Shown: in pieces, positions 1 to 64,000 of the stretch
Layout: each line of letters opens with the position of its first letter
Position numbering within the stretch: position 1 is the stretch's first letter
Source of the DNA: Eubacteriales bacterium
GTDB lineage: Bacteria > Bacillota > Clostridia > Oscillospirales > CAG-272
Direction: 5' to 3'
Assembly: GCA_045651165.1 (NCBI GenBank)
Contig: JAZRRX010000039.1
Location: forward strand, 111,448-175,447
Length of the DNA stretch: 64,000 nucleotides
Notes under the pieces: generated by a model
Told to the model about the DNA's origin: nothing
Database searches by the model: none
What the model saw: the letters and a program-made list of their open reading frames with translations, nothing else
Program-made: the position numbers and the translations under genes

Positions 1-2997
1 ACTTATGCACAAAGAGCATATGCAAAAACAACACTTAAGGTTGCATACAATGGTATGAGAAAAATCGTAATCACTTGTGATGATTACGAAGGTAACGGTC
101 AGAAGTATTATACTGGTATGGACGGTATGACAGTGGACGGTGCTGTAATCGTTCGTAAAGATGCAGTTATTTCTATTTACTTCCCCAATGGTCCTGTAAA
201 CGAATTCCTTACCACTCCTATTGCTTCTCAGCTTCGTATTGAGAAAATTGAAGTATTCACATCTTTGACAGCTGAAGACCAGGCTGCTATCAGCGGCGCT
301 GGTAACCAGGGCGGTACAACTGAGACTTATGAAGCTCCTGTTGAAGGTACTGCTTATAAGCTCTACCTTTATCAGGTTGATGCTGATGGAATTTATTACT
401 TCAAGGCAGGTGCACTCGACAAAGGTCAATTCCTTCCCACAACTACAATTTTTGATCAAGCAACTGATATTTTCTTTGAAGTTGTTGACGGTGGATATCA
501 TATCTACTACATGGATGGAGAAAATAAGACTTACATCAATGCTGAAGGTTATAAAAAGAGTAGCGGTTATCTTGGCGCTAAATTTGTAGTTGGCACAGAG
601 CCCAACTGCGTATGGACATATAATGAAACATTCGGTATTTTTGAAGTTGAACTTGCATCTGACGAAGTTACCCAGGGCACAAATCCCGATACATTCTTTG
701 CAGGAACATACACTCAAGACGGCATGGCTCCTTTTACAACAGTTAGTTTGTCCGGTTCTTACTACAAAGACCAGATTACAACAGGAACACAGTATCCTGC
801 AAGAATTTCTGCAAGCGCTAACGGTGCTGTAAGCAAGCCCACAACAAATCCTGACCAGGGTGGCGATCAGCCCACAACTCCTAATTATACAGCTCCCGAA
901 ACAGGTAAAGCTTATAAGTTCTACCTTGAACAGAAGTTACAAAACAAGAATTTCTACTTCAATGGTGGCTCTGAATCATACGGTGGTGGCTTTATTTTCC
1001 AAACAAGCGAATCAAGCGATGATGCTGTTGAAATCTTCTTCGAAACAAACGGAAACGGTTACAATATCTACTTCTACGATGCTAACAATGTAAAAACTTA
1101 CTTTGATGTTGCTCCTTACAGTGGTGGTACACCATTTAAGTGTCAGTTTAAACTTTCAACTGAGGTTCCTAGTACAGTATGGACATTCGACACAACATAC
1201 GGTGTTATCAAAGCAAGTGTTACATTTGAAGGTAATACTGCAGAATTCTATGCTGGTAACTATGATTCTGGTACAACTATTAGACTTTCCAACTATAGCT
1301 ATGTTGGTCAGTTGTTGGATACAACTAAAAATCAGTATGCTGCAAGAATAGTTCCTGCTGATGGTACTATTGTAAATCCTGAACAGCCTAATCCTGAACA
1401 GCCTAATCCCGAACAGCCCGGTGAAACAACTGGTGCTCTTACATCTCTTAAGACAGGTGACGTAGTTTATATCGTAGCTCCTGCTTACAATATGGCAATG
1501 TCCTCAACTCTTGTATCTACATATTATCAAGTTGCAGTAGATGTTACTAACGGATTCTCTGGACTTACAGATGCCGAAAAATGGACTGTAACAAAGAATG
1601 ACGATGGTTCTTATACTTTTACATCTCTTACTAACTACAGACTTTCTCAGTCCGAAGGATATAATTCATTCAATTCAACTACAGAAAATTATAAGTGGAC
1701 ACTTGAAGAGGTTAGCACAGGCGTATTCAAGATTAAAAATGCAGATACTGCAGGTTATATTGAGTATTATGCTACAAAAGGTAACTGGAGTATCTATACA
1801 AATCCAAACGATGCTCAATATGAAATCGCATTCTACTCTGTTGACGGTACTGTAACACCTCCTTCTACTGACGACGGTGATGATAATGAGGGTAGTGGAA
1901 CTACTCCTCCTGCTGGTGATGAAGACGGCAACGAAGAAGGCGTTATGACTCACGCTGAATATCTTGCAGTTGCAAAGGGTGGCAGCGTATGCATTAAGGG
2001 TTACGTATCATACATTTCCGGTAACAACACATTCCTTGTTGATGCTGAAGGTAATGGTTATTATCTTTACGGTTCTGCAGTTGACGCAACTGTAGGTGAA
2101 GAGATTATCGTAACAGGCACACAGGATATCTTCAATAATTTGTATGAAGTTAAAAGCTTCACATATGAAAAGACCGGTAATACAACAACAGTTGCTCCTG
2201 TTGATTACACAGAAACGCTTGCTGCTAATGGCTTTAATGTAACAAAAGAACTTCAAAACAAGCTTGTTGTATTCACAGGCACTTTGACTGCTAGCAAAAC
2301 CGTTACTGTTGGCGGTAAAACAGTTGCTCTCTACTATAAAGGTAGTGTAAATGAGCCTGCTGTAGGTGCAGAAGTAACAGTAATTGGTGTACTTTCTGTT
2401 TATAACTCAAATAGCCAGGTTTTGGTATGGAATCAGGATGGTTTGAAAGTTGCTGAGCACACATGTGAAGGTCAATATCCTTGTTCTTCTACATGCAAGA
2501 TTTGTAACCAAGCTGTTACTGCAGCTGACCACACATACGAAGACGGATTCTGCGTTTGCGGACAACCTCAACCCTCTGCTGGTCAGACAACTGTTACAGT
2601 TTCCATTGCTGATTACGCTACTGCTAACAATTGGGCAAATGGTGTTGCATATAATACACTCACCATGGATGATAACATTACTGTAACTGCTAATAAAACA
2701 ACTGGTAATAACTCGAATACTGGTAAATATTATAACAATGGTACTAACTGGAGAATGTATCAAAACGAAGCTCCAGAAATCAAGGTAACTGCTGCAGAAG
2801 GAAAAACAATAGTATCTATAAAAATAACATATTCTAATGCTAATACAGGTATTCTTACATCTAATGGCCAAAACATTACTTCTGGTACAATTGTAACAGT
2901 AAATGCTAATTCTATAACATTTAGTGTAGGCAATACAAACAGTTCGACTACAAATGGAAATATTCAAATTACTAATATTGAGGTAATTTACCAATAA
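1..2997 (+). CDS. Large secreted/cell-surface repeat protein (5' end outside window)
   Basis: Frame is open from nt 1 (no stop before the ATG at 55). Two ~170-aa tandem internal repeats (YEAPVEGTAYKLYLYQ... and YTAPETGKAYKFYLEQ...), a PEQPN x3 linker and a Cys-rich HTCEG..CKIC..CVCG segment. No catalytic motif recognised. Confidence 0.6.
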   Translation, partial: TYAQRAYAKTTLKVAYNGMRKIVITCDDYEGNGQKYYTGMDGMTVDGAVIVRKDAVISIYFPNGPVNEFLTTPIASQLRIEKIEVFTSLTAEDQAAISGAGNQGGTTETYEAPVEGTAYKLYLYQVDADGIYYFKAGALDKGQFLPTTTIFDQATDIFFEVVDGGYHIYYMDGENKTYINAEGYKKSSGYLGAKFVVGTEPNCVWTYNETFGIFEVELASDEVTQGTNPDTFFAGTYTQDGMAPFTTVSLSGSYYKDQITTGTQYPARISASANGAVSKPTTNPDQGGDQPTTPNYTAPETGKAYKFYLEQKLQNKNFYFNGGSESYGGGFIFQTSESSDDAVEIFFETNGNGYNIYFYDANNVKTYFDVAPYSGGTPFKCQFKLSTEVPSTVWTFDTTYGVIKASVTFEGNTAEFYAGNYDSGTTIRLSNYSYVGQLLDTTKNQYAARIVPADGTIVNPEQPNPEQPNPEQPGETTGALTSLKTGDVVYIVAPAYNMAMSSTLVSTYYQVAVDVTNGFSGLTDAEKWTVTKNDDGSYTFTSLTNYRLSQSEGYNSFNSTTENYKWTLEEVSTGVFKIKNADTAGYIEYYATKGNWSIYTNPNDAQYEIAFYSVDGTVTPPSTDDGDDNEGSGTTPPAGDEDGNEEGVMTHAEYLAVAKGGSVCIKGYVSYISGNNTFLVDAEGNGYYLYGSAVDATVGEEIIVTGTQDIFNNLYEVKSFTYEKTGNTTTVAPVDYTETLAANGFNVTKELQNKLVVFTGTLTASKTVTVGGKTVALYYKGSVNEPAVGAEVTVIGVLSVYNSNSQVLVWNQDGLKVAEHTCEGQYPCSSTCKICNQAVTAADHTYEDGFCVCGQPQPSAGQTTVTVSIADYATANNWANGVAYNTLTMDDNITVTANKTTGNNSNTGKYYNNGTNWRMYQNEAPEIKVTAAEGKTIVSIKITYSNANTGILTSNGQNITSGTIVTVNANSITFSVGNTNSSTTNGNIQITNIEVIYQ

Positions 2998-3028
2998 TTC
3001 AAATGAATTATTATTCTAATAATTTTTT

Positions 3029-3058
3029 GCACACACCCTTCAGGGTGTGTGCTTTTTT
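3029..3058 (+). terminator. Rho-independent terminator after the surface-protein gene
   Basis: 10-bp stem GCACACACCC/GGGTGTGTGC, 4-nt loop, then TTTTTT; about 30 nt after the stop at 2997. Confidence 0.8.
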
Positions 3059-3099
3059 ATATAAACAAAAATAGCAGGGACTTTTCCCTGCTGGTTTTA

Positions 3100-3193
3100 T
3101 TGTCATTCTGGAGCGAAACGAAGTGAAGCGATAGAATCTCGTTTTTATTTGGTGTAGATTCTATCGGTCGTTACACTTACTCCAGAATGACAA
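3100..3193. repeat. 94-nt imperfect palindromic element between convergent genes
   Basis: Perfect 14-nt terminal inverted repeat TTGTCATTCTGGAG (3100-3113) / CTCCAGAATGACAA (3180-3193), plus inner arms CGATAGAATCT (3129-3139) / AGATTCTATCG (3156-3166). No ORF. Confidence 0.6.
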
Positions 3194-3200
3194 GTAAATG

Positions 3201-3926
3201 TTAAAATTTCATATTCTTGAGTTTTTCAAATGCCGGCAAGTCAGTTCTCTCTTTTGTCATTGGAGTTACCGATATAAATCCTTCGCCAAAGGCAACGCTA
3301 TCACGTGTTTTATCCTCGGGACAAGTATCGCATATCATTTGTCCGTATTGTCTATAGGTAATTTCATCAACTTGATAGAAGGCATCAGAGAAAAATCCGT
3401 CACCCTGTTTCGTTATCTTAATTCCCTTTACTTCTTCTGGAATGTTAACGTTATAAAGGTCGGAATAATCAAAAAGATTATTCTTAACTATAAAATTGAA
3501 TGCATCGTCAAGATATTTTGAGGCGCCTTCGAGATTTTCGGGAGTTGTGGAGAAAGCTATTCCCTTATGGTGCTGATTTCCTGCCTCAAAAATTGCGCCC
3601 ATCGTTCCCGAATAGATTATATCACCACTCATATTTGTACCACGATTTATGCCGGAGAGGACAACGTCATATTGTCTGTGTAGTCCAAAAATGCCAAATC
3701 TTACACAATCAGCCGGGGTTGACGCCATAGACCATGCTTCAACACCCTCTAAAAAATCAACGCGTTTAATTTCTATGGGATTCATAAAGTCGATAGCGTG
3801 GCTTTTTCCACTTTGCTCATATTTTGGAGCTACAACAGTTACTTCTCCATACTGTAAAGCCCATTTCGCAAGAAGCTTAATGCCCTCTGCATTGATGCCG
3901 TCATCGTTTACTATAAGGAATCTCAT
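3201..3926 (-). CDS. surE: 5'/3'-nucleotidase SurE
   Basis: N-terminal MRFLIVNDDGINAEGIKLL (SurE NDDG signature); 241 aa is a typical length. Confidence 0.9.
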   Translation of the reverse strand: MRFLIVNDDGINAEGIKLLAKWALQYGEVTVVAPKYEQSGKSHAIDFMNPIEIKRVDFLEGVEAWSMASTPADCVRFGIFGLHRQYDVVLSGINRGTNMSGDIIYSGTMGAIFEAGNQHHKGIAFSTTPENLEGASKYLDDAFNFIVKNNLFDYSDLYNVNIPEEVKGIKITKQGDGFFSDAFYQVDEITYRQYGQMICDTCPEDKTRDSVAFGEGFISVTPMTKERTDLPAFEKLKNMKF

Positions 3927-4906
3927 AACCAGCCCTCATTATTCTCTTTAAATTCCTTAATAAGAGCGTCAGCATCTGCGATAAACTGTGCCATTTCTTC
4001 TTTTGAATGAAGTGTAGCACCACAAGCGCACTCGTGTCCACCACCGCGATATTTTTCAGCAAGAGGATTTACGGGAACAAATCTTGAACGCAATCTTACG
4101 CGTATTGTTCCGTCTGCATTATCAATAAATGCAATCCAGATGATTGAACCACGAATGGAGTCCATAAAACTAACAGATGCAGATGCTTGCTCATTTGTAA
4201 GTGCAAATTTTTCTTGCATTTCTCTATCAATATAAAGGTATACAAGTCCATTCTCTGTCATTTCCATCTTTTCGTGAGCATAGGATTCGAATTTGAACTC
4301 ATTGAACTCTTTAAGGTAAAGATTTGCATAGAGGAGATCAGTGTCAATACCCTGGTCGAGCATAAGTCCAGCTAAACGAAGTGTATCACCCGAAACGTCA
4401 CGGAAACGGAAGCGACCACTATCGGTGACCATACCACAGTAGATATATGTTGCAGCTTCTTTATTGATTTTAAGCTCGTCTTTGAACGTATCATAAAACT
4501 CTGCAATCATTTCACATGTTGAAGATTTTTCTTCAATAACCCAATGATAATCGCCATAGTGTTTATCTACAATATGGTGATCAATTTTAACTATTTCTTT
4601 GCAAAGAGCATATTTTTTGTTAGAAATTCTATCTTCAGTACCTGTATCAAGGACTAAACCAAGTGCATCTGCATAATATTCGTCGGCTACCGGCTCGTCC
4701 TCACCACCAAGGAATTTGAGGTAATCTGAATAATCCGAGTTGAGCAAAAGAATTTCTTTTTCGGGATATGTCAATCTCAAAATTTCACGAAGTCCTTTTG
4801 TTGAGCCTGTAGCATCACCATCAGGACGAAAATGACGGAAAATTATGATTTTATTATATTCTTTAATTTTATCAAGTATCTGTTTTTTTCTTTCAAAATT
4901 TGTCAT
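3923..4906 (-). CDS. DHH/DHHA1 phosphoesterase, NrnA-like
   Basis: DHH motifs RHFRPDGDATGS, VLDTGT and KIDHH, plus DHHA1 GGGH (YRGGGHECACGA). Overlaps the surE start by 4 nt. Confidence 0.85.
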   Translation of the reverse strand: MTNFERKKQILDKIKEYNKIIIFRHFRPDGDATGSTKGLREILRLTYPEKEILLLNSDYSDYLKFLGGEDEPVADEYYADALGLVLDTGTEDRISNKKYALCKEIVKIDHHIVDKHYGDYHWVIEEKSSTCEMIAEFYDTFKDELKINKEAATYIYCGMVTDSGRFRFRDVSGDTLRLAGLMLDQGIDTDLLYANLYLKEFNEFKFESYAHEKMEMTENGLVYLYIDREMQEKFALTNEQASASVSFMDSIRGSIIWIAFIDNADGTIRVRLRSRFVPVNPLAEKYRGGGHECACGATLHSKEEMAQFIADADALIKEFKENNEGWL

Positions 4907-4920
4907 GTTTGATTCCTTTC

Positions 4921-5853
4921 TTATTTGGTCAACGCGATAAGATCAGAGAGCATATTCATTGCCTCTTCTCTATCTTTTATGGTTGCACCACTTGCTTTAG
5001 CGTGTCCACCACCACCGTATTTTACTGCAATAGGATTAATATTATACTTATTTGAACGAATTTCGCAAAGAACTCCGTTTTCAGTTTCAGTAAAGTTTAC
5101 CCAAATGTCAATTCCTTTAATATCACCCATAGTATTAACCATTCCGCGTGAAATTGTGAAGGTATCAGCATTATAACCCTTTGCTTCTTCAAGTGTGGTA
5201 TATATGTATGCAACAGGATGCTCAGTTTTATTAATTTTAAGAACAAATTTTGCTCTTAATTGAACCGAATTAAGTTCGTCAGCATAGAGATTTGAGAAAA
5301 TATCGTTAGTGTTGAACTTTTGCTCCATAAGGAAAGATGCTACCTTGAATGTTTGTGCACTAACGGAATCATAGCGGAATCTTCCTGAGTCGGTAATCAT
5401 ACCTGTATAAAGTGCTTTAGCTGCTATTGGTGTCAATTTAAGGCCTGTTTGCATCGTAAACATCCCTATAAGACCACAACAAGATTCGAATGATGTGTCA
5501 ATAACCTCGATATGTGCGAATTCTTCGCAGAAAATGTGATGATCCATTTTGATAACAGTATCTGCAAGTTTATATCTTTCATCACTAATAAGGGCTGTTG
5601 CGCTTGTGTCAAGAACAAATGCAAGTGCGCCATTGTAATATTCATCAGGAATTGTATCAGTAGCAGAGTCCTCAATAAAACCATAGCGCTTTGATGCATC
5701 CCCAACTGCATAAATTTCCTTTTCTGGATAATTCTCTTTTAATATATGCTTTAATCCTACCTGGGAGCCAATAGCATCACCATCGGGATTGGAATGTCTG
5801 TGAATTATTATTCTATCATATTTTTCAATAGTTTCTATAACTTTTTTAAACAT
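4921..5853 (-). CDS. DHH/DHHA1 phosphoesterase, NrnA-like (paralog)
   Basis: HRHSNPDGDAIGS, VLDTSA, KMDHH, GGGGHAKASGA. Start moved to the ATG at 5853, preceded by GAAAGGAA; the ORF track starts at 5880. Confidence 0.85.
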   Translation of the reverse strand: MFKKVIETIEKYDRIIIHRHSNPDGDAIGSQVGLKHILKENYPEKEIYAVGDASKRYGFIEDSATDTIPDEYYNGALAFVLDTSATALISDERYKLADTVIKMDHHIFCEEFAHIEVIDTSFESCCGLIGMFTMQTGLKLTPIAAKALYTGMITDSGRFRYDSVSAQTFKVASFLMEQKFNTNDIFSNLYADELNSVQLRAKFVLKINKTEHPVAYIYTTLEEAKGYNADTFTISRGMVNTMGDIKGIDIWVNFTETENGVLCEIRSNKYNINPIAVKYGGGGHAKASGATIKDREEAMNMLSDLIALTK

Positions 5854-6046
5854 TATTTTATTCCTTTCATACTTTATCATTATATTATACTATAAAATCA
5901 ATGATTTTGCAAACATTTTTTGAAGGTTTTTGAAATAATTTTATTAATATTGCAATTATTTTATAGTAAGTACTTGAAAAATAGAAAAATATAGGTTATA
6001 ATTAATTGGATAATAATGTAATTATTTATATTAGGAGGATATTTCT

Positions 6047-6955
6047 TTGAATAATTCTAAGAAAAAACCAATTATAGCAATTTGCTATGACTTTGACAAA
6101 ACTCTTTCTCCCGATGATATGCAGACATTTACTCTCATTCCCTCTTTTGGTGTGAACGTTGGTCAATTCTGGCATGAGTCGGACGAGCTCGCAAAAGATA
6201 ATCGCATGGAAATGAACCTTGCTTGGATGTATGAGCTTATAAAGTATTCACAGTTTAAAGGTAAATCTCTTAAGCGTCAGTATTTTATCGACAGTGGCGC
6301 TGAGGTTAAACTCTATGAAGGTGTTAAAACATGGTTCCAAAGAATCAATCAGTACGCTGAATCTAAAGGCATTGAGGTTGAACACTATGTTATTTCTTCT
6401 GGGCTTCGTGAAATTATCGAGGGTAGTGAAATAGCAAGCGAATTCAAGAAGATTTATGCTTCATCTTATCTCTATAACGCAGACGATGTTGCTGTTTGGC
6501 CCGCACAGGCAGTTAACTACACAAACAAAACTCAATATCTTTTCAGAATCTCCAAGGGCTTCCTTGAAGAACACGATGAAAGAGTAAACGATAGCATCCC
6601 CTCTAACGAACGCAGAATTCCCTTCTCAAACATGGTTTACATAGGTGACTCTGCTACTGATATTCCTTGTATGCACCTCGTTAAAGAGCGCGGTGGTTAT
6701 ACTATTGGCGTATTTGACCCCGTAAAAGACAATCGTGCAAAGGTTTACAAACTCCTTACTGAAGGCAGACTTACTTTCTATGCACCTGCAGATTACACTG
6801 CTAAGAGTGCTATGAGCAAATATATGAAGCAGATTATTGATACTATTGCTCTTAATGAAAAAATCAAAGAAGAGCAAAGACATCTTGAACAACCTGCTAT
6901 TGACTTTATGATTGCTAAGCAAAATGCTGACGACGATCAAATCCAAATTCTTTAA
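6047..6955 (+). CDS. HAD-superfamily hydrolase-like protein
   Basis: HAD motifs CYDFDKTL (DxDxT), VISSGL and YIGDSATD. TTG start after a GGAGGA RBS. Confidence 0.65.
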   Translation: MNNSKKKPIIAICYDFDKTLSPDDMQTFTLIPSFGVNVGQFWHESDELAKDNRMEMNLAWMYELIKYSQFKGKSLKRQYFIDSGAEVKLYEGVKTWFQRINQYAESKGIEVEHYVISSGLREIIEGSEIASEFKKIYASSYLYNADDVAVWPAQAVNYTNKTQYLFRISKGFLEEHDERVNDSIPSNERRIPFSNMVYIGDSATDIPCMHLVKERGGYTIGVFDPVKDNRAKVYKLLTEGRLTFYAPADYTAKSAMSKYMKQIIDTIALNEKIKEEQRHLEQPAIDFMIAKQNADDDQIQIL

Positions 6956-6962
6956 TAACCAC

Positions 6963-6998
6963 AATACGGTATGCACAAATGTGCATACCGTATTTTTT
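6963..6998. terminator. Bidirectional terminator between convergent genes
   Basis: 14-bp stem AATACGGTATGCAC/GTGCATACCGTATT, 4-nt loop, T-run; overlaps the stop of the minus-strand permease gene. Confidence 0.8.
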
Positions 6999-7728
6999 AT
7001 TGCTTTTTCATTTGTCTGCAAAATAGAATTATTGCAACTACTACAGTAACAATTACATAAGCTAATACTACAAATAAATGTGGAAGAATATCACTAAAAT
7101 TACCGTTTAATGCTGCTCTTTCCAATTCCACCGCGTGCACAAAAGGAAGTGCATATGAAATCTTTTTAAATGCTCCCCCAACAAGTTCAAGATCAAACCA
7201 AACTCCAGAAAGCCATGCAGAAAGATTTGTGAGCAATGCTCCACATATTCCACCCACTTGCTTATCATTCAAAACACTTCCACAAAGAAGTCCTAATGCG
7301 ATATAAAATATGGATACAGGAATAATCAAAAGTATTGCAAATAAAATATTTATGCTAAATTCGAGTCCCAAGATAAGAGCTACAATGTAGCATATTAGTG
7401 ATTGAGCAATAGCAATTGGAATCATTGGCAACGCATAGCCAAGAATAAAATCAATAGAAGTTAATGGTGTTGTATATAATCTTTGTAACAATGAACTGCT
7501 TCTATCTTTAGCTATTATAGTAGCAGAAAACAAAGTCATAAATGCTAAACCAAATACAGTTACACCAGGTGTTAACTTTTCAATTTCAAAAAGTGAAACA
7601 GGCACATTTGCTTGAATTGCGCTAAGCAATAAAATCAAAACAAGTGGAAATCCAAGTTCAAAGAATAAGTTGAGTGGATCTCTCAATATTTCTTTTGTAT
7701 TTCTTTTGGCAAAGGACAACATTTTCAT
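6997..7728 (-). CDS. ABC-2 type transporter permease
   Basis: 243 aa with multiple hydrophobic helices; immediately downstream of the ABC ATPase gene with no gap. Confidence 0.75.
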   Translation of the reverse strand: MKMLSFAKRNTKEILRDPLNLFFELGFPLVLILLLSAIQANVPVSLFEIEKLTPGVTVFGLAFMTLFSATIIAKDRSSSLLQRLYTTPLTSIDFILGYALPMIPIAIAQSLICYIVALILGLEFSINILFAILLIIPVSIFYIALGLLCGSVLNDKQVGGICGALLTNLSAWLSGVWFDLELVGGAFKKISYALPFVHAVELERAALNGNFSDILPHLFVVLAYVIVTVVVAIILFCRQMKKQ

Positions 7729-8454
7729 TTATATGCCCCCCTTTACAATATTGATAAATGCTTGCTCAAAATTATCTGTTTGAGCGCTTTTCTTAATATT
7801 TTCAGCAGTATCACATATAAGAAGTTTACCATCTTTCATTATTGCAATTCTATCTGAAAGTGCCTCTGCTTCTTCCATATAATGAGTAGTTAAAACTATT
7901 GTAATCTTTCCTTTAAGTGAACGGATTAAATCCCAAAGCTCACTTCGAGCTAAAACATCAAGCCCAAGTGTTGGTTCGTCGAGAAACAAAATTTGGGGCT
8001 CACTAATCAAAGCCATTGCTATGCTAACTCTTCTTTGCCATCCGCCAGAAAGTTTGCCAGCTTTTTTATTAATTATCGATTCGAGCTTGAGTAATTCAGT
8101 TAATTCGGTAATTTTTGCGTTTTTCTTATCTTTATCAAATCCATGAACACCACACATAAGTTCAAGATTTTCATACGTCGAAAGTCCCGGTGCAACTGCC
8201 GTTTCTTGAGGAGAAACAGCTATAATAGCTTTGACGGATGCAACGTCTTTAGTAATACTTTTGCCATCTAAAAATGCATCTCCACATGTTGGTTTTGTAA
8301 GACCGGATAACATCTTGATTGTTGTCGTTTTACCCGCTCCATTTACTCCCAACAAAGAAAACAATTCTCCCTTATCTATTGTCAGTGAGAGATTATCTAC
8401 TGCTAATACATCACGATATTCCTTTGAAAGATTTACAATTTTAATTGCGTGCAT
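7729..8454 (-). CDS. ABC transporter ATP-binding protein
   Basis: Walker A GVNGAGKTT, signature LSGGWQRR, Walker B ILFLDEPTLGLD. Start set to the ATG at 8454 behind GGAGGA. Confidence 0.9.
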   Translation of the reverse strand: MHAIKIVNLSKEYRDVLAVDNLSLTIDKGELFSLLGVNGAGKTTTIKMLSGLTKPTCGDAFLDGKSITKDVASVKAIIAVSPQETAVAPGLSTYENLELMCGVHGFDKDKKNAKITELTELLKLESIINKKAGKLSGGWQRRVSIAMALISEPQILFLDEPTLGLDVLARSELWDLIRSLKGKITIVLTTHYMEEAEALSDRIAIMKDGKLLICDTAENIKKSAQTDNFEQAFINIVKGGI

Positions 8455-9019
8455 CAATTTCTCCTCCATCTAAATGTTTTGACAAAACTCCGTGATAAAC
8501 ATCGCTTGTCATTTGGCTAATAACGTCCCATTCTAGTTCGAAAAATGAAGTTGCTATCATTGTAGCAATACCGTGAACACAAGTCCACATTTCAAAATGC
8601 ATAAATTGTGCTTTTTCATAACTCAAACCCGTTGATTTCATAATCATTTGAACAGATTCTTCAAAATCAATTGATATAGAATTTTCTTCATTAGTTCTAT
8701 CTCGCATAAACAAAATTTTGAAGAGTTCTCTTTCTTCTTTGGCAAAGCGAATATAAGCCATTCCATATGCCTTATATTGTGGATATTTTTGACTTCTAGC
8801 TTCATTTGTTAGGAATGAAAGATAAATATTATATATTCCAACTATAACCTCTTGCTCTAATTCTTCCATTGAATCGAAATTTGAAAAAATAGGTTGTGTT
8901 GAACAATTTAACGCATTTGCAATTGCTCTAGCATTAATAGAACCATCACCATTGGTGCGTATAAGCTTTATTGCAGTGGCAATTATATCATCTTTTGTTA
9001 CTTTTATTCTTGGTGCCAT
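8441..9019 (-). CDS. TetR-family transcriptional regulator
   Basis: 192 aa with an N-terminal HTH region (ARAIANALNCSTQPIFSNF); first gene of the ABC export operon, overlapping it. Confidence 0.75.
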   Translation of the reverse strand: MAPRIKVTKDDIIATAIKLIRTNGDGSINARAIANALNCSTQPIFSNFDSMEELEQEVIVGIYNIYLSFLTNEARSQKYPQYKAYGMAYIRFAKEERELFKILFMRDRTNEENSISIDFEESVQMIMKSTGLSYEKAQFMHFEMWTCVHGIATMIATSFFELEWDVISQMTSDVYHGVLSKHLDGGEIDARN

Positions 9020-9036
9020 ATATTTAATCCTCCGTA

Positions 9037-9054
9037 ATATAACACTCGTTATAT
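9037..9054. promoter_or_regulatory. Candidate TetR operator
   Basis: Inverted repeat ATATAAC-N4-GTTATAT, 18-35 nt upstream of the TetR start codon. Confidence 0.35.
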
Positions 9055-9103
9055 ATCATATGTTATTTTACCACATGTATATTAATATGTCAATAGAATT
9101 ATG

Positions 9104-9135
9104 AAAAAAGCACTAGAATAAAAATCCTAGTGCTT
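9104..9135 (-). terminator. Terminator of the carboxypeptidase gene
   Basis: Stem AAGCACTAG/CTAGTGCTT; an A-run on the plus strand gives a T-run on the minus strand. Just downstream of the stop at 9141. Confidence 0.7.
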
Positions 9136-9140
9136 TAGTT

Positions 9141-10646
9141 TTATTTAAGATTATATATCTTTGAATATTTTTCTTCAAGATAATTTGTAAAATATGTGGG
9201 GTCAAATTTTTCACCAAGTGCGCTTTCTAAAAGTTCATCGGGATTTTTCAAGCAACCATATTTCCAAATATGTTCTCTATTCCACTCATTTATAGTAGCA
9301 AAGTTTCCTTCTGCAAGGCATTGTTCAACATCAACATCTTGTTTCATTTTGTGAAGAAGATGTGCACCATAGGCAGAACCTAGTGCATAAGATGGGAAAT
9401 ATCCAACACTACCGCCTGACCAGTGACTATCCTGAAGAACTCCTTCTCTATCGTTGGGAACTTCAACACCCAAATATTCTTTATAGAGCTTCTTCCATTC
9501 AGTTGCTAAATCTTTGACCTCGAGCTCACCACTCATAACTCTCTTTTCAAGCTCGTAACGAATCATAACGTGCAAACAATAGGTCACCTCGTCCGACTCG
9601 GTGCGAATCAAAGAAGGAGTTACCAAGTTTATTGCTTTATAAAGATCGTTTGCTGTATATCCCTTCATTTGTTCAGGGAAACATTCACAAACTTTTGGGA
9701 AAACGTAGTTTACAAATGCTTCGCTTCTACCAAGCAGGTTTTCATAAAAACGGCTTTGGCTTTCGTGAATGCCCATTGATACACCACCATCAAGATAAGT
9801 ATAGGCATAATCATCTTGTGGATTCATTTCATAGAGTGCGTGTCCACCCTCGTGAATTACGCTAAACATTGATGAAGCAAAGTTTTCTTCATCGAAATTA
9901 GTTGTAATTCTTACATCGTAATGCGATCCGATGCTCGTCGTAAAAGGGTGCTCTGTTGTGCCAAGACCACAAATACCAAGATCAATTCCCATTATTTTCA
10001 TGAGTTCTCGAGAGAATTTTTCCTGTGATAATTCATCAAAATAACCGTGGATACAAGAATCATCTACCTGTTTTGTCTCACCAATTTTTTTAATTAGAGG
10101 AACAATTCTTGATTTTAGAGTTGCAAAAAACTCATCACATTTTTCCATTGTTAGTCCCTTTTCGTACTGATCAAGACAGTAATCGTAAGGATGCTTTTCG
10201 GGTGCGCAATAGTGCGCAATTTTTTTATTATATTCAAATATTTGTTCAAGATATGGACGGAATAGTTCAAAATCGTCAGTTTCTTTTGCAGTGTGCCACA
10301 CATCACCTGCATTTACAAGCAATTCTTGATATGCAATATAATCTTCAAGTGGAATCTTTTTCATTTCCTTCATTCCCTTGCAAGCAAGATACACTATTCT
10401 CTGCTCTTTTTCTTCAAGTTCGTTAATATGTGCATCCAAAAATTCAAGCATAGCAACAGTATCTTCGTTGGTTGTGAGATTATATGTTTCTTCACTTAAA
10501 ATTCCCAATGTATGAGCTCTATTGGCTGCGGTTTTCTTTGGAGCAACAGTTGCTCCATCGTAATAAATAATGGACATTGCGTGATTATATGCACTTAGTT
10601 TATTTTGCCAAGCATATAATTTGGCAATAGCTTCTTGTAAATTCAT
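9141..10646 (-). CDS. M32 carboxypeptidase (Taq-like metallocarboxypeptidase)
   Basis: HEGGHALYE (HExxH), HESQSRFYEN and IRTESDEVTY; 501 aa. Confidence 0.9.
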   Translation of the reverse strand: MNLQEAIAKLYAWQNKLSAYNHAMSIIYYDGATVAPKKTAANRAHTLGILSEETYNLTTNEDTVAMLEFLDAHINELEEKEQRIVYLACKGMKEMKKIPLEDYIAYQELLVNAGDVWHTAKETDDFELFRPYLEQIFEYNKKIAHYCAPEKHPYDYCLDQYEKGLTMEKCDEFFATLKSRIVPLIKKIGETKQVDDSCIHGYFDELSQEKFSRELMKIMGIDLGICGLGTTEHPFTTSIGSHYDVRITTNFDEENFASSMFSVIHEGGHALYEMNPQDDYAYTYLDGGVSMGIHESQSRFYENLLGRSEAFVNYVFPKVCECFPEQMKGYTANDLYKAINLVTPSLIRTESDEVTYCLHVMIRYELEKRVMSGELEVKDLATEWKKLYKEYLGVEVPNDREGVLQDSHWSGGSVGYFPSYALGSAYGAHLLHKMKQDVDVEQCLAEGNFATINEWNREHIWKYGCLKNPDELLESALGEKFDPTYFTNYLEEKYSKIYNLK

Positions 10647-10655
10647 ATTTTCTCC

Positions 10656-11726
10656 TTAAGCACAAAAAGTGCTATCAAAATAATATTTTTTATTGTAATA
10701 TATAAATGCAACTTCAACATATTCAATACCTGTGTTTTCTGTTGCGCCAATATAAAGGTTCTTTCTTACAACTGCAACATAAGGTGTGGGATTATAATCA
10801 TATTTGCTTGATATTGTTCCACCTCCGGTAATGTTGCCAAACATTTCTCCCCAACCACCTTCATAGTTGAGATATTCTTGGAAATCATTATAATGGTTAT
10901 ATGTATAGAACAGATATTTTTCGTTAATATCAATTATTTTATCACCATTTTTATCATATCTTGTGTAAACGATACGAGCAGCCCCTCTTGTGATTTTATA
11001 ACCATTATTATAAATAGCTGCGGTATATTTAGGATCACAATCAGTGCCAGTTGTCCCGATATCTATTTCATAATAATCAAGTTCACCACCACATCCTGAT
11101 ATATTAGGAAGCACTGGTTCATAGGGATAGCTATAAGTATTTCCTGAAAAATAAGTATTATTAAGACGAAGATATTTTCCCCAAGGATTACTTGATGGGC
11201 TTCCACTCTTTTTATTTGTATAGTTAGCAGGGATTTCACCGAAAGCAAAAACGTATGCCGCGACCTCTTCTAGAGTAACATATGCTCCGCCTTTAAAAAC
11301 TTTATTAACTACTTCACCATTCGAATTGATTATGTAATATACGTTTCCATCAGAAGAATAGAGGGCACTTGTGTTTCGTATGAATAAGCCGTTTTCCTTC
11401 GGCTGATTTTGTGCAATAGTTGGCTCTTGATCTTGCTCATCTATTGAACCTGACATTAAATAATGTTGTGAACGATAATAAGCATCCCAATAATTTTCAG
11501 CAGGAGTATAGTTTGCATAAAACTCAGTTTTATCAACATTTTTATATGGATCTTCAGCTGGTTCTTCTGTTATATCCATATCGGGATTGAAATTATCTAT
11601 GGGTTGTCGAGTAGTTGTTAAGATTGAGGATTGGGAAGATTCCGTGGTACTATTTTGAACAAATAGATCGCATGAAACCAAGCTCAAAACTACTAAAAGT
11701 ATTAATAGTGATTTCAAAAATTTCAT
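10656..11726 (-). CDS. Lipoprotein with C-terminal barnase-like (N1/T1 superfamily) ribonuclease domain
   Basis: Signal peptide plus lipobox MKFLKSLLILLVVLSLVSC. Barnase-like blocks EEVAAYVFAFGEIPANYTNKKS, YYEIDIG, RGAARIVY and YNHYNDF. Start set to 11726 behind AGGAGA. Confidence 0.7.
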   Translation of the reverse strand: MKFLKSLLILLVVLSLVSCDLFVQNSTTESSQSSILTTTRQPIDNFNPDMDITEEPAEDPYKNVDKTEFYANYTPAENYWDAYYRSQHYLMSGSIDEQDQEPTIAQNQPKENGLFIRNTSALYSSDGNVYYIINSNGEVVNKVFKGGAYVTLEEVAAYVFAFGEIPANYTNKKSGSPSSNPWGKYLRLNNTYFSGNTYSYPYEPVLPNISGCGGELDYYEIDIGTTGTDCDPKYTAAIYNNGYKITRGAARIVYTRYDKNGDKIIDINEKYLFYTYNHYNDFQEYLNYEGGWGEMFGNITGGGTISSKYDYNPTPYVAVVRKNLYIGATENTGIEYVEVAFIYYNKKYYFDSTFCA

Positions 11727-11850
11727 AATTTCTCCTAAATTTTTACTATAAAACAATTATATCATATTTTTATGCTTTTGAAAATAGATTTTTGTTGAAA
11801 ATTTGTGAAATTTGTGTTATTATTAAAATATAAAATGAAAGGAGATAATT

Positions 11851-12603
11851 ATGAAGTTTATTTCTTGGAATGTTAATGGCTTTAGAGCTTGTTTAAATAA
11901 AGGATTTGGCGATTTCTTTGCCAATGAGGATGCAGATTTCTTTTCTATTCAAGAATCCAAAATGCAACCCGGTCAAGCAGAATTTAATGCCGAGGGTTAT
12001 TATCAATATTGGTACAGTGCTGAGAAAAAAGGTTATAGTGGCACTGCAATTTTTACAAAGCACGAACCCCTATCTGTTAAGTTTGGGCTTGGAATTGACG
12101 AACACGACCACGAGGGACGCGCAATCACGCTTGAATATGAAAACTTCTATCTTTTGAACGTATATACACCCAATTCACAAAGAGAATTGACTCGACTCGA
12201 TTATCGTATGACTTGGGAAGATGCGCTCAGAAATTATATGATGGAGCTTGATAAAGTTAAGCCCGTTATTTACTGTGGAGATTTGAACGTAGCCCACGAA
12301 GAAATTGACCTTAAGAATCCCAAGACAAACCACTTTTCCGCTGGATTTACTGATGAAGAAAGAGGCAAATTTTCAGAGCTTTTAGCAAGTGGTTTTTCAG
12401 ACACCTTCCGTTCGCTTTACCCCGACAAAGTGGAATACTCTTGGTGGAGTTATATGTTCCAAGCAAGACAGAAGAACGTTGGTTGGAGAATTGACTATTT
12501 CGTAGTTTCAAATCGCATTTTAGAAAAGGTTAAGGAAGCAAAAATCCATACCGAAATTATGGGTAGTGACCATTGCCCCGTATCCATTGAAATTGATATT
12601 TAA
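11851..12603 (+). CDS. xth: Exodeoxyribonuclease III
   Basis: MKFISWNVNGFRA N-terminus and C-terminal GSDHCPV; 250 aa. Confidence 0.9.
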   Translation: MKFISWNVNGFRACLNKGFGDFFANEDADFFSIQESKMQPGQAEFNAEGYYQYWYSAEKKGYSGTAIFTKHEPLSVKFGLGIDEHDHEGRAITLEYENFYLLNVYTPNSQRELTRLDYRMTWEDALRNYMMELDKVKPVIYCGDLNVAHEEIDLKNPKTNHFSAGFTDEERGKFSELLASGFSDTFRSLYPDKVEYSWWSYMFQARQKNVGWRIDYFVVSNRILEKVKEAKIHTEIMGSDHCPVSIEIDI

Positions 12604-12610
12604 AAAGATA

Positions 12611-12642
12611 ACCCGACGGAAATCCGTCGGGTTGTTTTGTTT
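12611..12642. terminator. Bidirectional terminator between xth and tdk
   Basis: Stem ACCCGACGG/CCGTCGGGT, loop AAAT, then a T-rich tail. Confidence 0.8.
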
Positions 12643-13210
12643 ATTCTTTAGTTGCCTTTTTCCAGCAAGCGTGGCACATTGCGACATAGGAGTCATTACC
12701 ACCGATAAGTATTTGTCCACCTTCGGTTACAACCTTGCCATTGCCATCAATTCTAGCATTAACAACTGCCTTTTTACCGCAAGTACAGATTGTTTTAATT
12801 TCAGAGATAGAATCTGCCACCTCGAAAAGACGATGGCTACCTTCGAAAGTATGTGTCAAGAAGTCAGTACGAAGTCCGAAGCAAAGAACCGGAATTTCAA
12901 GCTCATCGACAATTCTTCGAAGCTGGTCAATTTGCTCTTTTGTAAAGAACTGACATTCATCAGCAATTACTGCGTGAGTGCTAACGTGACTCTTAAATTC
13001 TTCATAAATATCCATATCAGGAGTGATAATCTGAGCTCTCTGCTCAAGGCCAATTCTTGAACGAATAATATCAGCACCATCGCGGTCGTCAATAGATGGT
13101 TTAATAAGCCACACTCTCATTCCTCTTTCTTCATAATTGAATTTTGTAATGAGTGCATTTGCTGTTTTAGAAGAGCCCATAGCTCCATATTTAAAATATA
13201 ATTTAGCCAT
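12641..13210 (-). CDS. tdk: Thymidine kinase
   Basis: P-loop GAMGSSKT and C-terminal zinc-binding Cys pairs (CTCGKKA ... CHACW); 189 aa. Confidence 0.9.
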   Translation of the reverse strand: MAKLYFKYGAMGSSKTANALITKFNYEERGMRVWLIKPSIDDRDGADIIRSRIGLEQRAQIITPDMDIYEEFKSHVSTHAVIADECQFFTKEQIDQLRRIVDELEIPVLCFGLRTDFLTHTFEGSHRLFEVADSISEIKTICTCGKKAVVNARIDGNGKVVTEGGQILIGGNDSYVAMCHACWKKATKE

Positions 13211-13212
13211 TT

Positions 13213-14439
13213 TTAGTTCCTTTCAGCATACGTTGCATTGATTATGATTCTTTCAACAATTTCGACTACTTTATGAAGTGATTGAACAGAAAGGTATTCA
13301 AATCTTGAGTGGAAGTTTTCTCCGCCTGTGCAAATGTTAGGACAAGGCAATCCCATAAATGAAAGACGTGCACCATCAGTACCACCGCGAATGGGCATAA
13401 TAATAGGTTTAACTCCAACCTGCTCCATAGCTTCAACCGCTCTATCAATTGTATACATATGGTTGTCGATAATTTCTTTCATGTTAAAATAGGAGTCTTT
13501 AACTGTGGCTACACAACTTTCCTCTCCATATTTAGCATTAATTTTATTTGCGCATTCAAGAAGAAGGGCCTTTTTATCATTGAACTTATTAATATCGTGG
13601 TCGCGGATGATGTAAACAAGTGTTGCATTTTCACATTCACCATTCATTTCGATAAGATGGAAGAAACCTTCATATCCTTCTGTCTTTGCAGGAATTTCAT
13701 CTTGTGGCAAAAGCGCATTGAAATCCATAGCCATAAGAGATGCATTCTTCATTTTATCTTTAGCAGAACCTGGGTGGATTGAAACACCGTTGAATTTTAC
13801 TACTGCTGAAGCAGCATTGAAGTTTTCATATTCAATTTCACCTAAAGAACCACCATCAACTGTATATCCGTAATCTGCGCCGAATTTTTCAACATCAAAA
13901 TGGTTTGCACCACGTCCAATTTCTTCATCAGGAGTGAAACAAATTCTAATCTTTCCGTGAGCTACGCCACTTGCGATAATATTCTCAACCGCAGAAACGA
14001 TAGCGCAAACGCCTGCTTTATCATCTGCCCCAAGAAGTGTCGTACCATCAGTTACGATAAGGTCATCGCCAAGGTATTTGTTAAGCGAAGGATATTCCTC
14101 TTTAGTAAGGTAAATTCCCTTTTCTTCATTAAGGCAAATATCGTTACCATCATATTTAACAATTTTGGTTTTGATCGGATAATCTGCGCAGGCATCACTT
14201 GTGTCAACATGCGCAACAAGACCAAGAGTAATTGTTGAATTTTCAACATTTGCAGGCAAAGTAGCATAAAGATACCCCATATCGTCAAGCTCAACATCAT
14301 CAAGTCCCAAAGCAATAAGCTCCTCTGCAATCGCTCTGCTCAAAACCAACTGTTTTTTAGTGCTTGGCACAGTTTCACTTGTTTCATCACTCATTGTGGG
14401 GTATGAAACGTATTTTAAAAATCTATCAGTAATTTTCAT
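13213..14439 (-). CDS. pepT: Peptidase T (tripeptide aminopeptidase, M20B)
   Basis: GLVAHVDTSD, LLGADDKAGV, FTPDEEIGRG; 408 aa. Confidence 0.9.
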   Translation of the reverse strand: MKITDRFLKYVSYPTMSDETSETVPSTKKQLVLSRAIAEELIALGLDDVELDDMGYLYATLPANVENSTITLGLVAHVDTSDACADYPIKTKIVKYDGNDICLNEEKGIYLTKEEYPSLNKYLGDDLIVTDGTTLLGADDKAGVCAIVSAVENIIASGVAHGKIRICFTPDEEIGRGANHFDVEKFGADYGYTVDGGSLGEIEYENFNAASAVVKFNGVSIHPGSAKDKMKNASLMAMDFNALLPQDEIPAKTEGYEGFFHLIEMNGECENATLVYIIRDHDINKFNDKKALLLECANKINAKYGEESCVATVKDSYFNMKEIIDNHMYTIDRAVEAMEQVGVKPIIMPIRGGTDGARLSFMGLPCPNICTGGENFHSRFEYLSVQSLHKVVEIVERIIINATYAERN

Positions 14440-14595
14440 ATTTCCTCCATAAAGTAAACTTTAATTAATTATAGCATATTTTTATTTTCTCGGCAATAGC
14501 AAAACTAAATAAAATAAAATTATTTTACTTTACAAATTCGGATTTGTGTGTTATAATTATTATGTATATTTATATCTAAAACAGGAGTGTAATGT

Positions 14596-15132
14596 ATGAG
14601 CTATATTTTGACTTATAAAAAGAAGGAGTTTTATCCCCTTGAACCTAAAATTGAAGATATAGACATTGAGGATATTGCCCATGCACTTTCTCTACTCTGT
14701 CGTGCTAATGGACATTTTAAACACTTTTATTCGGTTGCATTGCACTCTTTAAACTGTGCAAATGAAGCGCAGGCACGAGGATACTCTCAAAACGTTATTC
14801 TTGGTTGCCTTTTGCATGATGGAAGCGAAGCATATCTTGCAGACATAACTCGCCCCGTTAAAAAGCATCTTCATAAGTATCTTGAAATTGAGGATGTTCT
14901 CCAAAACAACATATTTGAAAAATGGATTCCCTCTCTTACAGAGGAAGAAAGAAAGCAAATTTTTGATATTGACGATGCTATTCTCTATTATGAATTCATC
15001 ACACTTTTTGGTGAAAAAATATTTAACTATGTGCCTGAATTACAATCTCAACCACGATTTGAATATATTGAATTTTCTAAAATAGAAAATGAATTTTTAG
15101 GGCTTTTTTATAAACTCACCAATACTAAATGA
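14596..15132 (+). CDS. HD-domain phosphohydrolase
   Basis: CLLHDGSEAYLADI (HD motif) plus an upstream His (ALHSL); 178 aa. Confidence 0.65.
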   Translation: MSYILTYKKKEFYPLEPKIEDIDIEDIAHALSLLCRANGHFKHFYSVALHSLNCANEAQARGYSQNVILGCLLHDGSEAYLADITRPVKKHLHKYLEIEDVLQNNIFEKWIPSLTEEERKQIFDIDDAILYYEFITLFGEKIFNYVPELQSQPRFEYIEFSKIENEFLGLFYKLTNTK

Positions 15133-15147
15133 TAAGGAAGTAATCAA

Positions 15148-16431
15148 ATGAAGGGCTATAAGGGCTTTAATTGGTTCAAGCTTGATAATGCTGCAAAGAT
15201 ATATCCTGCATCACACAACAGATATTGGAGCAATTTGTTCCGACTGTCTGCAACGCTTTACGAGGATGTTGACATTAAAATTCTTGAACAAGCAATAAAA
15301 AACACTATACCTCGTTTTCCGAGTATTGCTGCACGACTTTCAGAGGGGCTTTTCTGGTATTATTTGCGCCCGATAAATACTCCGCCCGCAATTTTAGCGG
15401 AATACAGTTATCCACTTGCATATATGACAAAAAAAGAGATGAAAACTTGTGCATTCAGAGTTATAGTTTATAGAAAACGAATAGCTGTTGAAATATTCCA
15501 TGCACTTACAGATGGTACGGGCGGATTGATATTCTTAAAATCTCTTGTTGCAGAATATCTTGAACTAAAGCATCAGATTGAAATTCCTTGTGAACATGGC
15601 ATTCTTTCAAGAAAGGAACGTCCCAAACATTATGAAATCGAGGATAGCTTTCTTAAAAATTCTGCTCCTATTAAAGAAACTCGCAAGGATACAAATGCAT
15701 GGCGAATTGACGGTACGCCTGAGGATGACGGATATCTAAATATAACCAATTTTCAAATGTCCTGCCAGAAAATTCGTGATATGGCTCTGGAGAAAAACGT
15801 TTCAGTAAATACGTTTTTGACTGCAGTAATGATGAAGGCAATTTTGAATCTTCAATTAGATTTAATTCACAATCCCAAAAAGTACAAGCCCGTCAAGGTG
15901 CTTGTCCCAATAAATTTGCGCCGAATTTTTGATAGTAAAACCTTAAGAAATTTTGCGCTTTACACCATACCCGAAATCGATCCTCGTCTTGGTGACTACA
16001 CCTTAGATGAAATTATAAACATTGTGCATCACAAGGTTGGAATGTATGCCACAAAAAAGAATATGGCAAAAATGATAGAAACCAACGTTGCAGATGAAAG
16101 AAATCCATTTTTGAGAATTGTTCCTCTATTTATTAAAAATCTTGTTATGAAAATGGTATTCAATTCAGTTGGCGAGAAAAAATCCTGCCTTAGTTTCTCA
16201 AATCTTGGCGAAATAAAATTACCCCCAAATATGAAGGAACACATCCAAAAAATCGATTTTATTTTAGGGCCTCAGGCGCAAGCACCCTATAATTGCAGTG
16301 CCTATTCTTACCGTGATATTCTTAACGTAACTTTTTCGCGCGATATTAAAGAAGCGCGTCTTGAAACATATTTCTTCCGCGAGATGCAAAATCTCGGTGT
16401 TGAGATAACTGTACAGACAAATCAAAGATAG
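15148..16431 (+). CDS. HxxxD-motif acyltransferase (condensation/alcohol acetyltransferase-like)
   Basis: FHALTDGTGG (HxxxDG), characteristic of the condensation/WS-DGAT/PapA5-type acyltransferase superfamily; 427 aa. Confidence 0.5.
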   Translation: MKGYKGFNWFKLDNAAKIYPASHNRYWSNLFRLSATLYEDVDIKILEQAIKNTIPRFPSIAARLSEGLFWYYLRPINTPPAILAEYSYPLAYMTKKEMKTCAFRVIVYRKRIAVEIFHALTDGTGGLIFLKSLVAEYLELKHQIEIPCEHGILSRKERPKHYEIEDSFLKNSAPIKETRKDTNAWRIDGTPEDDGYLNITNFQMSCQKIRDMALEKNVSVNTFLTAVMMKAILNLQLDLIHNPKKYKPVKVLVPINLRRIFDSKTLRNFALYTIPEIDPRLGDYTLDEIINIVHHKVGMYATKKNMAKMIETNVADERNPFLRIVPLFIKNLVMKMVFNSVGEKKSCLSFSNLGEIKLPPNMKEHIQKIDFILGPQAQAPYNCSAYSYRDILNVTFSRDIKEARLETYFFREMQNLGVEITVQTNQR

Positions 16432-16442
16432 GAGGATTCAAT

Positions 16443-17135
16443 ATGTATTGTGCTAATTGTGGCGTAAAGCTTGCAGATACAGAAAAAAGATGTCCACTAT
16501 GTGGAACTGAGGCATATCATCCTGATATCGAACGACCCGAAATTGCTCCGCTATTCCCCCAGGACTTTGTTCCCAAGCGAGAATTGAGCAAAACGACTAT
16601 TCACATAATTATTTTGACTTTGTTTTTAATACCGATTTTTCTAACTTTCTATTCGGATTATTACATAAATCAGAAAATGACTTGGTCAGCGTATGCTATC
16701 TTTGCAATATCGTTGGTATATATAATATCAATTATGCCTTTTTGGTTCAAAAAACCAACTCCAGCCGTATTTGTTCCTATTGATTTTCTCTTGCTTATCC
16801 TTTTCTTACATTACATCAATTTTTCAACTAATGGAGATTGGTTTTTAACCCTTGCGTTTCCCCTTGTAACTTATCTCGGGCTCATAGTAACAGCCACATC
16901 AATTTTACTATATTATCTAAAAAAAGGACATCTCTATGTTATCGGTGCTTTCTTTATAGCACTTGGATTATATATGGATATTATAGAGCTTTTCCTTGTA
17001 ATAACATTTAAAGTGAATTTTGATGGTTGGTCGCTTTATCCTATGATTCCCCTTGTTATTATCGGTCTTGGAATGATAGGAATTTCAATTAGTAGAAATG
17101 CTAGAGCAGCTTTGGCAAGAAAGCTTCATATTTAA
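16443..17135 (+). CDS. Membrane protein with N-terminal zinc ribbon
   Basis: CANCG..x..CPLCG at the N-terminus, followed by about five hydrophobic helices. Confidence 0.6.
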   Translation: MYCANCGVKLADTEKRCPLCGTEAYHPDIERPEIAPLFPQDFVPKRELSKTTIHIIILTLFLIPIFLTFYSDYYINQKMTWSAYAIFAISLVYIISIMPFWFKKPTPAVFVPIDFLLLILFLHYINFSTNGDWFLTLAFPLVTYLGLIVTATSILLYYLKKGHLYVIGAFFIALGLYMDIIELFLVITFKVNFDGWSLYPMIPLVIIGLGMIGISISRNARAALARKLHI

Positions 17136-17157
17136 TAAAAGTTAAGGTGAAATATTT

Positions 17158-19476
17158 ATGATTAGTTTTGAAAATAGGACTTTTAAGCTTGATACATTAT
17201 CAACAAGCTACATTTTTAAAATAGCAGATAATGGCAAGCTCGAAAATCTGCATTATGGACCTTTGCTTCGTACACAGTCATATGATGCATTAGCTCTTAA
17301 AAACACTATAATGCTTGGTAGTTGCGTTGATTATAACACCAAATCAACTATCTCGCTTGATAACGTGCTTCTTGAATACAGTGAGAATGGCAAAGGTGAC
17401 TTTAGACATTCTCCCATAGAAATTATAATGCCCGATGGAACTTATGTAAGTGATTTTGTTTATCTTTCACACGAAATTAACAACTCTGCTTACTCTTCAA
17501 AAGACCTACCAACCGCTTATGGTAAGGCACAAACTCTTACAATCACTTTAAGAGATAAGAAGTTTGCAAGTATTTTCTTAAAACTTTCTTATACTGTTTT
17601 TGAAGAATCCAATGTAATCGTTAGAAATACTGTTATTGTCAACAACAGTTCGTCTGCTATAACTATTAACAAGTTAATGAGCTTCTCACTTGATTTGCCA
17701 TCAACCTATTACAACATTGTAACCTTGAATGGCTCATGGATTAAAGAAGCGCATTTGAATTCCACACCCGTTAGCGAAGGCATTTATGTTAATTCTTCAA
17801 CTGTAGGTGCATCGTCCAACAGACACAACCCTGCATTTATGCTTGTTGGCAAAGGTGCAGATTATTCTCACGGAAATGTATATGGATTTAATCTTATTTA
17901 TTCGGGCAATCATTACTCGGCTATTGAAGGTTCTCCTACAGGAACAACAAGAGTAATGAGTGGTATCAATCCTCATTGCTTTAAATGGGTAATAAATCCT
18001 CGTGAATCCTTTGAAACTCCACAAGCGGTAATGACATACTCTTCAAAGGGCATCAACAAAATGGCACAAAATATGCACGCCTTTGTTAATGAAAATATTG
18101 TTCGCGGAGTTCACAAAGGTAAAGAGCGTCCCATTGTTATAAACAACTGGGAAGCTATGATGTTTAATTTTAACAAACAAAAAATAATTGCCCTTGCTGA
18201 TAAAGCAAAAAAACTTGGCGTTGAGATGTTAGTTCTTGACGATGGTTGGTTTGGTGCAAGAAATAGTGATAAAGCAGGACTTGGAGACTGGATTGTAAAC
18301 ACTAAAAAGCTCCCTGGTGGCTTAAAATCACTTGCAAAAGCTATTAATCATCGTGGAATGAAATTCGGACTTTGGTTTGAACCTGAATGTGTAAACCCAG
18401 ATTCTGACTTGTACAGAGCACATCCTGATTGGGCAATTGCTGTTCCCTCTCGCATACCATCTTTGGGTAGAAACCAAATGGTACTTGACTTAACTCGCAA
18501 GGAAGTTAGAGATTATATTGTTAAATCTGTTGATGATATTCTTTCAAGCGCTAATATAGAATACGTAAAATGGGACTACAATCGTCACATCAGTGATATG
18601 TACTCTGCAACGCTTTCCAATCAAGGTGAATTTTATCACAAATATATTCTTGGTCTTTATGAGGTGCTTGATAGAATTTTCTATCAAAAGCATCCTAATA
18701 TACTCTTTGAAAGCTGTTCATCTGGTGGTAATCGCTTTGACCTTGGTATGCTCTGCTATTCACCTCAAGTATGGACAAGTGATGACACAGACCCTATTGA
18801 GAGACTTGATATTCAAGGTGGTATGTATAATTTTTATCCACCATCAACAATTTCTGCTCATGTTTCGATGTCACCTCACGCACAAACACTTCGTGCAACA
18901 CCTCTATCAACAAGATTCAATGTCGCTTCCTTTGGAGTGCTTGGATATGAGCTTGATTTTGCAGAATTGACACCGGACGAGTTAAAGCAGGTTAAACGAC
19001 AAATAGCTTTTTATAAGGCGCATAGAAAAACGTTCCAATATGGAAAATTTGAATTTGTAAATGTGGATAATCCCAGTCAACTCTCTTGGCAAATATCTAG
19101 CAAAAACGAAATAATTGCTGGCCTTTTCCAGAAAAAAACATGCGCCGCTCCCTATCGCGACCGTTTGACAATTCCCTCTGCTAATCCCGATAAAAAATAT
19201 AGCGTTGAATGTGTTAAGCAAAATCTTCGCATAAAAACTTTTGGTCCTCTTATCAATCACATCACCCCAGTAAAACTAAAGGCAGATGGATTTATTTTAA
19301 GAACCATAGACAAACACTTTTCACTCACTGACGGTCACGAATCATATGAATGCTATGGTGATATTCTTAATTTCGGAATTAATCTTGAGATGCAATATGA
19401 GGGTACTGGCTATAACGAAAACATCAGATTGCTTGGCGACTTTGGAAGCAACCTGTATTTAATAAAGGAGAAATAA
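17158..19476 (+). CDS. Alpha-galactosidase, GH36
   Basis: LVLDDGWFGARN and VKWDYNRHI motifs; 772 aa. Confidence 0.9.
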   Translation: MISFENRTFKLDTLSTSYIFKIADNGKLENLHYGPLLRTQSYDALALKNTIMLGSCVDYNTKSTISLDNVLLEYSENGKGDFRHSPIEIIMPDGTYVSDFVYLSHEINNSAYSSKDLPTAYGKAQTLTITLRDKKFASIFLKLSYTVFEESNVIVRNTVIVNNSSSAITINKLMSFSLDLPSTYYNIVTLNGSWIKEAHLNSTPVSEGIYVNSSTVGASSNRHNPAFMLVGKGADYSHGNVYGFNLIYSGNHYSAIEGSPTGTTRVMSGINPHCFKWVINPRESFETPQAVMTYSSKGINKMAQNMHAFVNENIVRGVHKGKERPIVINNWEAMMFNFNKQKIIALADKAKKLGVEMLVLDDGWFGARNSDKAGLGDWIVNTKKLPGGLKSLAKAINHRGMKFGLWFEPECVNPDSDLYRAHPDWAIAVPSRIPSLGRNQMVLDLTRKEVRDYIVKSVDDILSSANIEYVKWDYNRHISDMYSATLSNQGEFYHKYILGLYEVLDRIFYQKHPNILFESCSSGGNRFDLGMLCYSPQVWTSDDTDPIERLDIQGGMYNFYPPSTISAHVSMSPHAQTLRATPLSTRFNVASFGVLGYELDFAELTPDELKQVKRQIAFYKAHRKTFQYGKFEFVNVDNPSQLSWQISSKNEIIAGLFQKKTCAAPYRDRLTIPSANPDKKYSVECVKQNLRIKTFGPLINHITPVKLKADGFILRTIDKHFSLTDGHESYECYGDILNFGINLEMQYEGTGYNENIRLLGDFGSNLYLIKEK

Positions 19477-19480
19477 TTTT

Positions 19481-20875
19481 ATGAAACTGACCACAAGAAA
19501 CAAAATCTGCTTCGGTCTTGGAACTGTCGGCAGAGATGCATTGTATTCACTTGTTAGTATGTACCTCTTGGTGCATTTGACTGACGTTGTAAAATTTTCT
19601 GATAAGGGTCTTGGCGTAATTGGTATTATGCTCACTCTTTTTGGAACATTCGATGCAATTATCGACCCCTTTGTAGGTGCGATAGTTGACAACACCAAAA
19701 CAAAATGGGGTAAATTTAAACCTTGGATATTGATTGGTATGATTGGCACAGCTATTCTCACTGTTTTAATGTTCCATAACTTTAAGATGGACGAAACATC
19801 TCATATCGTTCTTCTTGCAGTAACTTACCTTCTTTTTAGCATATTCTTCTCACTTAACGACATCTCTTATTGGTCACTTATGCCTGCGATTTCTAAGGAT
19901 CAAGGTGTTCGTGAAAGCGTAGGTGCGTTTGCAAGAATTTGTGCAAACGTAGGTATGTTCTCAATGGTTCTTATATACCTCAATGTTCCCGGATTCTTCC
20001 CCAACCTTAATAATCGTGATGCATACTTTATTTTTGCAATTATAGTTGCTATTATTATGATGGTTTTCCAAAGCATTACTATCTTTGGTGTAAAAGAAGA
20101 CCGCTCACAACTTGAAAAAACCGAAAGAACTACTATAAAAGATCTTTTCCGTGCACTTTTCAAAAATGATCAACTTATGATAACTGCAGTTTCAATGGCA
20201 CTCTTTATGATTGGATATTGCACAACTACAGGATTTGGTACATACTACTTTAAGTATGCCGTTAAGAACGAAGATTTGTATATGATCTTTGCTGCAGTTC
20301 TTGCGGTAGCACAACTCACAGCTCTCTCTGTATTCCCTCTTTTTAGAAAGAAATTCACAAGAAAACAGCTCTACACTGGTTCAATGATAGCAGTGACTAT
20401 TTCTTATGTAATATTCTTCCTCTCCTTCGAGTGGTTGCCCCTTATCATTATTGCTGGTCTTGGTCTTTTCTTTGCTCAGGCGTTTATTCAACTTCTTATG
20501 CTCCTCTTCCTTGCGGATGCTGTTGAATACGGTGAATGGAAGCTCGGCAAGAGAAATGAAGCTGCAAGCTTTGCTGTTCAGCCTTTCATCAATCAGTTCG
20601 GCGGTGCAGTAAGTAAGGGTATTGTATCATTTACACTTATTATTTCCGGAATTAATATGATTGCACAATCCCTCACAGGAGATAAGATTATTGACGCAGA
20701 ATACATCATGAATAACACTTCTGATACTTCTGTATGGATAATGAAACTTTCTATGATGATTCTTCCTCTTATTTGTATTTTGATAGGCTTCTGGCTCTAC
20801 CACAAGAAATTCAAAATTGATGAAAAGATGTATGCGCAAATCTGCAAGGATCTTGAAGAAAGAAATAAACAATAA
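19481..20875 (+). CDS. Glycoside-pentoside-hexuronide (GPH):cation symporter, MelB-like
   Basis: 464 aa, about 12 TM helices; 5 nt downstream of the GH36 gene; N-terminal GLGTVGRDALY pattern typical of GPH carriers. Confidence 0.8.
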   Translation: MKLTTRNKICFGLGTVGRDALYSLVSMYLLVHLTDVVKFSDKGLGVIGIMLTLFGTFDAIIDPFVGAIVDNTKTKWGKFKPWILIGMIGTAILTVLMFHNFKMDETSHIVLLAVTYLLFSIFFSLNDISYWSLMPAISKDQGVRESVGAFARICANVGMFSMVLIYLNVPGFFPNLNNRDAYFIFAIIVAIIMMVFQSITIFGVKEDRSQLEKTERTTIKDLFRALFKNDQLMITAVSMALFMIGYCTTTGFGTYYFKYAVKNEDLYMIFAAVLAVAQLTALSVFPLFRKKFTRKQLYTGSMIAVTISYVIFFLSFEWLPLIIIAGLGLFFAQAFIQLLMLLFLADAVEYGEWKLGKRNEAASFAVQPFINQFGGAVSKGIVSFTLIISGINMIAQSLTGDKIIDAEYIMNNTSDTSVWIMKLSMMILPLICILIGFWLYHKKFKIDEKMYAQICKDLEERNKQ

Positions 20876-20882
20876 AAACCAA

Positions 20883-20916
20883 AAGCCCTCGGCAACACCG
20901 AGGGCTTAATTTTTTT
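20883..20916 (+). terminator. Rho-independent terminator of the aga/GPH operon
   Basis: Stem AAGCCCTCGG/CCGAGGGCTT, loop CAACA, then a T-run. Confidence 0.85.
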
Positions 20917-21435
20917 AAAAATTTAATTCAAAAATAAAAAAGCATAACATGAAATTGATTGTGCGTGATTGATACCATAAGCTTGATATTTCGCTGCAAA
21001 CAAATGACTGTTATGCTTCTTTTATTTTGTGGAAAACGCGTATTGGCCCATGCGTTCCACTACGAGGGTTATTATACCACAAAAAAATAGATTTGTAAAT
21101 TATTAAAATTGCCAAATATTTGGCTAAAATTTCGTGGAAATTCATAGCAAGTAGAAAATTTGACACATTTCGACCTGATTTTTTGTGTATTTCGACAATA
21201 CTTTTTCTTGTTTTTCATTATTCGATATGTAACAAAAAATATGTTGTGTGAAAATACAATTGAATTCCTGTAAATAAACTAGTTTATAAGTTTATCACGA
21301 GTTAGAAAATGACGAAATTTCCGAGCTTATGCCTTATAAGAAATGGCAAAATAGAACATACAAAAAATTTGTTAACGCTTGATGACTAATAAATTAAATA
21401 AATATATATTTTTTAAATTTTTTTTACAAAATCTC

Positions 21436-21464
21436 TTGACTTTTGTCTAAATATATGGTAATAT
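21436..21464 (+). promoter_or_regulatory. Sigma-70-type promoter of tRNA-Pro
   Basis: TTGACT (21436-21441), 17-nt spacer ending in TGG, TAATAT (21459-21464); about 15 nt upstream of the tRNA 5' end. Confidence 0.6.
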
Positions 21465-21479
21465 ATACAAGTCGAAAAT

Positions 21480-21555
21480 CTAGGTGTAGCTCAGCTGGGA
21501 GAGCGCTACCTTGGGGTGGTAGAGGCCGCAGGTTCAAGTCCTGTCACTTAGACCA
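21480..21555 (+). tRNA. tRNA-Pro (anticodon GGG)
   Basis: Hand-folded cloverleaf. Acceptor CTAGGTG/CACTTAG, D-arm GCTC-AGCTGGGA-GAGC, anticodon stem CTACC/GGTAG with loop TTGGGGT, T-arm GCAGG-TTCAAGT-CCTGT, encoded CCA. Confidence 0.85.
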
Positions 21556-21558
21556 GAA

Positions 21559-21597
21559 AAAACCTTGAAAACATTGAGTTTTCAAGGTTTTTTCTTT
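21559..21597 (+). terminator. Terminator after tRNA-Pro
   Basis: 14-bp stem AAAACCTTGAAAAC/GTTTTCAAGGTTTT, then T-rich sequence. Confidence 0.8.
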
Positions 21598-21601
21598 TGC
21601 C

Positions 21602-21645
21602 TGTTACGCAGTTTTTAAGCGGGGTGTTACACAATTTGTTACGCA
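21602..21645 (+). repeat. Triple TGTTACRCA module A (candidate integrase arm-type sites)
   Basis: TGTTACGCA 21602-21610, TGTTACACA 21625-21633, TGTTACGCA 21637-21645. The same three-site layout recurs at 46893-46935 and 58786-58828. Confidence 0.6.
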
Positions 21646-21691
21646 GATTTGTATAATGCCCTAGCTTTTTTATTGTGTCTTTGTACATACT

Positions 21692-23206
21692 TTATATTGC
21701 CCTATTCAAATTAAAAGTCTGTACTAGTCTTTTTTTGATTTCTTTTTCTTTTTCAACAAATCCTTCAAAATTGGAAACAATTTTTTCAAGTTGATTTATT
21801 ACTTCGTCTGTTTCATATCGGGTATCTTCATCGCAACTATCGTCAATATTTCCTTCTTCGTTGTATGAAACAAATCCGTATTCAATCTGGATAAAACCTT
21901 GCGCAGGCTCATCACTTCCATACAGCTTCAAACACAATGTATCTTCGCCGCCATCGTCACACGAAAGGTAAAGTTCATCCATCTTTATTCCAATAAGTTT
22001 TTTGTTTTCATTATAAAAATAAAACGCATCACCATAATCAAAACTATCTGACAACTCTCCAATACATTCAGAGTAGTCCAACTTTGTGGCTTGTTCATTT
22101 ATATATTCAACGACAGCGAGTAGGTCATTTACTGTGCCTTCAATATCATTGTCATCCACAAATGCTTTCCATTTTTCAATAAAAAGTGGCATATTTTCAA
22201 TTGGAATAGACAATACATGATTGATAAGGTCATCGCAATAAAACAAATTTAGTTCTTCTAAATCATTGTAACATTTTCGTATTCTTTCTGAAAATGAAAC
22301 AATTTCATCGGCAAATTCTGATTCTCTAAATTCTTCAATAAACTTTTCCTCATAGGTACCCAACGAACTTAATCCAACAGATTCACGAGCAATGTCCTTC
22401 ACCTCAGAACAAAAGTCCAAATACTCCTGTTCTTTCTGCTCACGCATTTCTTGTTCGAACTCTTCTTTAAGAGATGCATTATTTATTTCCACGGAAAGAT
22501 CGTTGCCGATTAATTTTTCAAAATGTCTAGTAAATACTATTTGTTCAGACAACCCCTTTTCCGCGATATCTTTCAGTATATCTTCGTGTAGTTTCTCGCT
22601 TTTAACATTTTCACAAAAATCACTTGCATTACCTGTAACTAAATATATTCTGTCTTCAGGGTATAATTCAACGATATCTTTTATATTCAATAATGTTTCA
22701 ATAATCAATGCGTCGGCAAAGCAATCTTTGGATTCGTGATGAAATGGCGCAATTTTATAAATTCTGCGTCTTAGACAAGCTGAACGTAATTTGTCAGTAT
22801 CCTGAACGACCAAACTATTTCGATGTTCGAATAAGTTCTTAATTATAGATGATAACTCTACCGAATACTGAGATAATTTTGACTCATAAATAGTACTTAA
22901 CTCGTGTAAAGTTCCTCTTGCCTTTTCCTTGTATTCTTTTACTTCCAAACCATCAATAGTACAACCATTAATTCCGTATATTTCGCCGATTGCTTTCTTG
23001 GCCTCTTTTATAGTTTTCCCTACCTTGGACAATTCATCACCAATGTGCTTGTACGTTTCATGGACAACAATAGATGGAAGCAAGAGCTTGATTTCATCAT
23101 AATCCAATAACTTAATAAAAGATTTAAGCAATGAAGATGAAAAATTGTTTTTTCGATCAATAATCATATCCAAAAAAATATTTGTGTCTATGAGTAAATA
23201 TTTCAT
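21692..23206 (-). CDS. PIN-like domain protein with ~300-aa uncharacterised C-terminal region
   Basis: N-terminal MKYLLIDTNIFLDMI, plus later acidic positions (VVHETYK, DCFADALIIE, TGNASDF) in PIN-like spacing. GGAGGAAAGAA RBS 17 nt after the upstream gene. Confidence 0.6.
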   Translation of the reverse strand: MKYLLIDTNIFLDMIIDRKNNFSSSLLKSFIKLLDYDEIKLLLPSIVVHETYKHIGDELSKVGKTIKEAKKAIGEIYGINGCTIDGLEVKEYKEKARGTLHELSTIYESKLSQYSVELSSIIKNLFEHRNSLVVQDTDKLRSACLRRRIYKIAPFHHESKDCFADALIIETLLNIKDIVELYPEDRIYLVTGNASDFCENVKSEKLHEDILKDIAEKGLSEQIVFTRHFEKLIGNDLSVEINNASLKEEFEQEMREQKEQEYLDFCSEVKDIARESVGLSSLGTYEEKFIEEFRESEFADEIVSFSERIRKCYNDLEELNLFYCDDLINHVLSIPIENMPLFIEKWKAFVDDNDIEGTVNDLLAVVEYINEQATKLDYSECIGELSDSFDYGDAFYFYNENKKLIGIKMDELYLSCDDGGEDTLCLKLYGSDEPAQGFIQIEYGFVSYNEEGNIDDSCDEDTRYETDEVINQLEKIVSNFEGFVEKEKEIKKRLVQTFNLNRAI

Positions 23207-23223
23207 TTCTTTCCTCCAAAAAA

Positions 23224-24345
23224 TTACTCTTCAGTAGGTAATGGGTTTAAACCAATAATAAAATCAGTCAGCAGAATAGCATTAAGTGATGCCTTCTTAT
23301 TAGGATAACGCTTATATTTGCTATGTGAAATGCCATTCCTATTTGGAACTCCTTCGATAACTTCTTCAGGAGTATCGCATTGACTCATAATAAAGTTGTC
23401 GTAATACTCACCGAAAATGGGTTCAAAGTCATTTTCGGTTAATAACTTTCCAAAGTCTTCTTTGGTCTTTTTAGATCCCTGCCTACCGACTACGTTTGTT
23501 TTTTTGTGGATCAAACCTTCCCACATTGTAGCTAAGCACGTAATCGTTAATGCATATTCTCCGCGCAGGTGCGCTTCAATAGCTTGTCCTAATATCTTTT
23601 TTGTGTGTGGCTCTAAATCAGAATTTCTCCACCCGCGCTTTATGATCTTTATTTCTTTGGCTGTGTAATAAGATAAAATCACTTTATCAATACGCTTTTC
23701 TCGCCTCTGACTCGCTCCTCTGCTTGACACTATGATTTCATTGACCTCGGCAAAAAGCTCTATGTTAACAGTCCATCCTGCATAGGGAAACCATTTTGAT
23801 TCGTACATAACTTGAAGATATCGTTCGTTCAATTCACGATAACGTTGCAAAACATCGCTATCAAAATTGAGGTTTTCAAGTATTGTTTTTAATGGCGTAA
23901 AATCGAAACTGCTGATCCATTGTACAAAAGGAGAATTTACATAAGTCTGCAGAGCAACAGTACAACTCTCGATCACAGCATGCATTGAGTTATATAACGA
24001 GGCCGATGCTTCACCTATACTTTGAACGGCTGAATATATAGCTGGATTGATTTGAAAATTAGCAGACCATACTGCAAATTTGGTTAATGCGGATACTGTT
24101 TCTGAAAGCATCGACTCTCTATAACTATTTAACACATTATTATTTGCTACTTGAGTTAAGGCTGTAACTATAGATGGCTGAACTGAAACAGTAGGCATTA
24201 CCATCGTAGTTGATTCAACAATAGCTCTGAACTTTTCTTGCCTTTCTAATGCTGGCGTTATATTTTTTTGCAGTTGTTCCATACCCTCATCATTTTTACT
24301 AACAACCTTTTCAATAGCATCGTAGTTTTCCTTGTCTGTAATCAT
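23224..24345 (-). CDS. Uncharacterised protein with C-terminal HEPN-like (Rx4H) region
   Basis: C-terminal helical region ILGQAIEAHLRGEYALTITCLATMWEGLI ... VPNRNGISHSKYK (R-x4-H). Start set to the ATG at 24345 behind GGAGG; the ORF track starts at 24366. Confidence 0.5.
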   Translation of the reverse strand: MITDKENYDAIEKVVSKNDEGMEQLQKNITPALERQEKFRAIVESTTMVMPTVSVQPSIVTALTQVANNNVLNSYRESMLSETVSALTKFAVWSANFQINPAIYSAVQSIGEASASLYNSMHAVIESCTVALQTYVNSPFVQWISSFDFTPLKTILENLNFDSDVLQRYRELNERYLQVMYESKWFPYAGWTVNIELFAEVNEIIVSSRGASQRREKRIDKVILSYYTAKEIKIIKRGWRNSDLEPHTKKILGQAIEAHLRGEYALTITCLATMWEGLIHKKTNVVGRQGSKKTKEDFGKLLTENDFEPIFGEYYDNFIMSQCDTPEEVIEGVPNRNGISHSKYKRYPNKKASLNAILLTDFIIGLNPLPTEE

Positions 24346-24577
24346 AATGGCCTCCGTTCCTTCCAAATTACCCTTCTATAATCATATTAGTTCATATGTC
24401 AAACGCCATTTATTGAAGTTACATAATTATATCACATATCATCTGTTTTTTCAATACAAATAATCAAATGCAAATATATATTTAATTTGCAACATTTCTG
24501 CTAACAATTCCCTTTTGGCGTTCGCGGGTGGGAGAATTCGCGATATAATTAGCTTAACGTTTTATGGGAGGTTAATT

Positions 24578-24850
24578 ATGAAGTCGATACTTGAGGAGTT
24601 GTTTTACGGAAATATATGTCCTAACACGGACTGCAGGGGCAATGATGAGCAAACGAAGGAGCTTATGGTTTACATAGCCGATCATCGCAATACGCTCAAG
24701 GGTGAACTCACGGAAAAGCAAAAGGAAATTTTAGAAAAGTTTGATGATTGTTGGAACGAGCTTACTGATATTAACGAGCGCGAGATATTCATTTATGCCT
24801 TTAAGCTTGGTGCTCGGATTGCCATTGAAGTCCTCTCAAGCAAGGAGTGA
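24578..24850 (+). CDS. Small acidic helical protein directly upstream of the integrase
   Basis: ATG at 24578 behind GGGAGG; ends 10 nt before int. The position would suit a directionality factor, but no HTH was recognised. Confidence 0.5.
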   Translation: MKSILEELFYGNICPNTDCRGNDEQTKELMVYIADHRNTLKGELTEKQKEILEKFDDCWNELTDINEREIFIYAFKLGARIAIEVLSSKE

Positions 24851-24859
24851 GGTGGCATT

Positions 24860-26035
24860 ATGACAGGTTGTGTTGCGGAGCGTAATGGTGTATATTACGT
24901 TCGGTTAAGTTATTACGATAGAAATCACAAAAGGCGGGACAAATTCATAAGCACTGGGCTTTCGGGTCGTGGTGCTAAAAAGAAGGCAACTGCTATGATC
25001 GAGCAATTGATTGAAAAATACAAGTATCTTGAGAAAAGTGATCATCCATCCAAGATGGCTGACTATCTAATAATGTGGAAAAATCTTCGCAAAAGCGAGG
25101 TTGCTGAAACCACTTATGACGGATATCACACCTATATTGATAGGCACCTTGTTCCCTATTTTAGAGATCTCAATTTGAATATTCAAGATATCACTGCAGG
25201 TCATATTTTTGATTATGTCAATTATCTTTCTAATGACGGTGGCAGAAAGGATAACAAGATTGGCGGGCAATCTAACACCTCAATTAGAAAGATTATCAGT
25301 ATTCTTAGACAGGTATTTGAATATGCCGTTCTATATGGAGATATCAAAATCAACCCTGCCCTTCAAGTGCCCTTGCCCAAGAAAACCAACAAAAAAGATG
25401 AGCGTCAAGTTTTCTTGACATCCGAAGATGCTCAAAAGATGCTTGACGCTTTTCAAAACGAGGAGATTGGGCCTATTGTTTATGTAACGCTTTATTATGG
25501 ATTAAGAAAGTCCGAAGCGCTTGGTCTTCGTTGGCAAGCCGTTGATTTTGATGCTAACACTATCACGATAAATCACACTGTGGTTGGCAACGGTCATATT
25601 GTAAGAAAAGATACCACCAAGACATACACAAGCCGACGAACTTATGAGTTGCTCCCCGATGTTAAGGCGTTACTTTTAAAACTAAAAGACCAACAAGATG
25701 ACTACAAGCGCAGGCTTGGTTCAGGCTATCATATGAACGATTATATATTCAAGAATCCTAATGGCGTACCCTACCGTCCCGATAGCCTCACACGGAGTTT
25801 TAAGCGCGCCCTGGCTCGTCACGGACTTCCTCAAATGCGCTATCACGACTTGCGACATTCGACCGCCTCTATCCTTGTCGATAAAGGTTGGGACATCAAT
25901 GATATAAAGGAGTGGCTCGGTCACGCTGACATCTCAACCACGGCGAATATTTATGCGCATATTAGCCATAGAAAGAAAGTCTCGCTCGCTAAAAGCCTGA
26001 ATGGGTCGCTGAGTTTTGAGCAAAAATCTGAATAA
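24860..26035 (+). CDS. int: Tyrosine-type site-specific integrase
   Basis: ALGLRWQAVDF (Arg I), YHDLRHSTASILV (H-x-x-R), LGHADISTTANIYAH (catalytic Tyr region); 391 aa. Confidence 0.9.
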   Translation: MTGCVAERNGVYYVRLSYYDRNHKRRDKFISTGLSGRGAKKKATAMIEQLIEKYKYLEKSDHPSKMADYLIMWKNLRKSEVAETTYDGYHTYIDRHLVPYFRDLNLNIQDITAGHIFDYVNYLSNDGGRKDNKIGGQSNTSIRKIISILRQVFEYAVLYGDIKINPALQVPLPKKTNKKDERQVFLTSEDAQKMLDAFQNEEIGPIVYVTLYYGLRKSEALGLRWQAVDFDANTITINHTVVGNGHIVRKDTTKTYTSRRTYELLPDVKALLLKLKDQQDDYKRRLGSGYHMNDYIFKNPNGVPYRPDSLTRSFKRALARHGLPQMRYHDLRHSTASILVDKGWDINDIKEWLGHADISTTANIYAHISHRKKVSLAKSLNGSLSFEQKSE

Positions 26036-26088
26036 TATATTTGCAAATTAAATTTATTGTGTTATAATAAAAACGAGGCGGTGAAAAT

Positions 26089-26508
26089 ATGGATATTAAT
26101 TCTTTAGAGAGATTTATCGAGGCGCAAGAACGCATGTATTCTTTTGCATTACAAGAAATAAAAAATGGTAGAAAACGCTCCCATTGGATGTGGTATATCT
26201 TACCTCAATTGAGAGGGCTAGGCAGGAGCTCCATGGCTCACATATACGGCATTTGTGGACTTGAGGAAGCCCAAGCATACCTTGAGCATCCGGTGTTGTC
26301 TGCGAGATTATACGAGATTTGTGGCGCGTTGCTTGAACACAAGGGTGCAAATATAGTTGAAATATTTGGGGATATTGATGCCCTTAAATTACGTTCATCT
26401 ATGACCTTGTTCTCTCTTACAAGTGAGGACTATACAATATTCGACGAGGTACTCAATTGCTTTTTCGATGGTGAAATGGATGAGGCAACTTTAAAGCTTT
26501 TATCATAA
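26089..26508 (+). CDS. DUF1810-family protein
   Basis: LERFIEAQERMYSFALQEIKNGRKRSHWMWYILPQLRGLGRSSMA matches the DUF1810 N-terminal signature as I remember it. Confidence 0.7.
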   Translation: MDINSLERFIEAQERMYSFALQEIKNGRKRSHWMWYILPQLRGLGRSSMAHIYGICGLEEAQAYLEHPVLSARLYEICGALLEHKGANIVEIFGDIDALKLRSSMTLFSLTSEDYTIFDEVLNCFFDGEMDEATLKLLS

Positions 26509-26600
26509 ATCTTCTCTTAAATTTGCTAAATTATATAGGATGACAATATTTTGTCCTCTGTTGACATCCTAGTAATTTATAAATATAAGGAAGTACTATT

Positions 26601-26975
26601 ATGGAAATTAATAAAACTGCAGAAAAACAAATTAATAAAACCACTGAGACTTTAAGAAAAGAATTAGAAACGATGAATAGCTCCGAACTACATGATATGT
26701 TCATGGTTTTCTACAAGCTCAACTACCGCCATGGAAATATGATTTATGGTGATAAATTCAATGAGTTTCTTGAATCTTTCACTAGCAATCCTTTTAGGCT
26801 CAATGAAGATAAGACCTTCAAAAAGGAATTAATAGATAACCTAATCAGCTACAACACTGAACACATGAGTCTACTCACTGCAAGTCTTCTTATAAAGAAG
26901 AAGTTTACTATTGAAGAGGTAGTAGATAACTACTACGCCAATGTTGATGCCTTTGGTAATGATATGTTTTATTAA
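26601..26975 (+). CDS. Hypothetical protein
   Basis: 124-aa ORF with an upstream AAGGAAG RBS; no recognisable domain. Confidence 0.5.
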   Translation: MEINKTAEKQINKTTETLRKELETMNSSELHDMFMVFYKLNYRHGNMIYGDKFNEFLESFTSNPFRLNEDKTFKKELIDNLISYNTEHMSLLTASLLIKKKFTIEEVVDNYYANVDAFGNDMFY

Positions 26976-27029
26976 ATAAAGTAGGGATTGATAGGACAAA
27001 ATATCAATATTGCTTTTACTGATCATAAG

Positions 27030-27066
27030 AGTTGGTGCTAGTCCAGGCACCAACTTTTTTCTTTTT
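27030..27066 (+). terminator. Rho-independent terminator
   Basis: Stem AGTTGGTGC/GCACCAACT followed by TTTTTTCTTTTTT. Confidence 0.8.
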
Positions 27067-27132
27067 TGTTTAAAAATTTGCGCTAAATTAATTGAAGAAT
27101 GTGTAAAGTCATAGTCAGAGGTGGGTCTAGAT

Positions 27133-27624
27133 ATGGAAGAAGTTTATAAAATGAAAGACGCGCCACAGACATCTAAAATGATATTAAAATACAACCTAGA
27201 CAGGTTAGACAAAAACAAATTTAAGATGTTTTATAGCATACTGGTGCACTATTGGGCCAACTATAAATACTTTATCGATATACGTAGTTTCTTCAACCTA
27301 TGGTGTGAGCTTAACGAACTTTGTCATGAGGTGGATAAAAGCTTCCCTGACCAATATTATGATCATAATTTGGTGAAGGATTTCTGCATCGAGCATCCGT
27401 ATTATTTTATAGATATCCTCGACCTAGGACTTGTCAAAAAGCTCTTCTGTCAACACCTTAATGACCGAATTGATATACTTTCAGAGGTAGTTAATAAACT
27501 ATACACAGAAGGCCTAAAAGCCACCTACGAGTACTCTAATGAGGCTCTAAGATTGACTGAAGATGTTGATAATTTGGTCGAAGAAACAAAAAAACTTTTA
27601 AATGCCTTTAATGTTCCCCAATAA
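27133..27624 (+). CDS. Hypothetical protein
   Basis: ORF with its first ATG at 27133 (the track starts at a GTG at 27121); no recognisable domain. Confidence 0.5.
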   Translation: MEEVYKMKDAPQTSKMILKYNLDRLDKNKFKMFYSILVHYWANYKYFIDIRSFFNLWCELNELCHEVDKSFPDQYYDHNLVKDFCIEHPYYFIDILDLGLVKKLFCQHLNDRIDILSEVVNKLYTEGLKATYEYSNEALRLTEDVDNLVEETKKLLNAFNVPQ

Positions 27625-27650
27625 AGGAAATAAATTTTTAGTCACAAAAA

Positions 27651-27686
27651 GCATTGAGAACCATATGAGGTCTCAATGCTTTTTTA
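27651..27686 (+). terminator. Rho-independent terminator
   Basis: Stem GCATTGAGA/TCTCAATGC, 11-nt loop, TTTTTT. Confidence 0.75.
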
Positions 27687-27870
27687 TTTCCACTACCACG
27701 CCCTCTCTCAATCTTTCAAAACAATGCAGTTTGTATCCTATAAATAAAACCATTTTTAACTACCCTATTTATTTCTATCTCAACTCACAAAAACAACTTT
27801 TATTTTACTAACAAAAGACAGTTTTCTGTAAAGTTTATTTAACAAATATAAAGAGTAAATATATCAAAGA

Positions 27871-27900
27871 TAATTTAAAGTTTCAAGAAACTTTAAATTA
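27871..27900. repeat. Perfect 30-bp palindrome next to an AT-rich tract (candidate origin/operator)
   Basis: TAATTTAAAGTTTC-AA-GAAACTTTAAATTA, followed by TTATTATT-type low-complexity sequence (27901-27940). Confidence 0.5.
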
Positions 27901-28025
27901 AAATATTATTTTTTATTATTATTCTTTATTATTATTTATGTTTAATTTACAGACCAAATAAGTTCAAAATATGAACCACTATAGTTTGATTTTTAGTCAT
28001 ATGTATTTAAAATTGAATTGTTTTT

Positions 28026-28067
28026 TATATATAAAAATACACCTGCACATATTCAGTGCAGGTGTAT
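28026..28067 (-). terminator. Terminator of the RepA_N-like gene
   Basis: 12-bp stem ATACACCTGCAC/GTGCAGGTGTAT; the T-run on the minus strand is the plus-strand A-rich 28026-28037. Confidence 0.75.
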
Positions 28068-28071
28068 AAAG

Positions 28072-28458
28072 TTATTCAAATGGCATTTCTTCATCGTCAT
28101 CATTGGCATTTGAGTGCAACTCAAAATCATTATACAGTTTATTAACTGCACTCATGTCGATTTTAAAGTATCTCTTTTTAGGCATACCATGATGCTTTAT
28201 TTTAATTATACCATATGACTCAAGCTCTTTACATGCCACTAATTGCTGATGCTTGCTAAGCCCTGTGTTATTATACATATTTTCAATAGTGCTATAGAAC
28301 CAACCTCCTGACTGCAACCCACCGCGCTCATTCCAATATGTATATTCAGAATAAATTTCAGATAACATAATTGCAGTGTTAAGATTGAATCGCCTGATAA
28401 ATGGTCGTGGCAGTCTTATAAAGTCATATTGGAACATTTTTTCTAAATTGTTTTTCAA
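28072..28458 (-). CDS. RepA_N-like winged-helix DNA-binding protein (replication-initiator N-terminal domain only)
   Basis: FIRLPRPFIRRF ... GGWFYSTIENMYNNTGLSKHQQLVACKELESYGIIKIKHHGMPKKRYFKI follows the RepA_N / replisome-organiser pattern; only 128 aa. Confidence 0.5.
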   Translation of the reverse strand: MKNNLEKMFQYDFIRLPRPFIRRFNLNTAIMLSEIYSEYTYWNERGGLQSGGWFYSTIENMYNNTGLSKHQQLVACKELESYGIIKIKHHGMPKKRYFKIDMSAVNKLYNDFELHSNANDDDEEMPFE

Positions 28459-28531
28459 TTACTTTATACCTCCGTGTTTAGTATCTATTCATTTTCTCAA
28501 AGACAAAACTAAATTGATTGAAGAAATCTCA

Positions 28532-28569
28532 AGACATAGCTATAAATAGATCTTTTTATAGCTATGTCT
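28532..28569. repeat. Perfect 15-bp inverted repeat hairpin
   Basis: AGACATAGCTATAAA (28532-28546) / TTTATAGCTATGTCT (28555-28569). Lies between the LRR gene stop and the RepA_N-like gene start; could be a terminator or an operator. Confidence 0.5.
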
Positions 28570-28780
28570 GAAAGCAAATTATACTATACACTAGCAATCA
28601 ATTACCACCGTAGAAACAACCAAATCTTTAGCATTTGTAAAAACGTTGTAAGTATTAACCGCATAGTGTACAAATATATAATTCTAATCTAAAAAGTTTT
28701 GAACATTACCGTCTCCCTCCATAATTAGAAGGTAAAGTCTTTTCTTATTAACTATGAAGAAAATTCTACTCGATTTTATA

Positions 28781-31117
28781 TCAAAATACCAACCCATTAA
28801 ATGTAGCGGGGTTATCGAGTGGCTCCAATGTTTCCACCACCTCACCGTTTTCGGTGATTTCCAGTGTTACACGATGTCTCATTTTTTCCTTGACATACTG
28901 TTCCATATATGAACCACGTGGTGAGCGAATAACAATACCGTTATAACAAGAAAGGCAATAAACATCCTCCACATTTATGACGCTTGCGGGAATCAGGACA
29001 GTGCCATTCACATCAGAAAGTGCAAAGACACCAAGCGTTTCGGTACCGTCGGGCACGGCATAGAAATCCTCCAAAATTTTGGCATGTACAAGCTTTTTAC
29101 CGTCTTTCGTAAATATAGAACCATCCACCGACTTATAATTAGGGTTGTCGGTGGACACCTCCGCCTCATAGAACAATCCGCCCCACTTGTACTGAGGTTC
29201 GATATGCGTAACAGAAGAAGGAATACATAGCTTTTCAAAAGATCCGTCAGATAGTTGGAAAGCACTGCCACCGATCGACGATATGCTCTCCGGCAAAACT
29301 CCTTGAATCTCTACCGCACCTGGTGCATAAGTCAAAAGCTCTCCTTGGCGACTGCACAGATGTCCTTCTATTGCCACGTATTTGGGATTTCTCTCCGAAA
29401 CAACAAATTCTTTAAGGTCTGGTGCCGGACCGTCAAAGCCCTCGCACCAAAGACGTGTCATAGTTGATGGAATTACAACCTTTTTGCATTGTGATAAATT
29501 AATACGATCATTGGTAGTGGTTACACCTTCCGGAAAAACAAGCTCATCACCGAACTCGCCTAACTGCCTAACGTTTCCATGCTCATCAACTATCATAATG
29601 CTCTGCAAATCTATAAGATATTTATCGGCATTCTCATCTAGTATAGGAGTTTTCATAAAATCTTCAATCTCATACTCCTTGATAACATGAAATTTCAAAC
29701 CGTGCTTATCACAGTATTGTTGAGCAGCACTTCCCTCTGCTCCTCCAATCACTATGTCATTATCGATATACGGACACTCAAAACCGCAAATCTGCACAAA
29801 GAATGGATATGTGTCATCAGGGAATCCCTCAACGCCTGCGGCAAAATAGATATGACGCAGGTCTCGGGCATTAATAAATGCACTTTCATTGATTGATACA
29901 CAATTATTTCCCACCTTCAAGCACTGCAAATTTTTGGCATACTCAAAAGCGCATTCCCCAACATTACACACGCGTTCGTCAACTTCGTAATAAAGCTGTG
30001 GTTTTGCAGGACAGTATTTTACGAGTGTTTTATAATTACTTGTAAAAAGCACATCATCCTCTGCAACATACCATTTGTTGTTTTCGTCAACCGTGATACT
30101 TTCCAAATTCGGGCACCCGTAACTATAGGAGTGATTTTTACCACAAAACGCCTCGGGGGTGATTTTTTGCACATCAGCACCGATGTGTACGCTTTTCAGA
30201 TTTGGATAGTCATCAAAAGCGAGATCCGAAAGCACGGTAATACTGTCGCCAATAATGATTTTCTCGATTTTTTCTCGACGGTATCGATTAATTTTTCGAT
30301 TGGCATTTTTGATAACAATATCCGTCATCGTATTCTGAACGCACGGAGCAAGAATCATAAGCACTCCGTCAACAAATCTAATACTATAACCCTTGTCGCT
30401 CTCATCAATGAAAAATTCAGTTTCACATTCAATCTGTTCACGTAATTTTCTGCGAAGCTCCTCTTCGCTTGCAGCATAGAAGCTCTCCACCTCGTCTTCA
30501 TCAACTTCAACAAAGTCTATGTTTCGTTCGTTACAGTATTCCTCAATAACAGAACCTTTCGCACCACCGACAGTGCTAATGGGATAATAGCGTCCGCCGT
30601 CATCACCACCTACATCAAATATCTCACCTTCAAGCTCGGTGACTGTTGGTGGGATATAGATTGTTCTCAGATTAAAATATCCGTCACTCATCAAACCACG
30701 ATTTCCGATTTTAGTAATGTTTCTGCCAATATCAATGCGAAGAAGCTCTGGCGCATCTGCAAAGCAATCCGCGGCAATTTCAGTTGCGAAATCAGGAATC
30801 GTATAACGCGACTCCCCTTCCTTATTGTACTTCACGACTATCTTTCTATCCTTGGAAAACATTACTCCGTCTTCGATAACATAATTTTCACTTATATATT
30901 TCTTTCTATATTCCTCAATGGTTGATTTATTGGCAGGCGAATACTCGTCTTCAAACTTCAATGGTTCCGCTTCCCAATTACAATGAGGGCAAACAAACCA
31001 ATCGTCAAAGGTCTCGTCGCCGCAAATAGGACAGCTGATAATATCTCTACCCAAATCAAGGCACATTTGATATTCGTCCTTGCCGATTATTTCAATTAAT
31101 TTTTTCTTTGTTGTCAT
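28781..31117 (-). CDS. Cytoplasmic zinc-ribbon plus BspA-type leucine-rich-repeat protein
   Basis: N-terminal CPICGDETFDDWFVCPHCNWEAEP. Recurrent LRR-type units (IPPTVTELEGEIF, IPSTMTRLW, IPSSVTHIE, IPASVINVE). No signal peptide or TM helix seen. Confidence 0.65.
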   Translation of the reverse strand: MTTKKKLIEIIGKDEYQMCLDLGRDIISCPICGDETFDDWFVCPHCNWEAEPLKFEDEYSPANKSTIEEYRKKYISENYVIEDGVMFSKDRKIVVKYNKEGESRYTIPDFATEIAADCFADAPELLRIDIGRNITKIGNRGLMSDGYFNLRTIYIPPTVTELEGEIFDVGGDDGGRYYPISTVGGAKGSVIEEYCNERNIDFVEVDEDEVESFYAASEEELRRKLREQIECETEFFIDESDKGYSIRFVDGVLMILAPCVQNTMTDIVIKNANRKINRYRREKIEKIIIGDSITVLSDLAFDDYPNLKSVHIGADVQKITPEAFCGKNHSYSYGCPNLESITVDENNKWYVAEDDVLFTSNYKTLVKYCPAKPQLYYEVDERVCNVGECAFEYAKNLQCLKVGNNCVSINESAFINARDLRHIYFAAGVEGFPDDTYPFFVQICGFECPYIDNDIVIGGAEGSAAQQYCDKHGLKFHVIKEYEIEDFMKTPILDENADKYLIDLQSIMIVDEHGNVRQLGEFGDELVFPEGVTTTNDRINLSQCKKVVIPSTMTRLWCEGFDGPAPDLKEFVVSERNPKYVAIEGHLCSRQGELLTYAPGAVEIQGVLPESISSIGGSAFQLSDGSFEKLCIPSSVTHIEPQYKWGGLFYEAEVSTDNPNYKSVDGSIFTKDGKKLVHAKILEDFYAVPDGTETLGVFALSDVNGTVLIPASVINVEDVYCLSCYNGIVIRSPRGSYMEQYVKEKMRHRVTLEITENGEVVETLEPLDNPATFNGLVF

Positions 31118-31256
31118 TTTTTATTCCTTTCTGCCATTATGGCATTAAAATTTGTATTATATTATTGAGTTTTCTTTTTTTGTGGGGCCATGGTACTATA
31201 CTATAGCCCGTCACAATACATATTTTTGATTTTTGTTTTATCCTTTTATTAATTTA

Positions 31257-31598
31257 TCAACTGCATTTAAGTGTCATTATAGTGTTTTCTGGGAAATTAT
31301 TCTCAATCACAAATTCTGCCAATGTATCGAAATATTCAAAAATCTCTTCGGGCACATCGGTTTCCATAATAATCTCAAAGTTATAGTAATTGTCTCCAAC
31401 CTCCCATACACTAACAAGAAACTTATCGGGACCTTTTACGAGGTCGTTTTCAAAGTAGTATCTTATCATTCCACCCGTATCATCAAGACAAGTAGGATAT
31501 ATCCCGTCTAGCGGAACGATTCGATACATCGCTCCTTCGCATTTAGTCTCCACCTTAATATTAGTCCACACAAAATGTTTTGTCTTACTTATTTTCAT
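31257..31598 (-). CDS. Hypothetical protein
   Basis: 113-aa ORF co-directional with its neighbours; no recognisable domain. Confidence 0.45.
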   Translation of the reverse strand: MKISKTKHFVWTNIKVETKCEGAMYRIVPLDGIYPTCLDDTGGMIRYYFENDLVKGPDKFLVSVWEVGDNYYNFEIIMETDVPEEIFEYFDTLAEFVIENNFPENTIMTLKCS

Positions 31599-31687
31599 TT
31601 TATTAATTCTCCTTATTATAAATTAAATAGCGATTTATGATACTAAGCATTTGTTTTGAAATCATGATAGTATTTTACTTTCATATA

Positions 31688-32200
31688 TTAGAAGCTCAAT
31701 CCACCAAATTTTCTAGGGGCACAAGGGCTTGCTATAGGGGGCTGAACTACTTCTTTTTCACATTTTTTTGCCTCATCAGTAGAGTTATCATCCGGCCATT
31801 CTGGAAGATCTTTCTGCTGATTGCGACTTAAGCAAAACTCAACCTTTGCAATCGTACGACCTTTGTATTCAGCGTGTACCACGCGAACCGCACCACGTTT
31901 ATGCCACCAATCAACAAGCGCATCTTGTTCATCTTCTCTGATATCAAACGAATTGAAAAACTCACCAATAAGCTGGTTCGTGCGAGCCGGATTCTCGGGG
32001 TTATACCAAATATAATGTCTAAGTTTGTGAGTGAATCCATTTACATAAAGCTCAATTTCGAGCCCTTTTCTACCATTGCTAGCCATTGTCTCACTTACGA
32101 GATCAATTTGAGCTCTATAATCTCCCTCAGGAAGAAGGTTTGATTTGCCAGTCTGGCTTTCGTTATACTGATTTGAGTTGTAATTCCATGTAAATCCCAT
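31688..32200 (-). CDS. DUF669-like phage-associated protein
   Basis: LLPEGDYRAQI, NGRKGLEIELYV and KRGAVRVVHAEYKGRTIAKVEF follow the DUF669 pattern as remembered. AAAGGAG RBS. Confidence 0.5.
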   Translation of the reverse strand: MGFTWNYNSNQYNESQTGKSNLLPEGDYRAQIDLVSETMASNGRKGLEIELYVNGFTHKLRHYIWYNPENPARTNQLIGEFFNSFDIREDEQDALVDWWHKRGAVRVVHAEYKGRTIAKVEFCLSRNQQKDLPEWPDDNSTDEAKKCEKEVVQPPIASPCAPRKFGGLSF

Positions 32201-32317
32201 GATAATTTCTCCTTTAATATATTTTTGATTTTATTGCTTTTGATAATTGAATTAAATATAATCAGCAGATCTTTTTATTTCAAATTACTTTTTTGTTAAT
32301 GTTAATTTAATAAGTAG

Positions 32318-32731
32318 TTATTTTTGTTTAATATAATTAACTTCCTTCCACTTTGGAAGTTTCTTTTGATATTCTTTATCAAGACAGAAAGCGATCTTAG
32401 CAAACATTTTACCCTGATATTGTGTATGTGTTATTCGAATCGCTCCCGTTTTGCGCTTCCACGAATCTAGGTTATCCTGCTCACTATAGTTAATATCAAA
32501 CGAGTTATATAATGCTTTGAGTCGATTGTTAGTGTGCTGCTCGTTACTTTCATCCAAACAAATGTGGTAAGTAAGTTTTCTAGCGGTGCCGCTAACATCA
32601 AGGACAATTTCAAGTAGATCATTGTTGTCACTATCGACTGTAATAGATGCTCGGTTAATTCGAACTCTGTAGTCCCCCTCTCTCATTATAGGGAAATTGG
32701 TATCAGTAATTAAATTTAAATAGTGATTCAT
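32318..32731 (-). CDS. DUF669-like protein, tandem paralog
   Basis: Shares EGDYR.RI, FNSFDI..EQD, GA.R..H..Y.G...AK..FCL and LP.W blocks with the 31688-32200 product. Start set to the ATG at 32731 behind GAGGT. Confidence 0.5.
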   Translation of the reverse strand: MNHYLNLITDTNFPIMREGDYRVRINRASITVDSDNNDLLEIVLDVSGTARKLTYHICLDESNEQHTNNRLKALYNSFDINYSEQDNLDSWKRKTGAIRITHTQYQGKMFAKIAFCLDKEYQKKLPKWKEVNYIKQK

Positions 32732-32749
32732 AGTTATAGACCTCATTTC

Positions 32750-32888
32750 ATTAGTAAAGTAATAGAGTAAATAATATAGGGGGTTATAAGATAGGTTTGG
32801 ATATGATATAGTATGGGTATAGGTAGGGAGAGAGGAGAGATGGGTAATAAAGATTGTATGAAATATAAATATTTAATAAAAAATGTAG
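32750..32888. other. 139-nt tract completely lacking C on the plus strand
   Basis: Direct reading: the last C is at 32749 and the next at 32889, with only three C up to 32971. G-rich purine runs such as GGTAGGGAGAGAGGAGAGATGGG. Confidence 0.9.
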
Positions 32889-33084
32889 CGTAAATAGTAA
32901 TTTGGGGATAAGTGTGGTTAGTGGATTTGCTAGTTTACGGTGATTTTTTAGTAAATAATATATTTATTTTTCAAAGAGCAAAAAAATGGGCAATTTTTAT
33001 ATATAGGGACCTCCACTGGACCACATATATATTATACAAAATGGGAGGTTTACTTTTATAGTCGCGTTGCGACCATTTTTATAA

Positions 33085-33120
33085 TAAAAAAAGCAAGCGA
33101 TGAACCTCGCTTGCTTTTTT
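33085..33120. terminator. Bidirectional terminator
   Basis: A-run, stem AGCAAGCGA/TCGCTTGCT, T-run; 13 nt downstream of the minus-strand stop at 33133. Confidence 0.8.
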
Positions 33121-33132
33121 CTGCTATTCTAT

Positions 33133-33909
33133 TTAAAATAATGGTTCGCACCCATTTCTTTCTAAAGTGTCATTTATTTCATGTATAATAAATCTTCTCG
33201 AGCTATTACATTTCAAAATAGCCTCTATAACCACCTCTTCTTTTTTATTGCGTCGAAAATCATATCCAATACTCTCTAGTAATCTTTTTGCATCTTCATA
33301 ATCAAGTTCCAACGCAAAACACAATCTAAATAAAATCCTACGGGAAACTGTTCCATATTTTTCTCTTCTTATTGAATTAAAAGTATCAATAGATACTCCA
33401 TAAGTTGTGGTTAAAGAATCTTTAAATTGCTTTTTTAAAGCACCCCTGGTCTTTTTTCCATCTTTATACTTGTCATAATATTTTTCAAGCAGTTCATCCA
33501 AAACATTATAAAATGATGTTTTTACTTCTATGTTTTCTATGGCAATATAGTTTGACATTGTTGTATCTTGGCCTACTAAAAAGCACTTATCACCATCAAC
33601 TATTTCATCCGAGCGATAAGTATCTTTTACATATTGGTCAATCCAAGCGAATATTTGTACTCGAGTATTAATCAAATCCATTACAAAATATTCTTGATTT
33701 GTTGCATAAGGAGTGGAGAAATTAGCCATCAAATCATCATAGTTACGAGTTCTCTTTTTTATGGCTACTTTGCTTCTATCCGCAAATCCAGCTTTTTTCA
33801 ACAAGTCTTCTATTATTTCAATATCCATATCACTGCGAAAAGCCCTGAGGTTCTCCATACAGTATTTGCAAACAATATAATCTTCTTCTATTGTCCATCT
33901 TTTTGCCAT
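33133..33909 (-). CDS. Putative DNA-binding protein (SANT/Myb-like N-terminus, XRE-like HTH C-terminus)
   Basis: N-terminal KRWTIEEDYIV (W-T-x-E-E-D) and C-terminal FNSIRREKYGTVSRRILFRLCFALELDYEDAKRLLESIGY. Confidence 0.4.
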   Translation of the reverse strand: MAKRWTIEEDYIVCKYCMENLRAFRSDMDIEIIEDLLKKAGFADRSKVAIKKRTRNYDDLMANFSTPYATNQEYFVMDLINTRVQIFAWIDQYVKDTYRSDEIVDGDKCFLVGQDTTMSNYIAIENIEVKTSFYNVLDELLEKYYDKYKDGKKTRGALKKQFKDSLTTTYGVSIDTFNSIRREKYGTVSRRILFRLCFALELDYEDAKRLLESIGYDFRRNKKEEVVIEAILKCNSSRRFIIHEINDTLERNGCEPLF

Positions 33910-33929
33910 AACATGAGCCCCCTAATAAA

Positions 33930-34029
33930 TTTGGTACAAAGATAGTATATCATACTTTTGGTACTAATTCAATATACAAATATCTTAAAATCAGTACCAA
34001 AAGAAACATTTGTGAACAAAGTACTAATT
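33930..34029. promoter_or_regulatory. Cluster of TTTGGTAC / GTACTAATT repeats upstream of the serine recombinase (res-like or operator sites)
   Basis: TTTGGTAC at 33930-33937 and 33957-33964 (the latter followed by TAATT), inverted GTACCAAA at 33994-34001, and AAAGTACTAATT at 34018-34029. Confidence 0.45.
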
Positions 34030-34126
34030 TTTATCAAAAGGGGCTCCCTTTTAGCTCAAAACACGACATAATATAGGTATAGAAAGAAACTTTAGTTTGA
34101 TTTAATACTGAAAGGAAGCTTATATT

Positions 34127-34825
34127 ATGATCTACGCTTATTGTCGTGTTTCAACTACACATCAAAGAATTGCTAGGCAGATTACCAACATTACTGCCGT
34201 GTATCCAAACGCCACCATTATTCGTGAGTTCTACACCGGAACGAAACAGGACCGCCCTAATTGGAATAAGCTCATGCATATAATTAAAAAGGAAGACACT
34301 ATCGTTTTTGATAGCGTCTCCCGTATGAGCCGTAATGCCGAAGAAGGCTTCAAAGATTACAAGATGCTATATGAATTAGGAGTACATCTCATTTTTCTCA
34401 ACGAACCATTAATAAACACTTCCGTCTTCGACTCAACACGTAATAACCTATTGAGTGTCAATGTCGAAACTGGTAATGAGGCGGTAGATAATTTCTTTAA
34501 AGGAAATATTGAGTTAATCAATAATTTCCTAATGGCACTCGCTGAAGAGCAAATCAAGACCGCATTTGACCAGGCAGAAAAGGAAGTCACAGACCTTCAC
34601 TCAAGAATATCTCAAGGTATCCGAGAAGCTAAGAAAAATGGAACACAGATAGGCCTAGCCAAAGGCACTTCCCTCACAACCAAGAAATCGCTTGATTGCA
34701 TCGCCATCATCAAAAAGCACTCAAAAGATTTCGGTGGTACTCTCGATGACCCTGATGTAATGAAACTCTGCGGTTGCTCCAGAAATTCTTATTATAAATA
34801 TAAAAAGGAAGCAAAGTCAAATTAA
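34127..34825 (+). CDS. Small serine recombinase (resolvase/invertase family)
   Basis: MIYAYCRVSTTHQ (catalytic Ser), VFDSVSRMSRN, C-terminal HTH-like tail; 232 aa. Confidence 0.85.
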   Translation: MIYAYCRVSTTHQRIARQITNITAVYPNATIIREFYTGTKQDRPNWNKLMHIIKKEDTIVFDSVSRMSRNAEEGFKDYKMLYELGVHLIFLNEPLINTSVFDSTRNNLLSVNVETGNEAVDNFFKGNIELINNFLMALAEEQIKTAFDQAEKEVTDLHSRISQGIREAKKNGTQIGLAKGTSLTTKKSLDCIAIIKKHSKDFGGTLDDPDVMKLCGCSRNSYYKYKKEAKSN

Positions 34826-34835
34826 GGAGGACATT

Positions 34836-35030
34836 ATGGACAAGGTTAAAATTGGAGATACCATTAAAATCATCAAAATGGAAGGCGAACCTCACTACAC
34901 CTACCGAGAGGGTGTAGTTACTCACATCGATGACGCAGGTCAAATACACGGAACCTGGGGTGGTTGTGCTATCATTCCATGGGTTGATACTTATATAGTC
35001 TTAAACAATAACATCAAAAAAAGAACTTGA
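34836..35030 (+). CDS. Small DUF4314-like protein
   Basis: IGDTIKIIKMEGEPHYTYREGVVTHIDDAGQIHGTWGG pattern; 64 aa; 10 nt after the recombinase gene. Confidence 0.45.
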   Translation: MDKVKIGDTIKIIKMEGEPHYTYREGVVTHIDDAGQIHGTWGGCAIIPWVDTYIVLNNNIKKRT

Positions 35031-35054
35031 CCATTTGAGTCAAGTTCTTTTTTT
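35015..35054. terminator. Bidirectional terminator
   Basis: A-run, stem AAGAACTTGAC/GTCAAGTTCTT, T-run; between convergent genes. Confidence 0.8.
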
Positions 35055-35060
35055 ACCTTA

Positions 35061-35486
35061 TTAAATTAATATGCCATTACAATGATCCACCTCGTGTTGG
35101 ATGATCTGCGCTGTCCAGCCGGTGTAGGTTTTGATGCGCATTTGCATTTCAAGAGTTTGATATCGCACCTTGATGGTATTATATCGCTTGCACTTGCGTG
35201 GGCCACCGAGTAGCGACAAACAGCCCTCTTCGGTATCGTACGCGCCGTCCTTCTTGATGATTTCGGGATTCAGCATCACGGTGTACGTAGGAGCTCGTCC
35301 GCTCTCGTCGAGAAAGGCGATAATGCGCTTGCGCACACCGATCATATTCGCAGCCATACCGACACAGCTTTCTCTGTGCGCTATCAGCGTGTCGAGCAAG
35401 TCGTGTGCCACCTGCAAATCTTCTTTCGTTGCAACCTCCGACTTTCCTGCAAGAAATATCGGGTCGTGCATTAATTCCTTAATCAT
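35061..35486 (-). CDS. def: Peptide deformylase (short, divergent motif 1)
   Basis: GMAANMIG (variant of GxGxAAxQ), EGCLS, HEVDHCNG; 141 aa. Visibly more GC-rich than its neighbours. Confidence 0.85.
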   Translation of the reverse strand: MIKELMHDPIFLAGKSEVATKEDLQVAHDLLDTLIAHRESCVGMAANMIGVRKRIIAFLDESGRAPTYTVMLNPEIIKKDGAYDTEEGCLSLLGGPRKCKRYNTIKVRYQTLEMQMRIKTYTGWTAQIIQHEVDHCNGILI

Positions 35487-35520
35487 CTCTCGTTACCTTA
35501 CCGTTAATTTCTTGTACTCA

Positions 35521-36198
35521 TCAATTATTAGAATTAGCGATCAAATATTTTTTATTATCGCAATAGTCTTCCATACCTTGAATAATACCCTGTAGAAATC
35601 TAATGATTATGTCTTTAATTGACTCCAAATCAGACAAAGTAAGATCTCTCGCGCACTGACTAAAGCTTTCATCCCCATGTGCCAAAGAATTTCGCTTCTT
35701 TCTTACTTCTTCAAGCTTGTTATCGTCATCAACAACAGTATATCTAATTCTATGATCATCACAAATATGTTTGATTCGCCCTGCGTTTAAATTGCCGTTT
35801 ATGTTGAGCATTCCTTTTTCAAGAATAAAAGGGGCGCTAGTCGTAATATCATCAACGATGTCTTTTACTCTATTGGTATATGTTTTTAATTCTGTTGAAG
35901 ATGAATAAACTTGCTTAACCTTAGCATCTCTCCATATAGTTTGAAGCTCTTGAACCATATTTTTATATGTACAAGAATCATTTTTTATGGATTCATAAAT
36001 TTCCAACATCCCAGTCGATACAGTAGATTCAACCAAATTATATAACATCAAAATAAAATTGGATTTCATTATTTTGAATAGTCGTGCGTTATCTATTGTA
36101 TGTATTGAAGAATTTTCTTTATCTATTTCTACTAAAACAGAATAATAAAATTCTATCTCACCTTTTCTTTCTTCAAAAGTTTCCTTAACGTTAATCAT
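35521..36198 (-). CDS. HEPN-domain nuclease-like protein (MAE_28990/MAE_18760-type)
   Basis: RKKRNSLAHGDESF (R-x4-H HEPN motif); 8-nt overlap with the upstream DUF262 gene. Confidence 0.65.
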   Translation of the reverse strand: MINVKETFEERKGEIEFYYSVLVEIDKENSSIHTIDNARLFKIMKSNFILMLYNLVESTVSTGMLEIYESIKNDSCTYKNMVQELQTIWRDAKVKQVYSSSTELKTYTNRVKDIVDDITTSAPFILEKGMLNINGNLNAGRIKHICDDHRIRYTVVDDDNKLEEVRKKRNSLAHGDESFSQCARDLTLSDLESIKDIIIRFLQGIIQGMEDYCDNKKYLIANSNN

Positions 36199-37234
36199 TT
36201 AACTTACCCAAAAGTATATCCCTTACATACTCAATTCTACCAATTAGTTTGTTTTGATTATTACTTGCATCCGATGTTGTCAAATGCTTAAATTCTTCAG
36301 AATTTATCCAATCCACATTATCAACTGTAAGGTCCGGTTGCTCTCGCAACGCCAAAGCGACGCCAACAGATATTGCTTCAAACCTTACACGTGGGGTTGT
36401 CGAAGCATTTTGTGTTTTGGCAAATCCAAACTCGAAATTTGCATCAACAAACGCTAGCATACGAGCAAATTCTATTTGATATTGTTCTTCATTGAATGTT
36501 TCCATATTATCAATCAAGAAGTCATTCAAAAATCCATTCACCTTATGAACGAAATTTTGGTAGTTGTTTAAATAAGCAAAGAAACGAAGAATAAGTTCAA
36601 AACGTTCTTGTCTCAAATTCTTTCCAGTAGATACAGGACAAAGTCTAATGAAATCAGCATTTTCTGTACAGTTCTCAATGAAGGTAGTTAATGGACCAGG
36701 ATAGGATCCACGGCGCACCTCAGAATCAGTAGCCTTCATTCCCGAAGTGTTGATTCTATTAAACAAATCCTGTCTAACATCAGAAGTTGTCTTTTCATCC
36801 AACACAATAACTCTAAATGCTTTGTTATTGAACTTTCTTTGTTGGGCTTCGGTCAAATCCTTAAACCTAAATCCGTTAAGATATGTCAGCTTTTCTAGAT
36901 TAGAAAGCCTCAATTTATTACTAACGAATTCAACAAGAGTTTGCATTCGTTGTGCACCATCGACTATCTCAAGGCGCCCATCATCACACGCTGCAAAGAA
37001 CATAAAAGGGATAGGCAATCCCAACAAAACAGATTCAATAAACATCGACTTATTTTTAGGACGCCATACGAATTTTCTTTGATATCCTGGAATGAAAAAG
37101 TCTTGCTTGTTAAATTTATCAACCAAATGTTCGATAGTATAATCTTTTGTATCGTATTCAATCTGTTTTTGAAATTCTTTAATTTGAAGCTCGGCTCTTT
37201 CTATTAATTCAGATGTTATTTTAATTCTCGGCAT
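36191..37234 (-). CDS. DUF262 (ParB/GmrSD N-terminal-like) protein
   Basis: PGYQRKFVW and IVDGAQRMQTL (DGQQR-like). Start set to the ATG at 37234 behind GGAGG, overlapping the methyltransferase stop. Confidence 0.75.
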   Translation of the reverse strand: MPRIKITSELIERAELQIKEFQKQIEYDTKDYTIEHLVDKFNKQDFFIPGYQRKFVWRPKNKSMFIESVLLGLPIPFMFFAACDDGRLEIVDGAQRMQTLVEFVSNKLRLSNLEKLTYLNGFRFKDLTEAQQRKFNNKAFRVIVLDEKTTSDVRQDLFNRINTSGMKATDSEVRRGSYPGPLTTFIENCTENADFIRLCPVSTGKNLRQERFELILRFFAYLNNYQNFVHKVNGFLNDFLIDNMETFNEEQYQIEFARMLAFVDANFEFGFAKTQNASTTPRVRFEAISVGVALALREQPDLTVDNVDWINSEEFKHLTTSDASNNQNKLIGRIEYVRDILLGKLND

Positions 37235-38276
37235 TATTGTTAACCTCCACAATATGATTTAGAATTGATTCTCCAATGATTTCGCCTAAACGCACAGGAA
37301 CTGCGTTTCCGATATGTCTTGCAATATCACTAAAAACAAAATTAGTTTCCGGATTAATGAAATTATAATCTGCAGGAAAAGTCTGCAATAATGCTCCTTC
37401 TCTCAAAGACAGAGCTCGATCTTGCTCCGGGTGTCCATATCTGCCCGTGCCATAATTATAAAACTGTGTTGTTATAGTTGGGCCAATCTGTTCCCAAGTC
37501 ATTCTACCATAAACAGAGCAATATGTTTTGCCGCTCTCCTTCTTATGGCATTCGCAGCGTAAATCCTCTGGCCAATCTCGCCAAGATCCTCCTGGCCTAG
37601 AGTGCTGAATTCTTTTTAGATTTAGTGCGTTCAACCCAGCGGCTCTATGCATAGGATCATTTGGATCTGTTTCTCCTGCAGCTATTTGAGGTAGATTTTC
37701 AATAAAATCTCTTACATGAATATCTGCGCTATCGTGCGTAGGTTCAATGATTCTTATCTCACCCAACAACGATCCAACCAAAACGAAACGACGTCGTGTT
37801 TGTGGAATTCCGTAATCAGGACAATAAATAACTTTTGCATCAATTTGATATCCTAAACGTTCTAAAATAGCAAGAAATTCTTGATATACACCTGTTTCTT
37901 TTATTTGAGGTACATTTTCCATCGCAATTACAGATGGATTTGTCTCTTCAATCAATCTTCCAAATTCTAACAACAAATCATACTTGTCGTCCTGTTCATT
38001 TGCATCTCTTAGTTTAAATCTCATCTGTGAGAACGGTTGGCAAGGAGCGCATCCAACTAATATTCTAGTTGCATTTTCGTCATATAGTGCGGCTATTTCC
38101 TCACCTGTAACTTCACGAATATTTTTCAAATGATAATCCACATTATTATTGTGTTCGTAAGTGAATTGGCATGTTGCATCAATGTCAAATCCTGCTATCA
38201 CATTGAGGCCTGCATCAAGTAAACCACGTGTCAATCCTCCAACGCCACAAAATAAATCCACAACTTGTATTGGCAT
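37221..38276 (-). CDS. DNA (cytosine-5)-methyltransferase
   Basis: DLFCGVGG, APCQPFS, ENVPQ, QTRRRF, GNAVPV. Confidence 0.9.
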   Translation of the reverse strand: MPIQVVDLFCGVGGLTRGLLDAGLNVIAGFDIDATCQFTYEHNNNVDYHLKNIREVTGEEIAALYDENATRILVGCAPCQPFSQMRFKLRDANEQDDKYDLLLEFGRLIEETNPSVIAMENVPQIKETGVYQEFLAILERLGYQIDAKVIYCPDYGIPQTRRRFVLVGSLLGEIRIIEPTHDSADIHVRDFIENLPQIAAGETDPNDPMHRAAGLNALNLKRIQHSRPGGSWRDWPEDLRCECHKKESGKTYCSVYGRMTWEQIGPTITTQFYNYGTGRYGHPEQDRALSLREGALLQTFPADYNFINPETNFVFSDIARHIGNAVPVRLGEIIGESILNHIVEVNNNAEN

Positions 38277-38277
38277 C

Positions 38278-38670
38278 TTATTTCCCTCTTAATAATATTA
38301 TTGTTTGATAAAATACAGTTATTGCCTCCGAGGCAAACTCTGCAGTTCCCGCGCCATACTTGTCGATGTTTTTCTTGAATCGCTCATCAGCTACGTACAT
38401 CTTTCCAAGCCCTACGAGAATCTCATCTGTGCAAGTGTAGTAGTTCTCCGTGATATGTGACTGAAGCATGGCAACAAGTGCCTGCGCTTCATCAGAATCG
38501 GCACTCACTCCACTATCCTTGCACACAGCAAACTCGGCAAATATGGCCATCAAATCCTCATTTGCCTCAGCCCACTTCTCTTTTGTGTAATTCTTTGTCT
38601 TTTGCTCGTACTCACGGTAGGGTGAGGTGTTGCCATAGCGCTCACGAGCTTCCGTCTCGTAGTTTTTCAT
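38278..38670 (-). CDS. TipAS antibiotic-recognition domain protein (no MerR HTH)
   Basis: ARERYGNTSPYREY ... GLGKMYVADERFKKNIDKYGAGTAEFASEAI. Start set to the ATG at 38670, since the longer track ORF overlaps the upstream gene. Visibly GC-rich. Confidence 0.75.
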   Translation of the reverse strand: MKNYETEARERYGNTSPYREYEQKTKNYTKEKWAEANEDLMAIFAEFAVCKDSGVSADSDEAQALVAMLQSHITENYYTCTDEILVGLGKMYVADERFKKNIDKYGAGTAEFASEAITVFYQTIILLRGK

Positions 38671-38677
38671 ATCTTTC

Positions 38678-39361
38678 TTATTTAGATCTATCTTTAGTAA
38701 CAAAAACAAACATAACATCAATTACACTTTGAAGATCATCTATAAATATCTCAATATTGTTACGTTTTCTACTACTCATTAATCCGTAAACACTACGTAT
38801 TATCCAAATAATAGCATATATCAAAAACACAATGGCAATCAACCCCAAAACATATCCAATAATATCTTCAATGTTAGTCTGACTTGAAATAAACGTAGTA
38901 ATTATAGCAAGCATTAATGGAATAATCAAAGTTTGCATCCATTTGTCAATTTTATCACTTTGCTGCCTTTTGAGTGCATCTTGCTTTTCCAAATCGTGCG
39001 CTAGGCGTGATTTGATTAATTCTATATCTTCTTGTGTAGTTATAGAGTATTCGGACAACCAATTGTATAAATCGTGAGCCGATGTTCTAAAATCATCATA
39101 ATGTTCGCGACTATACTTAATTTTCCACTTCTCTTGAACCCAATAAAGTATAAAAGCAACAGTTGCTTCTATAAAAGTAAGTATATAAAACCACTCGTTA
39201 ATACCAATAGCAAAAATATTAATAATACTTGCTACAAAGCATAAAACAGCCAATATTAGTAGCACAATAATATACCACGGTATTTTCTTGATAGCATTAG
39301 TAAATGATCCACTATGGTCTTTTTGATATTTCAAATAACTATTTAGCAAATGATACTCCAC
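38678..39361 (-). CDS. Four-TM membrane protein, uncharacterised
   Basis: Two N-terminal and two C-terminal hydrophobic helices flanking a charged helical segment (SRLAHDLEKQDALKRQQSDKIDKW). Confidence 0.55.
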   Translation of the reverse strand: MEYHLLNSYLKYQKDHSGSFTNAIKKIPWYIIVLLILAVLCFVASIINIFAIGINEWFYILTFIEATVAFILYWVQEKWKIKYSREHYDDFRTSAHDLYNWLSEYSITTQEDIELIKSRLAHDLEKQDALKRQQSDKIDKWMQTLIIPLMLAIITTFISSQTNIEDIIGYVLGLIAIVFLIYAIIWIIRSVYGLMSSRKRNNIEIFIDDLQSVIDVMFVFVTKDRSK

Positions 39362-39397
39362 TATGAATCTCCTTTTTGTTATGTTATTAAGAAACCA

Positions 39398-40336
39398 TTA
39401 TACGATAGTTTCCTTTATTTTTTCAGCAATCCTTCTAATTACAGGCACAACAACACTATTCCCACATTGCTTGTATGCACTTGCCATAGGTATCTTAGGG
39501 AAACGATATTCTTTAGGAAAACCTTGTAAGGCCAAGCACTCATATGGCGTAATTTTTCTGATACCGCAATCATCTCTAATTATTGGAACCCTATCAGGAA
39601 AAGTTCCCATATTGGCAGTCAGTGTTGGGCATACGTAATGCGCCTTTCTTGATACGCCCGAATCGTAAATCTTATATAGCGCATCTTTATTGTCAATAAT
39701 TCTTTGCAAATCCTCATAATAAACACTACTATCTGTGTAATAATAGCTCTTATCGTGTTTGGCGTTTCTTACCAATATGTCATTCAACTTGGTTGTTAAC
39801 TTAATCTTTTCAGGAAACTCAAATCTATCACACTGGTCGTTTTCAAGAAATGCCACAATGTAGATGCGTGTACGATGCTGAGGTATATTACTATACTCTA
39901 TCGCATCCATGACTCTATATTTGAACGTATAACCATAAGGAACAAGTGCATTATATATGGTTAAGAATGTCTTTCCATCGTCATGTTCTAATAGATTTGC
40001 AACATTTTCAAGGAAGATGACCGGCGGACGCTTGTCCTTAACAATTCGCGCAATCTCAAAGAACAAGTTTCCGCGCGGATCATCGAATCCTTTTTGCTTG
40101 CCTGCTATAGAGAACGGTTGGCATGGAAAGCCGGCAACAAGCACGTCAAAATCGGGGATATCCTCACTTTTGACACTTCTAATATCGCGTTCAACTAAGT
40201 GCTCTCCGCCGAAATTATGACGATATGTTCTTGCGGCATCACGATCAAATTCGTTTGCCCAAACAATTTCAAATCCTGCTTGCTGGAAGGCTAAATCTAT
40301 TCCCCCAATGCCGCTAAATAGGCTACATACTCTCAT
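39398..40336 (-). CDS. DNA (cytosine-5)-methyltransferase
   Basis: SLFSGIGG, FPCQPFS, ENVANL, QHRTRIY, GNSVVVPV. Confidence 0.9.
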   Translation of the reverse strand: MRVCSLFSGIGGIDLAFQQAGFEIVWANEFDRDAARTYRHNFGGEHLVERDIRSVKSEDIPDFDVLVAGFPCQPFSIAGKQKGFDDPRGNLFFEIARIVKDKRPPVIFLENVANLLEHDDGKTFLTIYNALVPYGYTFKYRVMDAIEYSNIPQHRTRIYIVAFLENDQCDRFEFPEKIKLTTKLNDILVRNAKHDKSYYYTDSSVYYEDLQRIIDNKDALYKIYDSGVSRKAHYVCPTLTANMGTFPDRVPIIRDDCGIRKITPYECLALQGFPKEYRFPKIPMASAYKQCGNSVVVPVIRRIAEKIKETIV

Positions 40337-41604
40337 TTCTCTACAGCTTTTCCTATATCTTCAATAAGTTTCGTAATATCCTCAGTGCAATTTCCTTGCG
40401 ACCAAACAGAAATCAAGTGTTTAGTATCAATTAAAAATGCACATATACGTGTATGAGATAACGCATCGTTTCTCCAATTAGCTTCTGAATATCCGATATA
40501 TTCAAGGTCGGAATCATATCCAAATGGATTATTTGCTCTATTATAAGGCATTACAAATGCATTGTACACATATGTTATATTCTCTTTCTTTTGCAAATTA
40601 CAAATTATATTATCACCATACGTAATTTGCTTTTGAATAGAGGTTGTTGTCGGCAAATCGCTTTCATTACCCGTTGTTCCGAAACGATAAAACTTAGCAT
40701 CAAGAACATATGCTACCTTCTCATCTGTGCTAGAATCGCTAGAAATCGGCTCTAACCTAATGGTGTCAGGTCTCAAAGAAGAAGCATCTTTAGGAGCGTA
40801 TGCGTTTTTCTTCAAGTACCATTTGGCATTAGGATTATACTTAGTTATGTCTGTAACATTACTGAAAACATAATCCACCATACGCTCGTATACATAATGA
40901 TACTTATCCACACCATACACAATCTCTCTCGTTCTATCAGAGTCATCAACGCCTGTAAGAACTCGCAACATGTGATTTAAACGAATCTTTTTTACATCAT
41001 CAAAGGTACGCGTGAGTTCTGTTTTAATAGCTCGGATATACTTTTTCAGTACAGAGTCCACAGTTCTTGCAACAAAGACACTCTTTTCGTTTAATCCGAA
41101 CAACCACCCGATTTTACGAACAGAATCGAACACACACCACTTATGTGCTTCGGTTATAATGTCGTCGCAATCGTTGCGCACTTCAACAATAACGTTATTA
41201 TAAATAATATTACCATTAGAGATGATCGGCTGCGTTTCTAATGTCTTTTTCCAATTTACCTTTCCCTTACCGTTGGTACGGTAGATTTTTTCACTATTTC
41301 GATAGTATCCATTAGAAAGATAATCTCTAATAATCCACAGATATGACCTTATGGCGAACTGATCGTTTTGAGCAACACCATTGTCGTTGTTGAAGCTGAT
41401 ATTAGCTTTACTTTTGGCCAACGAAATTGTTCGGATGATATTTACTACATCATGTCTAAAAGCCTTTTTATCTTCTTGTTTTGCTAAATGATATGATTCA
41501 GGGTAATGAAAATGAATTTCTCCGTTTCTTATGCGAAGACCGACAAAAGAGTTTTGTTCTTCATTGGTAACCGAATGAAGAATTATCTTCTTATCATCAT
41601 TCAT
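40333..41604 (-). CDS. LlaJI-type / McrC-like restriction endonuclease subunit
   Basis: Overlaps the McrB-like gene by 8 nt. AYVLDAKFYRFG ((D/E)xK-type core); size and position match an LlaJI R2 / McrC partner. Start set to the ATG at 41604 behind GAGGG. Confidence 0.65.
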   Translation of the reverse strand: MNDDKKIILHSVTNEEQNSFVGLRIRNGEIHFHYPESYHLAKQEDKKAFRHDVVNIIRTISLAKSKANISFNNDNGVAQNDQFAIRSYLWIIRDYLSNGYYRNSEKIYRTNGKGKVNWKKTLETQPIISNGNIIYNNVIVEVRNDCDDIITEAHKWCVFDSVRKIGWLFGLNEKSVFVARTVDSVLKKYIRAIKTELTRTFDDVKKIRLNHMLRVLTGVDDSDRTREIVYGVDKYHYVYERMVDYVFSNVTDITKYNPNAKWYLKKNAYAPKDASSLRPDTIRLEPISSDSSTDEKVAYVLDAKFYRFGTTGNESDLPTTTSIQKQITYGDNIICNLQKKENITYVYNAFVMPYNRANNPFGYDSDLEYIGYSEANWRNDALSHTRICAFLIDTKHLISVWSQGNCTEDITKLIEDIGKAVEK

Positions 41605-44203
41605 TGTTTCCCTCTTCTTCTGCACTTACGGCAGCTCTAGCCTCAAATATACCTGTTTTGAAAACGCCTACTCCACCTGTTTTATATGCGTCAATAAGGT
41701 TTTCTAAAGTGTCATACGGATTGAAGAAGATACCGTGATCAAGCTTAGCTACATCGCTCCACAGGTAGTCAAATACCTTATATGCAAACTTTTCAGCGTC
41801 ATTACTTGCCAAAAGATTTTCTTTTACAAAGAACGCTCCAATCTGCTTATCCTCATTGACCTGAAGATCTTCCAAATGCCTTGCAATACATTTATTGATA
41901 CTTGTAACAAACTCTTCCCAAGTGTACTGTATCATTCCCGGAACAGGCATAGCTTTAAATTTGCAATTTTTAAAGGAATTCTTAATCTTTTCCTTATCCC
42001 AACGACGAACAAATGCGGTATCTAACGTATAGACATTTTGGTCACTTGTGTTCATAGTTGCAAAGATATCCATATTACCAGGAATTTTAATTTCGCTGAA
42101 AGTATAACGCTTCTTTTCCCCATCAACTATAAACTCATAAGCATTGAGATAATCTATCATGCTGACATTGACAATCCCATATTCACTGATGCTGTTTTCA
42201 TCTCTATCCAAAAGTTGGAATATGTCTCCGAAAATGGCAGGAGCATTTCCTCTGTTGATTTCTTCAATAACAAGAGCAACCTTTTTACTAGGATTACTGA
42301 TTGCCTGAATCAATGCAAGAGTGAACGGACCGGGGTTGAATATGTACTCAACAGTATCTTTCTCTCCGTTTCTTCCTTTAACCACCTTAGGAAGAATCTG
42401 ACCAACAAAATCAGTATTAGAATAATCCTGATAGAAAGTGGTTCGAATTACTCTTTCATTACTATATGGGTCAACGTATTCCTTGGTAACTTTATCCTTA
42501 CCTAAAATATCGTGCTCAATGTGATACGATTTTCCACAACCAGGTGTACCAAAGAATATCTTGTTGATTCCTGATCCAACGGTAGTCTTATAGTCAAAAT
42601 CAGTTGCCGGAATTACCTGTTCGGGCTCATGGAAATGAATACCATACTCATTATCTCTTACAGACTTATAGATGCTAATTCCCTTATTAACTTCTACATG
42701 ATAAGAATTTTGTAATCTAGAAGCTTTAACTATTTGAGTTGCGGTATATCCTTTACTAATGATTATCGCGGCATACTTGAAGCCAAACATATGAATAGCA
42801 GTTGTCTTGTTATCTGCAGCATCATACATATCAGAAAGGATTTCTGCCAACTCTTCAACGGTATAATCTTTTCCGATATCATCCGCCTCAAGTTCTATAT
42901 CTTCTTCAATTAACAAAGATTCATCTTTGACGTATGTGCCATTCAATAAATCGTTAACTGCCGATTTATAATCGTTGAGTCTGAAAACAGACATAGCAGC
43001 ACCCAAAGAGTTTTGGAAGACTTCCGACAAATCGCTCTTGCGAATATCCTTTTTAAGCCACTCAACATCTCTAACGTTAACGTAATCCGGATCTTGGTTT
43101 GCGTTTTGTGCATTATCAAAGTAATAATCTGAAGCTATGCGACCAATATGACAAGTGTCACCATTAGAGAATACAACGTAGTCGCCAATTTGCATTTCCT
43201 TAACAAAACGCCAAATCTGACCCAAATCCTGAGCCTTTTTTCTTACTTTTTCGTTAGGATAGGCAGATTCATATCTTGAATCAAGATCTTCCCTCGTGGT
43301 AATGTCGGATATGTCCCCTATCTTAGACCAACCAATACAGATGTGAGGCTTAGTATCAGATAAAGCATCATTCTGAAGTTTGATATGCATACCGTAAAGA
43401 TCATGAACAAAAACATCATCGCACAACGAATTATTGGAATCACCAGTCGAATTTTCAATATCCATATAATTCTCATATGAAGATCTATTAGTCACATAAT
43501 TTTGATTAGGATCTGGTGACCAAAAACGAGTGTATGTCAATATATCAAACAATACCGCTTTATTATCTGTGGTCAGATTATCATGCTCTATGTATAGCTC
43601 TTGACGTTCATTTTCAGATATACATCCCGAATACAAAAGGAGCTTTACCATTTCACGAATTTGACGGTCTTCATGTTTCCAAATTCTTTTATCAGGATCT
43701 ATCTCTACTGTTGTAGGTAGGGTTCCTGTTTTTCTGTATTCTATAATCTGCTGTGCCAACTCTACGATATTAGGAGTTTTACTTTTTGCAACTACACTGT
43801 TATAGAAAAAGAAATGCAGTATTTCATCACGTGTCAAATGAGCAGCACCCGGGTATAACATATGCATGTTGTAAAGAACTTGTAAAACTAATCTCATGGG
43901 TGCAATGGTAATACCATCATTAAATGCATCCAACATAGACTCTTGGGTGCGTGGATTGGGAAATTGGAATTTTTTAATAAAATTCAACACAACTTTTCTT
44001 ACATTCCCATTCTGACACTCCTTGGCACAATTGCTTGTTGATGTTAGATTGAAATAGAAGCCAAGCGTCTTCATATTGTTATTTTCACTTTTATCTTCAC
44101 TGGCAGATGGAACTGTATCTGTAACAAAGCATGTGCCAGCTTTTGTTAAGGCAGACTGCAAGCTAGATATTCTCAAATCATTCGTAAATAAATAGTGATA
44201 CAT
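41597..44203 (-). CDS. McrB-like AAA+ GTPase restriction subunit with long N-terminal extension
   Basis: FFGTPGCGKSY (Walker A), LVIEEINRGNAPAIFGDIFQLLDR, ATMNTSDQNVYTLDTAFVRRW; about 520 aa precede the NTPase core. Confidence 0.85.
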   Translation of the reverse strand: MYHYLFTNDLRISSLQSALTKAGTCFVTDTVPSASEDKSENNNMKTLGFYFNLTSTSNCAKECQNGNVRKVVLNFIKKFQFPNPRTQESMLDAFNDGITIAPMRLVLQVLYNMHMLYPGAAHLTRDEILHFFFYNSVVAKSKTPNIVELAQQIIEYRKTGTLPTTVEIDPDKRIWKHEDRQIREMVKLLLYSGCISENERQELYIEHDNLTTDNKAVLFDILTYTRFWSPDPNQNYVTNRSSYENYMDIENSTGDSNNSLCDDVFVHDLYGMHIKLQNDALSDTKPHICIGWSKIGDISDITTREDLDSRYESAYPNEKVRKKAQDLGQIWRFVKEMQIGDYVVFSNGDTCHIGRIASDYYFDNAQNANQDPDYVNVRDVEWLKKDIRKSDLSEVFQNSLGAAMSVFRLNDYKSAVNDLLNGTYVKDESLLIEEDIELEADDIGKDYTVEELAEILSDMYDAADNKTTAIHMFGFKYAAIIISKGYTATQIVKASRLQNSYHVEVNKGISIYKSVRDNEYGIHFHEPEQVIPATDFDYKTTVGSGINKIFFGTPGCGKSYHIEHDILGKDKVTKEYVDPYSNERVIRTTFYQDYSNTDFVGQILPKVVKGRNGEKDTVEYIFNPGPFTLALIQAISNPSKKVALVIEEINRGNAPAIFGDIFQLLDRDENSISEYGIVNVSMIDYLNAYEFIVDGEKKRYTFSEIKIPGNMDIFATMNTSDQNVYTLDTAFVRRWDKEKIKNSFKNCKFKAMPVPGMIQYTWEEFVTSINKCIARHLEDLQVNEDKQIGAFFVKENLLASNDAEKFAYKVFDYLWSDVAKLDHGIFFNPYDTLENLIDAYKTGGVGVFKTGIFEARAAVSAEEEGNNE

Positions 44204-44204
44204 A

Positions 44205-45419
44205 TTATAACTCTCCTATCAACTCAAAAATTGCATTGGCGATTGCTTTTGCCAACATTGGAGGAACTGCATTTCCAATCATCTGATATGCTCCTCCTCT
44301 GCTAGCAACAAATTCAAAATCGTCTGGGAAGGATTGTAATCGTGCGGCCTCTCGCACAGTTATTGTACGTTGCTGCTTTGGATCATAATGAATAAAGCGA
44401 TTACCATCTTTATATAAATGTGCGATTATTGTTGTGCTAGGTTCATCCGGGGCAAGAACATGATATCTATGAATAGGCGACTTAGAACCAATTTTCTGTT
44501 CATAAAGCTCACTAATTTTTTTGCTATCATATTCGAATTTGCCAGAAGAAACATCTTCAGCCAATAACCTAAATGTATCCATATCACGCAAGTTGCTATA
44601 ACGGGGAGTATGCCATGAAACATTTGATATGGGAGTAGAGTGAGAGACTCTCTTGCTATGATGTTCCAAATCAAAATATGGTTCACATGGTGGTAAATCA
44701 CCGATAGCCTCTTGTACTGTAACCTTTTTTTGACCTTTATATTTCGGCAACAACTCAGTATAAAATTTATTCAGCAACGATTGAATATCTGTGTTCAAAT
44801 CCTTTCTGACACCAACAATTACTACTCGATTGCGGTTTTGTGGTACATTATAATCACTCGCATTTACCACAGCTCGATGCAAATCATCTATAATCTCATA
44901 GCCAATTCCATCAAATCCGCTCTTGATAAGATCTGTTATTGGAGTTCCATTAGGAGTTGCGCTTAAGATCCCCGGTACGTTTTCGAAAACAAACAGTAAG
45001 GGGCGATAACGATTTACCACGCTTAAATAATGTTCAAATAAGTAATTGCGATAATCGTTTTTCATGCCATTTTCGTCTCTAACTCGTCCAGCAATCGAAT
45101 ACGCCTGGCATGGTGGTCCTCCAATGATAATATCAATACCACCCACCGCATTAACATAATGATCTAATCCTTTATTAGAGCCATACTCACAGTCATTCCA
45201 GCCGCCAAATAACTCTGCTTCACGCTGTATGTCAAAACGCATTACACTTTCATTAGCATGGGAAATATTCCAATGTGTCAGTAATCTGTGTCTCAATGTA
45301 TCTATTTGAGGTCCTAACCACTCAACTGCCGCAACCTCGCTATAATGACCAGTTTGCAAAAAACCCTCTGTCAAACCGCCACATCCAGCGAAAAGGTCTA
45401 TCATTTTAATCTTTGACAT
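44205..45419 (-). CDS. DNA (cytosine-5)-methyltransferase
   Basis: DLFAGCGG, GPPCQAYS, FENVPG, QNRNRVV, GNAVPPML. Confidence 0.9.
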   Translation of the reverse strand: MSKIKMIDLFAGCGGLTEGFLQTGHYSEVAAVEWLGPQIDTLRHRLLTHWNISHANESVMRFDIQREAELFGGWNDCEYGSNKGLDHYVNAVGGIDIIIGGPPCQAYSIAGRVRDENGMKNDYRNYLFEHYLSVVNRYRPLLFVFENVPGILSATPNGTPITDLIKSGFDGIGYEIIDDLHRAVVNASDYNVPQNRNRVVIVGVRKDLNTDIQSLLNKFYTELLPKYKGQKKVTVQEAIGDLPPCEPYFDLEHHSKRVSHSTPISNVSWHTPRYSNLRDMDTFRLLAEDVSSGKFEYDSKKISELYEQKIGSKSPIHRYHVLAPDEPSTTIIAHLYKDGNRFIHYDPKQQRTITVREAARLQSFPDDFEFVASRGGAYQMIGNAVPPMLAKAIANAIFELIGEL

Positions 45420-45420
45420 T

Positions 45421-46491
45421 TTATTCTTTCTCCAGATAAGGAATTAATTGTTGTGCAACTACATAACCCAACATAGGAGGTACCGCATTGCCAACTTGAC
45501 AATATTGCTCAGCCTTGCTACCATAAAATATAAAATCGTCAGGGAAACTTTGCAATCTAGCACTCTCTCGAACCGTAGGAATTCTATTCCATTTGTAATG
45601 AAAATGAGAACGATGACCAGTGTTTATTGTAAGAGACGGCTTTTTACTATGATATCTAGTTAGTGCTTCGTGATACTTAAATCTTGCACTCAATTCAGGA
45701 GGTAACGCTTTGTAATTTTTGCCTTCCGGAATAAGCTTGAGTAACGCAACAGTCTTTTCCTCATGAATGCTTCCAATATGATTATATATTTTTTTGGAAT
45801 TACATCTCATTTTCTCTTGGTATGAACTTAACGGAGGACATTCATAGTCTTGAACTTCTTCTCCATATATTCCCTCTAGTGCCGGTAAATCTCCAATGGC
45901 TTGCTCGCATGTTATATATTCTTCAGGTGCAAAGCGAGGACTAGGAAATTCAAAATTGATTTTCGAATCTAACAATCCGACAAAAAATACTCGTTTACGA
46001 ATTTGTGGAACGCCATAATCGGGGGCATATAAAATCTTGGCATTCATTCGATAACCCAGAGCTGAGAAATCTTCTATAATTCGTTTGGCACCAATACCAT
46101 CGTTAGTTTGAATCATTCCAGGAACATTTTCCAAAACCACGGCTTTAGGTTGAAGAATTTGTGCCAATTTTACCATCGCTAAATAAAGCGAATTACGTTT
46201 ATCGTTCATATCACGTGGTCCTGCGATAGAAAAACCTTGACAGGGGGGGCCACCCACAAGAACATCAAGATCAATATTTCTCTCGCGTAAGTAATCCACA
46301 ATTACATTGATATTATCATGATTAAATAAATCTAATTTCATCGCTTCGGCCGAACCGTGATTTGCTTTAAATGTACGCAAAGCTGCATCATCAAAATCAA
46401 CGCCTAAAACCACATCATATCCGGCATCCAAAAAGCCTCGCGACAAACCGCCCGCGCCAGAAAACAAATCTACAACTTTTAATTTGCTCAT
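45421..46491 (-). CDS. DNA (cytosine-5)-methyltransferase
   Basis: DLFSGAGG, GPPCQGFS, LENVPG, QIRKRVF, GNAVPPML. Confidence 0.9.
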   Translation of the reverse strand: MSKLKVVDLFSGAGGLSRGFLDAGYDVVLGVDFDDAALRTFKANHGSAEAMKLDLFNHDNINVIVDYLRERNIDLDVLVGGPPCQGFSIAGPRDMNDKRNSLYLAMVKLAQILQPKAVVLENVPGMIQTNDGIGAKRIIEDFSALGYRMNAKILYAPDYGVPQIRKRVFFVGLLDSKINFEFPSPRFAPEEYITCEQAIGDLPALEGIYGEEVQDYECPPLSSYQEKMRCNSKKIYNHIGSIHEEKTVALLKLIPEGKNYKALPPELSARFKYHEALTRYHSKKPSLTINTGHRSHFHYKWNRIPTVRESARLQSFPDDFIFYGSKAEQYCQVGNAVPPMLGYVVAQQLIPYLEKE

Positions 46492-46502
46492 ATCAATCCA
46501 CC

Positions 46503-46718
46503 TCAGCCTTCTTTGGAAGGAATTATATCCATGATCTCATCCACTGTACAGCCCAATGCAGTACATATCTTCACCAATACATCACTGGATACAGTAGCCC
46601 CATCTTTTTTCATCTTCGCAAGCGTAGTAGGACTAATTCCTGCCTGTGCAGCAAGGTCTTTATTCTTAATCTCGCGATCAATCATTAATTTGAATAGTTT
46701 CTTATAGCTAGCAGCCAT
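46503..46718 (-). CDS. XRE-family HTH protein (candidate R-M controller)
   Basis: 71 aa; KNKDLAAQAGISPTTLAKMKKDG HTH; first gene of the methyltransferase/restriction block. Confidence 0.75.
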   Translation of the reverse strand: MAASYKKLFKLMIDREIKNKDLAAQAGISPTTLAKMKKDGATVSSDVLVKICTALGCTVDEIMDIIPSKEG

Positions 46719-46749
46719 GTTTTCACCTCAAATAATTTAAATAATAAAA

Positions 46750-46771
46750 ATATACTATAGTAAAAGTATAT
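46750..46771. promoter_or_regulatory. Candidate controller-protein operator
   Basis: ATATACT-N8-AGTATAT inverted repeat containing the ACTATAGT palindrome; 32-53 nt upstream of the HTH gene start. Confidence 0.35.
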
Positions 46772-46892
46772 CACAACTTGCGTCATAAATCAACATTATT
46801 TGAAAAATAATTCGCGATGTTGAAATATTTTTCACTATAGCCATATGTATTTCATAACGGCAAATCGACTACTTGAAGCTGTAAGTTCAGGC

Positions 46893-46935
46893 TGTTACGC
46901 AATCACGCAAACTTTGTTACGCAGGCTGTTACGCA
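46893..46935 (+). repeat. Triple TGTTACGCA module B
   Basis: TGTTACGCA at 46893-46901, 46915-46923 and 46927-46935, plus a partial TCACGCA at 46903-46909. Spacing of 22 and 12 nt matches module A. Confidence 0.6.
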
Positions 46936-47029
46936 AGGCTATTTGATAAAGCAAAAGCGTACCATCAGAATCGTTTAGATTCTGTGGCACGCTCTGTCTA
47001 AAAGCTGTGCGATAAAGCTGGAAAAGGCG

Positions 47030-47103
47030 ATCTAGGTGTAGCTCAGCTGGGAGAGCGCTACCTTGGGGTAACTATGACCGCAAGTTCAAGAGTTTGACCA
47101 GCT
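47030..47103 (+). pseudogene. tRNA-Pro-derived att remnant: perfect 5' half fused to a divergent 3' half
   Basis: 47030-47069 is 40/40 identical to 21478-21517. The downstream AACTATGACCGCAAGTTCAAGAGTTTGACCAG cannot pair with the anticodon or acceptor stems, though GACCGCAAGTTCAAG resembles the T-arm GGCCGCAGGTTCAAG. Confidence 0.8.
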
Positions 47104-47224
47104 GAATTACACCTAATATATCGTTTATCCTATGTATTTTATCCTATTTATTAAGATTATTTTATTACTATTCCCTGCTACGCAATTTGAGTTATCCATT
47201 CCAAAAGAATTCAATAGTAATATC

Positions 47225-47255
47225 AAAAAAGACGACCGCGTGGTCGTCTTTTTTT
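47225..47255. terminator. Bidirectional terminator after the Fic gene
   Basis: A-run, stem GACGACC/GGTCGTC, T-run; overlaps the Fic stop codon. Confidence 0.75.
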
Positions 47256-48141
47256 AGTATTTGATTCTATAATAATCTAAACGCAATTTGAAGTTATCCT
47301 GCGCTGAAAGACAGGTATCAACGAGGTATCCGCGCTCACGGGTCCATTCTTTAAGTCCGCGATAATAAAAGAGCTTGTGCTTCTCGTCAATGATAAATGG
47401 TACGATATTATTCTTCAAGCACTCCTTGAACATAATCAATCGACCGACACGACCGTTTCCGTCTTGGAACGGGTGAATTTTCTCAAAACGCACGTGAAAT
47501 TCAATTATATCCTCAAGTGTTACGTTCTCAATCGCGTTGTACCAAGCCAAAAGGTTTTTTATTTCTTTTGAAACTTCTTCCGGCAGGGTAGTATCCATAC
47601 CGCCAACTTCATTTGGCAGTTTCTTGTATTCACCTACCGCAAACCAATCCTTGCGACTATCACTTGTGCCACTCTTGAGCAAAGAATGAAGCTGCTTAAT
47701 CACAGTTTCACTCAAGCTCGCATTTGCCTTGTCGATGATAAAATCAATACAACGGAAGTGGTTAGTTGTTTCAATGATATCGTCAACGCGCACCGCCTCA
47801 TCAACAATTCCGATGGTATTTGTTTCAAAAATGTATCTCGTCTGGTCGTGGGTCAAACGGCTTCCCTCAATGTGATTGGAATTGTAAGTCAAATCAACTT
47901 GCACTCTATGATAAATGCCGCCACGAAGTTTCGTCTTCTTTTCTTCCTTCAAAATATCAAGCAAAGTGTTGGAAGCATCTTCCCTTTTCTTGCGCACGGG
48001 TTTTTCGGCATCTTCTGGAATCTTCCAAGTCTTGCCCTCAAGGATTGCCCCTGCAACACGACCTTCCGCGCAATAATTTCTCACTGCGCGCTCGGACATC
48101 CCCCACTTTTTCGCAATTTGGACAACTGAAATGTAATTCAT
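47254..48141 (-). CDS. Fic-family protein with N-terminal HTH
   Basis: HPFQDGNGRVGRL (canonical Fic motif) and N-terminal VVQIAKKWGMSERAVRNYCAEGRV HTH. Confidence 0.9.
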   Translation of the reverse strand: MNYISVVQIAKKWGMSERAVRNYCAEGRVAGAILEGKTWKIPEDAEKPVRKKREDASNTLLDILKEEKKTKLRGGIYHRVQVDLTYNSNHIEGSRLTHDQTRYIFETNTIGIVDEAVRVDDIIETTNHFRCIDFIIDKANASLSETVIKQLHSLLKSGTSDSRKDWFAVGEYKKLPNEVGGMDTTLPEEVSKEIKNLLAWYNAIENVTLEDIIEFHVRFEKIHPFQDGNGRVGRLIMFKECLKNNIVPFIIDEKHKLFYYRGLKEWTRERGYLVDTCLSAQDNFKLRLDYYRIKY

Positions 48142-48249
48142 AATATCACCTCCAACATCTATCGGTAATATTATACCACATTATAGGCAAAATATCAATA
48201 TATTTTGTAAAAATATACGCGAGTTATTTTGCCGATAATTAACAGTAAT

Positions 48250-48277
48250 AAGGCAAGACCGAAATCGGTCTTGCCTT
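48250..48277 (-). terminator. Hairpin downstream of the protease gene (weak terminator)
   Basis: Stem AAGGCAAGACC/GGTCTTGCCTT; only a weak U-tract on the minus strand. Confidence 0.4.
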
Positions 48278-48350
48278 CATTTGGTGTTTAAATTTCACCC
48301 ATATAGTAATTAATAATTTCAAATGCAATTGATATGTATAATAATACATT

Positions 48351-49193
48351 TTACTCCTCTGTTATTGCTTCAATTGCATCAGTTTCCACTTTAGTTTCAA
48401 GTGTTTTTACCCTTAAATACTCAGACTCAATAGTATCTTTTATTGAATCAACATCATACGCAACAGCTATCCCGCTATTTTCTTGCAAAACTTGCATTGT
48501 TTTACCGGTTTTTTTGCTAATAAGTTCTTCCATATATGGAATGTATCCTGCTATTATACCCACTAAACGTGTAGCATTGTAATGTTTAGTTCCTTGAAGA
48601 TGATTTGATTCAATTCTATTTATTATAGGACTACCTGAACTACCAGGAAAATTCTGTATATCCAACAAATAGCCGTTTTCTCCATATGGTTCTTTTATTT
48701 TGGAAACACATCCCATTCTACATAATGGTATTTTAGAATCTACTCCTACTAATCCAGAAGGAAATCCTAACATATATACAATAGTCCCTTCAACAACATC
48801 GTGTTCTATCATTTGTTCACGTGTTAACGCATGTTCATCCAAAACAAATGCACTAACGCTTCCGATAGTCTTATTTAGCACAGAACCATTAAGTAATATG
48901 CATCCAACATCAGCTGTTGGATGAACAGAAAAAATATCATTACCATTTCCATCTTGCAAATCTAAGAGTAAATCTTTTGCATCAGTTTTACCGGAAATGT
49001 TAAAACGAAGGAATACATTAGTTAATCGAGATTCTAACACATGTTTATTTGTAATTAAAAATGCATTATACACTCCATACTCATTTTTTCTAACAACAAT
49101 AAACCCTGTTGCTATCCACTTCTTTTCATTATTTTGATCATTTATACCGATTGCCACAACGGCATCGCTGAAAAATTGGGGAATGATTGCCAT
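48351..49193 (-). CDS. Trypsin-like (S1 family) serine protease, cytoplasmic
   Basis: LITNKHV (His) and FPGSSGSPIINR (Ser); no signal peptide; GGAGG RBS. Confidence 0.75.
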   Translation of the reverse strand: MAIIPQFFSDAVVAIGINDQNNEKKWIATGFIVVRKNEYGVYNAFLITNKHVLESRLTNVFLRFNISGKTDAKDLLLDLQDGNGNDIFSVHPTADVGCILLNGSVLNKTIGSVSAFVLDEHALTREQMIEHDVVEGTIVYMLGFPSGLVGVDSKIPLCRMGCVSKIKEPYGENGYLLDIQNFPGSSGSPIINRIESNHLQGTKHYNATRLVGIIAGYIPYMEELISKKTGKTMQVLQENSGIAVAYDVDSIKDTIESEYLRVKTLETKVETDAIEAITEE

Positions 49194-49314
49194 AAAAATT
49201 ATCCTCCTATATTATTTGATGATAATAGATGTTCTGAAATATTGTGGTTTTCACCGTAAAACCGAGTTGGGTCTTGCCTTAGTATTAGTTTTAATTAGAA
49301 AATCTCTTGTTAGG

Positions 49315-49631
49315 GCAACTCGGGGCGTATTTTTAGTACAGCGCCCGGAGTTGCTATATGTGCGTTCAGCGATATGTTTTTAGTACGGTATCGGAAACGG
49401 TTCATTATGTATCAAGCTCAGCGAAGTGTTTTTAGTACAGCTTCGGGAGCATGTGGCGCTCAGCGGTGGGTTTTTATTACGTCACCGGGAGCGCGTGTAA
49501 GATTTTCCATTTTAGGATTTGAGCAAGCACGCGGCAGCTCGATTATTTAGTTCGCTCAACGAAGTGTTTTTATTACAACTTCGGGAGCGTGTGGCGCTTA
49601 ACGATGGATTTTTAGTATGTCATCGAGAGCC
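49315..49631. repeat. Tandem array of six to seven ~42-nt stem-loops with conserved loop TTTTTA(G/T)TA(C/T) and covarying stems
   Basis: Units at 49315-49354, 49363-49399, 49416-49450, 49456-49494, 49553-49589 and 49593-49631, plus a degenerate unit near 49521-49552. Inner stems are CGATA/TATCG, CGAAG/CTTCG, CGGTG/CACCG, CGAAGT/ACTTCG, CGATG/CATCG. Conserved TGTG linker. Strand of any transcript is unknown. Confidence 0.85.
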
Positions 49632-49654
49632 ATTGTATAGCTTTATATTTTTTG

Positions 49655-50077
49655 TTAAGTTTTATTTTCAATGGTATCAGTAATTACATCAACTGTACCA
49701 TCAGTGCCTGTTACCTCAAGCGTAAACGTTGCACGATATGTACCGGAACCGTTAAGGGACATTTCATGATAAAATATACCATCAAGATCAGTAGAAGTTG
49801 AGGTCCACGTGCCAACATCATTCCAAAAAGCAAAAAGAAATCTTTTTTCAACTTTAACCGTTAATTTTGCACTAACAAAGCTTGGGGAATACCCTGTATA
49901 ATTTGCATAGATATATCCAACAGAACTTGTAGCATCAAAAGAAAAGGATGCGCCGCCAATATGTGACAAACGCGGCATCACCTGGTTTTCCGATTCTGCC
50001 GCGCAAACAGGAATGCTCGTCAAACACATAAGTATTGACATCAGAATTAAAATGATTGATTTGATTGTTTTTTTCAT
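49655..50077 (-). CDS. Small secreted protein
   Basis: Signal peptide MKKTIKSIILILMSILMCLTSIPVCAAE. Start set to the ATG at 50077 behind GAGGTG. Confidence 0.6.
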   Translation of the reverse strand: MKKTIKSIILILMSILMCLTSIPVCAAESENQVMPRLSHIGGASFSFDATSSVGYIYANYTGYSPSFVSAKLTVKVEKRFLFAFWNDVGTWTSTSTDLDGIFYHEMSLNGSGTYRATFTLEVTGTDGTVDVITDTIENKT

Positions 50078-50169
50078 AACTTTCACCTCTAAAATATAAA
50101 AATTTGAGTATTTTTTATATACTCTACATTATACTACCCATTTTTTTGACAAAATTCTTCAAATTTTCA

Positions 50170-50210
50170 CAAAAAAAATAAAAACACCTCAAATTGTATA
50201 ATTTGTGGTG
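50170..50210 (-). terminator. Terminator after the anti-sigma-like gene
   Basis: Stem CACCTCAAATT/AATTTGTGGTG (one mismatch), with a long T-run on the minus strand. Confidence 0.7.
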
Positions 50211-50220
50211 TTTTGTATGT

Positions 50221-50883
50221 TTATTTCGTATTAATTCCATTAATGATTAACGTCAAAGTTTGCTCTGGTAGTTCATTGGACACATATAGTTGCATAGCAT
50301 ATTTACCGTCATTCCATATGTAGCAATAACCGGTGTTTATTTGACGATAATATATTCCATATTCGCCTATATTAATAATTTCATAATCACCGTGCTCAAT
50401 ATCAACTGAAAAACTGGAACTATCAAGTGGTTGTTGTATAAATTTAATTGATTCACCCTCTTCATTTGTGAATTTGTATTGAATTCCCATACGAGTAATA
50501 CTTTCTTCTGTCAAAACATATCCCTCTGGCACATATGTAAGCTCATAAATTTCTTCTATATTTTGGCTTTCATTCTCACCTTCAGAAAAACTAACCTTAA
50601 CGAAACGTTCTCTAATATCTGTAATAAATTCACGAATTTCATTACGATAGATAATAGCACAACCTGCAAGGAGAAGAATTGCAGCAGCAACGAGAATTGC
50701 TATCATTTTCCTATTAAGTGGCTTCTTAATCTGTTTTCCATTCACTATACGCGCCATATTTTTAATATGCCTGCGCGAATAAGTAATTTCTTCATCACAA
50801 GCATCTATCTCACGGTCAAGACGCCTATTTACGCCTTCAACCAATGCCTGTTTGAAAAGCTCCTGATTTGTTTTGTTATCCAT
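50221..50883 (-). CDS. Anti-sigma-like single-pass membrane protein (DUF4367-like)
   Basis: Central TM (MIAILVAAAILLLAGCAII) and C-terminal YELTYVPEGYVLTEE pattern; starts 1 nt after the sigma gene. Confidence 0.6.
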   Translation of the reverse strand: MDNKTNQELFKQALVEGVNRRLDREIDACDEEITYSRRHIKNMARIVNGKQIKKPLNRKMIAILVAAAILLLAGCAIIYRNEIREFITDIRERFVKVSFSEGENESQNIEEIYELTYVPEGYVLTEESITRMGIQYKFTNEEGESIKFIQQPLDSSSFSVDIEHGDYEIINIGEYGIYYRQINTGYCYIWNDGKYAMQLYVSNELPEQTLTLIINGINTK

Positions 50884-50884
50884 A

Positions 50885-51433
50885 TCATTCTCCTTTCAAA
50901 GCATCTCTCAACATCTTTTTGCCTCTTGAAAGTCGAGTATAAACTGTCTTTTCGGGTATTTCCATCATTTCTGCTATTTCAGTGGGTGAAAGTCCCCTTT
51001 CATATTTAAGAAGCAAGGTAGTGCTATACACGGGGTCAAGGTTTTCAATCGCCTTAACAACGTCTTCATACATTAACTTGATGTCGATATCCTCTATAAT
51101 ATTATACCCGTCATCGACGAAAATTTCTTCACGAAATTCTAAATCTTTAACATTTTCTTCAGAAATTCTTATAACTTCATGCAAAACAACCGAAAAAACA
51201 TAACATCTAAGTTTGTTATCGTGCATTGGAAACCTAAGATTATGTATATATTTTGTTATTCTTAAATATGCTCTTTGAACAGCATCCTCTGCATCAAGGA
51301 CAGGATTGTGACTATCCATGCTTCTAAATTTGCTAATCGCAAATCTCATCATATCGTCGTGAAAACGATTATATATGTATTCAATCCGACTGTGATATTT
51401 TTCGTCGCATAGTGTTAATAGAAATTGTAACAT
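50885..51433 (-). CDS. Sigma-70 family (ECF-like) RNA polymerase sigma factor
   Basis: Region 2-like DAEDAVQRAYLRI and region 4 LSPTEIAEMMEIPEKTVYTRLSRGKKML. Confidence 0.8.
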   Translation of the reverse strand: MLQFLLTLCDEKYHSRIEYIYNRFHDDMMRFAISKFRSMDSHNPVLDAEDAVQRAYLRITKYIHNLRFPMHDNKLRCYVFSVVLHEVIRISEENVKDLEFREEIFVDDGYNIIEDIDIKLMYEDVVKAIENLDPVYSTTLLLKYERGLSPTEIAEMMEIPEKTVYTRLSRGKKMLRDALKGE

Positions 51434-51639
51434 TGGTATTCCCTTTCAAATTGATTATTTGACAAAATTATACCATAAATGACATATATATTCAATATTT
51501 TCTACATAAAAACCGCAAAATAAGTAATTATTTGAAGAATTTTATTTAATAAATAGGTAATATATATGTGTTTTTTCGGACATAAGTACTATTTGTATTT
51601 TTCTCACTCTCCAATTTTTTGAAGAAAGGAGGTGATGAA

Positions 51640-51873
51640 ATGAATTACAAATACGTACTTACAGAAACCACTTATTACAACGGCGAGTATACCCGCACAA
51701 GCTACGGAATAGCTGTTATTAGCACACTTGATAATATTAGTGTTCTTTGCGAAATAACAGATATCACCGACGAGCGCGATAAATCCCAAAAACTTGTGGA
51801 ACTTTGCAACAAAAAACAATTAGACATCGACCATCTGCAAAATGTGGTCGATGACTTTTTGTGTATGAAATAA
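51640..51873 (+). CDS. Small hypothetical protein
   Basis: ATG at 51640 behind AAGGAGGTG; 77 aa; no recognisable domain. Confidence 0.45.
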   Translation: MNYKYVLTETTYYNGEYTRTSYGIAVISTLDNISVLCEITDITDERDKSQKLVELCNKKQLDIDHLQNVVDDFLCMK

Positions 51874-51900
51874 CAACAAATTAATTTTCATACAAACAAA

Positions 51901-51948
51901 AGAGTGAATAAGTCTGATAAAAACGGACTTGTTCACTCTAAATTTTTG
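51901..51948 (+). terminator. Rho-independent terminator
   Basis: 16-bp stem AGAGTGAATAAGTCTG/CGGACTTGTTCACTCT (two mismatches), then AAATTTTT. Confidence 0.65.
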
Positions 51949-52249
51949 GAACTCATAGTCTATGATAGTAGGGTGAGCTCTTTTCTTTAATATAATATAA
52001 AATTTTAAGATTATTTTGTATTCAATATTGACTCTTAAAAAGCCAAATGTTATAATATATACAGAGATGAAATATACGGTAGTTCCTCTGATTTTGTATC
52101 AACTATTTGTATCAACTTGTGATAAAAGTTGAACACGAATGTGACAAAAGTGGAGCGATATCCCATTATTTACAGAAATATATTAACAAATACGGTGATA
52201 TATTAACAAATATATGGGGAAATTACTCGGAAAGTGGTAAAAATATGCC

Positions 52250-52295
52250 CCTTGGGGTGGTAGAGGCCGCAGGTTCAAGTCCTGTCACTTAGACC
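52250..52295 (+). repeat. tRNA-Pro anticodon-loop plus 3'-half copy (att-like)
   Basis: 46/46 identical to 21509-21554; no 5' half upstream. Confidence 0.9.
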
Positions 52296-52357
52296 CAAAA
52301 TGGAGTGGTGTCCGATGTTACGGCCCCCTCCATTTTTCTTTATTTATCAATACTTTA

Positions 52358-52394
52358 AGGGCATTTTGGAGCTTTCTCCAAAATGCCCTCTTTT
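52358..52394. terminator. Hairpin terminator downstream of the PMI-like gene
   Basis: 14-bp stem AGGGCATTTTGGAG/CTCCAAAATGCCCT, loop CTTT, T-rich tail. Confidence 0.65.
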
Positions 52395-52408
52395 CTATTA
52401 TCCAATTG

Positions 52409-52960
52409 TTATTTACAGCTTTTTAGACCACAGTACTTAAGCATACCGTCTAAATCGCTGGATGTTGAGTACGCGATTATTTCACCAAGATCATTTTCAA
52501 TCTTATTATCCTTTAGATAATATTTGCGAATTGTGGTAATTATTGATGTAAAGCTACCCGATGCAACAAAATCACCAAAGGTTGCAGGAACAAAAACAGA
52601 CTCTCCCTTTTTTATGGGCATATTTCCAATCGTTCCCTCACCATCAAGACAAGTGAAGCAACAGAATGAATTAGTATCATTGGAAAATTCCTTTTTGCCG
52701 TTTATATCCTGAGCATCAATAAATTTAACAAGCACAGGAAAGAAATCAAATGCTTTGCAGTTTTCTCCAAGATTTTCTTCGGTCACAACATCGCAAAGCG
52801 TTCTACCGTCTTCAAGCATAGTTTTACCATCTTTGTGAAAGGAAAGCTCCCAAGTTTCTGCAAGTGGAGAGATCTCTGTATCCTTGCTATATTCACTTTT
52901 CAATTTATTTCCGCCCCAAATTATGCTCTTGTAGGCGGGCACAAGCTTAACTATATTCAT
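52409..52960 (-). CDS. Class I mannose-6-phosphate isomerase-like protein apparently lacking the catalytic core
   Basis: N-terminal LVPAYKSIIWGGNKL ... FPVLVKFIDAQD and C-terminal cupin-like KKGESVFVPATFGDF are present, but the central QVHP/zinc-ligand region is not seen. Start set to the ATG at 52960. Confidence 0.5.
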   Translation of the reverse strand: MNIVKLVPAYKSIIWGGNKLKSEYSKDTEISPLAETWELSFHKDGKTMLEDGRTLCDVVTEENLGENCKAFDFFPVLVKFIDAQDINGKKEFSNDTNSFCCFTCLDGEGTIGNMPIKKGESVFVPATFGDFVASGSFTSIITTIRKYYLKDNKIENDLGEIIAYSTSSDLDGMLKYCGLKSCK

Positions 52961-52973
52961 AATAATCCTTTTA

Positions 52974-53816
52974 TTAGTATTTGATTGATCTTGTAAAGGT
53001 GATTTGCTCGCCCTTTTCAAGAGTTACTACGCCATCTCTTTCTTTGAATTCTTTGATTTCATCAACGTATGAGGGTAAGCACTGCCAAGGCTCAATGCAA
53101 AGCATTTTTGAGCCGTGGGGATGCCACAAAAGAAGATTTGAGAAGCCGTCGTAGGTGATTTCAACCACCTTTTCATCGGTTTTCTTATCTTTAAGTATTG
53201 CTTTTCTTGAATTGATGTTGCCAAGAATAACAGTTGCGCTATTATCAGTAAAATCATTTTCGAGAGGCAAAATTTTACCCGCTCCGTGATTTACTTTCTC
53301 ACCTGTGAGCATACCACCTGAATTATGAATAAGAAAGTCAAAATGTTCTTCCTTTTCAAATTCAACGTAGTAGTTTTCTACTTCATTATCGAGCGTGAAG
53401 GACTCGTGTCCTCCACAAACAAAAGGAATTTCCTTTGAGTCCTTATTTTCTACAGTATAAGAAACCTCATATCCATAGTCCACAACCTCATATTTCACTC
53501 TGAACGCGAATTCATATGGGTATACGGCTCTTGTTCTATCATTTGCACAAAGCTCAAATTCAATGCTGTTTTCAGCCTGTGAAACAAGATTGAATTCTTC
53601 ACTTCTACAAAATCCGTGCTTTTGAACACCGAAATCAACTCCGTCATAAATAAGACGGTTAAAACCAGCGAATGGGAAAAGGAGTATTGCGCATCCCGAC
53701 CACTCACCTGTTTCGTTCTGCCAAGCGCGTTCTTTGCCATCATATATTACGCTTCTAACTTCAGCGCCAATTTCACTAATTTGAATCTTTATTTTTTTAT
53801 TGCTAATTGTATACAT
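52974..53816 (-). CDS. Aldose 1-epimerase family protein (LacX-like)
   Basis: GAEVRSVIYDGKERAW, LLFPFAG and QKHGFCR patterns. Start set to the ATG at 53816, 1 nt after the galE stop. Confidence 0.7.
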   Translation of the reverse strand: MYTISNKKIKIQISEIGAEVRSVIYDGKERAWQNETGEWSGCAILLFPFAGFNRLIYDGVDFGVQKHGFCRSEEFNLVSQAENSIEFELCANDRTRAVYPYEFAFRVKYEVVDYGYEVSYTVENKDSKEIPFVCGGHESFTLDNEVENYYVEFEKEEHFDFLIHNSGGMLTGEKVNHGAGKILPLENDFTDNSATVILGNINSRKAILKDKKTDEKVVEITYDGFSNLLLWHPHGSKMLCIEPWQCLPSYVDEIKEFKERDGVVTLEKGEQITFTRSIKY

Positions 53817-53817
53817 T

Positions 53818-54828
53818 TTAGTTATATCCATTTGGGTTTTTAGTTTGCCAATTCCAAGATGAAGCACACATTTCATCAATTCCATGCTCTGCTGTCCATC
53901 CAAGTTCTTCTTTAGCTTTTGTAGCATCCGCATAACAAGATGCTATATCACCCGGGCGACGAGGAGCAAATCTATATGGAACATCATGTCCACATGCCTT
54001 GCCAAATGCTTTAACAAGGTCAAGAACAGAATATCCCACACCCGTGCCAAGATTGTAAATATGACATCCTAAATTCTCTATTTTTTCAATTGCAACAACA
54101 TGACCTTTTGCCAAATCTACAACGTGAATATAGTCTCGTACTCCCGTTCCGTCATGCGTATCATAGTCATTTCCAAATACATTAAGATATGGAAGCTGAC
54201 CTATTGCAACCTTTGCAACATATGGTGTAAGGTTGTTTGGAATACCTGATGGTGCTTCTCCAATAAGTCCACTTTCGTGTGCACCAACAGGATTAAAATA
54301 TCTAAGGAGCACTACTGTCCACTCTTTGTCGGCTTTGCAAAGGTCTGAGAGAATTATCTCTTGAAAATACTTTGACGTACCGTAAGGATTTGTAGTTCCA
54401 CCCACTTTACATTTTTCGGTCAATGGAAGTGTCTCGGGATCACCATATACAGTTGCAGATGAAGAGAAAACAATCTTTTTACAGTTGTATTTTTCCATTA
54501 CCTCTACAAGAGAAAGAGTACTTTCAAGATTATTTTGATAATATTTTATGGGCATTGAACAACTTTCGCCTACTGCCTTTAAGCCAGCAAAATGAATCAC
54601 GTATGAAATTGTATTTTCAGTAAATATTCTTTCAAGTAATTCTTTGTCACGCACATCCCCTTCATATAGTGTAACGCTTTTTCCAGTTATTTGACTCACT
54701 CTGTTCAGAGATTCTTTCGATGAATTAACAAAGTTATCAATAACAATAACATTATATCCTTTATTAAGCAATTCAACACACGTGTGACTACCAATATAGC
54801 CCGCGCCACCTGTAACTAAAATATTCAT
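53818..54828 (-). CDS. galE: UDP-glucose 4-epimerase
   Basis: [13 protein letters not shown] and YGTSKYF (YxxxK). Start set to the ATG at 54828 behind AAAGGAG. Confidence 0.9.
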
Positions 54829-54874
54829 AATGATCTCCTTTATCAATAACTCATTGTAAAATATTTAAATTGTA

Positions 54875-56251
54875 TCATCCGATTTTAGGCAAGCTTGCGG
54901 CCGCTACTGACTGTCCTACTCTTCTTGCCTTTTCGTCTGGAATATTGAGGGTTATCTTTTCGTTGAGCTCGGGGAATTCAGTTGCTATTACCTCTCTTGC
55001 TTTATTAAGAAGGATTTCGCCACCGTCACCGCTTGTTACTCGTCCCATAATGAGAACGTGCTTTATATCGTAAAATTCAGCGTAGTAAGCAAGTGAATAG
55101 CCAAAATATGCACCGATTGTTTCATAGATTGCCTTGGCTCTTTCGTCGCCCTCTTTCATAAGGTTTTGTACTACCTTAAGCTTTTCTGCGGGAGAAAGAT
55201 TTTCGTCAAGGTCGATATTTGCATAGGGTGCGAGTTTGATAACTCCGTCCTGTGAGAAATACTTAACTCCACAGCCGTAATCACCCGACCACTCGTCAAC
55301 CATTGCGTCCTCGTTGTAGTCAACGGGAGCGAATGCAAGTTCGTTAAGCCACCCTGTGATGTTTCCGTCCATATCAACGTAACCTGCCGCCTCACTTGTG
55401 CCCATAGCGATACCGAGAATTCCGTTATCCTCAAGGCTCATAGCACCTGCAAGTGCAGTTACGTCACCGTCATTTGCAACTTCGATCGGGATATTTTCAC
55501 CGATCTCGCGCGCAACGTCGATATACATATTCTTTACTTTCTTTTCAAAATCGTCATCATTTACCTTAATAAAGAGTGATGCGACCATTATCTTATTATC
55601 AATGTAAACACCTGCGCTCGATACACCGATAGCATCAACTCTCGGCATGTGCGATGCGGCAGTTTTCATAGCACTCAGTATTCCCTCATAGTGATAATTG
55701 GGATCGCTATTGAGTTTAGGAAACCAAACTACTTCCTCGGAATATACGGTTTCACCGTTAACTACTGCAGACACCTTTCTGTCCGATCCGCCTGCATCAA
55801 AACCGATACGACATCCATCAAGGTGCTTACCTACGGGAGAAGCAGAGCTTTTTTCCACGGGCGCGTGTTCAAGATCGGTTACAACAACCTCAAACGGTCT
55901 TTCATATACTCTCTCCATAAACCTAACATCGAAATCTCTTGTTCCACCATAGCAGAAAGTATTTTTGATATATTCGCCAACGACTTCGCTTCCTGCAACT
56001 GTGATCTTATAACCACCTGCTACCCACAAAAGAGTTTTTGCAATTCTATCGATAAATTTGCAGTTTTCTTCGTCGTGACCTGTTCCGTCTTTATATATTC
56101 TTGTTTTATAAACGTATGTATAGCCTTGATTTCTTTCAACCGCAACAACGATGTCCTGTCCGTTGTCCTTTGTATTCTCTCTCATTTCTTTGCAAACGAG
56201 AGCCATTGGCATAAAGCCACCATCAAGCTTTGTATATTCTGTAGAAAGCAT
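54875..56251 (-). CDS. ASKHA-fold (ROK/BadF-like) sugar-kinase-like protein
   Basis: IGFDAGGSDRKV (phosphate-1-like) and GIAMGTSEAAGY; 458 aa; lies between nahK and galE. Confidence 0.5.
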   Translation of the reverse strand: MLSTEYTKLDGGFMPMALVCKEMRENTKDNGQDIVVAVERNQGYTYVYKTRIYKDGTGHDEENCKFIDRIAKTLLWVAGGYKITVAGSEVVGEYIKNTFCYGGTRDFDVRFMERVYERPFEVVVTDLEHAPVEKSSASPVGKHLDGCRIGFDAGGSDRKVSAVVNGETVYSEEVVWFPKLNSDPNYHYEGILSAMKTAASHMPRVDAIGVSSAGVYIDNKIMVASLFIKVNDDDFEKKVKNMYIDVAREIGENIPIEVANDGDVTALAGAMSLEDNGILGIAMGTSEAAGYVDMDGNITGWLNELAFAPVDYNEDAMVDEWSGDYGCGVKYFSQDGVIKLAPYANIDLDENLSPAEKLKVVQNLMKEGDERAKAIYETIGAYFGYSLAYYAEFYDIKHVLIMGRVTSGDGGEILLNKAREVIATEFPELNEKITLNIPDEKARRVGQSVAAASLPKIG

Positions 56252-56275
56252 AATAATTGTCTGCTCCTTTAGTCT

Positions 56276-57331
56276 TTATAAATATTTTTTTACGATTTCT
56301 ATCATTACGTCTTCATTTTTTTCCATTTCGGAGAGAAGCTTCATTTGTGTTCTACATCTATCCAAATTATGGTGTTCTCTATGAATTCTAAAGTATGTGT
56401 CACCGGAAAGATAATCGGTTAAAAAACGCATACCGCATTCGTAAGTCATAAGCATTGCACCAAAATGCATATTGGTTCTTTCGCCTTCTGTAAGCATATG
56501 CTTAACAAGTGGTAAAAAGCCTTTGCAATAACTTTCATAATACTCTTTAGAAAAATTAATCTTAGACAAATCAATCTCATCCTCGGCTCCGGTATTTGCA
56601 CCATAACGAATACTATCTCCGAAATCATAAAGAATACTACCCGACATAATGGTATCAAGATCAAGCACACCAACAACTCTATCGTTTGCCTCATCCACAA
56701 GAACATTATTGGGTTTGGTATCATTATGAGTCACGCGAAGCGGTATTTCACCACTCGCAATAAGGTCAAGAATTCTTGAACAATACTCTTTTCTTGATTT
56801 AAAAAATTCTACCTCTTCATTACAGCTGTTAACTCTTCCCATCAAATCAGCATCAACCGCAGCCTCAAATTTTTCAAATCTATCGACCGTATTGTGAAAA
56901 TTTTTGATGGGATCAAACAATTTGTCCGCTGGGTATCCATTAAGAAGATTTTGGAATTGACCAAAACCTCTTCCGGCAAGCTCAAACTGCTTGAGAGTGG
57001 CACCGGTTTCTACAGTTTCTCCTGAAAGGAAAGTATAAACTCTATAATAACCTTCCCCATCAAAATAATATGGCTTATTATCAAGTGTTGGAACTACCAA
57101 AAGTAATTCCTCTCCGTGATTGGGAGAATTTGCAATATATTCGGTTACTCCACAAATATTTGACATCAGCTCATCCACATTAGGAAAAGTTTTATTATTA
57201 ATTTTTTGTAATATATACTTGGTTCCATCTTCACATACTATAAGATATGTTGTATTAATATGCCCTGCGCCATAAATTTCAGCAGAAACAACTGTGGAAC
57301 ACAGATTAAAATTATTAGCTACGTTTTTCAT
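56276..57331 (-). CDS. nahK: N-acetylhexosamine 1-kinase-like phosphotransferase
   Basis: APH-type HNDTKPNNVLVD and LDLDTIMSGSILYDFGD; about 350 aa, like NahK/LnpB. Confidence 0.7.
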   Translation of the reverse strand: MKNVANNFNLCSTVVSAEIYGAGHINTTYLIVCEDGTKYILQKINNKTFPNVDELMSNICGVTEYIANSPNHGEELLLVVPTLDNKPYYFDGEGYYRVYTFLSGETVETGATLKQFELAGRGFGQFQNLLNGYPADKLFDPIKNFHNTVDRFEKFEAAVDADLMGRVNSCNEEVEFFKSRKEYCSRILDLIASGEIPLRVTHNDTKPNNVLVDEANDRVVGVLDLDTIMSGSILYDFGDSIRYGANTGAEDEIDLSKINFSKEYYESYCKGFLPLVKHMLTEGERTNMHFGAMLMTYECGMRFLTDYLSGDTYFRIHREHHNLDRCRTQMKLLSEMEKNEDVMIEIVKKYL

Positions 57332-57367
57332 CAATTATACCTTTCAAATACTATCTTAAGTTCAATT

Positions 57368-58504
57368 TTAAGATTCATATCTGAGGACACCTCCGATAAT
57401 TGTTTTCTTTACGTTAAATTCTTCATCAAGAACAACTATATCAGCATCCTTGCCCATCTCGATTGATCCCTTTTTGTCGGCAACGCCGATAGCATTTGCG
57501 GGATTGAGAGTTGCACAGTTTACGCATTCATAAAGCGGAATTGAGGAATTATTATACACATTCCAAACGCCCTTATTGAGCTTCAATACGCTTCCTGCGA
57601 TAGTTCCATCTTCAAGCTTACAAAGATTGTTCTTATAGATAATCTTTGCGCCTCCGAGTGTATATTCTCCCTCGGGGAGTCCTCCTGCAGGCAAACAGTC
57701 GGTGATAAAGCAGAGCTTTCTTCCCTTCATCTTGTAAACCATTTCATAGAGTGCAGGGTCAACGTGATATGTATCAACGATAAGCTCGCAAGAAACGTCG
57801 GAATTGAGTGCCGCACCAACAACACCCGGTGCACGATGAGTCATAGGAGTCATCGCATTAAAGAGATGTGTTGCGTGCTTAACACCGTTCTTTGTGCTTT
57901 CCATTGCGGTCTTATAGTCCGCAGAGGTGTGTCCCATAGACACTACAACGTTTGTTTCTTCTGCCATTCTCTTTATCTCAAGGAAATCCTTGTCCTCTTC
58001 GGGAGCGAGTGTTATTATCTTAATAATATCTGCATTTGCCTTGACAAAATCAGCATCAGGTTTGAGTATAAATCTCTCGTCCTGCGCACCCTTTTTAGAT
58101 GCGGAGATAAAAGGACCTTCCGCATGCACTCCAAGGATTTGAGAGCCATAATATTCACCGCTATTCTTAACAGAACGGCAAGCGTTAAGTACGCCATTTA
58201 TAACGGACATACTAACTGTCATTGTTGTAGGCAAAAAGCCGGTTACACCATTTTCAACGATTCCGCCAGCGATTGTTCTGATACTATCGGCGGTTGCATC
58301 GCAGACATCCTTCCCAAAATATCCGTGAATGTGCAAATCGATAAATCCGGGAGTTACATAACCGCCATCGCAATCAATAATCTCTGCGCTCTCGGGAATT
58401 TCATTTTCTTCTACTATTCCCTCTATTTTGTCGGAGATAAGTAATACCTTTTTCTCTACTATTTCATTTTCAAGTATGAGCTTTGCGTTTTTTATTGCAA
58501 GCAT
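57368..58504 (-). CDS. nagA: N-acetylglucosamine-6-phosphate deacetylase
   Basis: FIDLHIHGYFG and HLFNAM. Start set to the ATG at 58504 behind GAGGTG. Confidence 0.9.
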   Translation of the reverse strand: MLAIKNAKLILENEIVEKKVLLISDKIEGIVEENEIPESAEIIDCDGGYVTPGFIDLHIHGYFGKDVCDATADSIRTIAGGIVENGVTGFLPTTMTVSMSVINGVLNACRSVKNSGEYYGSQILGVHAEGPFISASKKGAQDERFILKPDADFVKANADIIKIITLAPEEDKDFLEIKRMAEETNVVVSMGHTSADYKTAMESTKNGVKHATHLFNAMTPMTHRAPGVVGAALNSDVSCELIVDTYHVDPALYEMVYKMKGRKLCFITDCLPAGGLPEGEYTLGGAKIIYKNNLCKLEDGTIAGSVLKLNKGVWNVYNNSSIPLYECVNCATLNPANAIGVADKKGSIEMGKDADIVVLDEEFNVKKTIIGGVLRYES

Positions 58505-58527
58505 AAGCACCTCAAAATTATTTTTTA

Positions 58528-58647
58528 TTAAATATTTAAGCTTTCAATATATGCGGCCAATGATTTAGCCAACTCTTCGTGCGCTTCCTTTGTTGGATGT
58601 CCATTCACGCCAGATGCATTAGGAACAAATTCAAAAGGATTGAATAT
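58528..58647 (-). pseudogene. C-terminal remnant of an SGNH/GDSL-type hydrolase
   Basis: A 39-codon open frame reads IFNPFEFVPNASGVNGHPTKEAHEELAKSLAAYIESLNI, resembling SGNH block V (GxHP). No upstream coding continuation. Confidence 0.3.
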
Positions 58648-58785
58648 TTACAACAGGCTCTTGGAACAATCCGTCCTCCTTATTATATCACAAAAACAAA
58701 TAAAGTACAATATTAAAATGATAATTAATTATATTTTTGCACTTTATTTTGCACTTTATTTTTATAATCTAAAATAATATTCCCC

Positions 58786-58828
58786 TGTTACACAATTTGA
58801 CTCCTTGTGCTACGCAGTTTGTTACGCA
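58786..58828 (+). repeat. Triple TGTTACRCA module C
   Basis: TGTTACACA 58786-58794, the variant TGTGCTACGCA 58806-58816, and TGTTACGCA 58820-58828. Same spacing pattern as modules A and B. Confidence 0.55.
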
Positions 58829-58954
58829 ATTATGTTTTTAAATCACTTTAGTGTTCAAAAATTCCGTTAATTCCGCACAAAATATAGGTCAAACAATGAA
58901 ACTTAAGGTCGTTATTCACTATGTGTAATGACCGAAAGTTTAAAAATTGACCAG

Positions 58955-58999
58955 TTGGGGTGGTAGAGGCCGCAGGTTCAAGTCTTGTCACTCAGACCA
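58955..58999 (+). repeat. tRNA-Pro 3'-half copy (probable ancestral 3' end, att-like)
   Basis: 43/45 identical to 21511-21555 (mismatches at 58985 and 58993), including CCA; followed directly by a strong terminator. Confidence 0.85.
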
Positions 59000-59046
59000 T
59001 ATCGAGTGTTCATAACTGATGTTAGAACACTCGATATTTTTTTGCT
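58999..59046 (+). terminator. Terminator following the tRNA 3'-half copy
   Basis: 13-bp stem ATATCGAGTGTTC/GAACACTCGATAT followed by TTTTTTT. Confidence 0.8.
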
Positions 59047-59104
59047 TGTATTTACTTAATATTTACTTGTTTTGAGCAGATTCATCTGCTCTTTTTTCTT
59101 TGGG

Positions 59105-60289
59105 TTATACTGCGCTTGGGAGATATTCGATAGCCACTCCCTGCCGTGAGTCAAGCTTGTCGGTGTGCTTGGGAACGATGCTCGGCAGATCGATACAACC
59201 TACGAAACGATAATGAATGATAAGTCGATGCGTTCTGTTCTTGCCTGTTCCTTCAATCGGGAAAACCTCTATCTTGTCGATGAGTTCTTGAAGAACAATC
59301 GGGGTGAGCGTTTGCATCGTCATAAACTTATGGATTGCTCGGATAAAGCTGCCCGATGAGTTTTGTGCGGTGTTAAGGCGGTCAAGCTTGTTCTTCAAGC
59401 CAAACATCTGCTTCTTGAGTTCTTCTTGCTCAACCTCGTATTTGTGAGACAGTCGCATAAACCAATCGTATGTCACCTTGGCATTGACATTATCCTCATA
59501 CACTCTCTCATATAGCCGGAGCAGTTCTTGACTTCGTGCCGTAGCCGCCGCCAAGGCACTCTCTGCCGTTTTTCTTTCAGCCATCGAGTCCTTGTTGCTC
59601 TTTCGTTCCAAAAGCTCTGCAAAGGCATTCTCGTCGAGATCAAGGTAGGTGGCGAGCTTGAACAGTTCCATCTTCACCACCTGCTCCAAGGAATCCTCTC
59701 TGACGTAATGCGTTGACTCACAGGTGCCGCGAAGCCCCTTGCAGTTGGAGCAACTGTAAAAGCGAATGCTCGGATTTTGTTTGTTGATGTTAAACCATAG
59801 CTTGTGTCCGCAATCTCCACAATAAAGAAGATTTGTAAAGATGCTTTTCTTCACGTTCTCGTTCTTTGGCTTGCAGCGTTTGGAATTCTTGCTTAGCTCT
59901 TGTACCCTTTCCCAAGTCTCACGGTCAATGATCGGCTCGTGAACGTCCTTGAAGATCGCCCAATTCTCTTTAGGATTCTCAATGCGGGTTTTGTTGCGGA
60001 AGGATTTGGAATAGCTCTTGAAATTGATGATATCTCCGCAATACTCCTGTTGTTCAAGCATCTTGGCTATCGTGATCTTGCACCACTTATACGGATCGGG
60101 CTGTGTCTTCTTACCACCTCTACTCATACCCTTACTCTGCCAATAGGCTTGTGGCACAAGAACCTTATCGTCTTGGAGAATCCTTGCGATAGTCTCGTTT
60201 CCATTCCCCTCAATACAAAGGCGGAATATTCTCCTCACAATCTCTGCCGCATCGGGATCAATGATCCACTTCTTTTTGTTCTCGGGATC
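59105..60289 (-). pseudogene. Large serine recombinase, 5'-truncated (catalytic resolvase domain missing)
   Basis: The frame reads DPENKKKWIIDPDAAEIVRRIFRL from 60289, right after an in-frame stop. It has the recombinase domain, a zinc ribbon (CGDCGHKLW ... CSNCKGLRGTC) and a coiled coil, but no N-terminal Ser domain. Visibly GC-rich. Confidence 0.8.
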
Positions 60290-60591
60290 CTATTTCACAT
60301 ATTCATGAAAGGTATTTTGAGAAAATCACAATTGATGATTTGTTACAAATTGCGCATATGTCCCGCACGGTATATATCCAAAAATTCAAAGATATTTGCA
60401 AAATGTCGCCCGCCGCTTACATCAACAAAACGCGAATAGAATCCGCATCTGTAATGCTTGCCAACACCTCTATGAGCGTATCTGAAATTGCGTATCGAAC
60501 GGGTTTTTACGATGCATCTCATTTCACAAAATCATTTGAAAACTTTTATAAAATCTCTCCAATTGAATATAGAAAACAAAAAACAAAATAA
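60290..60591 (+). pseudogene. AraC-family regulator, C-terminal HTH domain only
   Basis: ISHIHERYFEKITIDDLLQIAHMSRTVYIQKFK ... SVSEIAYRTGFYDASHFTKSFENFYKISPIEYRK. The N-terminal sensor domain is absent, and the fragment abuts the recombinase remnant. Confidence 0.75.
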
Positions 60592-60633
60592 AAATTTGAT
60601 TGATATTTTCACTTCCTTTCGGTTAGATATAAT

Positions 60634-60666
60634 AAAAAGGAGAAGCTCTCGCTTCTCCTTTTTTAT
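60634..60666. terminator. Bidirectional terminator
   Basis: Stem AAGGAGAAGC/GCTTCTCCTT, loop TCTC, flanked by A- and T-runs. Confidence 0.8.
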
Positions 60667-60669
60667 TTA

Positions 60670-61689
60670 TTAGTCATAGAATTCGTCAATAAAGTATGCA
60701 CGGCTATAAGCAGTATTTCCATTTCCGTCCACCAAAGTAATACGAATATATGGATTTTTATTTATGCCCTGATTTTCCATATTCAGATGCCAAGCAATGT
60801 CAAATTCAACTTCAGTTAACAGATTTTCTTCATCTCTTTGGGAAAACAGATGTCTGTTATCGGCTGAAAGTCCAACAAACGCAACCGGTGATGTAACGAT
60901 TTTAACAACGCCGTTATTGATTGAGATTTCAAATATTTCAGGTCCCGTAGAAGCATAAAATTCACCGTTTTTCAATGCTTCAAAAACACTGCTGTATGTC
61001 AACTCTTTTGAACCTATCATAACGTATCCGCCAAAGCAATCCCTCAATTTGTGCGCATCGTCAGTAGCCAATGGGAAAACCTTTTCTCCATTTCTCAAAA
61101 GATCATCAAACGGCTGTGCGGTATCAAAATATCCATTTCTTGCGCATCCCGTGTTGTAAAGCTCAATTCCCCACAATCCTTTAAGACCTGCATAATCGGA
61201 ATAATTCTGCAAGGACCACACAGGATGATTATATGAAACCAAGCATCCCTCATCATTTGCCATTTTTATTACCTTGTTGACGTCTTCAACATCATAAATA
61301 CGGTTATATTGCGATGCTTCTTGCTCTTTTGTAATATATTGATACGAATGTTCAAGCCACATCTTGTTCTTGTTAAACGTACTAAAGCAATTTTTGTTTT
61401 CATCAGGGGAATAAATATTTAAATGGTACGTTTTTGCAAATGAGAAATCACAATCAACTCTGTTATTTGTGCTTATCTCGGTTGCCGTAAGAGCAACAAA
61501 GTTTTCATCGGTAAGCTCTGGGTGTGGCACCATAACCTCGTGATCGGTAAAGGCAACGATAGAATATCCCTTTTCCATATACATTTGCTTTACTTCTTCA
61601 GGGGAAAAATCCCCGTCAGAAACAGTTGTATGAACATGCAAATTTGCCTTATAAAAATCACCAACGTTTTTTAAAAGATATTTTCGCAT
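60670..61689 (-). CDS. PHP-domain metal-dependent phosphoesterase
   Basis: ANLHVHTTVSDG at the N-terminus, with later His/Asp clusters (FTDHE, DDAH). Confidence 0.7.
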   Translation of the reverse strand: MRKYLLKNVGDFYKANLHVHTTVSDGDFSPEEVKQMYMEKGYSIVAFTDHEVMVPHPELTDENFVALTATEISTNNRVDCDFSFAKTYHLNIYSPDENKNCFSTFNKNKMWLEHSYQYITKEQEASQYNRIYDVEDVNKVIKMANDEGCLVSYNHPVWSLQNYSDYAGLKGLWGIELYNTGCARNGYFDTAQPFDDLLRNGEKVFPLATDDAHKLRDCFGGYVMIGSKELTYSSVFEALKNGEFYASTGPEIFEISINNGVVKIVTSPVAFVGLSADNRHLFSQRDEENLLTEVEFDIAWHLNMENQGINKNPYIRITLVDGNGNTAYSRAYFIDEFYD

Positions 61690-61691
61690 AA

Positions 61692-63425
61692 TTATTTTGA
61701 TATAATTTTACTTAATCTTTCAACATCAACCTTAATATTGTGTTCATCATCAAGCAAGCCGTTAACTTCCTGCTGAACATCAGTGAGCTGAGTATAGCAG
61801 AAGCCTTGGAATTTACATTCTTTAATACCATCTATAAGTTCTTCCAATCTATTAAAAAACTCATCACAATTTTTCGCTGCAGAATTATATCCCCAGTTGC
61901 CGTTTCTTTGGTCTTTTTCAAACATAATTCCACCAAACTCCGTAAACAATACGGGCTGACCAAGATAGGGGTTATTATTTGCAAGAACTTTTCTAAATGT
62001 TTGGAAAGCATCATCATATGTCCCTTCGTTATATCTTGCATTTAGTTCTCGACCCAAGCTTGAATAGTCATGTATTGCCAAAATGTCACTGTCGGACATA
62101 TTTTCCCAGCCGTCATTTGTAGAAACAAGTCTTGAAGGATCAATTGCTTTTGTTAAATAATACAAAGATGATGCAAAATTCTGCTGTTCATGATTAAGCA
62201 TTATTTTTCTTACACCCCAAGATTCATTAATCGGAACGTAAGTGATGATTGATGAAAATTTCTTTGCGGTATTAACGATTTCCTGCCACTCCTTGGTAAT
62301 GTATGCTACTTCATCAGCATTGAAATTATAAGCCGAAGGCATTTCGCACCAAGTTAAAAGTCCCATTTCATCCGCATAATAGTAATAGTAAGGGTCCTCA
62401 AACTTCTGATGCTTTCTTGCACCGTTAAAGCCCATATCCTTAGTAATCTGAACGTCTTTCTTGATCTCCTCAATGCTTGGGGGAGTAAGACCGGAATCCT
62501 TCCAATATCCCTGATCCAATATCAAGCGCTGATAGAGAGGTTTGTTATTAAGCAATACTCGTCCATCTTGAACACTAATCTTTCTCATACCGAATCTTGT
62601 GTGAACAGTATCAAGCAGTTCGTTATCTTTATATGCACTAATATCAACATAGAAAAGATTGGGATGCTCAGGCGCCCAATAAGTTACCTCATCAACAAAA
62701 TTAAGCTCCATCATATTAACACTATAGCGAGTATATTTACCATCTGGGGAAATCATCTGGCGCTTAATGAGTTTATTATCATAATAAACTTTAATTTCAA
62801 TCAAATCAGCAAGTGAATTTCTAAGTTTGATTTCTCCACTAAAAGAATTGGTATCTATATCTGGAGTAATTGAAAAATCTTCAATGGAATCCTTGCCAAC
62901 ATAGTCAATCCAAACACTCTGCCAAATACCACTATTAGGTATATACCAACAGCTAAATGGATCATTTAACCAAGATTGCTTGCCTCTTGGAATAGTTGGG
63001 TCAAGTGGGTCAAAGCACTTGACAACGATTGTATTATCTCCTTCAAGAACAAATTTGGTAATGTCGACTGTAAAAGGAGCAAAACCACCTTGATGTGAGG
63101 TCGCAAAATGTCCGTTAACCCAAACTGTAGTGATATAATCACTCGCATTAAATCCAAGTATTACATTCTTATCAAGTTTATCATAAACAAAGCTCTTTCT
63201 ATACCATAAAGTATCGTGGAATGATTTATCCCCGATTCCACTATCCTCATATTGATATGTAAAAGGAACGTTGATTTCCTTTGAGAATTTCACATTGCCT
63301 TTATAAATTCCTCTCAAATCACCATCATGATTATCATCAAATTCAAATTCCCATATTCCGTTTAATGATAACCACTCGTCTCTTCTAAAATGCGGTCTTG
63401 GATATTCATTTCTTAATCTCAACAT
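61692..63425 (-). CDS. Glycoside hydrolase family 2 enzyme
   Basis: GH2 layout with INESWGV (acid/base NE) and N-terminal sugar-binding-type sequence. Start set to the ATG at 63425 behind AGGAG. Confidence 0.8.
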   Translation of the reverse strand: MLRLRNEYPRPHFRRDEWLSLNGIWEFEFDDNHDGDLRGIYKGNVKFSKEINVPFTYQYEDSGIGDKSFHDTLWYRKSFVYDKLDKNVILGFNASDYITTVWVNGHFATSHQGGFAPFTVDITKFVLEGDNTIVVKCFDPLDPTIPRGKQSWLNDPFSCWYIPNSGIWQSVWIDYVGKDSIEDFSITPDIDTNSFSGEIKLRNSLADLIEIKVYYDNKLIKRQMISPDGKYTRYSVNMMELNFVDEVTYWAPEHPNLFYVDISAYKDNELLDTVHTRFGMRKISVQDGRVLLNNKPLYQRLILDQGYWKDSGLTPPSIEEIKKDVQITKDMGFNGARKHQKFEDPYYYYYADEMGLLTWCEMPSAYNFNADEVAYITKEWQEIVNTAKKFSSIITYVPINESWGVRKIMLNHEQQNFASSLYYLTKAIDPSRLVSTNDGWENMSDSDILAIHDYSSLGRELNARYNEGTYDDAFQTFRKVLANNNPYLGQPVLFTEFGGIMFEKDQRNGNWGYNSAAKNCDEFFNRLEELIDGIKECKFQGFCYTQLTDVQQEVNGLLDDEHNIKVDVERLSKIISK

Positions 63426-63510
63426 ACTAAAAACTCCTATTTGTATGATTTTTTTCATAAGAAAATATATTTTACACTAAATATACTTTATTACAAGAAA
63501 AATCTTGTCG

Positions 63511-63550
63511 GTGTTAAGGCGAAAGACGAAATATGCTTTCGCCTTAACAC
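63511..63550 (-). terminator. Hairpin downstream of the GLUG-motif gene
   Basis: 15-bp stem GTGTTAAGGCGAAAG/CTTTCGCCTTAACAC; the U-tract on the minus strand lies a few nt away. Confidence 0.55.
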
Positions 63551-63628
63551 TTATAATAATTTTATATGATAAAATTGACTTTCTGTGATTTACTAATTAA
63601 ACCAATATAAGAAAGTATAAACTAATGA

Positions 63629-64000
63629 TTATTTCTTACCGATAATGTCGCCCGAGTTAGAGCCTTCAACCACACCGTTGTTTACATTAGTAGTATTTAT
63701 CAAATCAAAATGTGTGGTAGCATAGAGCTGACCAACTATACCACCCGCAATATCCGTGGTAGCTTTTACATGGCCGTTGTTGGTACATTCAGTTACCTTT
63801 CCGTATGCTTTACCTACTATACCAGCAACTTGACCGGGAGCGGTAATTGTGCCATTATTTACACATCCGGAAATCACTCCATTTGTATCACCAGCGACAC
63901 CACCAACACCCCATGTGCCTTGAACATTACCAATATTTATGCATTCTGTAATAATTGCCATACCTGTAGCAGATGTATTACCCTCTAAAATACCAAATAT
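63629..64000 (-). CDS. GLUG-motif repeat protein, C-terminal part (5' end outside window)
   Basis: The frame stays open to nt 64000. Repeated GGVAG / GIVGK / GGIVGQ units are typical of GLUG motifs. Confidence 0.6.
   Translation of the reverse strand: MFGILEGNTSATGMAIITECINIGNVQGTWGVGGVAGDTNGVISGCVNNGTITAPGQVAGIVGKAYGKVTECTNNGHVKATTDIAGGIVGQLYATTHFDLINTTNVNNGVVEGSNSGDIIGKK

Follow-up and report, generated by a model that had tools for sequence, protein, structure and literature searches.

Tandem accretion of tyrosine-integrase islands at tRNA-Pro(GGG) as the probable origin of three tRNA fragments in a ruminant-gut Clostridia genome

Introduction

How does a chromosome come to carry one complete gene for tRNA-Pro(GGG) and, downstream on the same strand, three separate pieces of that gene? 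We examined this question in the genome of an uncultured lineage of ruminant-gut Clostridia, within a stretch of 64,000 nucleotides (the window). An earlier note on this DNA had described an integration hotspot divided by the pieces into four segments, and Pfam and PADLOC annotation bears out the gene content that it gave for each. In our reading, one working tRNA gene and three leftover pieces very probably remain here after successive island insertions. We are likewise confident that site-specific integration, striking the tRNA-Pro(GGG) anticodon loop again and again, produced the region from 21556 to ~60290, with later decay of the older occupants, and tandem accretion of tyrosine-integrase islands is in all probability the cause.

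Results and Discussion

The only tRNA that ARAGORN calls in the window is tRNA-Pro(GGG), on the + strand at 21480-21555, in line with the one intact gene described before, and Rfam at the gathering threshold returns the same gene and no other. This tRNA is 100% identical to that of the related loci L021, L062, and L130/131. A promoter-like site of the native gene, TTGACT-17-TAATAT with TG (21436-21464, + strand), lies in a 5′ region that is conserved in L021, L062, and L130.

All three reported fragments are real, and all lie on the + strand like the gene. The first, at 47030-47069, consists of the 5′ half and the loop (2 nt of upstream flank and tRNA positions 1-38; 40/40 against 21478-21517). 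The second, a displaced 3′ fragment at 52250-52295, covers positions 30-75 (46/46 against 21509-21554), and the right-most, also a 3′ fragment, at 58955-58999, covers positions 32-76 (43/45 against 21511-21555, with C62T and T70C as the differences). Start-to-start distances from repeat to repeat are 25,552, 30,741, and 37,444 bp, in agreement with the spacing originally given. In dinucleotide-preserving shuffles of the window, 0 chance matches to either tRNA half are expected. It is scarcely credible that the pieces represent a dispersed repeat family unrelated to tRNA-Pro: we found no support for one, the window holds only four copies, which are co-oriented, 96-100% identical to the tRNA, and placed at island junctions, and in related loci such pieces occur only beside tRNA-Pro or island arms.

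The sole stretch common to all identity blocks is tRNA positions 32-38, the anticodon-loop heptamer TTGGGGT (21511-21517, + strand). Shared by all four copies, it is the presumed 7-bp crossover (overlap) region, as the earlier note had suggested. Folding also recovered both terminator hairpins named there, each followed by a T run, at 21555-21595 (−22.8 kcal/mol, z −6.9) and 58999-59037 (−21.9 kcal/mol, z −6.5). The first of these (annotated at 21555-21597, + strand) begins the P′ arm. A terminator hairpin directly 3′ of the tRNA is kept in L081, L130/131, L138-140, and L142; in L081, L130, L138, and L142 it is retained along with the arm array, while host 5′ halves and flanks vary, which supports the proposal that it is element-borne.

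The motif TGTTACRCA was observed nine times in the window against 0.99 expected. Eight of the nine occurrences group into three clusters, one to the right of the tRNA and one to the left of each of the fragments at 47 kb and 58.9 kb. The P′ arm array (21602-21645, + strand) consists of three copies of TGTTACRCA, at +84/+107/+119 counted from where the loop ends. The P arm array of the first island, E1 (46893-46935, + strand), comprises three TGTTACGCA sites at −170/−148/−136 from the loop, and that of the third island, E3 (58786-58828, + strand), stands at −169/−147/−135 on an arm with a homologue in L129. The geometry of the P′ array varies by no more than 2 nt among 10 related loci; L081 and L138-140 share the window's +84/+107/+119, L130/131 have +84/+106/+118, and L142/144/145 have +83/+105/+117. 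In L129 the P′ array lies ~47 nt farther from the loop than in the other loci, which counts against our explanation. No array was found 3′ of the tRNA in L021 or L062, both of which lack this integrase. The resident integrase family's array is present at the 47 kb and 58.9 kb sites and absent at 52.2 kb. Because the same array stands at a fixed distance 5′ of both the 47 kb and the 58.9 kb fragment, E1 and E3 appear to be islands of one family.

In a lambda-type attP, the core is flanked by arm-type integrase sites. Judged by sequence, the triple TGYTACRCA arrays are putative arm-type binding sites of this kind: short sites are repeated on each arm at fixed distances of ~85-170 bp from the crossover, and their conservation goes along with that of the integrase family. 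They depart from the lambda-type arrangement in that the three sites per arm share one orientation, with start-to-start spacing of 22-23 and 12 nt.

Comparison with relatives supports the hotspot claim. Integrases of the same family (85-99% aa identity) lie 2-3.5 kb downstream of tRNA-Pro(GGG) in three host flanks (window/L130-131; L081; L142/144/145), and all three backgrounds have the same terminator and triple TGYTACRCA array 3′ of the tRNA. Across hosts, the flanks and tRNA 5′ halves vary, as does the cargo between the tRNA and a DUF6809 gene, while the terminator and array are kept. L021 adds a fourth context, in which the integrase directly 3′ of the same tRNA is unrelated (27% identity). 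Nearly all comparison loci are metagenome assemblies of other species, with flanks at ~77-82% nt identity, so the history within this lineage is reconstructed rather than observed.

The island that adjoins the gene, E1 (21556-47069, 25.5 kb), is with high probability an intact member of a family marked by a DUF6809-integrase pair. Its 391-aa tyrosine integrase (24860-26035, + strand) has PF00589 and SAM-like domains by Pfam, corresponds to phrog_1 integrase in PHROGs, displays the R, HxLRH, LGH, and IYAH motifs when aligned to 3nkh, and has 2917 homologues at E<1e-30. A tblastn search of the window confirmed that it is the single tyrosine integrase and found no remnants of others. The DUF6809 gene (24515-24850, + strand; Pfam) always lies directly upstream of the integrase and was found in all related loci extending that far; its position makes the product a candidate directionality factor. 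A variable cargo slot (21692-24366, − strand; Pfam) encodes a 504-aa PIN_12 protein and another of 380 aa with unassigned function, and holds other genes in L081, L129, L130, L138, and L142. The body of E1 (26089-46718; Pfam, PHROGs, PADLOC) has a backbone common to L130 and L142/143, with DUF1810, a replication-initiator-like fragment (28072-28458), deformylase, TipAS, and a small serine recombinase/invertase (34127-34825). It also carries defence cargo (HEPN, NsnA-like GmrSD_N, four Dcm methylases, and an LlaJI-type endonuclease with an AAA_5 subunit) and an HTH controller (46503-46718).

The functional tRNA gene is the attL of E1 and is composed of the chromosomal 5′ half, the loop, and a 3′ half supplied by E1. 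The 5′ half at 47030-47069, the attR, very likely belongs to E1's own attachment site, as sequence comparison suggests: in L129, tRNA positions 13-76 come directly after the homologous arm, which upholds the earlier suggestion that the incoming island carries a tRNA-like copy including the 5′ half. A 5′ half would thus occur downstream because the E1 attP carries a nearly complete tRNA copy. That this explanation draws on only two examples of an E1-type arm counts against it. An independent element-borne tRNA gene on E1 is unlikely, since the 5′ half has no recognisable promoter upstream and is incomplete in L129.

The second island, E2 (47070-52249), contains no integrase. Its left end (47070-47103, + strand) is a degenerate look-alike of the tRNA 3′ half by local alignment (p ~4e-4, 7-nt gap), as expected from the hybrid with a poor 3′ half that the earlier note placed at 47030-47103; neither ARAGORN nor Rfam, even at E≤1, calls a tRNA in this hybrid. 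The same segment matches 58927-58954 in the 58.9 kb arm (23/28 identical, p ~2e-4), a likeness for which the simple integration rule described below does not account. The E2 body (47104-52249; Pfam) encodes Fic, a trypsin-like protease, DUF4367 with an ECF sigma factor, and DUF6514, and it also contains a hairpin array. We found no clear arm sites in E2, which has a single array-like site (47172-47190) and a TTGTATCAAC pair (52094-52116).

E3 (52296-58954) is most probably a decayed member of E1's family that has kept its P arm array and part of its P′ flank. An integrase is absent from it by tblastn of the window. The truncated P′ flank with two hairpins (52296-52396, + strand; alignment with L129, folding) runs on into an array in L129, not in the window. 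The cargo (52409-58510, − strand; Pfam) consists of sugar and amino-sugar genes: MPI-cupin, aldose epimerase, GalE-like, 458-aa ROK-like, APH-family kinase, and NagA-like amidohydrolase. Both units lack an integrase and E2 also lacks clear arm sites; that E2 and E3 were once independent islands is something we infer rather than observe.

These features could instead be taken as ordinary variable chromosome around pieces spread by segmental duplication, RecA-dependent recombination, or gene conversion, without site-specific integration. The lack of integrases in E2 and E3, a base composition of the island region equal to that of the flanks, and homologues of two E3 genes a few kb from an MFS gene in the distant relative L070 would suit such an account. 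We nevertheless consider it highly improbable: every breakpoint falls at the same 7-nt loop, the arm-array geometry is fixed at three of four sites and at 10 foreign loci, the same integrase family adjoins the tRNA in unrelated flanks, and nothing is duplicated within the window except tRNA pieces and arm motifs.

At the right end, 58955-60290 is in our judgment very likely an older scar: a 3′ half of foreign type is followed by a terminator module and by a truncated gene for a large serine recombinase, and the whole abuts a truncated AraC-family gene. The two-hairpin terminator module (59000-59101, + strand) is linked to the serine recombinase gene and is conserved at 82% nt in L151 and at 88% nt in L044, in the latter without any tRNA piece. 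Of the recombinase (59105-60238, − strand; Pfam), the C-terminal 377 aa remain, and their aa identity to L151 is 63%; tblastn of the window found no remnant of the catalytic N-terminal domain. The 58955 fragment and its terminator had been read as the ancestral tRNA 3′ end, which they probably are not, since C70 mispairs with host A3 and the fragment travels with a serine-recombinase gene elsewhere. Its T62/C70 variants are typical of G3-type hosts (L081, L150-155), and in L151 the fragment, the terminator module, and a large serine recombinase are again found together as a unit. Nor does the native flank begin at 59000, as had been supposed; synteny with relatives resumes only at ~60290-60666, with the 3′ end of the AraC-family gene (60290-60669, + strand; 95% nt to L149 11021-11389). 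The anticipated empty-site relative was not found, the left and right flanks being adjacent in no relative examined.

In the mechanism that we propose, a tyrosine integrase would recombine the chromosomal loop TTGGGGT (7 bp) with the same heptamer in the island attP. Each integration would join the chromosomal 5′ half to the incoming 3′ half, terminator, and P′ arm, and would displace the sequence right of the loop to the far end of the island, behind its P arm. By this rule, every fragment should open with the P arm of the newer (left) island, pass through the loop, and continue into the 3′ half and P′ arm that belong to the older (right) island. For E1, the predicted attP has triple TGYTACRCA arrays on both arms and a nearly complete tRNA copy. 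Independent assemblies (L129, L138-140) contain tandem junctions that take this predicted form.

Such junctions also bear on whether islands from different strains at the same tRNA were joined in series during assembly. The genome is metagenome-assembled, as are all the closest records; the contig of the relative L006 ends within the tRNA, and the exact E1 integrase sequence is on record in one NCBI contig only (316 kb). An artefact is still very unlikely: the exact repeats are just 40-46 bp, and metagenome assemblers usually end with longer k-mers; the same type of tandem junction appears in independent assemblies (L129, L138-140, L151), and every junction has a different, internally consistent arm pair.

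Accretion leaves two orders of arrival for E2. In the first, E2 would have preceded E1 and broken the gene, which E1 then repaired; in the second, E2 would have followed E1, entering a spare full-length copy formed by E1's attR with 52250-52295. That copy, promoter-less, would comprise 47030-47069 and 52259-52295, both 100% identical to the gene. The earlier note favoured a poor copy first and rescue later: E3, then E2, whose poor 3′ half would inactivate tRNA-Pro(GGG), then E1, restoring the gene via the loop. This sequence of events is consistent with the DNA, as one of two equally consistent orders, and we give it somewhat less than even credence. It fits the usual pattern of the newest island adjoining the regenerated gene, E1 alone is still intact with perfect repeats (40/40), and some phages integrate without rebuilding the tRNA (PMC10865867). 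Against it, E1 would have had to enter a site with AACTA, not GGTAG, as the right anticodon-stem arm, and there would have been a period without functional tRNA-Pro(GGG); a later arrival of E2 does without both assumptions and is just as compatible with the sequence. If E1 did restore a broken gene, its excision would break the tRNA again.

Several known systems resemble this locus. The Islander catalogue of tDNA islands (Hudson, Lau and Williams 2015, PMC4383910) includes an anticodon-loop ('A') crossover class, with sublocation classes from Williams 2002, as cited there, and lists 125 tandems of at least two and 4 of at least three islands at one tDNA, among 3919 islands. Its islands share with ours a tyrosine integrase, an intact tDNA on one side with a displaced 3′ fragment in the same orientation on the opposite side, restoration of the gene by the island, and tandem arrays at a single tDNA. 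One of our three fragments, unlike these, is a 5′ half downstream of the gene, a form that Islander filters out as non-canonical (PMC4383910), and two of the three downstream units lack an integrase and thus are not array members under its rule.

ICESt1/ICESt3 of Streptococcus thermophilus and the IME/ICE tandems at tRNA-Lys of S. agalactiae are accretions with decayed CIMEs (PMC5704250). As there, integration, decay to an integrase-less unit that keeps att sites, and new integration into att may have followed one another here, giving a composite with several possible excision products, in our case predicted from sequence. We found no conjugation or mobilization genes here, unlike in those cases, and the host is an uncultured gut lineage. 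In mycobacteriophages with tRNA-dependent lysogeny (Guerrero-Bustamante and Hatfull 2024, PMC10865867), a tyrosine integrase also acts, and tRNA sequence of matching isotype can come with the element. Their integration leaves the tRNA non-functional, as the left end of E2 would; a separate complete phage tRNA gene compensates there, whereas here the 3′ half of E1 rebuilds the gene at attL. pSAM2, likened here by description alone, has the same target isotype and sublocation; it is a conjugative integrative plasmid from an unrelated host phylum.

Conclusions

The relatives examined showed neither an empty site nor an excised circle or a repaired junction, so current mobility is unproven. The mechanism proposed here agrees with published tDNA islands and with the accretion of decayed elements (PMC4383910, PMC5704250, 10.1101/2020.11.02.365908). 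The stacked islands at this tRNA-Pro gene are a clear but ordinary case of a process that is already well known.

Partial Copies of tRNA-Pro(GGG) and Their Shared Core

In the 64-kb window, ARAGORN calls a single tRNA, tRNA-Pro(GGG), at 21480–21555 on the plus strand, and Rfam at the gathering threshold returns this gene only. A pattern search finds one extra copy of each tRNA half, versus zero expected from shuffled sequences. The 5′ fragment matches the pattern at 47032–47069 and is extended by the repeat finder to 47030–47069, with 40/40 identity including two upstream bases. The 3′ fragment at 52250–52295 shows 46/46 identity to the gene, and the third fragment, at 58955–58999, is identical to 21511–21555 at 43 of 45 positions. 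All copies are co-oriented, with start-to-start distances of 25,552, 30,741, and 37,444 bp. In tRNA numbering, the three blocks span −2 to 38, 30 to 75, and 32 to 76, and their overlap (32–38, TTGGGGT) is the entire seven-base anticodon loop. The earlier note's observation of one intact gene and three partial copies breaking at this loop is thus confirmed in every detail. A simple terminator scanner overlooked both long hairpins that the note named; folding confirmed both.

The 34 bases 3′ of the 5′ half (47070–47103) bear a loose likeness to the tRNA 3′ half (p ~ 4 × 10−4, with a 7-nt gap), and the 47030–47103 hybrid yields no tRNA call, even at E ≤ 1. Left of the intact gene, between the MFS gene and the tRNA promoter, lies a noncoding or short-ORF segment (20931–21200) conserved at 79–88% nucleotide identity in five related loci (L006, L021, L062, L064, and L130). 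In L062 it is inverted along with the tRNA, and it has no Rfam match at the gathering threshold.

Arrays of Putative Arm-Type Sites

Nine occurrences of the motif TGTTACRCA are present in the window versus 0.99 expected, and eight of them fall in three clusters. One lies directly past the tRNA terminator (21602/21625/21637), one upstream of the 47 kb fragment (46893/46915/46927), and one upstream of the 58.9 kb fragment (58786/58820, together with TGCTACGCA at 58808). Every cluster is a same-orientation triplet with start spacings of 22–23 and 12 nt. Relative to the loop, the triplets start at +84/+107/+119 downstream and at −170/−148/−136 and −169/−147/−135 upstream. Judged from sequence, the arm-type sites of an attP split by integration would be expected to lie in this way; the putative sites would comprise one cluster on the right (P′) arm at attL and one each on the left (P) arms of two attR sites. 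No triplet precedes the 52.2 kb fragment. We considered TTGTATCAAC as an arm site of the segment at 47070–52249 and rejected it, as it forms one tandem pair only and is not enriched. Scans of IMG/VR with the arm array and with the element terminator were essentially empty, giving chance matches only or none, which indicates that these islands are absent from that viral collection.

The Integrase Family and Its Target

A 391-aa tyrosine integrase is encoded at 24860–26035 (PF00589, 3.4 × 10−25), and its alignment to 3nkh shows the R, HxLRH, LGH, and IYAH motifs. The N-terminal SAM-like domains, together with the island context, are the basis for classing it as neither Xer nor integron type. In agreement with the earlier count of one intact tyrosine integrase, tblastn of the window with three different tyrosine integrases recovers this single gene and zero remnants of others. 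A DUF6809 gene stands directly before it, as in every locus extending that far; its position alone makes DUF6809 a candidate directionality factor.

The integrase has 2917 homologues at E < 1 × 10−30, mostly from ruminant and gut metagenomes, and we recovered locus contexts for relatives of 87–98% identity. The comparison loci (L numbers) are almost all metagenome contigs of other species. Exact-protein look-ups of the left-flank MFS protein, the right-flank PHP protein, the integrase, and the homologue record P0001 returned zero matches. In L130 and L131, from a related species, the same melibiase–MFS left flank and an identical tRNA are followed by the terminator and array as in the window (92% nucleotide identity over 268 bp). 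The cargo then differs, and beyond it come DUF6809–integrase–DUF1810 and the same small serine recombinase. L081 and L142/144/145 derive from other hosts with other flanks, and the 5′ half of their tRNA-Pro(GGG) differs (G3 rather than A3, plus other changes). The terminator and triple array nevertheless lie at the same distances, with the DUF6809–integrase pair ~2–3 kb further on.

This recurrence at tRNA-Pro(GGG) indicates that the integrase family is specific for that gene. Because the terminator at 21555–21597 and the array are conserved across these hosts with different flanks and 5′ halves, they belong to the island, which bears out the proposal that the functional gene uses a terminator brought in by the incoming element. 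The attL 3′ halves also match the host acceptor stems: T70 accompanies A3, C70 accompanies G3, and L142 has a compensated T51/A63 pair. Such matching is consistent with selection on the island-borne 3′ half for a working tRNA.

Several island families use this tRNA. In addition to the loci of this integrase family, the syntenic tRNA of L021 is directly followed by an unlike integrase (27% identity), and the same locus encodes a further integrase and a STAND-type NTPase that has a kinase domain. Six of ten contexts of an HTH–methylase cassette end in a tRNA-Pro 3′ fragment without TGYTACRCA arrays.

The slot between the P′ arm and DUF6809 (21692–24366) holds small cargo that differs from island to island in the window, L081, L129, L130, L138, and L142. 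The variants are a PIN_12 protein with a 380-aa protein (window); a SecB-like protein with two others; CHAT, DUF2188, and an HTH protein; an SDH-type protease; and a Peptidase_U49 protein with an HTH domain. The slot resembles a hotspot of gene pairs that can be exchanged and may be defensive. The window's PIN_12/380-aa pair is not recognized by PADLOC.

Gene Content of the Islands

Genes were mapped by Pfam, PHROGs, and PADLOC scans. The left flank encodes a GH36 α-galactosidase and an MFS_2 sugar transporter. Besides the DUF6809–integrase pair, the 21.7–46.7 kb region contains the PIN_12 protein and the 380-aa protein of unknown function, DUF1810, a replication-initiator-like fragment (28072–28458), a BspA-type LRR protein, a complete 232-aa invertase-type serine recombinase (34127–34825), and a peptide deformylase beside a TipAS protein (35061–35486 region). 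Its defense block comprises HEPN, an NsnA-like GmrSD_N protein, four cytosine methylases, an LlaJI-type endonuclease with an AAA_5 partner, and an HTH controller. Among ORFs of at least 70 aa, the Pfam and PHROGs scans found no conjugation, relaxase, or phage structural genes, the replication-initiator-like fragment being the only related item. The deformylase–TipAS pair is also island-borne in L142, where the host flank likewise ends in a deformylase gene, giving that genome two copies near the tRNA (7108–7524 / 15714–16139).

The 47.2–51.9 kb region encodes Fic, a trypsin-like protease, a hairpin array, DUF4367 with an ECF sigma factor, and DUF6514. The array (49330–49650, minus strand) separates a 143-aa ORF from the start of the protease gene and contains about six hairpins whose loop, GTA(C/A)TAAAAA, is conserved. 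Their stems vary yet stay complementary (CGAAGT/ACTTCG, GGTG/CACC, CGATA/TATCG, and GGGCG/CGCCC), and no Rfam family matches the array, even at E ≤ 1. The context of a Fic homologue in L019, which is partly masked, is unrelated. Six sugar and amino-sugar genes occupy 52.4–58.5 kb. In L070, a distant relative (MFS protein 67% identical), NagA-like and 458-aa ROK-like homologues lie 3–5 kb downstream of the MFS gene in opposite orientation (9831–12360) with no tRNA piece, which suggests that these sugar genes may be chromosomal in some lineages and island cargo elsewhere.

One Intact Island and Its Decayed Neighbors

These features can be read as three stacked islands to the right of the tRNA: E1 (21556–47069), E2 (47070–52249), and E3 (52296–58954). 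E1 retains the integrase module and the two arrays, and its repeats are perfect; it is an intact member of the DUF6809–integrase island family. E3 is a decayed member that has lost its integrase end. Its P arm array (58786–58828) is of the family type with the same geometry as that of E1. Its left end (52296–52396, two hairpins) is homologous to a stretch of L129 that runs on into a P′ array and DUF6809–integrase module; this homology ends at 52396, where the sugar genes start. E2 has no integrase and one array-like site (47172–47190). If crossover always took place in the loop, each fragment would be preceded at its left by the P arm of the newer island and would continue, at its right, into the older island's 3′ half and P′ arm.

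With respect to the Islander definition, an intact tDNA and a co-oriented fragment are present in the same replicon, as is a PF00589 tyrosine integrase, of neither Xer nor integron type and with catalytic motifs, in the interval. The Islander configuration, with a 3′ fragment downstream of the tDNA or a 5′ one upstream, is found for 52250–52295 and 58955–58999 but not for 47030–47069. In a tandem island array each member has its own fragment and integrase, whereas E2 and E3 have fragments without an integrase or remnant and so fit as decayed, CIME-like units. E3 in particular resembles a CIME, being integrase-less, bounded by 52250–52295 and 58955–58999, and having arm features in common with E1 and L129.

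Tandem junctions with this integrase family also occur in L129 and L138–140. L129 has two successive scars followed by an integrase-bearing island, and that stretch contains no intact tRNA. The L138–140 junction consists of a restriction-modification cassette with HTH, P arm, loop plus 3′ half, terminator, array, cargo, and DUF6809–integrase. The junctions in the window, L129, and L138–140 match the published accretion scheme, in which integration and decay to an integrase-less unit that keeps its att sites are followed by new integration into an att site (PMC5704250). In a recurring scar at L129 6717–6809 and L062 3633–3720 (minus strand), the loop plus GGT is joined to ~43 nt that include a conserved hairpin (CCCCAAAGC...GCTTTGGGG), then to a second degenerate loop and a tRNA-Pro 3′ half. 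This arrangement resembles a pair of att sites from between which an island has been almost wholly deleted.

Right End of the Variable Region

Folding confirms the terminator hairpin at the right-most fragment (58955–59046 region). The further proposal that this is the ancestral tRNA 3′ end is disfavored by three lines of evidence. The two differences in the fragment, T62 and C70, are exactly the tRNA-Pro variants of G3-type hosts (L081 and L150–155), and C70 would mispair with A3 of the window's host. The fragment also belongs to a unit with a two-hairpin module (59000–59101) and a large serine recombinase (59105–60238, minus strand), and this unit recurs in L151 (897–2748), with the module 82% identical in nucleotides and the recombinase 63% identical over all 377 residues. 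Last, synteny with relatives resumes late, which also argues against 59000 onward as native flank: it resumes only at the PHP gene (60666), or at 60290 with the closest relative.

The recombinase comprises the C-terminal 377 residues (Recombinase, zinc ribbon, and DUF4368) without the catalytic domain. We ruled out that it and the gene at 34127–34825 are halves of one split serine recombinase, since the 232-aa gene is complete and conserved in related islands. The two-hairpin module also occurs in L044 (558–672), where it adjoins a TnpV-like ORF without a tRNA piece. Only tyrosine recombinases are known to target tDNAs according to the Islander paper (PMC4383910). The unit conserved in the window and L151 could mark a serine-recombinase element family at the exact CCA end of tRNA-Pro.

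The synteny point at 60290 lies inside the 3′ remnant of an AraC-family gene, 95% identical in nucleotides to that of the closest relative, L149. This remnant (60290–60669; ORF 60340–60591, plus strand) is truncated where it abuts the serine recombinase remnant; L149 (GCA_045643885.1) has the complete gene, with a GH95 enzyme after it, whereas in more distant relatives GalT comes next after PHP instead. Right-flank contexts of the homologue records P0126 and P0130 (PHP then GalT) and P0243 (PHP then an AraC-family gene) include no tRNA. A protein search of genome contigs with the MFS protein gave 80 relatives at 61–95% amino acid identity, most without a tRNA beside the MFS gene and none (0/80) with the window's right flank within 10 kb of it. 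The left and right flanks are adjacent in no relative examined. Together with synteny from ~60.3 kb, this indicates that the variable region extends to that point.

Potential Excision Products

Relatives with a complete tRNA and downstream sequence (L021, L062, and L130/131) are all occupied or scarred, so that the check for an empty site found none. From the arrangement of the repeats, E1 alone could excise as a 25,552-bp circle, in which case the good 3′ half would leave and the 47070+ hybrid would stay. A second possible partner for attL is the 58.9 kb site, which carries the integrase family's array; the 37,444-bp composite would leave a tRNA with an A3–C70 mismatch. The 30,741-bp product would be the least likely for the E1 integrase because the 52.2 kb site has no array. 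If the window comes from a metagenome-assembled genome, it might instead contain a chimeric join, which we regard as very improbable given the shortness of the exact repeats and the recurrence of similar junctions in independent assemblies.

The Downstream 5′ Half and the Order of Arrival

A 5′ fragment downstream of its own gene is noncanonical, and Islander discards such candidates (PMC4383910). Here it lies within the P arm footprint of E1, with the same array-to-loop distance as in the arm of E3, which has unrelated sequence in the corresponding space. In L129, an arm spacer homologous to 46936–47010 is followed by tRNA positions 13–76, which indicates that E1-type attachment sites carry a tRNA-like copy reaching into the 5′ half. 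The fragment at 47030–47069 therefore departs from the Islander configuration because the E1 attP carries such a copy. This copy is unlikely to be an independent gene, since it has no convincing promoter, its spacer is unrelated to the native promoter region, and the L129 copy lacks positions 1–12. The idea that the E1 P arm spacer is a diverged native tRNA promoter region was rejected (p = 0.24), and between the 47 and 58.9 kb spacers no relatedness beyond the arrays is detectable.

The sequence right of the loop at 47070 would be either the occupant when the E1 right junction formed or a later insertion. In one order (E3, E2, E1), the poor 3′ half of E2 would break the gene and E1 would repair it. 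In the other (E3, E1, E2), the E1 attR plus 52259–52295 would form a spare full-length copy, and E2 would enter that copy. Both fit equally well, and the second dispenses with a tRNA-less period and with integration into a half-degenerate core. The order put forward earlier, a poor copy first and repair later, is thus consistent with the sequence but not unique. The stretch at 47070–47103 is closer to the loop-proximal P arm of E3 (23/28 identical, p ~ 2 × 10−4) than to the tRNA.

Under the repair order, tRNA-Pro(GGG) would not be rebuilt when E2-type elements integrate, and E1-type islands, with an attachment site that carries nearly the whole tRNA, would repair it. Retention of E1 would then be a necessity for the host, as its excision would break the gene again; if true, this would be a tRNA-based retention mechanism for a defense island. 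Taken jointly, this reading and that of a serine-recombinase family at the tRNA-Pro CCA end strike us as rather unlikely.

Significance

The core of the earlier note holds: the anticodon loop of tRNA-Pro(GGG) is a hotspot, occupied by one intact island alongside older ones in decay. Such tDNA islands, tandem accretion, and CIME-like remnants are well described. The locus leaves the understanding of tRNA-targeted integration unchanged, and its interest is modest. What is new is the DUF6809–integrase family and its triple TGYTACRCA arm arrays, the host range of this family among Clostridia of the ruminant gut, and a clean explanation for the downstream 5′ tRNA half. The locus is a worked example of how such a half comes to lie in a configuration that island-finding pipelines discard. 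It can also aid island delimitation in fragmented metagenome assemblies, whose contigs often break at tRNA-Pro(GGG). Overall, for an abundant and previously undescribed family of integrase islands, it supplies precise ends, the site of crossover, and candidates for the arm sites; these islands carry restriction-modification and other defense genes in uncultured Clostridia.

Follow-up and report, generated by a model that had tools for sequence, protein, structure and literature searches.

The window, that is, the whole 64-kb stretch of DNA that was analyzed, contains one tRNA gene found by both ARAGORN and Rfam, a tRNA-Pro(GGG). Between 20 and 64 kb of the window, no Rfam family other than tRNA was matched. 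Repeat analysis adds three partial copies of tRNA-Pro, one ending at 47069 and two occupying 52252–52295 and 58955–58999. The intact gene and its partial copies are referred to here as att1 to att4 (Table 1). The layout is that of a tRNA island, with an intact tRNA at one end, tRNA fragments in direct orientation at 47030, 52252 and 58955, and an integrase gene (int) inside. An earlier reading of the same DNA (the original prediction) had recognized three att sites. With the copy at 52252–52295 added there are four, and they delimit three segments.

The first of these sites, att1, is read as attL, in which a chromosomal 5′ half would be joined to an island-borne 3′ half, and att4 is read as the outermost attR. 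At two positions att4 differs from att1 and att3, and at both it agrees with the tRNAs of relatives, which fits a displaced chromosomal piece. The 5′-half copy at att2 belongs to the P arm of the island. The sole sequence common to all four att sites is the anticodon loop, TTGGGGT, and identity between the junctions breaks at this loop: the 5′-half copy ends, and the 3′-half copies begin, with these seven nucleotides. TTGGGGT is referred to as the core, and crossover probably takes place within these 7 bp. With the stem CTACC/GGTAG on either side in the tRNA, the arrangement has the classical geometry, in which inverted core sites enclose an overlap of 7 bp.

Table 1. Features of the tRNA-Pro array, with positions counted from the first nucleotide of the window
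Feature	Position	Strand	Details
att1, intact tRNA-Pro(GGG), read as attL	21480–21555	+	ARAGORN; Rfam tRNA, 61 bits
Anticodon loop TTGGGGT in att1	21511–21517	+	Flanked by the anticodon-stem inverted repeat CTACC/GGTAG
Terminator hairpin between tRNA and module A (P′ leader)	21556–21597	+	Sequence reading
Module A (putative P′ arm)	21602–21645	+	Sites 21602–21610, 21625–21633 and 21637–21645; +91 to +134 from core
Degenerate fourth, inverted site by module A	21650–21658	−	TGTATAATG, compared with TGTGTAACA in relatives; three mismatches
DUF6809 gene, directly upstream of int	24515–24850	+	Pfam, 1.8e-25
Tyrosine integrase gene (int)	24860–26035	+	Predicted beta3-alpha domain, 1–55; SAM-like core-binding domain, 67–123; catalytic domain, 185–369
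Module B (putative P arm of the 25.5-kb island)	46893–46935	+	Sites at 46893, 46915 and 46927; −170 to −128 from core
Hairpin between module B and the tRNA 5′-half copy	46957–46992	.	Read from sequences
att2, 40-nt perfect tRNA 5′-half copy	47030–47069	+	From 2 nt upstream of the tRNA through TTGGGGT (47063–47069)
Pseudo 3′ half, a diverged inverted copy of the tRNA 5′ half	47070–47116	+	With 47032–47069, an imperfect palindrome of ~85 nt
Lone site TGCTACGCAA	47176–47185	+	+113 from att2 core; left arm of the integrase-less segment 47070–52251
att3, perfect tRNA 3′-half copy from TTGGGGT	52252–52295	+	Repeat analysis
Remnant P′ leader right of att3	52296–52375	+	Hairpin and TTTATTTATCAATACTTTAAGGGCATTTTGGAGCTTTCTCCAAAATGCCCTCTTTT; by alignment, nearly identical to the leader of L001 and L002
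Module C (putative P arm of an integrase-less segment)	58786–58828	+	Sites at 58786, 58808 and 58820; −169 to −127 from core
att4, displaced chromosomal tRNA-Pro 3′ half, then terminator	58955–58999	+	Two differences from att1

Gene Content of the Segments

The segment between att1 and att2 (25.5 kb) opens with PIN_12 and DUF7391 genes on the minus strand, followed by a DUF6809 gene and the only tyrosine integrase gene of the window. After int come DUF1810, small ORFs, an LRR protein, a resolvase-like gene and a peptide deformylase. Next is a defense block made up of HEPN, GmrSD, four Dcm methylases, an LlaJI-type endonuclease and an AAA_5 protein, and a small HTH gene adjoins module B. Both remaining segments are without an integrase: att2–att3 (5.2 kb) encodes Fic, a trypsin-like peptidase and an ECF sigma/DUF4367 pair, and att3–att4 (6.7 kb) carries sugar-metabolism genes.

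Part of this content forms a backbone conserved in related loci (window 26601–35486; L004–L015 and L030), namely DUF6809, int, three small ORFs (26601, 27121 and 28072), two paralogous ORFs (31688 and 32318), the resolvase-like gene, whose protein has 232 aa, and Pdf. There are two hot spots for cargo, the interval between the P′ module and DUF6809 and the interval between Pdf and the P module. The defense cargo in them varies, with RM, GmrSD, HEPN and PIN in the window and a Dnd-like system in L030. DUF6809 lies beside int in every related locus (22 loci by tblastn), and its protein is a candidate excision or regulatory partner. No match to this protein was found in PHROG or NCBIfam, and a literature search returned no paper mentioning DUF6809.

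Two other features of the right-hand part of the window deserve mention. Directly past the att4 terminator lies the remnant of a large serine recombinase (59105–60238, minus strand), truncated at its N terminus, with Recombinase, zinc-ribbon and DUF4368 domains and no resolvase domain; nor was such a domain evident in any frame upstream of it when the three-frame translation was inspected by eye. Within att2–att3, six tandem stem-loops (49318–49640) sit between minus-strand ORFs, the trypsin-like one at 48351–49193 and another at 49655–50086. Their loops are conserved as TTTTTAGTAC or TTTTTATTAC, many are followed by GGGAG, and their stems differ in sequence with complementarity kept; they have no Rfam match.

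A Clustered Motif beside the att Sites

The 9-mer TGTTACRCA has nine exact matches in the window, compared with 0.99 expected, and none of 100 dinucleotide-preserving shuffles of the window reached nine or more. Eight of the matches form three clusters on the plus strand (21602, 21625 and 21637; 46893, 46915 and 46927; 58786 and 58820), while the ninth is a stray on the minus strand at 29205, within the LRR gene. The middle site of module C, at 58808, reads TGCTACGCA and has one mismatch to TGTTACRCA. It matches TGYTACRCA, the family consensus of the relatives described below. Each module site is followed by a purine, which gives the refined 10-mer TGYTACRCAR. This version has ten matches in the window (0.88 expected), all of them on the plus strand and all within 170 nt of a tRNA-Pro anticodon-loop copy; the stray at 29205 is lost and one further lone site, at 47176, is gained. 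A similar lone site also occurs in the metagenome contig L031. If one mismatch to the 9-mer is allowed, there are 30 matches against 29 expected and hence no overall enrichment, so the signal resides in the exact, clustered sites. Among the A, B and C types, the spacers and flanks differ, and the 9-mers and their spacing are kept.

The original prediction had described three such modules in one orientation, with a conserved spacing of 22–23 and 12 nt. An exact motif search confirms the position and orientation of every site, the one at 58808 with its single mismatch, and the start-to-start spacing proves to be 23/12 nt in module A and 22/12 nt in modules B and C. The proposed motif, TGTTACRCA, is indeed enriched and clustered, but its consensus is better given as TGYTACRCAR. 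The distances to the tRNA fragments were likewise accurate. Module A, placed about 47 nt downstream of the tRNA, starts 46 nt past the tRNA end at 21555; module B ends 95 nt before the 5′-half copy (47030–47032), and module C ends 126 nt before the 3′-half copy at 58955, both as predicted. The ends of the fragments are, however, a less suitable reference point than TTGGGGT, since the difference between 95 and 126 nt arises solely because the B arm also holds the tRNA 5′ half.

The P arm of att3 has no TGYTACRCA site. It carries TGTATCAAC twice, 13 nt apart, and ATATTAACAAATA twice, within 52094–52116 and 52180–52215, at positions comparable to those of TGYTACRCA in modules B and C. These repeats are probably the arm sites of another integrase, one that is absent from the ~19–64 kb annotated. 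On the other side of att3, unrelated or decayed sequence takes the place of the module expected after the remnant P′ leader.

Readings of the motif as parS, a DnaA box, cre or a LexA box were ruled out on sequence, and the matching genes are absent from the island.

Relatives Selected by Their Integrase

Homologues of the integrase number in the thousands, and the best 120 listed are 85–100% identical to it. A scan of one genome per species by integrase alone yielded 16 loci (77–99% identity), all from uncultured Eubacteriales/Clostridia gut MAGs. These 16 loci are the only unbiased sample; the metagenome contigs discussed in the next section were selected by the motif. Fourteen of them have the full triplet with the same internal spacing, one has two sites, and one, a short contig, has none. 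In these 14, the triplet lies between a tRNA-Pro gene or 3′ half on its upstream side and DUF6809-int on its downstream side.

In most relatives, a fourth, inverted site (TGTGTAACA) occurs 3–4 nt past site 3. The distance from core to P′ module ranges from 88 to 150 nt among relatives, since one or two terminator hairpins may follow the tRNA. In locus L004, 94 nt are inserted between sites 1 and 2.

The most divergent loci, L014 and L015 (integrases of 77% identity), target tRNA-Pro(CGG), with TTCGGGA as the core, and keep the triplet as TGCTACACA-N13-TGYTACRCA-N3-TGCTACRCA. Retention of the same triplet at another tRNA and core indicates that the motif follows the integrase rather than the target. 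L015 is a complete, single-integrase island of 9.6 kb with a module on each arm. Its left part consists of the tRNA (9374–9450), the P′ module (9545–9603) and DUF6809-int (9704–11179), followed by cargo, and its right part of the P module (18883–18925), the core at 19050 and a displaced 3′ half. Module C aligns with the P arms of L015 and L050, and the alignment takes in the GTT that separates sites 2 and 3. In L050, the P module, core, 3′ half and P′ module are found together on one contig of 2572 nt.

Relatives Selected by the Motif

A scan of metagenome contigs with the triplet pattern, in which selection was by the motif itself, produced 67 loci. Manual re-reading divided them into ~32 tandem 12-mer satellites, ~27 A-type arms, 10 B-type arms and one unclassified locus, L034; scripted sorting had recognized 25 satellites and left ~7 more among 34 “A-like” matches. 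Outside satellites, the triplet occurs almost only in A or B arm contexts across the metagenome and viral contig collections, with L034 as the one unclassified case. Since the pattern scan of viral contigs gave tandem 12-mer satellites only, there is no sign of the islands being phages.

A-type arms have the spacer GTTTTT-N-GGGG and a tRNA-Pro 3′ half upstream, while B-type arms read TGTTACGCAATCACTCAAGYTTTGTTACGCAGGGTGTTACGCA and, at the position equivalent to 46957–46992, have a hairpin of other sequence. Eight of the 10 B-type contigs are long enough to include TTGGGGT, which lies 171–172 nt after the module start and is preceded by the full tRNA-Pro 5′ half. In L030, a B-type arm is linked to a window-like backbone (resolvase-like gene and Pdf), followed by defense cargo. 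Homology among B-type arms starts ~24 nt upstream of site 1, and that among A-type arms ends ~25 nt past site 3 or 4, with variable cargo beginning directly on the island side of these limits. These limits, ~25 nt outside the modules, make the modules the outer edges of a conserved att region of ~360 bp. The P arms that unrelated elements have at this tRNA-Pro core (L002, L004, L007 and att3 of the window) are free of TGYTACRCA. Since the A-type contigs had been chosen by motif, an information-content profile of their arms is not counted as evidence.

The Integrase and Its N-Terminal Domain

Pfam recognizes only the SAM-like core-binding and catalytic domains of the integrase, which leaves residues 1–66 outside any Pfam domain. 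In an isolated-domain model (pLDDT 87), the ~60 extra N-terminal residues form three antiparallel strands followed by a helix (E2–8, E11–19, E25–35 and H39–53). The AlphaFold model of the full-length protein is poor (pLDDT 60), so the N-domain model is the usable one. The arm-binding domains of lambda Int and Tn916 Int have this topology, a three-stranded sheet plus a helix. The alignment of the protein to the PHROG 1 integrase starts at residue 8. Among PDB sequences, a Staphylococcus aureus integrase, Xer-type recombinases and Tn1549 Int match it best, and Foldseek matches of the full-length model include Tn1549 Int (E 4e-8) and full-length lambda Int.

An assignment of the N-domain to one of the known arm-binding families was attempted and given up, as Pfam, phmmer/profile and Foldseek searches were all without a significant match. 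Specifically, Pfam gave none at E up to 10, arm-binding families included; phmmer and profile searches of PDB sequences returned spurious matches only; and the best Foldseek values were E 0.6 against the PDB and E 0.06 against BFVD, neither of them significant. Several of the top, weak BFVD matches are phage integrases, aligned at their N termini. Judged from the model, membership of the N-domain in the known arm-binding fold is plausible. Among eleven aligned sequences, including those of L014 and L015, the N-domain is 71–80% identical to that of the window, which is in line with an invariant motif.

The Modules as Probable Arm-Type Sites

The modules are quite probably arm-type sites of the tyrosine integrase encoded at 24860–26035, and would serve the insertion and excision of a family of defense islands at tRNA-Pro in uncultured gut Clostridia. 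The original prediction had also read them as a P/P′ layout, and this reading is now supported by their position, the P-arm distance, the co-occurrence with the integrase and the absence from unrelated P arms. All modules are on the element side of their junctions: A lies inside the island past the rebuilt tRNA, B after the last gene of the island, and C inside the right junction. On the P arm, the distance between module and core is nearly constant (170 nt for B, 169 nt for C, 167 nt in L015 and 171–172 nt in eight B-type contigs). The motif is distinct from the overlap and occurs on both arms, within ~200 bp of the core. Because the sites start 22–23 and 12 nt apart, or approximately two and one helical turns, they would face one side of the DNA. 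The earlier suggestion that module C marks an integrase-less arm that is still usable is a reasonable one, given its match to the P arms of L015 and L050.

A reconstructed attP would span ~360 bp and comprise the P triplet (about −170 to −128), the core, the tRNA 3′ half with its terminators, and the P′ triplet (about +90 to +190), which in relatives would usually be followed by the fourth, inverted site. In B-type attP, the tRNA 5′-half copy would lie between the P triplet and the core. Islands are proposed to insert by recombination across the 7-nt anticodon loop of tRNA-Pro genes. The N-terminal beta3-alpha domain would bind the TGYTACRCAR sites, while the core-binding and catalytic domains would bind the anticodon stem-loop, bridging arm and core as in lambda-type intasomes. 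Integration would rebuild tRNA-Pro at attL from the 3′ half supplied by the island and, with B-type arms, would also create a second complete tRNA copy at attR. Such a second copy at attR is seen in L057 and L060.

In the array of the window, recombination of att1 (A) with att2 (B) would excise the 25.5-kb island, and recombination of att1 (A) with att4 (C) would release all 37 kb of the array, leaving the original tRNA restored. The arms of att1 and att4 are cognate (A and C); the att2–att3 segment has only the lone site at 47176 and a foreign P arm, and the right segment has lost its P′ module. Which protein binds the sites, where exactly the crossover falls and whether the array is active at present are matters that we infer from sequence.

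Several findings count against the interpretation as arm-type sites of this integrase. These include the lack of any significant match of the N-domain in Pfam, the PDB and Foldseek, and the variation of the P′ distance (88–150 nt) together with the insertion inside the L004 module. The core-to-arm distance is generally regarded as constrained in a lambda-type architecture. In addition, the conserved backbone has at least seven other genes, and any DNA-binding product among them is a candidate binder.

Alternative Explanations

One such alternative is that an accessory island protein, either an RDF or an architectural protein (e.g., the product of DUF6809 or of a small ORF after int), binds the sites and shapes the intasome or its direction. 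In the 22 loci, linkage to the modules is as tight for DUF6809 as for int, ORFs 26601, 27121 and 28072 are conserved as well, and the RDF of ICEMlSymR7A is known to bind within attP (PMC11963761). Nevertheless, this explanation is unlikely, as it would deprive the extra N-domain of the integrase of a ligand; reading of the island arms by eye revealed no other repeated motif resembling arm sites. Moreover, equivalent triplets stand at the outer edge of both arms, unlike RDF sites, which are usually on one arm only, between the arm-type sites and the core. It is distinctly improbable that the core-binding and catalytic domains recognize the modules as accessory, core-like sites, in the manner of the extra IntI1 sites in attI1. 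To be sure, TGYTACRCA has GCTAC in common with the left core half-site (GCGCTACC), a resemblance that also weighs against the arm-site interpretation, and TGTTACGCA is present in an IntI1-bound attI1 substrate (PMC2668188). Sites 2 and 3, however, start 12 nt apart in direct repeat, which would be tight for two full C-shaped clamps, and a core-like function leaves the separate N-domain without a role. Nor is the enzyme an integron integrase, scoring 67 bits with the NCBIfam integron integrase model (TIGR02249) against a cut-off of 265. In the literature, TGTTACGCA co-occurs with “integrase” only in integron attI1 oligonucleotides (PMC2668188), a co-occurrence taken to be coincidental.

In the minimal islands L015, L010 and L082, the P′ module lies 100–150 nt upstream of DUF6809-int, as would an operator of that promoter, and autoregulation of the ICEMlSymR7A integrase through attP binding is documented (PMC11963761). 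That the P′ module is chiefly an operator, with the P-arm copies secondary, is very improbable all the same: in the window and most relatives, 1–3 kb of opposite-strand cargo separates the P′ module from DUF6809-int, and the P-arm modules, 20 kb away, keep their distance to the core and not to a promoter. An operator role could exist alongside arm-site function. Hardly any credence can be given to the notion that the repeats are functionless and conserved merely as young copies of one another. Many relatives are close, with integrases 85–99% identical, but the 9-mers and their spacing have outlasted the divergence of spacers and flanks among types A, B and C, the sites persist at another tRNA in the lineage of 77% identity, and homology stops just outside the modules.

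Comparison with Known Systems

As arm-type sites, the modules have much in common with those of lambda Int (P1, P2 and P′1–P′3 in an attP of ~240 bp), being short repeats on both arms, no more than ~200 bp from the core and unrelated to the overlap. The three adjacent P′ sites are also alike, as is a heterobivalent integrase with a small N-terminal domain, which is predicted in the present case. In contrast to lambda, the motif is another one, the six principal sites of the two arms all point the same way, insertion is into the anticodon loop of a tRNA, and no significant match links the N-domains.

A second comparison is offered by IntS of ICEMlSymR7A, for which five P/arm-type sites (TGKTGGTATC) within a 283-bp attP are all required for integration; binding of this integrase also affects int transcription (PMC11963761). 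Both systems have a tyrosine integrase, several arm-type repeats, an attP of ~300 bp and an int gene near attL, and a link between arm binding and int expression may be shared as well. ICEMlSymR7A differs as a proteobacterial conjugative element with an experimentally supported RDF, whereas neither conjugation genes nor an RDF were recognized in the window island, where the cargo consists of defense systems.

Tn1549 Int provides the best structural match for the core-binding and catalytic part of the integrase. In the case of Tn916 Int, an N-domain composed of a three-stranded sheet and a helix binds repeats in both arms of the transposon. No sequence or Foldseek link connects the Tn916 N-domain to that of the window integrase, and Tn916-type elements differ further in that they are not tRNA-specific and have non-identical coupling sequences.

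Among the genomic islands of the Islander collection, the anticodon-centered class is the commonest class at tDNAs, tandem arrays at one tDNA are known, and a 5′ fragment at the junction is the rarer case (159 of 3919 islands) (PMC4383910). The window array resembles islands of this type in having the tRNA regenerated at one end, a direct-orientation fragment at the other, and a crossover in the anticodon loop. It differs in that only one of three segments has an integrase and one junction has a 5′ fragment, and in that a B-type arm includes the whole 5′ half, so that the reconstructed attP contains a complete tRNA-Pro.

CIMEs, a concept tied to the accretion of ICE- or IME-derived elements, are att-flanked segments without an integrase that lie beside an integrase-bearing relative and could be mobilized by it in cis. 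The integrase-less, att-flanked segments of the window similarly adjoin an integrase-bearing island that could mobilize them. Unlike CIMEs, no conjugation or mobilization genes were seen here, and a full cognate arm (module C) is present only on the outermost segment.

The integrase lineage is an undescribed one. The mechanism itself is well known, and the conceptual gain is not a new mechanism. What is gained is a testable, sequence-level definition, consisting of a reconstructed attP of ~360 bp (two triplets and an anticodon-loop core) and a putative recognition motif, for a lineage that carries restriction-modification, GmrSD, HEPN, PIN and Dnd-type defense cargo in uncultured ruminant-gut Clostridia. 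Where metagenome assemblies are fragmented, the motif in combination with the tRNA-Pro core makes it possible to set the limits of these islands and of their cargo hot spots, and to predict which pairs of junctions are still able to excise.

A Palindrome at att2-Type Junctions

In the window and in five B-type contigs (L031, L040, L043, L046 and L071), the place of the 3′ half after the core is taken by a diverged, inverted copy of the 5′ half of the tRNA. When five sequences were folded, four of the palindromes gave −40 to −56 kcal/mol (z −4.2 to −6.7), and that of L040 was unremarkable (−29.7 kcal/mol, z −0.5). The outer stem covaries with the local tRNA variant, reading CCAGCTGAATTACACCTA in the window and CCAGCTGCGCCACACCC elsewhere, and contig-to-contig homology ends directly after the palindrome. 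Extension of the palindrome into an inverted copy of the P arm was considered and rejected, inverted homology being confined to ~18 nt and a loop-proximal ACCxCAAG. A pattern scan for the pseudo 3′ half in viral contigs was without matches.

The palindrome may represent the P′ end of some partner element, one that inserts without restoring the tRNA, for which tRNA-dependent lysogeny offers a comparison (PMC10865867). A bolder proposal, which we regard as doubtful, is that a single integrase serves an accretion array of three segments, two of which no longer have their own, and that the att2-type junction is selected and not debris. If so, the palindrome could neutralize or insulate the orphan tRNA 5′ half left by insertion of a partner that does not rebuild the tRNA, and a neighboring island whose reconstructed attP holds a whole tRNA-Pro would repair the gene.

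Further Arrangements in Relatives

Past the attR of tRNA-Pro(CGG) islands, L050 and L015 (19140–19260) possess a fragment like the 3′ end of another tRNA, GGTTCAGAATCCTGTCATTTT, and in L050 an A-type leader and module directly follow it. This fragment suggests either a second junction nearby or the use of another target. Repetition of a different kind is found in L013 (5990–7050), where a unit of ~524 bp occurs twice in tandem downstream of tRNA-Pro and contains a partial tRNA 3′ end, a triplet module and three more TGYTACRCA sites.

Follow-up and report, generated by a model that had tools for sequence, protein, structure and literature searches.

The 11.7-kb block at 35061-46718 of the window (the whole 64,000-nucleotide stretch of DNA analyzed here) is an ordinary, neatly built bacterial defense island. 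We consider it likely to be composite, comprising two independent DNA-methylation-based immune systems and three mobile-element genes at the end of a probable tRNA-Pro element. An initial annotation had described twelve co-directional minus-strand genes, and all of these ORFs are present:

46503-46718, minus strand: XRE/Cro-C1-type HTH protein, 71 aa (Pfam HTH_26, 2.5e-19)
45421-46491, minus strand: M1, C5-cytosine DNA methyltransferase, 356 aa (PF00145, 5.9e-67; motifs intact)
44205-45419, minus strand: M2, C5-cytosine DNA methyltransferase, 404 aa (PF00145, 3e-59; PADLOC MTase_II, 5e-168)
41597-44203, minus strand: R1, 868 aa (Pfam HTH_73 and AAA_5; PADLOC REase_II, 2.3e-180)
40333-41604, minus strand: R2, LlaJI-R2/McrC-like PD-(D/E)xK nuclease subunit, 423 aa (Pfam RE_LlaJI, 2.2e-32)
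39398-40336, minus strand: M3, HhaI-like C5 methyltransferase, 312 aa (PF00145, 2.4e-89)
38678-39361, minus strand: four-TM membrane protein, 227 aa, GTG start, four hydrophobic segments
38278-38670, minus strand: TipAS-only protein, 130 aa (Pfam TipAS, 1.8e-41, entire domain)
37221-38276, minus strand: M4, C5 methyltransferase (PF00145, 1.1e-56)
36191-37234, minus strand: DUF262/ParB-like NTPase protein, 347 aa (Pfam GmrSD_N, 4.4e-29)
35521-36198, minus strand: HEPN (MAE_28990 family) protein, 225 aa (Pfam HEPN_MAE_28990, 1.6e-20; HEPN_RiboL-PSP, 1.7e-07)
35061-35486, minus strand: short peptide deformylase (PDF) homologue, 141 aa (Pfam Pep_deformylase, 6.6e-30)

The four methyltransferases (PF00145, 1e-56 to 2e-89) are intact, as had been proposed, with motifs I, IV (PCQ), VI (ENV), VIII (QxRxR) and X kept in each. 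The Pfam scan covered 42 window ORFs, including every one of at least 100 aa from 21.5 to 47.2 kb that is not nested in a larger ORF (21 in all). Start codons were corrected for three genes with the backing of homologues: R2 begins at ATG 41604, as in related loci L092 and L093; DUF262 begins at ATG 37234, giving a length that matches its closest homologues; and TipAS probably begins at ATG 38670, read from the ORF translation. With these starts, the junctions from XRE to deformylase measure +11, +1, +1, -8, -4, +36, +7, +1, -14, -8 and +34 nt; the largest gap given earlier (36 nt) thus stands, whereas the 32-nt overlap at the other extreme came from a longest-ORF reading of the M4/DUF262 junction. 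As 15/15 ORFs to the right of 47.1 kb likewise lie on the minus strand, co-directionality is the local norm, and orientation alone is weak evidence on operon structure.

M4, DUF262 and HEPN form a conserved three-gene unit across several phyla. The survey of this triad took in 80 genome loci (39-73% identity, several phyla), 56 of which had enough flanking sequence to be informative. Both a neighboring C5 methylase and HEPN were scored by script in 53/56; going by the coordinates in the script output, two of the three loci marked as incomplete reflect threshold artefacts, so at least 53/56 informative loci carry all three genes, and the methylase plus DUF262/HEPN module first suggested for this block is upheld. 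An M4-type methylase adjoins DUF262 in 54/56 informative loci and HEPN lies directly downstream of DUF262 in 55/56, the gene order being M-DUF262-HEPN, or DUF262-HEPN-M in Proteobacteria. The R and H of HEPN, the QRxxxW and DGxQR motifs of DUF262, and the PC (catalytic Cys) and ENV motifs of the methylase are invariant in 60/60. The target-recognition region of the methylase is unusually conserved, with a median identity of 52% versus 46% in the N-terminal core.

The DUF262 protein, which carries QRxxxW, DGxQR and FxxxN motifs, matches NsnA (7.9e-62) and PD-T4-2_A (8.4e-36) in PADLOC and gives a weak profile match to BrxU (7p9k); it is predicted to be a DNA sensor. The HEPN protein, with its RNSLAH (Rx4H) motif, is predicted to be an RNase effector. 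For this second system (38276-35521), we infer, as the most likely mechanism, that the methylase would mark a fixed host motif, and that the DUF262 protein would sense incoming DNA without the mark, activate, or act jointly with, the HEPN RNase, and so halt infection, though probably not without cost to the cell. The methylase linkage suggests that DUF262 spares modified self DNA rather than attacks modified DNA. The known DUF262 enzymes GmrSD, BrxU and SspE recognize modified DNA (PMC12065111), which counts against the sensing of unmethylated DNA. A P2-like phage likewise carries the triad, and E. coli IncF plasmids carry a pair lacking the methylase; the existence of such DUF262-HEPN pairs counts against the above account of the second system.

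A different division of labor, in which DUF262 is a DNA-cutting or -nicking 'ParB nuclease', HEPN a back-up toxin or regulator, and the triad a conventional DNA-targeting restriction-modification system, is unlikely but deserves the most weight among the alternatives. The partner was termed a ParB nuclease by Anantharaman et al., and a methylase linked this strictly is what restriction-modification systems typically show. However, no DUF1524/HNH nuclease domain, the domain that cuts in GmrSD, BrxU and SspE (PMC10952713), was found by Pfam in the DUF262 protein, and the invariance of the HEPN Rx4H motif argues for a catalytic role.

The other system is encoded at the opposite end of the block. 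XRE-M1-M2-R1-R2-M3 (46718-39398) is one recurrent LlaJI/BsuMI-type restriction-modification cassette (L-numbers denote the loci compared with the block: L001, L008, L091-L097, L101/L102 and L126-L128). The same order recurs in L126/L127 and L128, with M1 (82% identical, in the same position), M2 (76%) and M3 (77%) all retained, and an XRE orthologue stands at the 5' end of the related cassettes L092-L094, L097, L126 and L128; the XRE protein is likely the controller (C-protein-like) of the cassette. R2 contains a PD...DAK motif, and its homologues (72-92% identical) always have R1 as a neighbor. The LlaJI-like module of the initial annotation is therefore real, but it comprises six genes with M3 included.

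M3 matches M.HhaI over its full length (6e-61) and overlaps R2 by 4 nt, an arrangement that suggests translational coupling. R2 is directly followed by an M3 orthologue (75-78% identical) in 9/9 informative loci (L008, L091-L096, L126 and L128), of which two (L126 and L128) contain the whole cassette, and the four-TM gene is absent from the M3-adjacent position in all nine. M3 is thus a constant 3' member of the cassette. The pairing of M3, as an orphan methylase, with the membrane protein is contradicted by the R2 overlap and the nine-locus R2-M3 linkage.

The three genes outside both systems look like mobile-element backbone or cargo. No curated family above threshold was found for the four-TM protein, which has only 21 detected homologues and a conserved RBS and GTG start, and is likely element cargo. 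The TipAS protein is an antibiotic-recognition domain alone, no MerR HTH being found by Pfam. The deformylase contains EGCLS and HEVDH, and its motif 1 reads CVGMAANM. GC content is mosaic, at 0.49 for the deformylase gene, 0.45 for TipAS and 0.30 for the four-TM and HEPN genes, in a window of 36.5%. In L101/L102, a 73% identical four-TM homologue adjoins TipAS downstream of an NgoFVII/Z1 restriction system, in the order 4-TM-TipAS-x-x-PDF; deformylase homologues also trail other cassettes in L008, in L128 (after HNH-DndB) and on many IMG/VR contigs, and the neighbors of the gene vary on IMG/VR contigs carrying recombinases. The deformylase gene therefore appears to be a recurrent last gene after variable defense cassettes. 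Because all three genes recur beside unrelated cassettes, backbone or cargo is a better reading than effectors, and cassettes would have been exchanged around these genes of an element family.

The operon structure rests on transcription signals that consensus scans placed at both ends of the block:

46765-46793, minus strand: candidate operon promoter, TTGATT-N17-TG-n-TATACT, extended -10
35015-35055, minus strand: strong intrinsic-terminator-like hairpin, 18-bp stem and T run, directly 3' of the deformylase gene

The start codon of XRE is ~45 nt downstream of the candidate promoter, and the -35, extended -10 and RBS are conserved in the alignment with the L092-L094 cassettes, although the consensus scan gave 63 promoter-like sites versus 54 ± 7 in shuffled sequence, that is, no excess. 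At its 5' end, the cassette has a conserved promoter and XRE gene, and the strong terminator is the only one: apart from intragenic stems of 5-6 bp, none of them a convincing terminator, no internal minus-strand candidates were found, in agreement with what had been noted before. Read-through of the twelve genes from the conserved promoter to the terminator may occur, and one shared transcript for the whole block is plausible. In ~80 other loci, however, the triad lies away from any LlaJI-type cassette and must rely there on expression signals of its own.

The initial annotation had parsed the block into three stacked methylase-effector modules sharing one promoter and one controller. This organization is consistent with the gene order and tight spacing, with the single conserved upstream promoter and XRE gene, and with the single strong terminator, but it is now improbable. 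M3 overlaps R2 and trails it in the nine loci that have no four-TM gene there, the four-TM/TipAS pair follows an unrelated restriction system with no adjacent M3 orthologue, and the four-TM protein matches no defense family. The stacking and two of its modules, LlaJI-like and methylase plus DUF262/HEPN, hold; the middle module of orphan methylase and membrane protein does not, as M3 belongs with R2. Instead of four methylases each with its own effector in three modules, there are two systems, with three methylases and one.

A single integrated super-system with interdependent parts is very improbable; in such a system, protection against DUF262-HEPN might, for instance, also come from the cassette methylases, or the deformylase might be an immunity or accessory factor for the HEPN toxin. 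The close relative L008 keeps the order R1-R2-M3-M4-DUF262-HEPN-PDF, L001 has M3-like-M4-DUF262-HEPN, and such arrays repeatedly end in the deformylase gene. However, the order shared by L008 and L128 does not count as independent evidence, these loci being from close relatives, and the M3-like methylase of L001 trails a FokI-type nuclease instead. Moreover, in ~80 loci the triad is accompanied by neither R1 nor R2, nor by an adjacent M3-type methylase or the deformylase; the cassette occurs without the triad in L092-L094 and L126, and deformylase homologues have unrelated neighbors.

Structural modeling further defined R1. It comprises a BpuJI-like N-terminal DNA-recognition domain (~1-250), a beta-rich middle domain (~262-425), HTH_73 and a McrB-type AAA+ GTPase (~545-850) with Walker A GTPGCGKS, EEINR and MNTSD motifs. 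A profile comparison with the PDB matched McrB (4.8e-59), and the AF2 model (pLDDT 82) matched YdiS of BsuMI (9e-18), McrB and the DNA-bound BpuJI recognition domain (2vla/5hnh, ~1e-7) in Foldseek. R1 thus joins a BpuJI-like sequence-recognition domain to a McrB-type GTPase. A Type IV reading, with R1-R2 as a methylation-dependent McrBC-like nuclease and the neighboring methylases unrelated or serving other purposes, is very improbable. In its favor, the R1 GTPase is clearly McrB-like, the R1 partner in L126 is a PF10117 McrC-family protein and the beta-rich middle domain is uncharacterized. Against it, the N-terminal match is to the recognition domain of BpuJI, which is sequence-specific, rather than to a methyl-reader. 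M1, M2 and M3 also accompany R1 as one set, in keeping with LlaJI, a system that restricts unmethylated DNA (PMC1459862), and cognate methylases in the same cell would make a Type IV enzyme self-toxic.

In the restriction-modification cassette, the XRE controller comes first, followed by M1 and M2; R1 would read a specific, probably asymmetric, sequence via its N-terminal domain, its GTPase would power translocation and assembly, and the nuclease R2 would cut unmethylated DNA, with M3, the third methylase, probably coupled to R2 in translation. Domain content, intact motifs and recurrence of the whole cassette are observed; we infer the target state, the cleavage activity and the choice of protecting methylases. 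Across swaps of the R1 N-terminal domain and of the methylases upstream (L093, L092/L008), the target-recognition region of M3 remains ~75% identical, a constancy that is hard to reconcile with M3 acting as the cognate protective methylase for an R1 whose specificity varies.

The block lies at the right-hand end of what is probably a 25.5-kb island, integrated at tRNA-Pro and flanked by tRNA-Pro repeats, as suggested by three features:

21478-21555, plus strand: intact tRNA-Pro(GGG) with the left 40-nt direct repeat (ARAGORN, Rfam)
24860-26035, plus strand: tyrosine integrase of the putative island (Pfam Phage_integrase, 3.4e-25; Phage_int_SAM_3)
47030-47105, plus strand: degenerate tRNA-Pro(GGG) copy that perfectly repeats 21478-21517 in its first 40 nt

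The perfect direct repeats of the tRNA-Pro 5' half lie 25,552 nt apart, with the integrase between them; ARAGORN and Rfam call the left copy only. The two copies are probable attachment sites, although the 3.3-kb distance of the integrase from the repeat counts against these boundaries, as does the duplication of the 5' half of the tRNA gene, which is less usual than that of the 3' half. The absence of Vsr, pointed out earlier in view of the heavy m5C load, was confirmed across the whole window by tblastn (with an E. coli Vsr query) and a GCFWH motif scan, and 0/42 of the window ORFs scanned with Pfam matched the family; the absence is true, yet unremarkable and uninformative.

Among known systems, the cassette resembles LlaJI (Lactococcus lactis pNP40; defining source PMC1459862) and the related BsuMI (Bacillus subtilis) as a co-oriented operon with m5C methylases. 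As in LlaJI, R1 combines a unique N-terminal specificity half with a McrB-like GTPase half and R2 carries the PD-(D/E)xK motif (Pfam RE_LlaJI); the closest match to the R1 fold is the YdiS model of BsuMI. LlaJI has four genes, whereas the cassette has six, with a leading XRE-type controller gene, a BpuJI-like R1 N-terminus, and a third, HhaI-like methylase that overlaps the end of R2 and remains constant while the R1 N-terminus and upstream methylases vary.

Like GmrSD, BrxU and SspE (Type IV), the DUF262 protein has DGxQR and QRxxxW motifs in an N-terminal DUF262 NTPase, but it differs in having no DUF1524 HNH nuclease domain and in its methylase linkage. NsnA of Menshen (NsnABC) is its best PADLOC match, which fits the layout described for NsnA, ParB-DUF262 followed by C-terminal DNA binding (PMC12065111), but the NsnB ABC-ATPase and NsnC effector were not found and the HEPN protein adjoins instead. 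PD-T4-2, which carries DUF262 and HEPN domains (PMC10952713) and protects E. coli against T4 (PMC9519451; Vassallo et al. 2022), is a validated two-gene anti-phage relative: the DUF262 protein, likewise without DUF1524, is homologous to PD-T4-2_A over its full length, and a HEPN of the PF18735/PF18737 group comes after it. PADLOC models two genes (A and B) for PD-T4-2; in the triad, by contrast, a dedicated C5 methylase comes in strict linkage, and the PADLOC PD-T4-2_B model did not match the HEPN protein of the block. The DUF262 proteins of the enterobacterial plasmid and P2-phage versions are only ~42% identical to that of the block. The operon type itself, MAE_28990-HEPN/ParB(DUF262)/DNA methylase, was already predicted by Anantharaman et al. 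(2013), and the triad, with all three components adjacent and co-oriented and a PF18737 HEPN with an active Rx4H motif, is a member with no essential difference. What is new for the triad is that its linkage is quantified (at least 53/56), its catalytic residues are found to be invariant, and the target-recognition region of its methylase is found to be conserved.

The block at 35061-46718 on the minus strand is best described as two defence systems, one with three methylases and one with a single methylase, together with mobile-element genes. The initial annotation had read it as three stacked modules; the stacking stands, but the pairing of three methylases with three effectors does not. The twelve consecutive ORFs that it had claimed were confirmed by ORF listing, its family names were borne out by Pfam profile searches, and every component of the block belongs to a known kind. 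The genes are, in gene order:

Minus strand: XRE-type HTH protein (Pfam HTH_26, 2.5e-19)
Minus strand: M1, C5-cytosine methyltransferase (PF00145; 1e-56 to 2e-89 across M1, M2, M3 and M4)
Minus strand: M2, C5-cytosine methyltransferase
Minus strand: R1, McrB-like GTPase subunit (Pfam HTH_73 and AAA_5)
Minus strand, start corrected to ATG 41604: R2, LlaJI-R2/McrC-like nuclease subunit (RE_LlaJI, PF09563, 2.2e-32)
Minus strand: M3, C5-cytosine methyltransferase
Minus strand: 4-TM protein (four hydrophobic segments; no Pfam family above threshold)
Minus strand, start probably to be corrected to ATG 38670: TipAS protein (Pfam TipAS, 1.8e-41, whole domain, without the MerR HTH)
Minus strand: M4, C5-cytosine methyltransferase
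Minus strand, start corrected to ATG 37234: DUF262 protein of 347 aa, matching the length of its closest homologues (Pfam GmrSD_N/DUF262, 4.4e-29)
Minus strand: HEPN protein (Pfam HEPN_MAE_28990, PF18737, 1.6e-20)
35061-35486, minus strand: peptide deformylase (Pfam Pep_deformylase, 6.6e-30)

Following start correction, the junctions in gene order measure +11, +1, +1, -8, -4, +36, +7, +1, -14, -8 and +34 nt, and motifs I, IV (PCQ), VI (ENV), VIII and X are retained in all four methylases. The GC content is mosaic, at 0.49 for the deformylase (far above its neighbours), 0.45 for TipAS and 0.30 for the 4-TM and HEPN genes, against 0.365 for the window. As first noted, the window yielded no Vsr endonuclease: tblastn with an E. 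coli Vsr query and a motif scan were negative, and so were Pfam scans of 42 window ORFs, among them every one of the 21 in the 21.5-47.2 kb interval that reach 100 aa and are not nested in a larger ORF. Plasmid and phage collections searched by megablast contained no match to the block. The relatives of the source organism are gut or rumen Clostridia.

The setting of the block is probably that of a tRNA-integrated island. A 40-nt perfect direct repeat, ATCTAGGTGTAGCTCAGCTGGGAGAGCGCTACCTTGGGGT, is present at 21478-21517, within the 5' half of an intact tRNA-Pro(GGG), and at 47030-47069, where it opens a decayed tRNA copy (47030-47105) with a 7-nt deletion in its T-arm, with the cassette promoter on one side of it and the terminator of the adjacent Fic gene on the other. 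The repeats, each part of a tRNA, flank a segment that encodes a tyrosine integrase (24860-26035), and together they define a probable 25.5-kb integrated island of which the block would form the right-hand 11.7 kb. Further features were observed within and beside it:

21692-23206: 504-aa PIN_12-domain protein, between the tRNA and the integrase
23224-24366: 380-aa protein, also between the tRNA and the integrase; with the PIN_12-domain protein it may form another toxin or defence pair
46890-46950, minus strand: a sequence, GCGTAACA, present in three close copies that extend to TTGCGTAACAGCCTG; they lie between the XRE promoter and the decayed tRNA, on the upstream side of the promoter, and are candidate integrase arm-type or regulator sites
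47254-48141: Fic-domain protein, PADLOC candidate PDC-S04 (1e-114), just outside the island repeat
48351-49193: trypsin-like protein, PADLOC candidate PDC-S45 (4e-22), just outside the island repeat
49327-49651: intergenic array in which a ~29-nt unit, TCAGCGnnnnGTTTTTAGTACnnnnnCGG, is repeated at least five times at spacings of 42-96 nt, along with a 110-nt duplication; it has no match in Rfam
59105-60238: large serine recombinase ORF with Recombinase, Zn-ribbon and DUF4368 domains that lacks the catalytic Resolvase domain at its N-terminus and is probably what truncation has left of another element

The PADLOC matches of the Fic and trypsin-like proteins indicate that defence-candidate genes continue past the block.

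A candidate promoter of the form TTGATT-N17-TGnTATACT lies at 46793-46765 and is conserved, along with the XRE gene, in three related loci (L092-L094); a 6-nt inverted repeat over its -10 element, picked out by eye in the window when looking for palindromic C-box operators, is not evidently conserved there. The sole strong minus-strand terminator (35055-35015) immediately follows the deformylase gene, in agreement with the early observation that internal terminators are lacking. Together with the spacing of the genes, this is compatible with one transcript that starts at the XRE promoter and stops at the 35015 terminator. Co-orientation provides weak operon evidence, because the 15 ORFs beyond the right end of the block are all on the minus strand too and the arrangement is therefore a local rule, and the promoter scan cannot place internal promoters, since its 63 sites do not exceed the expectation from shuffled sequences (54 ± 7). 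An internal promoter travelling with the 4-TM gene was considered and rejected, as the promoter-like hexamers at 39426-39397 are not conserved in the related locus L101, with which the ribosome-binding site and GTG start of the 4-TM gene are conserved.

The first system is the cassette XRE-M1-M2-R1-R2-M3. M1 and M2 constitute a pair of co-oriented m5C methyltransferases (PF00145) with intact motifs, to which M3 adds a third, and the small HTH protein (HTH_26) sits at the 5' end of the cassette, its orthologues likewise preceding the related cassettes, as would suit a controller (C-protein) of a restriction-modification system. R1 contains a Walker A motif (GTPGCGKS), EEINR and MNTSD (NTxD) in a C-terminal McrB-like, GTP-binding AAA+ domain that follows a distinct N-terminal specificity region, and R2 carries a catalytic PD-(D/E)xK signature (PD...DAK, residues 286-311). 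Searches of PDB sequences with the N-terminal half of R1 and with R2 gave no matches, the informative comparisons being those by profile and by fold. A profile of R1 homologues matched E. coli McrB in the PDB (4.8e-59, residues 522-839). With an AlphaFold model of R1 built from 18 homologues (mean pLDDT 82), Foldseek retrieved YdiS, a subunit of the BsuMI restriction complex from B. subtilis (9e-18), McrB hexamers and, over roughly the first 280 residues, the BpuJI recognition domain with its cognate DNA (2vla and 5hnh, ~1e-7, target TM 0.60-0.63). BpuJI recognises the asymmetric sequence CCCGT, and the modelled BpuJI-like fold is the sole feature that hints at an asymmetric target site for R1.

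M3 had been assigned in the initial annotation to an orphan module with the membrane protein, a reading that the comparative data overturn in favour of membership of the first system. The M3 start precedes the end of R2 by 4 nt, overlapping its stop codon, and an M3 orthologue lies directly 3' of R2 in the metagenomic and genomic relatives L008, L091, L092, L093, L094, L095 and L096. These orthologues are 75-78% identical, the 165-285 region included. The whole cassette recurs in two more contexts, L126/L127 and L128, as XRE(70%)-M1(82%)-M2(76%)-R1(52-67%)-R2-M3(77%), and M3 is present even in L126, where a PF10117 McrC-type gene takes the place of R2; M3 is missing from the more distant relatives L097 (62% identity) and L100 (30% identity, with the classic M-M-R1-R2 order). 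The N-terminal region of R1 and the upstream methylases are swapped between loci while the M3 sequence is constant throughout: L093 has one 363-aa methylase upstream and an unrelated R1 N-terminus, and L092, L008 and L098 have an M2-like methylase and a 240-aa protein, with an NgoFVII-like nuclease gene upstream in L092. M3 may be a third protective enzyme, a broad 'safety' methylase or a hitch-hiker. Its specificity is not inferable from its likeness to M.HhaI, with which it aligns over its full length yet differs in the recognition loops. The six-gene, three-methylase version of a LlaJI/McrBC-type system, with a BpuJI-like reader domain, is a recurrent one, and it raises the question of why a third methylase of constant specificity should accompany restriction subunits of variable specificity.

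Two observations on these relatives are recorded separately. The 240-aa protein (L092 7070-7792; L008 2744-3466), conserved between the upstream methylase and R1 in one cassette variant, had no Pfam or PADLOC match. In L126, from another metagenome, the six-gene cassette is surrounded (1-5083 and 12908-18538) by Macro, NERD, OLD-type ATPase/TOPRIM, RecQ-like helicase and CD-NTase genes, a different setting which indicates that the cassette moves between defence islands.

The 4-TM, TipAS and deformylase genes appear to belong to neither system. They were set aside as defence components, having no PADLOC matches, and we take them for anchors or cargo in a family of elements that exchange defence cassettes. 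The 4-TM protein has only 21 detectable homologues; P0121 is a 100% identical match to it. In the related loci L101/L102, a 73% identical 4-TM copy and a TipAS gene lie downstream of an HTH-GIY-YIG-like-M-NgoFVII-Z1 system, and after them come two small genes, of which one is weakly HEPN-like, and a 141-aa deformylase, so that the order 4-TM-TipAS-insert-deformylase is common to these loci and the window, the insert and the upstream restriction system being different. The array in L008 runs R1-R2-M3-M4-DUF262-HEPN-deformylase with no 4-TM or TipAS gene and continues into another methylase and a HATPase/Ymh protein, and in L128 HNH, DndB and deformylase genes follow the cassette. The short deformylase (137-141 aa; 35061-35486 here, L008 10797-11210, L101 8089-8514, L128 10507-10920, and L106-L117) recurs on mobile elements as the last gene behind defence cassettes of varying content. 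EGCLS and HEVDH are retained, motif 1 is CVGMAANM (M for Q) and the protein ends right after motif 3. Homologues 70-91% identical were found in IMG/VR on a dozen contigs, amid variable genes and near serine and tyrosine recombinases related to those of the window. The block is a textbook defence island and a clean natural example of island assembly, in which whole cassettes are swapped around a few mobile-element anchor genes.

The second system is the triad M4-DUF262-HEPN, whose genes overlap. The DUF262 protein has the motifs QRxxxW, DGxQR and FxxxN and no DUF1524 domain, and the HEPN protein has the Rx4H motif RNSLAH. Scanning one genome per species identified 80 loci with a DUF262 homologue at 39-73% identity, in Bacillota, Spirochaetota, Fusobacteriota, Pseudomonadota, Acidobacteriota, Planctomycetota and others; of the 56 loci with sufficient flanking sequence, at least 53 have both an M4-type methylase and a HEPN gene beside DUF262, two of the three exceptions being threshold artefacts. 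The order is M-DUF262-HEPN, or DUF262-HEPN-M in a proteobacterial branch, and small integrative elements, including those of Gemmiger formicilis, also carry the triad. At some 80 other loci it stands away from any LlaJI-type cassette and must therefore use its own expression signals. Across 60 aligned triads the R and H of HEPN, the QR..W and DGxQR of DUF262 and the PC and ENV of the methylase are invariant and, judged by these counts and alignments, the triad is a widespread, strictly linked and apparently catalytically intact unit. The methylase target-recognition region (172-262) is conserved above the N-terminal catalytic core (median 52% versus 46% in the 60 triads) and is still 56-58% identical where HEPN falls to ~20%, which speaks for a single fixed specificity throughout the family. 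Co-variation between this region of M4 and the C-terminal domain of DUF262 is weak (r = 0.21), because the region hardly varies.

A working model can be offered for the triad, tentatively and with less confidence than doubt: a restriction-modification-like system in which an RNase would serve as the 'restriction' arm, gated by a missing m5C mark. The ParB-like NTPase (DUF262) would inspect incoming DNA for a fixed m5C mark, in a motif that the conserved target-recognition region suggests is the same across phyla, and, where the mark is absent, would turn on the HEPN RNase. Epigenetic discrimination of self from non-self would thereby be coupled directly to abortive infection. Two features of the block merit follow-up: in the LlaJI-type cassette, a third methylase that stays constant and, in the DUF262-HEPN triad, a methylase whose specificity is seemingly fixed.

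Among known systems, the first cassette is closest to LlaJI, which has two m5C methylases, an R1 whose two halves are a unique specificity region and a McrB-like GTPase, and an R2 nuclease by which DNA lacking methylation is restricted (PMC1459862). The R1/R2 and methylase architecture is the same as that defined for LlaJI and, by analogy, system 1 is predicted to restrict unmethylated DNA while its cognate methylases protect the site.

For the triad, a named relative is PD-T4-2, which carries DUF262 and HEPN domains (PMC10952713) and protects E. coli from T4 (PMC9519451). The DUF262 protein matches the model for its protein A (PD-T4-2_A, PADLOC PDLC04027; 8.4e-36, residues 54-342), although NsnA of Menshen scores higher (7.9e-62); the HEPN protein shares only Pfam PF18735 with protein B (31.8 bits, cut-off 28.4), and the PADLOC PD-T4-2_B model did not match it even at E ≤ 1. 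Membership of Menshen (NsnABC) was rejected, as the NsnB ABC-ATPase and the NsnC effector are absent, no ATPase gene being found in the block as a Menshen partner, and the neighbours of DUF262 are a C5 methylase and HEPN. Neither name is therefore strictly applicable. GmrSD/BrxU Type IV membership fails on the 347-aa protein having a GmrSD_N match alone, with no DUF1524 HNH nuclease. Plasmids of E. coli, Salmonella and Klebsiella carry DUF262 relatives that are ~42% identical, and in the E. coli IncF plasmid examined no methylase lies beside the DUF262-HEPN pair, whose HEPN gene is annotated 'MAE_28990/MAE_18760 family HEPN-like nuclease'; methylase-less relatives such as the E. coli PD-T4-2 could be derived forms that use a host methylase or another cue. 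The P2-like Peduovirus P2_4B2 (L130, 140-3041) encodes DUF262-HEPN with a convergent M4-type methylase; the latter gives two overlapping HSPs to M4, which may mean a frameshift, and the only product annotated in the record is 235 aa long. Neither the three-gene form nor its mechanism is characterised in any paper of the searched literature. The operon type itself, a MAE_28990 HEPN with Rx4-6H beside adjacent ParB-like (DUF262) and DNA methylase genes, was already predicted (Anantharaman 2013), and the triad shows these features; the linkage and conservation counts add quantitative evidence for it, with an unusually conserved methylase specificity, and make it a good candidate for asking whether DNA methylation status gates an RNase-based abortive response.
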